The notes below the pieces were generated by a model. That model saw only the letters and a list, made by a program, of their open reading frames with translations, did not search any database and was not told the origin of the DNA. Position numbers and translations under genes: made by a program. A stretch of 64,000 nucleotides of DNA from Heptranchias perlo (Eukaryota), in assembly GCF_035084215.1 (NCBI RefSeq), contig NC_090348.1, positions 44,578,001-44,642,000 on the forward strand. Reading direction: 5' to 3'. Of the stretch, positions 1 to 64,000 are shown in pieces; position 1 is the stretch's first letter, and each line of letters begins with the position of its first letter.

Positions 1-614
1 CAGAAAACTTATCCAGCTTGTTCTTAATTTATCTACTTCCTGTCAGGTTTCATATCATTTCAGCTACAGCAATATTAAAAGACATTCTCCCTCCCCTCCC
101 AGCCCAGCCGCTCCAACACACTGTTCCGTGACTGAGAGACAAACGGAGAACTTCAGGGGCATTCGGGGCTGTTTTTAGTTCCAGAGATGCACAGAGTTGC
201 CTCCAGAGGAGGTTTCTCTCAGTCCCACCAGAACACAGCCGTTCCCAGCGCCAGTGGATGTCCTCGGCCACAAGGCAATACTGCTCTAGACCTTCACACA
301 ACTATGCACGTGCAAGATTACACTCGGAGCAGTGGAGAGGAGCAGAGCTGCCTACTACTGTGAGCGTAGAACAGAGCTGCTGGTTCATGTGTACGTAGAG
401 CAGCGGGTTAATGTAGATTCCACAGTACTTGGAGCCCCAGCATATTATTTATCGTATTATTCAATTTGAAGCAGATCTGTAATATAAAAGGGTTTGGGTA
501 GGGGTGGGTTTAAAGAGAGGGGTATGAACCGAACCTTCCACAATTATAACCAGCCAATGCTCCAATGTGCGTCAAAGGGTATTCCACCATGGGAGTCATC
601 ATCTGCAAACTGGT

Positions 615-692
615 TGTCCTATCCCACTGTCCTATCCCACTGTCCTATCCCACTGTCCTATCCCACTGTCCTATCCCACTGTCCTATCCCAC
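615..692. repeat. 13-bp tandem repeat x6 (single unit in copy B)
   Basis: (TGTCCTATCCCAC)6. Confidence 0.95.
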
Positions 693-1522
693 TTAAAATA
701 AGAGCCACTCGATCACGACCAGGGGCAGGATTTCTGGCCACTTTCCTCTTTGCTAACCCAGGGCTCATAAGCCGATCAGTTCAGCTCGAATGCCACACCG
801 GATGAGATCAGCCAGTCCCGCATGGATCGGGAATGGAATCTGGGATCCCCGCTGGTCAGTACGGTTCAGCTACTCAGTGGATATAAAAACTTACTGAGTC
901 ATCAGACCTGGCAGCGCGGGCAATTCCACCCAGGGCTGACGCGCTTTTAAACAAAATGATGAGAAACTGAAAACTCCTCACCAGATGGCAACGCAATTAA
1001 TGGAATTGGGATTACACAAAACCGGGAACGGTGGGAAAACGGACTGAATTAAACACATGGCAACGGAGGTCAGGGTAAAGGAGCTGTCATTTTCACCTGC
1101 GACCAGAACACAGCCAGCCCCACAGGAGTACGGAAAGAAAGCACCTTTCGCAATCACTCCCTTTGGTTCACAATCAAACACCAAGGATTCCGAGAGAAGA
1201 TTCATGTGTATTTTTCTCTATCTGGTGGGGTGGGTGGGGGACTCCCGGGCAGACGGACCTGAAACCGGGCAGGAATCAGGAAGTGGGGAAGAGAGGTGGG
1301 GGTGAGCCCAGCAAGGCTTCCTCACAGTGGCACGGTGGGGGGGGGGTCAGGAAGGTCCCTGGCCTTCTCGTCTCCCGTGGCGCACCGCACTGGGACTCCC
1401 ACCGTGCGACAGGCTTCCTGGTCAGTCCCACAGTCCTGCTCATGACAGCAATAACCAGGGCTGCTTGAAATTCCAGTGCTCCTTCACCGTTGGTTTTCTG
1501 CAGTCGGTCCCAAGCCTACTTT

Positions 1523-3236
1523 TAGAATCATAGAATCATAGAAGTTTACAACATGGAAACAGGCCCTTCGGCCCAACATGTCCATGTCGCCCAGTTTATA
1601 CCACTAAGCTAGTCCCAATTGCCTGCACTTGGCCCATATCCCTCTATACCCATCTTACCCATGTAACTGTCCAAATACTTTTTAAAAGACAAAATTGTAC
1701 CCGCCTCTACTACTGCCTCTGGCAGCTCGTTCCAGACACTCACCACCCTTTGAGTGAAAAAATTCCCCCTCTGGACCCTTTTGTATCTCTCCCCTCTCAC
1801 CTTAAATCTATGCCCCCTCGTTATAGACTCCCCTACCTTTGGGAAATGATTTTGACTATCTACCTTATCTATGCCCCTCATTATTTTATAGACTTCTATA
1901 AGATCACCCCTTAACCTCCTACTCTCCAGGGAAAAAAGTCTCAGTCTATCCAACCTCTCCCTATAAGTCAAACCATCAAGTCCCGGTAGCATCCTAGTAA
2001 ATCTTTTCTGCACTCTTTCTAGTTTAATAATATCCTTTCTATAATAGGGTGACCAGAACTGAACACAGTATTCCAAGTGTGGCCTTACTAATGTTTTGTA
2101 CAACTTCAGCAAGACATCCCAACTCCTGTATTCAATGTTCTGACCAATGAAACCAAGCATGCTGAATGCCTTCTTCACCACCCTATCCACCTGTGACTCC
2201 ACTTTCAAGGAGCTATGAACCTGTACACCTAGATCTCTTTGTTCTTTAACTCTCCCCAATGCCCTGGCCCGATTCGATCTACCAAAATGCATCACCTCAC
2301 ATTTATCTAAATTAAACTCCATCTGCCATTCATCGGCCCACTGGCCCAATTTATCAAGATCCCGTTGCAATCCTAGATAACCTTCTTCACTGTCCACAAT
2401 GCCACCAATCTTGGTGTCATCTGCAAACTTACTAACCATGCCTCCTAAATTCTCATCCAAATCATTAATATAAATAACAAATAACAGCGGACCCAGCACC
2501 GATCCCTGAGGCACACCGCTGGTCACAGGCCTCCAATTTGAAAAACAAGCCTCTACAACCACCCTCTGTCTTCTGTCGTCAAGCCAATTTTGTATCCAAT
2601 TGGCTACCTCACCTTGGATCCCGTGAGTTTTAACCTTATGTAACAACCTACCATGCGGTACCTTGTCAAAGACTTTGCTAAAGTCCATGTAGACCACGTC
2701 TACTGCACAGCCCTCATCTATCTTCTTGGTTACCCCTTCAAAAAACTCAATCAAATTCGTGAGACATGATTTTCCTCTCACAAAACCATGCTGACTGTTC
2801 CTAATCAGTCCCTGCCTCTCCAAATGCCTGTAGATCCTGTCTCTCAGAATACCCTCTAACAACTTACCCACTACAGATGTCAGGCTCACCGGTCTGCAGT
2901 TCCCAGGCTTTTCCCTGCCGCCCTTCTTAAACAAAGGCACAACATTTGCCACCCTCCAATCTTCAGGCACCTCACCTGTAGCTGTCGATTCAAATATCTC
3001 TGCTCGGGGACCCGCAATTTCCTCCCTAACCTCCCATAACGTCCTGGGATACATTTCATCAGGTCCCGGAGATTTATCGACCTTGATGCGCGTTAAGACG
3101 TCCAGCACCTCCCTCTCGGTAATATGTACACTCCTCAAGACATCACTATTTATTTCCCCAAGTTCCCTAACATCCATGCCTTTCTCAACCGTAAACACCG
3201 ATGTGAAATATTCATTTAGGATCTCACCCATCTCTT
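1523..3236 (-). mobile_element. CR1 LINE, 5'-truncated, RT domain and 3' end with open frame
   Basis: ORF 1609..3327 contains [32 protein letters not shown] and FADD. (ATTCTATG)n tail at about 1523-1542. Confidence 0.95.
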
Positions 3237-4019
3237 GTGTTTCTCTTGCCAATTTTCTCCGTTCCACGCTGAAGATACAGTCCAATCCGGGTCCCCCCCC
3301 CGCCAGCTCAAGGACCCTGCCCAGCATTTACTCGGTGGCTTTGACGGTGATTCCAGGGGGGCGGGGTCATCATGGCCATGGCCAAGCCCGACCCTGTCCG
3401 CACGTGGACTCCCAGTACGAGGAATGGGAATCCTGGCCGCCTTTCCCCCTCCACAACCCGGGAGCACTGAGGCCTATCGCAGCCCTGGCTGGGATCAGTT
3501 ACTCACTGATACACCCAGCTGGTCCTCTGGGGAAGTCTACACCATCTCATCTGTTGACACGGGAAGGCTTTCCTTTTTTTTGTTGCAAAATATAAAATAT
3601 GGCAAAAACTTCCCTCACAGGTTCAATGGGTAAAAGCTATGAACGCCTTGGGACATTTTACTACCTTAAAGGCACTATATAAACGCAAGATCAGGGACGC
3701 CCCAGATTTCTATGATCTGTGCCGAGCTACAGCGACAGTGCGGGGGGGCAAACCTGTACCCGGTGACCCAGAGACTGGGGGAGGGGAGCAGAATAAGTCA
3801 AAGGTCACAGTGCTCGTTGCCATCCCGGCTACAAAGAGCACAGATTTGGCCGAGGTGTGGACAGCATCGGGGCTGATCGTAATATCACCCACGGAGGAAT
3901 AGCTCTCAACACTCACTGTCAACGGCTCACGCAGTAAAGAATGGCACTCGATTGAGGCACCCGAGGGCCACGGACATTTGCGGAACAGCCACCCCAGCTC
4001 GGGTCAGTGTCTTAACAAT

Positions 4020-4445
4020 GTCAGCCGTGGTTCGGTGGTAGCACTCGCGCCTCGGAGTCAGAAGGTTGTGGGTTCAAGTCTCACTCCAGAGACTTGAGCA
4101 CAAAATTTAGGCTGACACCCCCAGTGCAATACTGAGAGAGTGCTGCATTGTCAGAGATGCTGTCTTTCGGATGAGGCATTAAGCTGAGGCCCCGTCTGCT
4201 CTCTCGGATGGATGTAAAAGATCCCCAGGCACTATTTTGAAGAGCAGGGGAGCTCTCCCAGTGTCCTGGCCAATATTTATCCCTCAACCAACATCATTAA
4301 AACAGATTATTTTGTCGGTATCACATTGCTGTTTGTGGGACCTTGCCCTGCACAAAATGGCTGCCACGTTGCCCATATTACAACAGTGACTACACTTCAA
4401 AGAGTATTTCAAAAAGGCACGATATAAATGCAAGTTCTTTCTTTC
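4020..4445 (+). mobile_element. tRNA-headed Deu-domain SINE (SacSINE1-like); duplicate at 48711-49136
   Basis: A/B boxes (GGTTCAAGTC), central GCTGTTTGTGGGA..TGGCTGCC..CAGTGACTACACTTCAAA, L2-like tail. Confidence 0.8.
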
Positions 4446-4579
4446 TTACTGTCAGGCGAGATGGGGAAAACGGGAACATGGTTACAAACCCATAATGGGG
4501 ATTTTAGAGATACCAGTGAACGTCAAATATTGATCCCAATGGTTAGATTCCACCCCACCTCCCCTCCGTTTCTACGTAC

Positions 4580-8921
<4,342 letters not shown>

Positions 8922-9029
8922 TCAGTAAAGAATAAACCGGATTCGAGGAGTTTCCCAAAAGCAGCAAAAAGGCGGGAGGGAGGGAGGGAGTGGAGGGCCC
9001 GCCCGCCTCAACAGGCCCAGTGGTCGGGC

Positions 9030-9506
9030 CCCCGGGCCCCACACCCCCGGGCGGCGCACCCGACACCCCCGGGCGGCGCACCCGACACCCCCGGGCGGCG
9101 CACCCGACACCCCCGGGCGGGGCACCCGACACCCCCGGGCGGGGCACCCCACACCCCCGGGCGGCGCACCCCACACCCCCGGTAACCCCGGGCTCCCCGG
9201 ACCCTCCGATCCCCGGGCCTCAGATCCCCGGTAACTCCGGTCCCCGGACCCCCGGACCCTCCGATCCCCGGACCCCCGGACCCTCCGATCCCCGGACCCC
9301 CGGGCCCTCCGATCCCCGGACCCCCGGGCCCTCCGATCCCCGGACCCCCGGTAACCCCGGGCCCTCCGATCCCCGGACCCCCGGTAACCCCGGGCCCTCC
9401 GATCCCCGGACCCCCGGGCCCTCCGATCCCCGGACCCCCGGTAACCCCGGGCCCTCCGATCCCCGGACCCCCGGTAACTCCGATCCCCGGACCCCCGGTA
9501 ACTCCG
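9030..9506. repeat. GC-rich compound minisatellite in TMEM209 intron 1; variant at 53031-53487
   Basis: 21-bp CACCCCCGGGCGGCGCACCCG-type units and 18/24/33-bp CCGATCCCCGGACCCCCGG-type units. Confidence 0.95.
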
Positions 9507-9528
9507 GCCGCCGCATTCATTCACTCAC

Positions 9529-9640
9529 CGACCCGCTCCGCCGCCACCGGAAATACAATGACCTACTTCCGCTAACGTACGTCATCTCGCTTGACGTCGG
9601 CAAAGATTTTTAAAAACTGGACGCGGGAAATTCATAACGC
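9529..9640 (-). promoter_or_regulatory. TMEM209 copy A CpG-island promoter and non-coding exon 1
   Basis: Donor TCG/GTGAGT at 9528. ETS-like CCGGAAAT 9547-9554 and ACTTCCG 9565-9571; CRE-like TACGTCA 9578-9584 and TGACGTC 9592-9598; E2F GCGGGAAA 9623-9630. Confidence 0.7.
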
Positions 9641-11672
9641 GTGGCCCCGCCCACCCCCGCCCACTTACCCCCGGGACCCCGCCCACTGACCCCCGGGCCC
9701 CGCCCACTGACCCCCGGGCCCCGCCCACTAACTCGAGGACTCAGGAAAACACCAGCTGGCCCCGAGCCCCGCCCACTCGCCCTGGGAAACGCCCACTGGC
9801 CGCAGGACACGCCCACTGTGGCGACAGGACACGCCCACTGACCACAGGACACGCCCACTGACCCCAGGCTATTCCCCTCACTCCCCCAACTCAGTGGAAC
9901 GCCCTCCACCCCCTGACCCTGGGACATGCTCACTGACCACAGCCGACTCCCCTCCACCCTCCCCCACTGGGCGGGTCACCTCCCCACACTGACCCAAGGC
10001 CACTACGTCCCTCTGTCCCCTGTGAGGAGACTGCCCCAATTACCCCGAGACCCCTCTCGCTGACCCCAGGCCTGCTCCCCACTGACCCCAGGCCACACCT
10101 CCTTGCACTGACCCTGGGACATCTAAACCCCGACTGACCCCAGGCCACTTGCCCCTCACTGTCCCCCGGGCCACCACCCCAAGCACCAGGCCATGCCCTG
10201 GAACCCCAACCCATCATCCCCCTCCTCACGATGCCAGCCAGCTTACCCGCTGACCATGGGCCAGCAACCCCTACATGAGGACACTCTACCCACCGTCCCA
10301 GGGCTAACCCACCCATTGACTGGACCGCACCATCTGCTGACCAGCCCATTCAAGCCAAGACAACTTTACGTAGGAAGTTTCCATTCTAAAGTCCGCATCG
10401 GAATTCTAATGGTAAATGTTGAGAGGAAATGCATCAGATTTTTAACATATATTGCTGATGAACTGGAAGAATCTCTACATAAGCAGACCAGGGCTGGAAG
10501 TCCCCAGCTCGTAATTAAGTGATTCTTTTAACCCCAGTGCATTGGATAAATGTTTTAGAAAATACAATTTTGTTTGTTATTTTACTTTTTCTGCCAGTAA
10601 CAGCAAATGAACTGTAAATGGAGAAATGAAATAAAATACTGGAGAGCATAGGAACTGGAGGAGGCCATTCAGCCCCTCGAGGTTGTTCCGCCATTCAATT
10701 AGATCATGACTGATCTTAAGGCTATAGATAAAACATTACTTATTGGTAAATTGCTAAAAAAAAGAATAGTATTTCAATCTCTTATTTGCCTTTAAGAAAA
10801 ATGTAAAGGAAAATTAATAGATTTATATCGACTCATTCCTGTCCTCGGGACATCCAAACAGCGTCAGCAAGCAACACCCGCTAACCAATAACCTGCTCAT
10901 CAGCTCAGGTTCTGCCAGAACCTCTGGGCTCCAGACCTCATCACAGTCTTGATCAAGGCACAGATGCAAGGGCTTAATGCTAGAGGAGGGGTGAGAGTGG
11001 CCGCCCCTCAACATCAAGGGAGAATTTGACCAAGTACGAGACCAAGGAGCCCTCCGAAAAATGAGGTCAATGGAGGTCATGGGGAAACCCTCCAGTGGCT
11101 GGGGTCACAGGGGAAGATGGCCGTGATTGTCGGAGGTCAATCAAAGCAACAGGAGGAGGCCATTCGGCCCCTTTAACCCGTTCTGCCATTCAATTCGATC
11201 ATGGCTGATCTGTACCTCAACTTCATTTGGAGCCTTTGCTCCATATCCCCTGATACCTTATTCAACAAAAATCGACCAATCTCAGTTGTGAAAATTTCAA
11301 TTGACCCAGAATCCAACGCCTTTTAGGGGAGTGAGTTTCAGATTATTTTTTGTACCTGTGCACTAGCTTTTAGTGATTTGTGCACATTGACACCCAAATC
11401 CGTTTGTTCATCCACAGCTCCTAGTCTCTCCCCGTTAAGAAAATATTTCAATTTGTCTTTCTCGGATCCAAAGTGGGTGACCTCACACTTCCCCACATTG
11501 AACTCCATCTGCCACAGTTTTGCCCACTCACTTAGTCTGTTGATGTCCCTCTATCATTTCCTGCTCCCATCCACACAACTTACTGTTGGCTGGAATACAA
11601 ATGTGAGGAAGTGATGCTTCAGTTATACAGAGCCTTGGTCGGACCCCATCTGGAGCGCTGCGTTCAGTTCTG

Positions 11673-12375
11673 CGTTCACACGAGAGGACACCACCCACCA
11701 GGTGCATGGTTCATACTCCTGTGACTCGGCCAACGTTGTCTACCTCATACGTTGCAGGAAAGGATGCCCCAGAGCATGGTACATTGGCGAGACCATGCAG
11801 ACGCTGCGACAACGGATGAACGGACACCGCGCAACAATCGCCAGACAGGAGGGTTCCCTCCCAGTCGGGGAACACTTCAGCAGTCAGGGACATTCAGCCA
11901 CCGACCTTCGGGTAAGCGTACTCCAAGGCGGCCTTCGAGACACACGACAACGCAAAATCGTCGAGCAGAAATTGATAGCCAAGTTCCGCACCCATGAGGA
12001 CGGCCTCAACCAGGATCTTGGGTTCATGTCATGCTACACGTTACCCCACCAGCGAACAAATGTTATCTGTTTTTAATATAACGGGTCATTTGCTGTCTTT
12101 TCTATGTTTCTGCCTCTCTATCTCTGTTTTTTTTTGGTGGTTTGTATATTCGGAGACCTTGTAGGTAACACCTGTCTGTCTGCACACTGATTGCCTTGGC
12201 AACGGGCAGTTGAAAGGACTGTCTGTAATCACCAGGTATTGTTCTGTGATTTATAAATGCGAGAGGTTCGAGGATTTCATTTCCACAACATTCACCTGAG
12301 GAAGGAGGAAGCCTCCGAAAGCTTGTGAATTTCAAATAAAATTGCTGGACTATAACTTGGTGTTGTAAAATTGTT
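11673..12375 (+). mobile_element. Penelope-like element fragment (GIY-YIG endonuclease plus pseudo-LTR)
   Basis: ORF 11702..12076 NVVYLIRC..C...YIGET..LRQRMNGHR...GLN. Flanked by the 10-bp direct repeat TTCAGTTCTG (11663-11672, 12376-12385). Confidence 0.9.
12290..12330 (+). ncRNA. Minimal type I hammerhead ribozyme motif (Penelope-associated)
   Basis: ATTCAC-CTGAGGA-A-GGAGG(AAG)CCTCC-GAAA-GCTT-GTGAAT: 6-bp stem I, 5-bp stem II, core boxes, palindromic AAGCTT in place of stem III. Confidence 0.75.
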
Positions 12376-12914
12376 TTCAGTTCTGGGCACCACACTTCAG
12401 GAAGGATATATTGGCCTTGGAGGAGTTACAGTGCAGATTCACCAGAATGATACTGGGCTTAGAGGGTTAAATTATGAGGACAGGTTGCATAAACTTGGCT
12501 TGTATTCCCTTGAATATAGGAGATTGAGAGGTGATCTAACCTTAGTGTCTAAAATGATAAAGTGATTTGATGGGGTAGATACAATGAAACGATTTCCTCT
12601 GCACTCCTTCCAAACACTGCTCCAGCTGAGATCAGGTAAGTCAGCACAGAACAGGCTTTGAAACAACAACCTCCCTGGTCTGAATAGGTCAGTAATTCAC
12701 TGGGCAGTGCATTAACCTAGTGAGCTATCTGTACACTTCCCCTCAGCCCACAAAAGAATATGTTTTATAAATATCCACAAAGAAGAAATAGAGTTGAATA
12801 ATTGGTTTAACTGGATGTTGCCAAAGCATAGCTTTTCAATCCTGCAATTTATTTGCATATCATCAGATTATTAAATTGTTAAACATTTTTATTCAAAATC
12901 ATCAGGACTTTGCT

Positions 12915-13060
12915 GGAAAAACAAACAAGGTATTGATATAAGCAGCCTCAATCTGCGTGGGAATTATTCCACGTGGCACCATTTCTACAGATTAATGCTA
13001 GTCATTATCTTTGTCTTTATCTGGTGACTCCCTGGCCGCCTCTCAGCTTTAAATATAGCC
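12915..13060 (+). promoter_or_regulatory. CPA copy A acinar-type proximal promoter
   Basis: TATA-like TTTAAATATA 13048-13057; RBPJ/TC-box CGTGGGAA 12956-12963 with E-box CACGTG 12970-12975; GATA TTATCT at 13005 and 13017; FoxA-like AAACAAACA at 12919. Confidence 0.65.
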
Positions 13061-13092
13061 CGGCACATTGTTCCTTTTCACAAGGCTTCACC

Positions 13093-13157
13093 ATGAGGAC
13101 GCTTTTCGTTTTCTCAGCTCTGCTGGTGGCCGTTTGCACCCAGAGAAGTTTCGAGGG
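13093..13157 (+). CDS. CPA copy A exon 1 (signal peptide)
   Basis: Kozak-like ttcaccATG; [22 protein letters not shown]; donor GTGAGT. Confidence 0.93.
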
Positions 13158-16100
13158 GTGAGTTACTACCTTGTGGCGAGATTTCTTTTCAAGCAGGTTC
13201 CTCGATATTAGTTTGTCCGATCCGACTCAAGGGTGGAGGGTCTTTATGAGAACCTCTTGGTGTGGAACTGGACAGGTCCCAGATCTGACCCTCGCCCTTT
13301 GTTGAGTTGGCTGACCTCAGCCGGTGCAGAGCGCAGAAGGCATGACAGTTGACCTCTGTTGCCCTGGGCTCGGGAGGGTGGGAAACTCATCCAGGGCTGT
13401 TCCCCATGCCCAAAACACATGATCAATGGATACCTAGTTGAGATATTCCGGCGATCGTGGTGCGTCAGCACCTTGGAGAGAATGGGAAAGAATCGTTCTT
13501 TTGATGGCTAATCGTAGACTGTGGTGGGGCTAACGGACCTTACAACTTTGGACTCTAGGTTCAAACCTTGTCCAAACTGATGGGGTGAAGATCACATCTC
13601 TCTCCCTCCAGTAGGTGTTGTCTACCAAATGACTTTGGGCTTAGTCTCAACTCCAGTTCCTCATGGGCGAGAATCACCCATCGTAAAACTGCCCATAATT
13701 TGGCATTAAAATTAGCGATGAAGGAAGCCACAGGTTAGCTGGTGTGGGAAGTGGAAAATTGTCACACTGGAGCAGTAGGGAGTGGTCCTGTCAGGGTGGG
13801 TCAGAGTAGAGAGAGCTTTACTCTACTATATCTGACCTGGGAGTTCCCCATACTGACACGGGGAACCTGAAATGGAAAGTGTTCCATTTCCCCACCACTA
13901 ACATCTCACCATTTTTAATTTTAAGAAGTGCACACACATACAATTTGAGCACTTTATATAAAGCCAACACACTAAGGGACCGATCCTGAGATTTACACTC
14001 CATCCCTTGTGTTCATCCCAACACTCGCTGTGAAGGCACTCTCTTGAAGAATGACCCAGGAACCAGACCTCAGCAGGAGTCAGCTCCTTCATAAGAAGTG
14101 GGCAGGAGAGAAGGGAGAAATGGTGGCAAAAATAAGTGCCAAAATATATTTGTTCTCTTTAATTGTTCCCAGAGGTTGTGATGCATCCTTGCAGATCAAA
14201 ATGATCCCAGAAAGTTCTCTCATAGCTTCACAAAGTATCTTTCAATATCTCTCCTCTCATCAGGTGCCTGCGCTGCACCAGCTCAGGATCAAACTCTCAC
14301 CTCTGAAGCTTGTAGGTTCGAAGCTTCATTCCAGAGGCTTGAGCACAAAATCGAGGCTGACTCTCCCAGCGCACTGTCGTTTTTCAGATGAGACGTTAAA
14401 CTGAGGCCCTGTCTGCCCTCTCAGGTGGACCTAAAAGATCCCATGGCACTATTTGGAAGAAGAGCAGGGGAGTTCTCCCCTGGTGTCCTGGACAATATTT
14501 ATCCCCCAACCAACATCAAAAACAGATTGATCTGGTCATTTATTTCATTGCTTTTTTGTGGGATCTTGCTGTGTGTAATTTGGTTGCCGCGTTTCCTACA
14601 TTACAGCAGTGACTACACTTCAAAAAGTAGTTCATTGGCTGTAAAGCACTTTGGGATCTTCTGAGGCCATGAAGGGTGCTGTATAAATGCAAGTCCATTC
14701 TTTATTAATAATTAATAAACGGCCCAACAACTAAACATTGATACTGACACTTGGTGTGTTTGCAGGGACCAGGTCCTACGGCTGACGCCCACAGATGAGG
14801 AACAGGTCAGCCTGGTGATGTCCCTGGAGGAACATGACCATCTCCAGGTAAGTCAGAACGTAAAACTGCATCTCTGACCATAAACCACAGAGGGAACTAC
14901 AAACACCCGGGGAACGCTTCATCACTCAACCTCCCATGGCATTGCTCAAATATAGTCCGCAGCCTGCACCACCGTTGTGATATTTAGCTGTTAATCTGTC
15001 CTGTCCCTTTCAGGCCACCGTTTTAACTGGGCTAATCCAGGTTTTGTAGCTACTTAGAAATTGCTGGGACCAATCAGAGGGCAGTTCGAACTGGTTGTAA
15101 ATTTCAAGCTCCAGGTCAACGAATGGCTTTCTCCGCAACCCCACCCCACCTTCTTTTCAAAAAAAAAATTTGCTTTGCCTCTGTAGCAAAGTGTGACATC
15201 TGGTGTGTGACGGACACGGGCTGTGGGGGATCGACCGCCCGTTATACACCCCGCCCCGATTTTCCTTCCCGTTGTGTCTCACGTCGCTGAAGTAGAATGA
15301 AGCGGAGGCCAGAGGACTCACAGTGTGAAACCGTCACGTTAAATCCATCGAGAGATGTTCAGCAGCTGATCACTAGGAGCTGGCCGAAAAATCACACGCG
15401 GTGATTGGCGACAGCGTGTGGGAACATCTGGTTTTCGGGCGACATCATCCTTCTGATGACGTCACCAGATGCTACGTTCAGCTGTACACTAATCGACAGG
15501 TGTTTGCCAGCAAACTCGGCCTATATTATGTCGATTATGTATTACAGATATATTATATGTTAAATATAAACGTAATTTTTCTCCTCTTTCTCTCTCTCTA
15601 GCTTGATATCTGGCGCAGTCCCGTCAAGTCTGACCTCATTATAGATGTCCATGTTCCACAGGGCAGTCTTCAGTCTTTCAAAGTGTTTCTGGAGCACAGC
15701 GGGATTCAGTATTCGGTAATGATTGAAGACCTGCAGGTGCGTCAACAACTAAACCAAACCATGCCAGGTAGAGGGGCTACAATTGGGCCCAGTGTACAGG
15801 GCTGGAGGGGGAGATATTCAGCCAGGTTTCCCACTCTTAATTTTATTCCAGCGGCCCCTGCTGGAGGTGTGTGTGACAGGGGGTGTGTGTGTGACAGGGG
15901 GTGTGTGTGTGACAGGGGGTGTGTGTGTGACAGGGGGTGTGTGTGTGACAGGGGGGGTGTGTGTGACAGGGGGTGTGTGTGTGACAGGGGGTGTGTGTGT
16001 GACAGGGGGTGTGTGTGAGCACGTGCAAGTGGTTATGTACACAAGCTGTGTGTAAGGGTGTGTGTAAGGGTGTGTGTAAGCATATGTGAGTATGTTTAGG

Positions 16101-28100: not shown

Positions 28101-28164
28101 AACCGCCCAGGAGACCTGGCTGGCGATGAAGACGATCATGGAATACATTGGCGACCGCTTGTGA
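13093..28164 (+). CDS. CPA2: Preprocarboxypeptidase A (M14A; CPA1/CPA2-like), complete, 11 coding exons, 418 aa
   Basis: join(13093-13157,14766-14847,15602-15736,18014-18112,20790-20891,22107-22208,23919-24029,24701-24791,25075-25274,26880-26964,27980-28164). All introns GT-AG; 1257 nt open frame. Signal peptide, prodomain, HARE (H69/E72), WRKTR (R127), DPNRN (N144/R145), IHSYSQ (H196), Y248 and FELRD (E270) are present. I255 indicates A-type specificity. CPA2 orthology is tentative (C210/C244, 11 exons, adjacency to TMEM209). Confidence 0.95.
13503..13830 (+). mobile_element. LF-SINE-like element; duplicate at 57547-57874
   Basis: Blocks GGTTCAAA, AAATGACTTTGGG..AGTCTCAACTCCAGTTCCT, AAAAC..AATTTGGCATTAAAATTAGC and GTGGTCCTGTCAGGG follow the order of the LF-SINE consensus as recalled. 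Confidence 0.45.
14270..14703 (+). mobile_element. Deu-domain SINE; duplicate at 58314-58747
   Basis: Same family as 4020. Confidence 0.8.
14766..14847 (+). CDS. CPA copy A exon 2
   Basis: tttgcAG; [27 protein letters not shown]; GTAAGT. Confidence 0.93.
15602..15736 (+). CDS. CPA copy A exon 3
   Basis: [45 protein letters not shown]; AG/GT boundaries. Confidence 0.93.
15866..16017. repeat. 18-bp minisatellite x8 (x7 at 59911-60043)
   Basis: (GTGTGTGTGACAGGGGGT)n. Confidence 0.95.
16020..17446. repeat. GT-rich low-complexity tract and 28/30-bp minisatellite; shorter at 60046-61032
   Basis: (GGGGGTGTATTTGTGGGCTGTGTAT[AT])-type units. Confidence 0.95.
17800..17985 (+). mobile_element. Deu-domain SINE fragment; duplicate at 61386-61571
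   Basis: Same family as 4020. Confidence 0.7.
18014..18112 (+). CDS. CPA copy A exon 4 (activation site)
   Basis: [33 protein letters not shown]. Confidence 0.93.
18500..18715. repeat. ~32-bp degenerate minisatellite; duplicate at 62088-62303
   Basis: GTTAGATTGGTTAGTGAGTATGTCCATTACTA-type units. Confidence 0.85.
18787..19525 (-). mobile_element. CR1 fragment with internal deletion; duplicate at 62375-63133
   Basis: [11 protein letters not shown] and FADD peptides plus CR1 3' end. Confidence 0.88.
20508..20634 (+). mobile_element. L2 3' UTR fragment
   Basis: CACCTGTCCTAATATCTCC...GGCGCTATATAAATGCAAGTTGTTGTTG. Confidence 0.8.
20790..20891 (+). CDS. CPA copy A exon 5
   Basis: [34 protein letters not shown]. 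Confidence 0.93.
21260..21545 (-). mobile_element. CR1 3' fragment
   Basis: Same 3' UTR motif as 7284. Confidence 0.8.
22107..22208 (+). CDS. CPA copy A exon 6 (zinc ligands)
   Basis: [34 protein letters not shown]. Confidence 0.95.
22770..23511 (+). mobile_element. Probable solo LTR (742 bp) in CPA intron 6
   Basis: TGTGGAAAAC...GTTTTCGACA termini (9/10 inverted match); TATAAAT 23344; ATTAAA 23435; internal 45-bp tandem x4; interrupts a CT-rich tract; no TSD seen. Confidence 0.65.
23919..24029 (+). CDS. CPA copy A exon 7
   Basis: [37 protein letters not shown]. Confidence 0.94.
24234..24415 (+). mobile_element. Deu-domain SINE 3' half
   Basis: Same family as 4020. Confidence 0.75.
24416..24660. 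repeat. 33/31-bp minisatellite, ~7.5 copies
   Basis: CTGTCCTCACGGGGACACTGTAATACTCGTGCT. Confidence 0.92.
24701..24791 (+). CDS. CPA copy A exon 8
   Basis: [30 protein letters not shown]. Confidence 0.95.
25075..25274 (+). CDS. CPA copy A exon 9
   Basis: [15 protein letters not shown]...[27 protein letters not shown]. Confidence 0.95.
25804..26232 (+). mobile_element. Deu-domain SINE
   Basis: Full head (GTGGCTCAG..GGTTCGAGTCCC) and body. Confidence 0.8.
26551..26747. repeat. 57-bp tandem units with an internal 26-bp inversion
   Basis: 26580-26605 is the exact reverse complement of 26637-26662. Confidence 0.9.
26880..26964 (+). CDS. CPA copy A exon 10
   Basis: [28 protein letters not shown]. 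Confidence 0.94.
27458..27900 (+). mobile_element. Deu-domain SINE
   Basis: Same family as 4020. Confidence 0.8.
27980..28164 (+). CDS. CPA copy A exon 11 (terminal)
   Basis: [61 protein letters not shown]. Confidence 0.95.
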
Positions 28165-28209
28165 ACTGGCATGAATGTTTGACCCCCTCCCTCCCTCATC
28201 TCACAATGA

Positions 28210-28215
28210 AATAAA
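28210..28215 (+). terminator. CPA polyadenylation signal
   Basis: AATAAA 45 nt after the stop codon. Confidence 0.8.
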
Positions 28216-28280
28216 GATCAGAAAGGGACAATCCTGGCAGATACCTGATGTTCAATCCTTACAGACTGATGGGTAGGTTT

Positions 28281-52920
<24,640 letters not shown>

Positions 52921-53509
52921 TCAGTAAAGAATAAACCGGATTCGAGGAGTTTCCCAAAAGCAGCAAAAAGGCGGGAGGGAGGGAGGGAGTGGAGGGCCCG
53001 CCCGCCTCAACAGGCCCAGTGGTCGGGCCCCCGGGCCCCACACCCCCGGGCGGGGCACCCCACACCCCCGGTAACCCCGGGCTCCCCGGACCCCCGGTAA
53101 CCCCGGGCTCCCCGGGCCCTCCGATCCCCGGTAACTCCGGTCCCCGGACCCCCGGACCCTCCGATCCCCGGACCCCCGGTAACCCCGGGCCCTCCGATCC
53201 CCGGACCCCCGGGCCCTCCGATCCCCGGACCCCCGGGCCCTCCGATCCCCGGACCCCCGGGCCCTCCGATCCCCGGACCCCCGGTAACCCCGGGCCCTCC
53301 GATCCCCGGACCCCCGGTAACTCCGGGCCCTCCGATCCCCGGACCCCCGGTAACCCCGGGCCCTCCGATCCCCGGACCCCCGGTAACTCCGATCCCCGGA
53401 CCCCCGGTAACTCCGATCCCCGGACCCCCGGTAACTCCGATCCCCGGACCCCCGGGCCCTCCGATCCCCGGACCCCCGGTAACTCCGGCCGCCGCATTCA
53501 TTCACTCAC

Positions 53510-53621
53510 CGACCCGCTCCGCCGCCACCGGAAATACAATGACCTACTTCCGCTAACGTACGTCATCTCGCTTGACGTCGGCAAAGATTTTTAAAAACTG
53601 GACGCGGGAAATTCATAACGC
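53510..53621 (-). promoter_or_regulatory. TMEM209 copy B CpG-island promoter and non-coding exon 1
   Basis: Same motif cluster as 9529-9640; donor at 53509. Confidence 0.7.
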
Positions 53622-55662
53622 GTGGCCCCGCCCACCCCCGCCCACTTACCCCCGGGACCCCGCCCACTGACCCCCGGGACCCCGCCCACTGACCCCCGGG
53701 CCCCGCCCACTAACTCGAGGACTCAGGAAAACACCAGCTGGCCCCGAGCCCCGCCCACTCGCCCTGGGAAACGCCCACTGGCCGCAGGACACGCCCACTG
53801 TGGCGACAGGACACGCCCACTGACCACAGGACACGCCCACTGACCCCAGGCTATTCCCCTCACTCCCCCAACTCAGTGGAACGCCCTCCACCCCCTGACC
53901 CTGGGACATGCTCACTGACCACAGCCGACTCCCCTCCACCCTCCCCCACTGGGCGGGTCACCTCCCCACACTGACCCAAGGCCACTACGTCCCTCTGTCC
54001 CCTGTGAGGAGACTGCCCCAATTACCCCGAGACCCCTCTCGCTGACCCCAGGCCTGCTCCCCACTGACCCCAGGCCACACCTCCTTGCACTGACCCTGGG
54101 ACATCTAAACCCCGACTGACCCCAGGCCACTTGCCCCTCACTGTCCCCCGGGCCACCACCCCAAGCACCAGGCCATGCCCTGGAACCCCAACCCATCATC
54201 CCCCTCCTCACGATGCCAGCCAGCTTACCCGCTGACCATGGGCCAGCAACCCACACATGAGGACACTCTACCCACCGTCCCAGGGCTAACCCACCCATTG
54301 ACTGGACCGCACCATCTGCTGACCAGCCCATTCAAGCCAAGACAACTTTACGTAGGAAGTTTCCATTCTAAAGTCCGCATCGGAATTCTAATGGTAAATG
54401 TTGAGAGGAAATGCATCAGATTTTTAACATATATTGCTGATGAACTGGAAGAATCTCTCCAGAAGCAGACCAGGGCTGGAAGTCCCCAGCTCGTAATTAA
54501 GTGATTCTTTTAACCCCAGTGCATTGGATAAATGTTTTAGAAAATACAATTTTGTTTGTTATTTTACTTTTTCTGCCAGTAACAGCAAATGAACTGTAAA
54601 TGGAGAAATGAAATAAAATACTGGAGAGCAAAGGAACATAGGAACTGGAGGAGGCCATTCAGCCCCTCGAGGTTGTTCCGCCATTCAATTAGATCATGAC
54701 TGATCTTAAGGCTATAGATAAAACATTACTTATTGGTAAATTGCTAAAAAAAAGAATAGTATTTCAATCTCTTATTTGCCTTTAAGAAAAATGTAAAGGA
54801 AAGTTAATAGATTTATATCGACTCATTCCTGTCCTCGGGACATCCAAACAGCGTCAGCAAGCAACACCCGCTAACCAATAACCTGCTCACCAGCTCAGGT
54901 TCTGCCAGAACCTCTGGGCTCCAGACCTCATCACAGTCTTGATCAAGGCACAGATGCAAGGGCTTAATGCTAGAGGAGGGGTGAGAGTGGCCGCCCCTCA
55001 ACATCAAGGGAGAATTTGACCAAGTACGAGACCAAGGAGCCCTCCGAAAAATGAGGTCAATGGAGGTCATGGGGAAACCCTCCAGTGGCTGGGGTCACAG
55101 GGGAAGATGGCCGTGATTGTCGGAGGTCAATCAAAGCAACAGGAGGAGGCCATTCGGCCCCTTTAACCCGTTCTGCCATTCAATTCGATCATGGCTGATC
55201 TGTACCTCAACTTCATTTGGAGCCTTTGCTCCATATCCCTTGATACCTTATTCAACAAAAATCGACCAATCTCAGTTGTGAAAATTTCAATTGACCCAGA
55301 ATCCAACGCCTTTTAGGGGAGTGAGTTTCAGATTATTTTTTGTACCTGTGCACTAGCTTTTAGTGATTTGTGCACATTGACACCCAAATCCATTTGTTCA
55401 TCCACAGCTCCTAGTCTCTCCCCGTTAAGAAAATATTTCAATTTGTCTTTCTCGGATCCAAAGTGGGTGACCTCACACTTCCCCACATTGAACTCCATCT
55501 GCCACAGTTTTGCCCACTCACTTAGTCTGTTGATGTCCCTCTATCATTTCCTGCTCCCATCCACACAACTTACTGTTGGCTGGAATACAAATGTGAGGAA
55601 GTGATGCTTCAGTTATACAGAGCCTTGGTCGGACCCCATCTGGAGCGCTGCGTTCAGTTCTG

Positions 55663-56365
55663 CGTTCACACGAGAGGACACCACCCACCAGGTGCATGGT
55701 TCATACTCCTGTGACTCGGCCAACGTTGTCTACCTCATACGTTGCAGGAAAGGATGCCCCAGAGCATGGTACATTGGCGAGACCATGCAGACGCTGCGAC
55801 AACGGATGAACGGACACCGCGCAACAATCGCCAGACAGGAGGGTTCCCTCCCAGTCGGGGAACACTTCAGCAGTCAAGGACATTCAGCCACCGACCTTCG
55901 GGTAAGCGTACTCCAAGGCAGCCTCCGAGACACACGACAACGCAAAATCGTCAAGCAGAAATTGATAGCCAAGTTCCGCACCCATGAGGACGGCCTCAAC
56001 CGGGATCTTGGGTTCATGTCACGCTACACGTTATCCCACCAGCGAACAAATGTTATCTGTTTTTAATATAACGGGTCATTTGCTGTCTTTTCTATGTTTC
56101 TGCCTCTCTATCTCTGTGTTTTTTTGGTGGTTTGTATATTCGGAGACCTTGTAGGTAACACCTGTCTGTCTGCACACTGATTGCCTTGGCAACGGGCAGT
56201 TGAAAGGACTGTCTGTAATCACCAAGTATTGTTCTGTGATTTATAAATGCGAGAGGTTCGAGGATTTCATTTCCACAACATTCACCTGAGGAAGGAGGAA
56301 GCCTCCGAAAGCTTGTGAATTTCAAATAAAATTGCTGGACTATAACTTGGTGTTGTAAAATTGTT
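55663..56365 (+). mobile_element. Penelope-like element fragment, duplicate copy
   Basis: ORF 55692..56066; same TSD. Confidence 0.9.
56280..56320 (+). ncRNA. Minimal hammerhead ribozyme motif, duplicate copy
   Basis: Identical to 12290-12330. Confidence 0.75.
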
Positions 56366-56904
56366 TTCAGTTCTGGGCACCACACTTCAGGAAGGATATA
56401 TTGGCCTTGGAGGAGTTACAGTGCAGATTCACCAGAATGATACTGGGCTTAGAGGGTTAAATTATGAGGACAGGTTGCATAAACTTGGCTTGTATTCCCT
56501 TGAATATAGGAGATTGAGAGGTGATCTAACCTTAGTGTCTAAAATGATAAAGTGATTTGATGGGGTAGATACAATGAAACTATTTCCTCTGCACTCCTTC
56601 CAAACACTGCTCCAGCTGAGATCAGGTAAGTCAGCACAGAGCAGGCTTTGAAACAACAACCTCCCTGGTCTGAATAGGTCAGTAATTCACTGGGCAGTGC
56701 ATTAACCTAGTGAGCTATCTGTACACTTCCCCTCAGCCCACAAAAGAATATGTTTTATAAATATCCACAAAGAAGAAATAGAGTTGAATAATTGGTTTAA
56801 CTGGATGTTGCCAAAGCATAGCTTTTCAATCCTGCAATTTATTTGCATATCATCAGATTATTAAATTGTTAAACATTTTTATTCAAAATCATCAGGACTT
56901 TGCT

Positions 56905-57050
56905 GGAAAAACAAACAAGGTATTGATATAAGCAGCCTCAATCTGCGTGGGAATTATTCCACGTGGCACCATTTCTACAGATTAATGCTAGTCATTATCT
57001 TTGTCTTTATCTGGTGACTCCCTGGCCGCCTCTCAGCTTTAAATATAGCC
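56905..57050 (+). promoter_or_regulatory. CPA copy B acinar-type proximal promoter
   Basis: Same motifs as copy A at offset +43990. Confidence 0.65.
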
Positions 57051-57082
57051 CGGCACATTGTTCCTTTTCACAAGGCTTCACC

Positions 57083-60000
57083 ATGAGGACGCTTTTGGTT
57101 TTCTCAGCTCTGCTGGTGGCCGTTTGCACCCAGAGAAGTTTCGAGGGGTGAGTTACTACCTTGTGGCGAGATTTCTTTTCAAGCAGGTTCCTCGATATTA
57201 GTTTGTCCGCTCCGACTCAAGGGTGGAGGGTCTTTATGAGAACCTCTTGGTGTGGAACTGGACAGGTCCCAGATCTGACCCTCGCCCTTTGTTGAGTTGG
57301 CTGACCTCAGCCGGTGCATAGTGCAAGAGGGCATGACAGTTGACCTCTGTTGCCCTGGGGCTCAGGAGGGTGGGAAACTCATCCAGGGCTGCTCCTTCTA
57401 AAAGATGCGCAGGACGCTGAGAGGATCAGGTTTGGTTGTGATGTTCCCCATGCCCAAAACACATGATCAATGGATACCTAGATGAGATATTCTGGCGATC
57501 CTGATGCGTCAGCACCTTGGAGAGAATGGGAAAGAATCGTTCTTTTGATGGCTAATCGTAGACTGTGGTGGGGCTAACGGACCTTACAACATTGGGCTCT
57601 AGGTTCAAACCTTGTCCAAACTGATGGGGTGAAGATCACATCTCTCTCCCTCCAGTAGATGTTGTCTACCAGATGACTTTGGGCTTAGTCTCAACTCCAG
57701 TTCCTCATGGGCGAGAATCACCCATCGTAAAACTGCCCATAATTTGGCATTAAAATTAGCGATGAAGGAAGCCACAGGTTAGCTGGTGTGGGAAGTGGAA
57801 AATTGTCACACTGGAGCAGTAGGGAGTGGTCCTGTCAGGGTGGGTCAGAGTAGAGAGAGCTTTACTCTACTATATCTGACCTGGGAGTTCCCCATACTGA
57901 CACGGGGAACCTGAAATGGAAAGTGTTCCATTTCCCCAGCACTAACATCTCACCATTTTTAATTTTAAGAAGTGCACACACATACAATTTGAGCACTTTA
58001 TATAAAGCCAACACACTAAGGGACCGATCCTGAGATTTACACTCCATCCCTTGTGTTCATCCCAACACTCGCTGTGAAGGCACTCTCTTGAAGAATGACC
58101 CAGGAACCAGACCTCAGCAGGAGTCAGCTCCTTCATAAGAAGTGGGCAGGAGAGAAGGGAGAAATGGTGGCAAAAATAAGTGCCAAAATATATTTGTTCT
58201 CTTTAATTGTTCCCAGAGGTTGTGATGCATCCTTGCAGATCAAAATGATCCCAGAAAGTTCTCTCATAGCTTCACAAAGTATCTTTCAATATCTCTCCTC
58301 TCATCAGGTGCCTGCGCTGCACCAGCTCAGGATCAAACTCTCACCTCTGAAGCTTGTAGGTTCGAAGCTTCATTCCAGAGGCTTGAGCACAAAATCGAGG
58401 CTGACTCTCCCAGCGCACTGTCGTTTTTCGGATGAGACGTTAAACTGAGGCCCTGTCTGCCCTCTCAGGTGGACCTAAAAGATCCCATGGCACTATTTGG
58501 AAGAAGAGCAGGGGAGTTCTCCCCTGGTGTCCTGGACAATATTTATCCCCCAACCAGCATCAAAAACAGATTGATCTGGTCATTTATTTCATTGCTTTTT
58601 TGTGGGATCTTGCTGTGTGTAATTTGGTTGCCGCGTTTCCTACATTACAGCAGTGACTACACTTCAAAAAGTAGTTCATTGGCTGTAAAGCACTTTGGGA
58701 TCTTCTGAGGCCATGAAGGGTGCTGTATAAATGCAAGTCCATTCTTTATTAATAATTAATAAACGGCCCAACAACTAAACATTGATACTGACACTTGGTG
58801 TGTTTGCAGGGACCAGGTCCTACGGCTGACGCCCACAGATGAGGAACAGGTCAGCCTGGTGATGTCCCTGGAGGAACATGACCATCTCCAGGTAAGTCAG
58901 AACGTAAAACTGCATCTCTGACCATAAACCACAGAGGGAACTACAAACACCCGGGGAACGCTTCATCACTCAACCTCCCATGGCATTGCTCAAATATAGT
59001 CCGCAGCCTGCACCACCGTTGTGATATTTAGCTGTTAATCTGTCCTGTCCCTTTCAGGCCACCGTTTTAACTGGGCTAATCCAGGTTTTGTAGCTACTTA
59101 GAAATTGCTGGGACCAATCAGAGGGCAGTTCGAACTGGTTGTAAATTTCAAGCTCCAGGTCAACGAATGGCTTTCTCCGCAACCCCCACCCCACCTTCTT
59201 TTCAAAAGAAAAATTTGCTTTGCCTCTGTAGCAAAGTGTGACATCTGGTGTGTGACGGACACGGGCTGTGGGGGATCGACCGCCCGTTATACACCCCGCC
59301 CCGATTTTCCTTCCCGTTGTGTCTCACGTCGCTGAAGTAGAATGAAGCGGAGGCCAGAGGACTCACAGTGTGAAACCGTCACGTTGAATCCATCGAGAGA
59401 TGTTCAGCAGCTGATCACTAGGAGCTGGCCGAAAAATCACACGCGGTGATTGGCGACAGCGTGTGGGAACATCTGGTTTTCGGGCGACATCATCCTTCTG
59501 ATGACGTCACCAGATGCTACGTTCAGCTGTACACTAATCGACAGGTGTTTGCCAGCAAACTCGGCCTATATTATGTCGATTATGTATTACAGATATATTA
59601 TATGTTAAATATAAACGTAATTTTTCTCCTCTTTCTTTCTCTCTAGCTTGATATCTGGCGCAGTCCCGTCAAGTCTGACCTCATTATAGATGTCCATGTT
59701 CCACAGGGCAGTCTTCAGTCTTTCAAAGTGTTTCTGGAGCACAGCGGGATTCAGTATTCGGTAATGATTGAAGACCTGCAGGTGCGTCAACAACTAAACC
59801 AAACCATGCCAGGTAGAGGGGCTACAATTGGGCCCAGTGTACAGGGCTGGAGGGGGAGATATTCAGCCAGGTTTCCCACTCTTAATTTTATTCCAGCGGC
59901 CCCTGCTGGAGGTGTGTGTGACAGGGGGTGTGTGTGTGACAGGGGGTGTGTGTGTGACAGGGGGTGTGTGTGTGACAGGGGGTGTGTGTGTGACGGGGGG

Positions 60001-61698
60001 GTGTGTGTGACAGGGGGTGTGTGTGTGACAGGGGGTGTGTGTGAGCACGTGCAAGTGGTTATGTACACAAGCTGTGTGTAAGGGTGTGTGTAAGGGTGTG
60101 TGTAAGCATATGTGAGTATGTTTAGGTGGCTATGTGTGAGTAGGGGTGTGTGTAACTGTATGCGAATGGGGGCATGTGGGTGTGTATTAAGATATGCAAG
60201 TGGAGGTGTGAGTGGGAGCATTTGTGTGTGTTTGGGGGAGGTGTATGAGAGTAGGGGTGTGTGTAAGTATATGCGAGTGTGTGTAGGCGGGTACGAGGGT
60301 GGGGATGTGCATGTGGAAGTGTATGCACTTGGGTGTGAGTGTAGGGCGGTGTGTGTAATTGTATGTGGGTGTGGGGGGTGTATTAGGGTATTAAGGCTGG
60401 GTGTGTGTGATGGCTTGTGTGTGTTTGGGGGTGTATGTAGGGTACTTGAGTTTGTAGGTGTGTGTTTTAAGGTATGTGGGGTGTGTGTATGTATATGTGA
60501 GTAGGAGTGTGTGTGTGGATATATGTGGAGTATCTGTATGTGGGGTGTGTGTTTGAGGGTGTATTTGTGGGCCATGTATATGGGGGTGTATTTGTGGGCT
60601 GTGTGTTTGGGGGTGTATTTGTGGGCTGTGTGTTTGGGGGTGTATTTGTGGGCCGTGTATATGGGGGTGTATTTGTGGGGTGTGTGTATGGGGGTGTATT
60701 TGTGGGGTGTGTGTATGGGGATGTATTTGTGGGCTGTGTGTATGGGGGTGTATTTGTGGGGTGTGTATGGGGGTGTATTTCTGGGCTGTGTATGGGGGTG
60801 GATTTGTGGGCTGTGTATGGGGGTGTATTTGTGGGCCGTGTATATGTGGGTGTATTTGTGGGCCGTGTATATGGGGGTGTATTTGTGGGCTGTGTATGGG
60901 GGTGTATTTGTGGGCCGTGTATATGGGGGTGTATTTGTGGGCTGTGTATGGGGGTGTATTTGTGGGCTGTGTATGGGGGTGTATTTGTGGGCCGTGTATA
61001 TGGGGGTGTATTTGTGGGCCGTGTGTATGGGGAGGTTAGGTGGGGTCAGGTGAGTACAGGATTAGGCTGGTTTGTGATGCTCCCAGTATTGGGTAACCTG
61101 CTGATATTCTCTGGAGGGGCTGATATACGAGGACTATCCCCATGGGCAGAGTACTAGGGGGTGCCTAATGCCCCGGGAACCGTGTCCCAACATGGGGTCA
61201 GAAGAGGAAGTGAAGGGAGAAAATAGGTGGGAGAGAAAGCAAAGTATGTGACTGAGGCCCTGCGAACCCTTATCCTGTCAATGGAGAGTCTACCTTTCGA
61301 TATAAATTAGCCAGTTAGTCTGATCTTTCTTCCTGAATTGGACAGTGGAGAGAAGGAGGATGTGTTGAATATAATTAAACACATTAGCGATATTTATCTA
61401 CTTTTCCCCTCCCAATCAACATCACTAAAACATTATCTAGTTATTTATCTCATTGCTGTTTGTGGGATCTTGCTGTGTGCAAACGGACTGCTGCGTTTCC
61501 TTACATTACCAACAGTGACTACACTTGATTGGCTGTGAAGGGCTATGAGATGTCCCGAGAGTGTGAGAGTTTCTGTCTAAAGCCGAGTTTTACCTGCAGG
61601 TGATGATTGACGATGAGAGAGCGGAACTGGAGCGGACGACCATGATGGAGCGCACCGCCTCCAACTTCAACTACGGCAGCTACCACACCCTGGAGGAG
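57083..61698 (+). CDS. CPA2: Carboxypeptidase A copy B, exons 1-4 (continues beyond window)
   Basis: join(57083-57147,58810-58891,59647-59781,61600-61698). Same as copy A except F5L (TTC>TTG) in the signal peptide. Confidence 0.92.
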
Positions 61699-64000
61699 GT
61701 ACGTACCGAGCGGTTTTACTGGGAAGGAGTTGCTCCACATTTGCCCGCTGCGCGCTGACAGCACTGCGACTCGCCCTGCCCGTGTTGAGGGAGGGAAACC
61801 TTTGGGTTCCGCTGTGGTTTGAGTGACTCCGCTGGGGACAGAGGTAAGGTAATAACCAGCGGATACAACGCTGGCACCAACCAGCTCCCGACGCTCTTGG
61901 TCAGTGTGTGAAGACCTTGCAGGTACAGTAGATAAAAGCACGAGAGAGGATGGGACAGGGAAAGAGCACTGGCCCATCAGGCACCTCCCTTCCACAGACC
62001 GTTCAATCTCACTCCTCCTCAGAGATACTTCCAGCAAAATTCCAGCCCACCCATCTAACCTTACTCTCATCACACACCCACATCCACTTACCTTGGTTAG
62101 TATGACAGTTTTGAGTTGTCCATTACTCGTTAGATTGGTTAGTGAGTATATCCATTACTAGCTAGATTGGTTAGTATGTCCAGTTCAAGTTAGATTGGCT
62201 AGTGAGTATGTCCATTACTAGTTAGATTGGTTAGTTAGTATGTCCATTACTAGTTAGGTTGGTTACTGAGTATGTCCAGTGCTAGTTAGATTGGCTGGTA
62301 AGTAGCAATCAAATTGGTAAAAAATGTTTTCTTTTTAGTTTTCAATATTTTTATTTCTGACAGATGTCAAATTAGAGACATAGAGTTATACAGCACGGAT
62401 AGAGGCCCTTCGGCCCATCGTGTCCGTGCCGGCCATCAAGCCCTGTCTACTCTAATCCCATATTCCAGCATTTGGTCCGTAGCCTTGTATGCTATGGCAT
62501 TTCAAGTGCTCATCCAAATGCTTCTTGAATGTTGTGAGGGTTCCTGCCTCCACAACCCTTTCAGGCAGTGAGTTCCAGACTCCAACCACCCTCTGGGTGA
62601 AAAAGTTCTTTCTCAAATCCCCTCTAAACCTCCCGCCTTTTACCTTGAATCTATGCCCCCTTGTTATAGAACCCTCAACGAAGGGAAAAAGCTCTTATAT
62701 TCTGTGCCTCGGCTAATAAAGGCAAGTATCCCATATGCCTTCTTTACCACCTTATCTACCTGTTCCGCCGCCTTCAGGGATCTGTGAACTTGCACACCAA
62801 GATCCCTCTGACCCTCTGTCTTGCCTAGGGTCCTCCCATTCATTGTGTATTCCCTTGCCTTGTTAGTCCCTCCAAAGTGCATGACCTCGCAATTTTCCGG
62901 GTTAAATTCCATTTGCCACTGTTCCGCCCATCTGACCAACCCATCTATATCGTCCTGCAGACTGAGGCTATCCTCCTCGCTATTTACCACCCTACCAATT
63001 TTTGTATCATCAGCGAACTTACTGATCATACCTTTTACATTCATATCCAAGTCGTTAATGTAGACCACAAACAGCAAGGGACCCAGCACCGATCCCTGTG
63101 GTACCCCACTGGCCACAGGCTTCCAGTCACAAAAACAAAATAGAATGTCAATTGCCCAGATCCGATGGCAGGATTTGAACTCTGACTGTGCATTATTAGT
63201 CCAGGCCTTATTACTTTTGAAAACCTTTAGAAAAGATCTCCCGGCCCTTATGAAGAATTTCGTTGGATGCAAAGCTCTTTTATTTTTGGTTTGGACGGGG
63301 CTGGGAGTGAGGAGAATATTTTTTTTATTGCATTAAACATGGGGAGTAGCCGTCCCTAATGGGATAGTGAGTGGATGCAGTGAGTAGCTGAGTGGTACAA
63401 ACTAGAAAGGACCTGGTGTGTCCCGGGCCTGCACTGGGTTAGTGTATCTCAGCTGGGCGAGTGGTTACCGCACAGTGCCCCTGGATTGAGGAGAGGAATC
63501 TCAGCCAGCATTCCCACTCCTGATTACAATCCAACATCACTCCTTCTCCCTGAAGCGGAAGCGGATATGGCCGGATGTGGCTGTGATGACCCCAGCAGTC
63601 TGTGCTCTCTTGTCCCGCTGTTACGATGTCCCTTGATTTACCTCATCTGCTCTCTTACTCTGTCCAAACTAGGTGCTGATCTACACTATGCTTTTTCTCA
63701 ATCAGTGTTTTTCATTCTCGTGTTATTTCCTCTCCTGTTCCTCCTGAGATCCAAAAACATTTTCCGACACACTCTTCCTCCCCCGACATCCTCACTGTGT
63801 TGAAATCAAGACTTATCGCACGGTTTTCTGCTCTAACTCATTTTGTCCCAGATTTTCACGTCTCTCCCTTCCTCCTACAATCTACAAGTTTTTAAAACTG
63901 GCTCTCACCACCTCCTCACCAGGTCACAAAGTGGGTTTTAGGTAAAGGCAGCCCCTTTGGCCCAGTTCCCCTCGTCCTTAAAGGAGACCAATCCTACCAT

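Follow-up and report, generated by a model that had tools for sequence, protein, structure and literature searches.

Two carboxypeptidase A (CPA) genes and two TMEM209 genes alternate on contig NC_090348.1 of Heptranchias perlo, which raises the question of whether the repeat is an assembly error, a plain gain of gene dosage or a duplication whose copies have since taken different paths. The window analysed was a stretch of 64,000 nucleotides (44,578,001 to 44,642,000 of the forward strand); all positions are window positions, negative values lying to the left of its first letter. No earlier report of this H. perlo locus was found in the open-access literature.

Extent, junction and authenticity of the duplication

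The repeat consists of the following parts:
-16244..28347 (G000:C27:44561756-44606347): unit A, 44,592 bp, with 1..28347 inside the window
28348..28465, + strand: junction insert, 118 bp, which joins the units without a gap
28466..73175 (G000:C27:44606466-44651175): unit B, 44,710 bp, with 28466..64000 inside the window

The first-pass annotation, made from the window alone, described positions 1-20392 as recurring at 44754-64000, with the gene order TMEM209(-) CPA(+) TMEM209(-) CPA(+). The order holds, and the recurrence is found as five long blocks of 97.7-98.9% identity, whose 19,126 aligned bases contain 167 substitutions and 34 indel events; a true tandem duplication with a digestive-type CPA inside was borne out. 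Further units, thought possible outside the window, are not present in the assembly, which holds exactly two: no third unit was found in 264 kb around the locus, and the near-identical genome-wide matches numbered two for CPA exon 11 and two for a TMEM209 exon.

The raw divergence between units A and B (0.92%) included misaligned clusters and a micro-inversion, and masking of four blocks reduced it to 0.79%, four times the allelic difference in the flank (about 0.18%). At the TMEM209 end of the units the divergence is 1.3-1.6%, whereas the introns near the CPA end (0.75%) are not elevated; a model in which both unit ends escape conversion and divergence rises there was rejected, being true at the TMEM209 end only. 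Some stretches of the units are only 0.2-0.3% apart, close to the allelic level. If the epaulette-shark rate and interval apply (PMC10587355), the order of magnitude of the age of the duplication is 3-56 million generations.

In copy-number variation of amylase (AMY1), as at the shark locus, a gene for a digestive enzyme has been gained in tandem. The analogy with a recent amylase-like variation drawn in the first-pass annotation is nevertheless not supported, given the divergence above and the post-duplication element insertion and micro-inversions carried by the units; in addition, the shark has two copies only, which are not near-identical at functional sites. The repeat is a real duplication and probably not a plain dosage gain.

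The junction sequence occurs once in the genome. Its 118-bp insert, which contains an internal inversion of about 25 bp, was copied from a sequence that is single-copy in the genome and lies at about -28654..-28538, 12.3 kb to the left of the left breakpoint; the right joint shows 3 bp of microhomology (AGA). Recombination between repeats was rejected as the cause of the duplication, the breakpoint contexts having no shared homology. The event, a single non-homologous tandem duplication seen in both DNA and RNA of the shark, copied one whole CPA gene together with the nuclear-pore gene TMEM209 minus its last coding exon, and replication-based template switching probably made the junction, given the templated insert, the microhomology and the lack of a repeat common to both breakpoints.

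Regarding sequence support, all runs come from one sample. Runs X5 and X7 were taken as RNA only on the spliced joints which they contain, as the run records list none as RNA; X6 does not cover CPA exon 11 and X7 does not cover the junction, and neither was used there. An X5 contig (28209-28937) spans both joints of the insert with 0 differences, and an X1 contig (28349-28848) covers the right joint. The summed DNA contig depth of X1 and X4 was 9.1 in the unique flank, 18.8-26.2 in shared sequence (7 of 7 at 2.1-2.9x) and 9.3-13.7 in copy-specific sequence (6 of 6 at 1.0-1.5x; 1.3-1.5x the flank on the junction side and 1.0-1.1x for the outer copies), these values being contig means from one sample and not copy numbers.

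The first-pass annotation had named half depth on each copy and no sequence spanning the junction as the marks of two haplotypes of one locus placed end to end by the assembler. Shared sequence is instead at twice the depth of the flank or more and the junction is bridged by the X5 contig, so that such a false duplication is very unlikely. In its favour, parts of the units are near the allelic level of difference, the DNA runs are possibly the reads from which the assembly was built and hence not independent, and a whole unit is never covered by one contig. Against it, no gap separates the copies (the only gap in the 264 kb is at 86277), a second library from this sample spans the novel templated insert, and the supposed allele would have to lack the last TMEM209 exon. 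Of the signs given in PMC9516828, three could be checked (gap, half depth, unsupported junction) and none was seen, and this reading is largely refuted.

The two CPA genes and their S1' pockets

The CPA features are:
13093..28164, + strand: CPA copy A, on the junction side; its 11 exons encode 418 aa, the sequence of P0002
27980..28164, + strand: exon 11 of CPA-A; of 7 coding differences that separate the copies, 6 are here, five of them within 62 bp (27995-28056)
28165..28347, + strand: 3' region of CPA-A, 161 bp shorter than in copy B right after the stop, AATAAA retained, right breakpoint at 28347
57083..64000 in the window (exons 1-4), gene end 72823, + strand: CPA copy B (outer), exon 11 at 72639-72823, 418 aa, identical to P0036

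Both copies show the Peptidase_M14 domain (PF00246, 350/353 bits) and the activation propeptide (PF02244, 75 bits), and the zinc ligands H69, E72 and H196 as well as R127, N144, R145, Y248 and E270 are intact in both; residues are given in bovine mature numbering anchored on Q249, except position 5. Residue I255 predicts A-type specificity for hydrophobic C-termini (PMC9925722). The proteins differ at 5 of 418 residues (98.8% identity) and the mature enzymes at four; L5F, G253V, Y259F and A268T are derived in CPA-A, M301L in CPA-B. CPA-A has an intact ORF and intact splice sites and is transcribed. Both forms of exon 11 are present in RNA, the A-type at a depth of about 131 (385 minus 254) in X5, about half of the B-type, versus 11-30 on intronic contigs (contig means).

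The coding differences are unevenly placed. Exons 2-10 are identical (zero changes in 1,007 bp; P ~1e-4 at the mean rate), whereas the six differing sites in exon 11 (P=6e-5 for six of seven) comprise four amino-acid and two synonymous changes. The statement in the first-pass annotation that the coding exons differ at one site stands inside the window, where CPA F5L is the sole difference in CPA exons 1-4 and TMEM209 coding exons 1-4, but not beyond it, where six substitutions lie in CPA exon 11 and four in TMEM209, and the second TMEM209 lacks its last exon. The dN/dS ratio between the CPA copies is 0.0051/0.0072, about 0.7, which gives no formal sign of positive selection. Gene conversion together with purifying selection may hold exons 2-10 identical while exon 11 diverged.

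The two synonymous changes, which could not be polarised, sit inside the 62-bp cluster, and selection on amino acids is no explanation for them. Five substitutions within so short a stretch, two of them silent, might mean that the whole cluster reached CPA-A at once, a diverged CPA absent from the assembly having served as donor in a gene conversion; this is highly improbable, since outside the two copies no exon 11 match in the genome exceeds 71% identity. No closer paralog able to act as donor was found in the assembly, and conversion from the two paralogs on the same contig was rejected, neither carrying T268 or V253.

Positions 253 and 268 are among the pocket-shaping positions listed in PMC9925722, and according to PMC6780499 CPA1 favours smaller and CPA2 bulkier residues. 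The pocket of CPA-B is of the CPA2 type and ancestral (M203, G253, I255, A268); in tetrapod CPA2, A268 occurs in 28 of 29 sequences and G253 in 29 of 29. CPA-A departs from this type at 253 and 268 (V253, T268), while position 255 is unchanged in the pair. T268 is the CPA1-type residue (14/15 mammalian CPA1), as in bovine CPA1, versus A268 in human CPA2; position 268 itself presumably sets the CPA1/CPA2 preference. CPA-A keeps M203 instead of L203 (15/15 mammalian CPA1) and is therefore not a clean CPA1 mimic. Position 253 is variable in CPA1 (G/S/N). Among 141 homologues V253 was not seen at all (12 have the beta-branched T), and Y259, replaced by F259 in CPA-A, is invariant in all of them. 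The combination G253/Y259/A268/M301 is present in 23 of 23 other chondrichthyan records (shark, ray, chimaera). The chance of two changes falling on pocket sites is P=0.005-0.03, calculated post hoc. An AlphaFold model of CPA-A from a 14-row alignment was uninformative (mean pLDDT 54.7, under 50 across the pocket region).

A 43-row CPA tree, built without outgroup, places the chondrichthyan genes on a third arm beside bony-vertebrate CPA1 and CPA2, with the H. perlo pair nested inside the chondrichthyan clade. Bony-vertebrate CPA1 and CPA2 (M14A; PDB 1ARM/2V77 and 1AYE/1DTD) are, like the shark pair, tandem paralogs beside TMEM209 which differ at S1' position 268 (T versus A); in human, TMEM209 adjoins CPA1/CPA2, and the neighbouring locus tags chiPu_0008541/0008542 suggest CPA-TMEM209 adjacency in sharks. 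The shark pair is, however, independent and much younger, and its copy A combines M203 with the V253 and F259 absent from the homologues. A second parallel is offered by the CPO genes of fish and Xenopus, tandem M14A duplicates in which pocket residues diverge and specificity changes; PMC9925722 lists AEBP1, CPXM1, CPZ and CPO as frequently duplicated and ascribes the CPO arrays to unequal crossing over. Compared with these arrays, the shark gene is a CPA, a templated insert marks its non-homologous junction, and position 255 has not changed.

The truncated TMEM209 copy

The TMEM209 features are:
4580..8888, - strand: coding exons 1-4 of TMEM209 copy A, which extends beyond the window start; full length 563 aa (P0189)
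about -16502..-16448, - strand: last coding exon of TMEM209-A, outside unit A
31471..52887, - strand: TMEM209 copy B with 13 coding exons; protein of 554 aa, the same as P0052
30183..30293, - strand: B-specific insertion, 111 bp with a 12-bp target-site duplication, resembling the 3' tail of a Penelope-like element

The last exon lies 208 bp outside the unit. The last intron of TMEM209-A is spliced in RNA runs X5 and X7, and the gene model includes a GC donor. In TMEM209-B the last coding exon is missing, and 17 conserved residues give way to 8 intron-encoded codons, so that the housekeeping gene which the first-pass annotation regarded as carried along was carried in 3'-truncated form only. 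The product of copy B matches PF09786 with 446 bits over profile positions 9-557 of 571, the N-terminal transmembrane region included, and has the derived residues T447N and L519F; among the 28 homologues examined, T447 occurs in 20 of 20 and L519 in 21 of 21 with the matched motif. The C-terminal tail is present in 16 of the 28, while five models end before it, six have no motif match and one differs.

The X5 depth of TMEM209-B is about 30 versus 212 for the intact copy (contig means). The 111-bp insertion brings two AATAAA motifs in the TMEM209 sense, at 30269-30287, and X5 bin depth is about 30 at 31052-31500 versus 1-2 at 29648-30115, a weak signal. The insertion is a candidate poly(A) site of the truncated gene, which is probably a transcribed passenger under relaxed constraint.

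According to PMC12967149, an overexpressed human TMEM209 mutant (1-548) forms foci which sequester Nup210. That mutant and shark TMEM209-B both lack the extreme conserved C-terminus and keep the transmembrane Nup210-binding region; the shark copy differs in being natural, in losing 17 instead of 13 residues and gaining 8, in standing beside an intact copy and in its lower RNA depth, and is known from sequence and RNA only.

Shift, decay or dosage in CPA-A

There is about an even chance that CPA-A, after the real tandem duplication, was retained on account of G253V and A268T, for which a narrower S1' pocket and a preference towards smaller C-terminal residues are predicted; with two pocket residues altered, it likely cuts smaller amino acids. 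The outer copy B would keep the CPA2-type pocket for bulky residues, the inner copy A would have moved to a CPA1-type or narrower pocket, and the shark may thus have gained a two-enzyme division of labour like that of the bony-vertebrate CPA1/CPA2 split. The stronger version, in which this lineage independently replays that split, with selection driving the new copy to a small pocket via three substitutions confined to one exon and conversion preserving identity elsewhere, and with a tolerated transcribed truncated TMEM209 left by the same event, is put forward tentatively and at less than even weight.

The absence of V253 and F259 from the 141 homologues fits damage equally well. The main alternative, less likely but plausible, is that selection on a redundant CPA-A has relaxed: V253 and F259 would be mildly damaging, the pocket changes due to chance and both junction-side genes decaying passengers. 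The dN/dS of about 0.7, the shortened 3' region, the halved RNA depth and the two derived changes at conserved sites of neighbouring TMEM209-B agree with this, but decay sits poorly with the unchanged exons 2-10 (which conversion could explain), with an expressed gene of intact ORF and splice sites, and with A268T being the natural CPA1 state, not a random residue. A gain of dosage, as first proposed, with equivalent CPA genes raising output, neutral substitutions and a copy number that may vary among sharks, is improbable: both copies are expressed, their proteins are 98.8% identical and the higher junction-side depth would allow one haplotype to carry a third unit, but the changes fall on pocket positions invariant in the 23 chondrichthyan records, the divergence is four times the allelic level and only two units are assembled.

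The two 'CPA1-like' and two 'TMEM209-like' NCBI models at this locus are neither an assembly error nor equivalent copies. Pocket divergence after duplication is familiar among M14A enzymes, where it is usually seen long afterwards; here the mature enzymes differ at only four residues, and the first steps of a CPA1/CPA2-like split are therefore directly assayable by single swaps. If retention for a narrowed pocket is correct, the shark CPA pair would be a four-residue natural experiment on the splitting of S1' specificity, and the same event would have left a tolerated, transcribed TMEM209 without the C-terminus whose loss mislocalises Nup210 in human cells. As a naturally occurring gene that nearly matches the Nup210-sequestering human mutant, the truncated TMEM209 tests whether the tail matters in vivo.

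Tandem units and their junction

Self-comparison of the window, which was taken from a 3.25-Gb assembly, bore out the recurrence of 1-20392 at 44754-64000 reported in the first-pass annotation, with five long blocks of 97.7-98.9% identity; the two segments are separated by 167 substitutions and 34 indel events. For unit mapping, 100 kb of flank was added on either side. Further units had been thought possible beyond the window, but exactly two (A and B) were resolved in the window and its 100-kb flanks, and a genome-wide search with CPA exon 11 gave two near-identical places among 13 matches (third best, 71%). A TMEM209 exon was likewise found in two places genome-wide.

Features of the duplication (window coordinates; negative positions and those above 64000 lie outside the window; features marked PCR are usable as copy-specific PCR markers)
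-16244..28347, unit A, 44,592 bp
28466..73175, unit B, 44,710 bp
5293-5977, unit-specific indel, 684 bp, A only (PCR)
33325-33738, unit-specific indel, 414 bp, B only (PCR)
68087-69390, beyond the window, 33-bp repeat expansion in B (PCR)
about -16452..-16502, minus strand, last coding exon of TMEM209-A, outside unit A

The copies do not overlap at the junction, which consists of a 118-bp insert (28348..28465) whose sole other genomic match (83%) lies 12.3 kb left of the left breakpoint. The insert carries an internal inversion and about four substitutions, and its right joint shows 3-bp microhomology.

That the second unit is a false duplication created during assembly is very improbable. Such errors are recognised by copies separated by a gap, by halved depth and by joints that lack support (PMC9516828, available text). 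Here the copies are joined without any N, the sole gap in 264 kb lying 13 kb past unit B, and the templated insert is bridged with zero differences by a 729-base contig (28209-28937) of X5, a run treated as RNA since spliced joints are present; the right joint is also covered by a contig of the DNA run X1. Summed X1+X4 contig depth (contig means, by the tool's own statement not copy numbers, from runs of one sample) was 9.1 in the unique flank, 18.8-26.2 in shared segments (7/7) and 9.3-13.7 in copy-specific segments (6/6), whereas false duplication predicts about 9 for shared and about 4.5 for copy-specific segments. Neither the half depth nor the unspanned junction that the first-pass annotation had associated with two misjoined haplotypes was thus found. 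The DNA runs may be those from which the assembly was built. Since depth in the junction-side segments (12.0-13.7) is not below that of the flank, presence of the junction on both haplotypes is favoured; one haplotype may carry a third unit.

Structure of the TMEM209 copies

The left breakpoint lies inside the last intron of TMEM209, and 208 bp separate it from the last coding exon. TMEM209-A is whole; splicing of its last intron is seen in X5 (depth 212) and in X7 (31), a second run treated as RNA. TMEM209-B is without the last coding exon, so that eight intron codons are followed by a stop and 17 conserved residues are gone. Protein records identical to the spliced models are named 'TMEM209-like' (Heptranchias perlo): P0189 (563 aa) and P0052 (copy B, 554 aa). 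Over 1,637 shared coding bases the copies differ by T447N, L519F and two synonymous changes; among 28 homologues examined, T447 was found in 20/20 and L519 in 21/21 motif-matched sequences, the derived residues being those of B. A 1,064-base X5 contig over the residual intron of B (30465-31500, zero differences, depth 30) is consistent with transcript read-through. A B-specific 111-bp insertion, which resembles the tail of the Penelope-like element described below, supplies two AATAAA motifs, the only ones missing from A's intron; the contigs hint that TMEM209-B transcripts might end there. Human TMEM209 lacking its last 13 residues forms foci that sequester Nup210 in cells (PMC12967149, available text).

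In both copies the intron that follows TMEM209 coding exon 11 is of the GC-AG type (34075 and the corresponding position in A). A young LINE-like insertion in a TMEM209 intron is shared by both units (about 1530-3240 and 46220-47930; 40 or more matches in the genome, 94-98% identical). A GC-rich minisatellite in the first intron (9037-9507 and 53053-53488) differs in length and composition between copies. In both units TMEM209 and CPA are separated by a Penelope-like GIY-YIG element (11676-12376 and 55666-56366; profile match under cut-off), of which inverted copies, 97-98% identical, lie at -21791 and -20629.

Divergence of the CPA copies

CPA-A and CPA-B each comprise 418 codons in 11 exons with canonical splice sites, and are identical to Heptranchias perlo records named 'carboxypeptidase A1-like' (P0002, A; P0036, B). 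The first-pass annotation had given F5L as the single difference in the comparable coding exons; F5L (exon 1) is present and exons 2-4 are identical, but six further differences lie in exon 11, making seven in all with none in exons 2-10 (1,007 bp; clustering P=6e-5). The exon 11 differences (A/B, bovine mature numbering) are V/G253, F/Y259, T/A268, M/L301 and two synonymous changes. Both forms are present in the DNA runs X1 and X4 and in X5, with an X5 depth of 254 for the B type and, by subtraction, about 131 for the A type. CPA transcripts are expressed in catshark pancreas (PMC4362833, available text).

The CPA alignment held 143 proteins (150 chosen identifiers less 7 outside 300-480 aa), with P0001, P0010, P0032-35 and P0040-42 left out. 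G253, Y259, A268 and M301 occur in 23/23 other chondrichthyan records (21 species), so that three changes in mature CPA-A and one in CPA-B are derived; the single-copy state in other sharks is taken from protein cluster lists. An unrooted tree of 43 rows places the chondrichthyan genes on a third arm, next to the clades of CPA1 and CPA2; within it CPA-A and CPA-B are sisters (100/99), A on the longer branch. Two more CPA-like loci lie tail to tail about 0.5 Mb upstream (44.04-44.10 Mb): the plus-strand locus has N253/A268, and the minus-strand one, with L253/C268, is interrupted by an in-frame stop in its counterpart of exon 9 and is probably a pseudogene.

About an even chance is given to a predicted pocket shift in CPA-A, retained by selection, in which G253V and A268T would narrow the S1' pocket toward smaller C-terminal residues. 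Pocket-shaping positions are 203, 207, 243, 247, 253 and 268, with 255 (PMC9925722, available text), and CPA2 favours bulkier, CPA1 smaller residues (PMC6780499, available text). When records were labelled CPA1 or CPA2 by hand from their names, T268 was found in 14/15 mammalian CPA1 (253 variable), and A268 in 28/29 and G253 in 29/29 tetrapod CPA2, a pattern with which solved structures agree. Residue 268 itself presumably governs the CPA1/CPA2 preference. For two changes falling on pocket sites, a post hoc test gave P=0.005-0.03, the value varying with the list of sites used. Against the pocket shift count a dN/dS of about 0.7 between the copies, the occurrence of V253 in 0/141 homologues, F259 of CPA-A at a position invariant as Y in 141/141, the CPA2-type M203 still present in CPA-A, and the two synonymous changes within the exon 11 cluster. 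Relaxed decay of a redundant junction-side CPA is a less likely but serious alternative, a pure gain in dosage is rather improbable, and origin of the exon 11 cluster from a hidden conversion donor is highly unlikely.

Age, origin and relation to known duplications

With tandem repeats masked, along with four blocks that were misaligned or inverted, units A and B differ at 308/38,973 sites (0.79%; 191 transitions, 117 transversions). The unique flank showed six SNVs in 3.3 kb across runs (0.18%), a count possibly low because contigs drop variants. This comparison, together with the 111-bp insertion and its target-site duplication in B, absent from A, indicates that the pair is older than allelic difference. 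Divergence is patchy (0.19% to 1.57% per 4 kb; chi2 80.6, df 10), and gene conversion acting in patches has likely homogenised the low-divergence blocks. Should the rate given for the epaulette shark, 7e-10 per generation, hold here together with its interval (PMC10587355, available text), the age would be, to order of magnitude only, 3-56 million generations. Short inverted repeats border two micro-inversions of about 25 bp, which set the copies apart (about -10500 vs 34580-34605) or the junction insert from its source.

Replication-based template switching is an established class of duplication mechanism. The insert and the breakpoints without homology suggest that the duplication arose in one such event, in which a short excursion 12.3 kb upstream would have produced the insert. 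The outer genes, TMEM209-A and CPA-B, retain native flanks and mostly ancestral sequence; most derived changes sit in the two junction-side genes.

Another, apparently CPO-like M14A gene lies in a nested multi-unit segmental duplication on a second contig (C7, 83.63-83.71 Mb), in which three last exons and additional partial units were seen; the offsets are 15, 25.7 and 40.7 kb at 97-99% identity, and the stretch contains no N.

No earlier report of the Heptranchias perlo locus was found in the open-access literature searched, and the available portions of PMC2945764, PMC13494187 and bioRxiv 10.64898/2026.03.10.710453 hold nothing on 253 or 268; the supplements of PMC9925722 list duplicates for each species and could be relevant to novelty. 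For CPO, tandem duplication of an M14A gene followed by divergence of its pocket is already known (PMC9925722, available text), and the CPA1/CPA2 pair itself arose in this way. The locus is a variant of this known pattern of M14A duplication plus pocket divergence.
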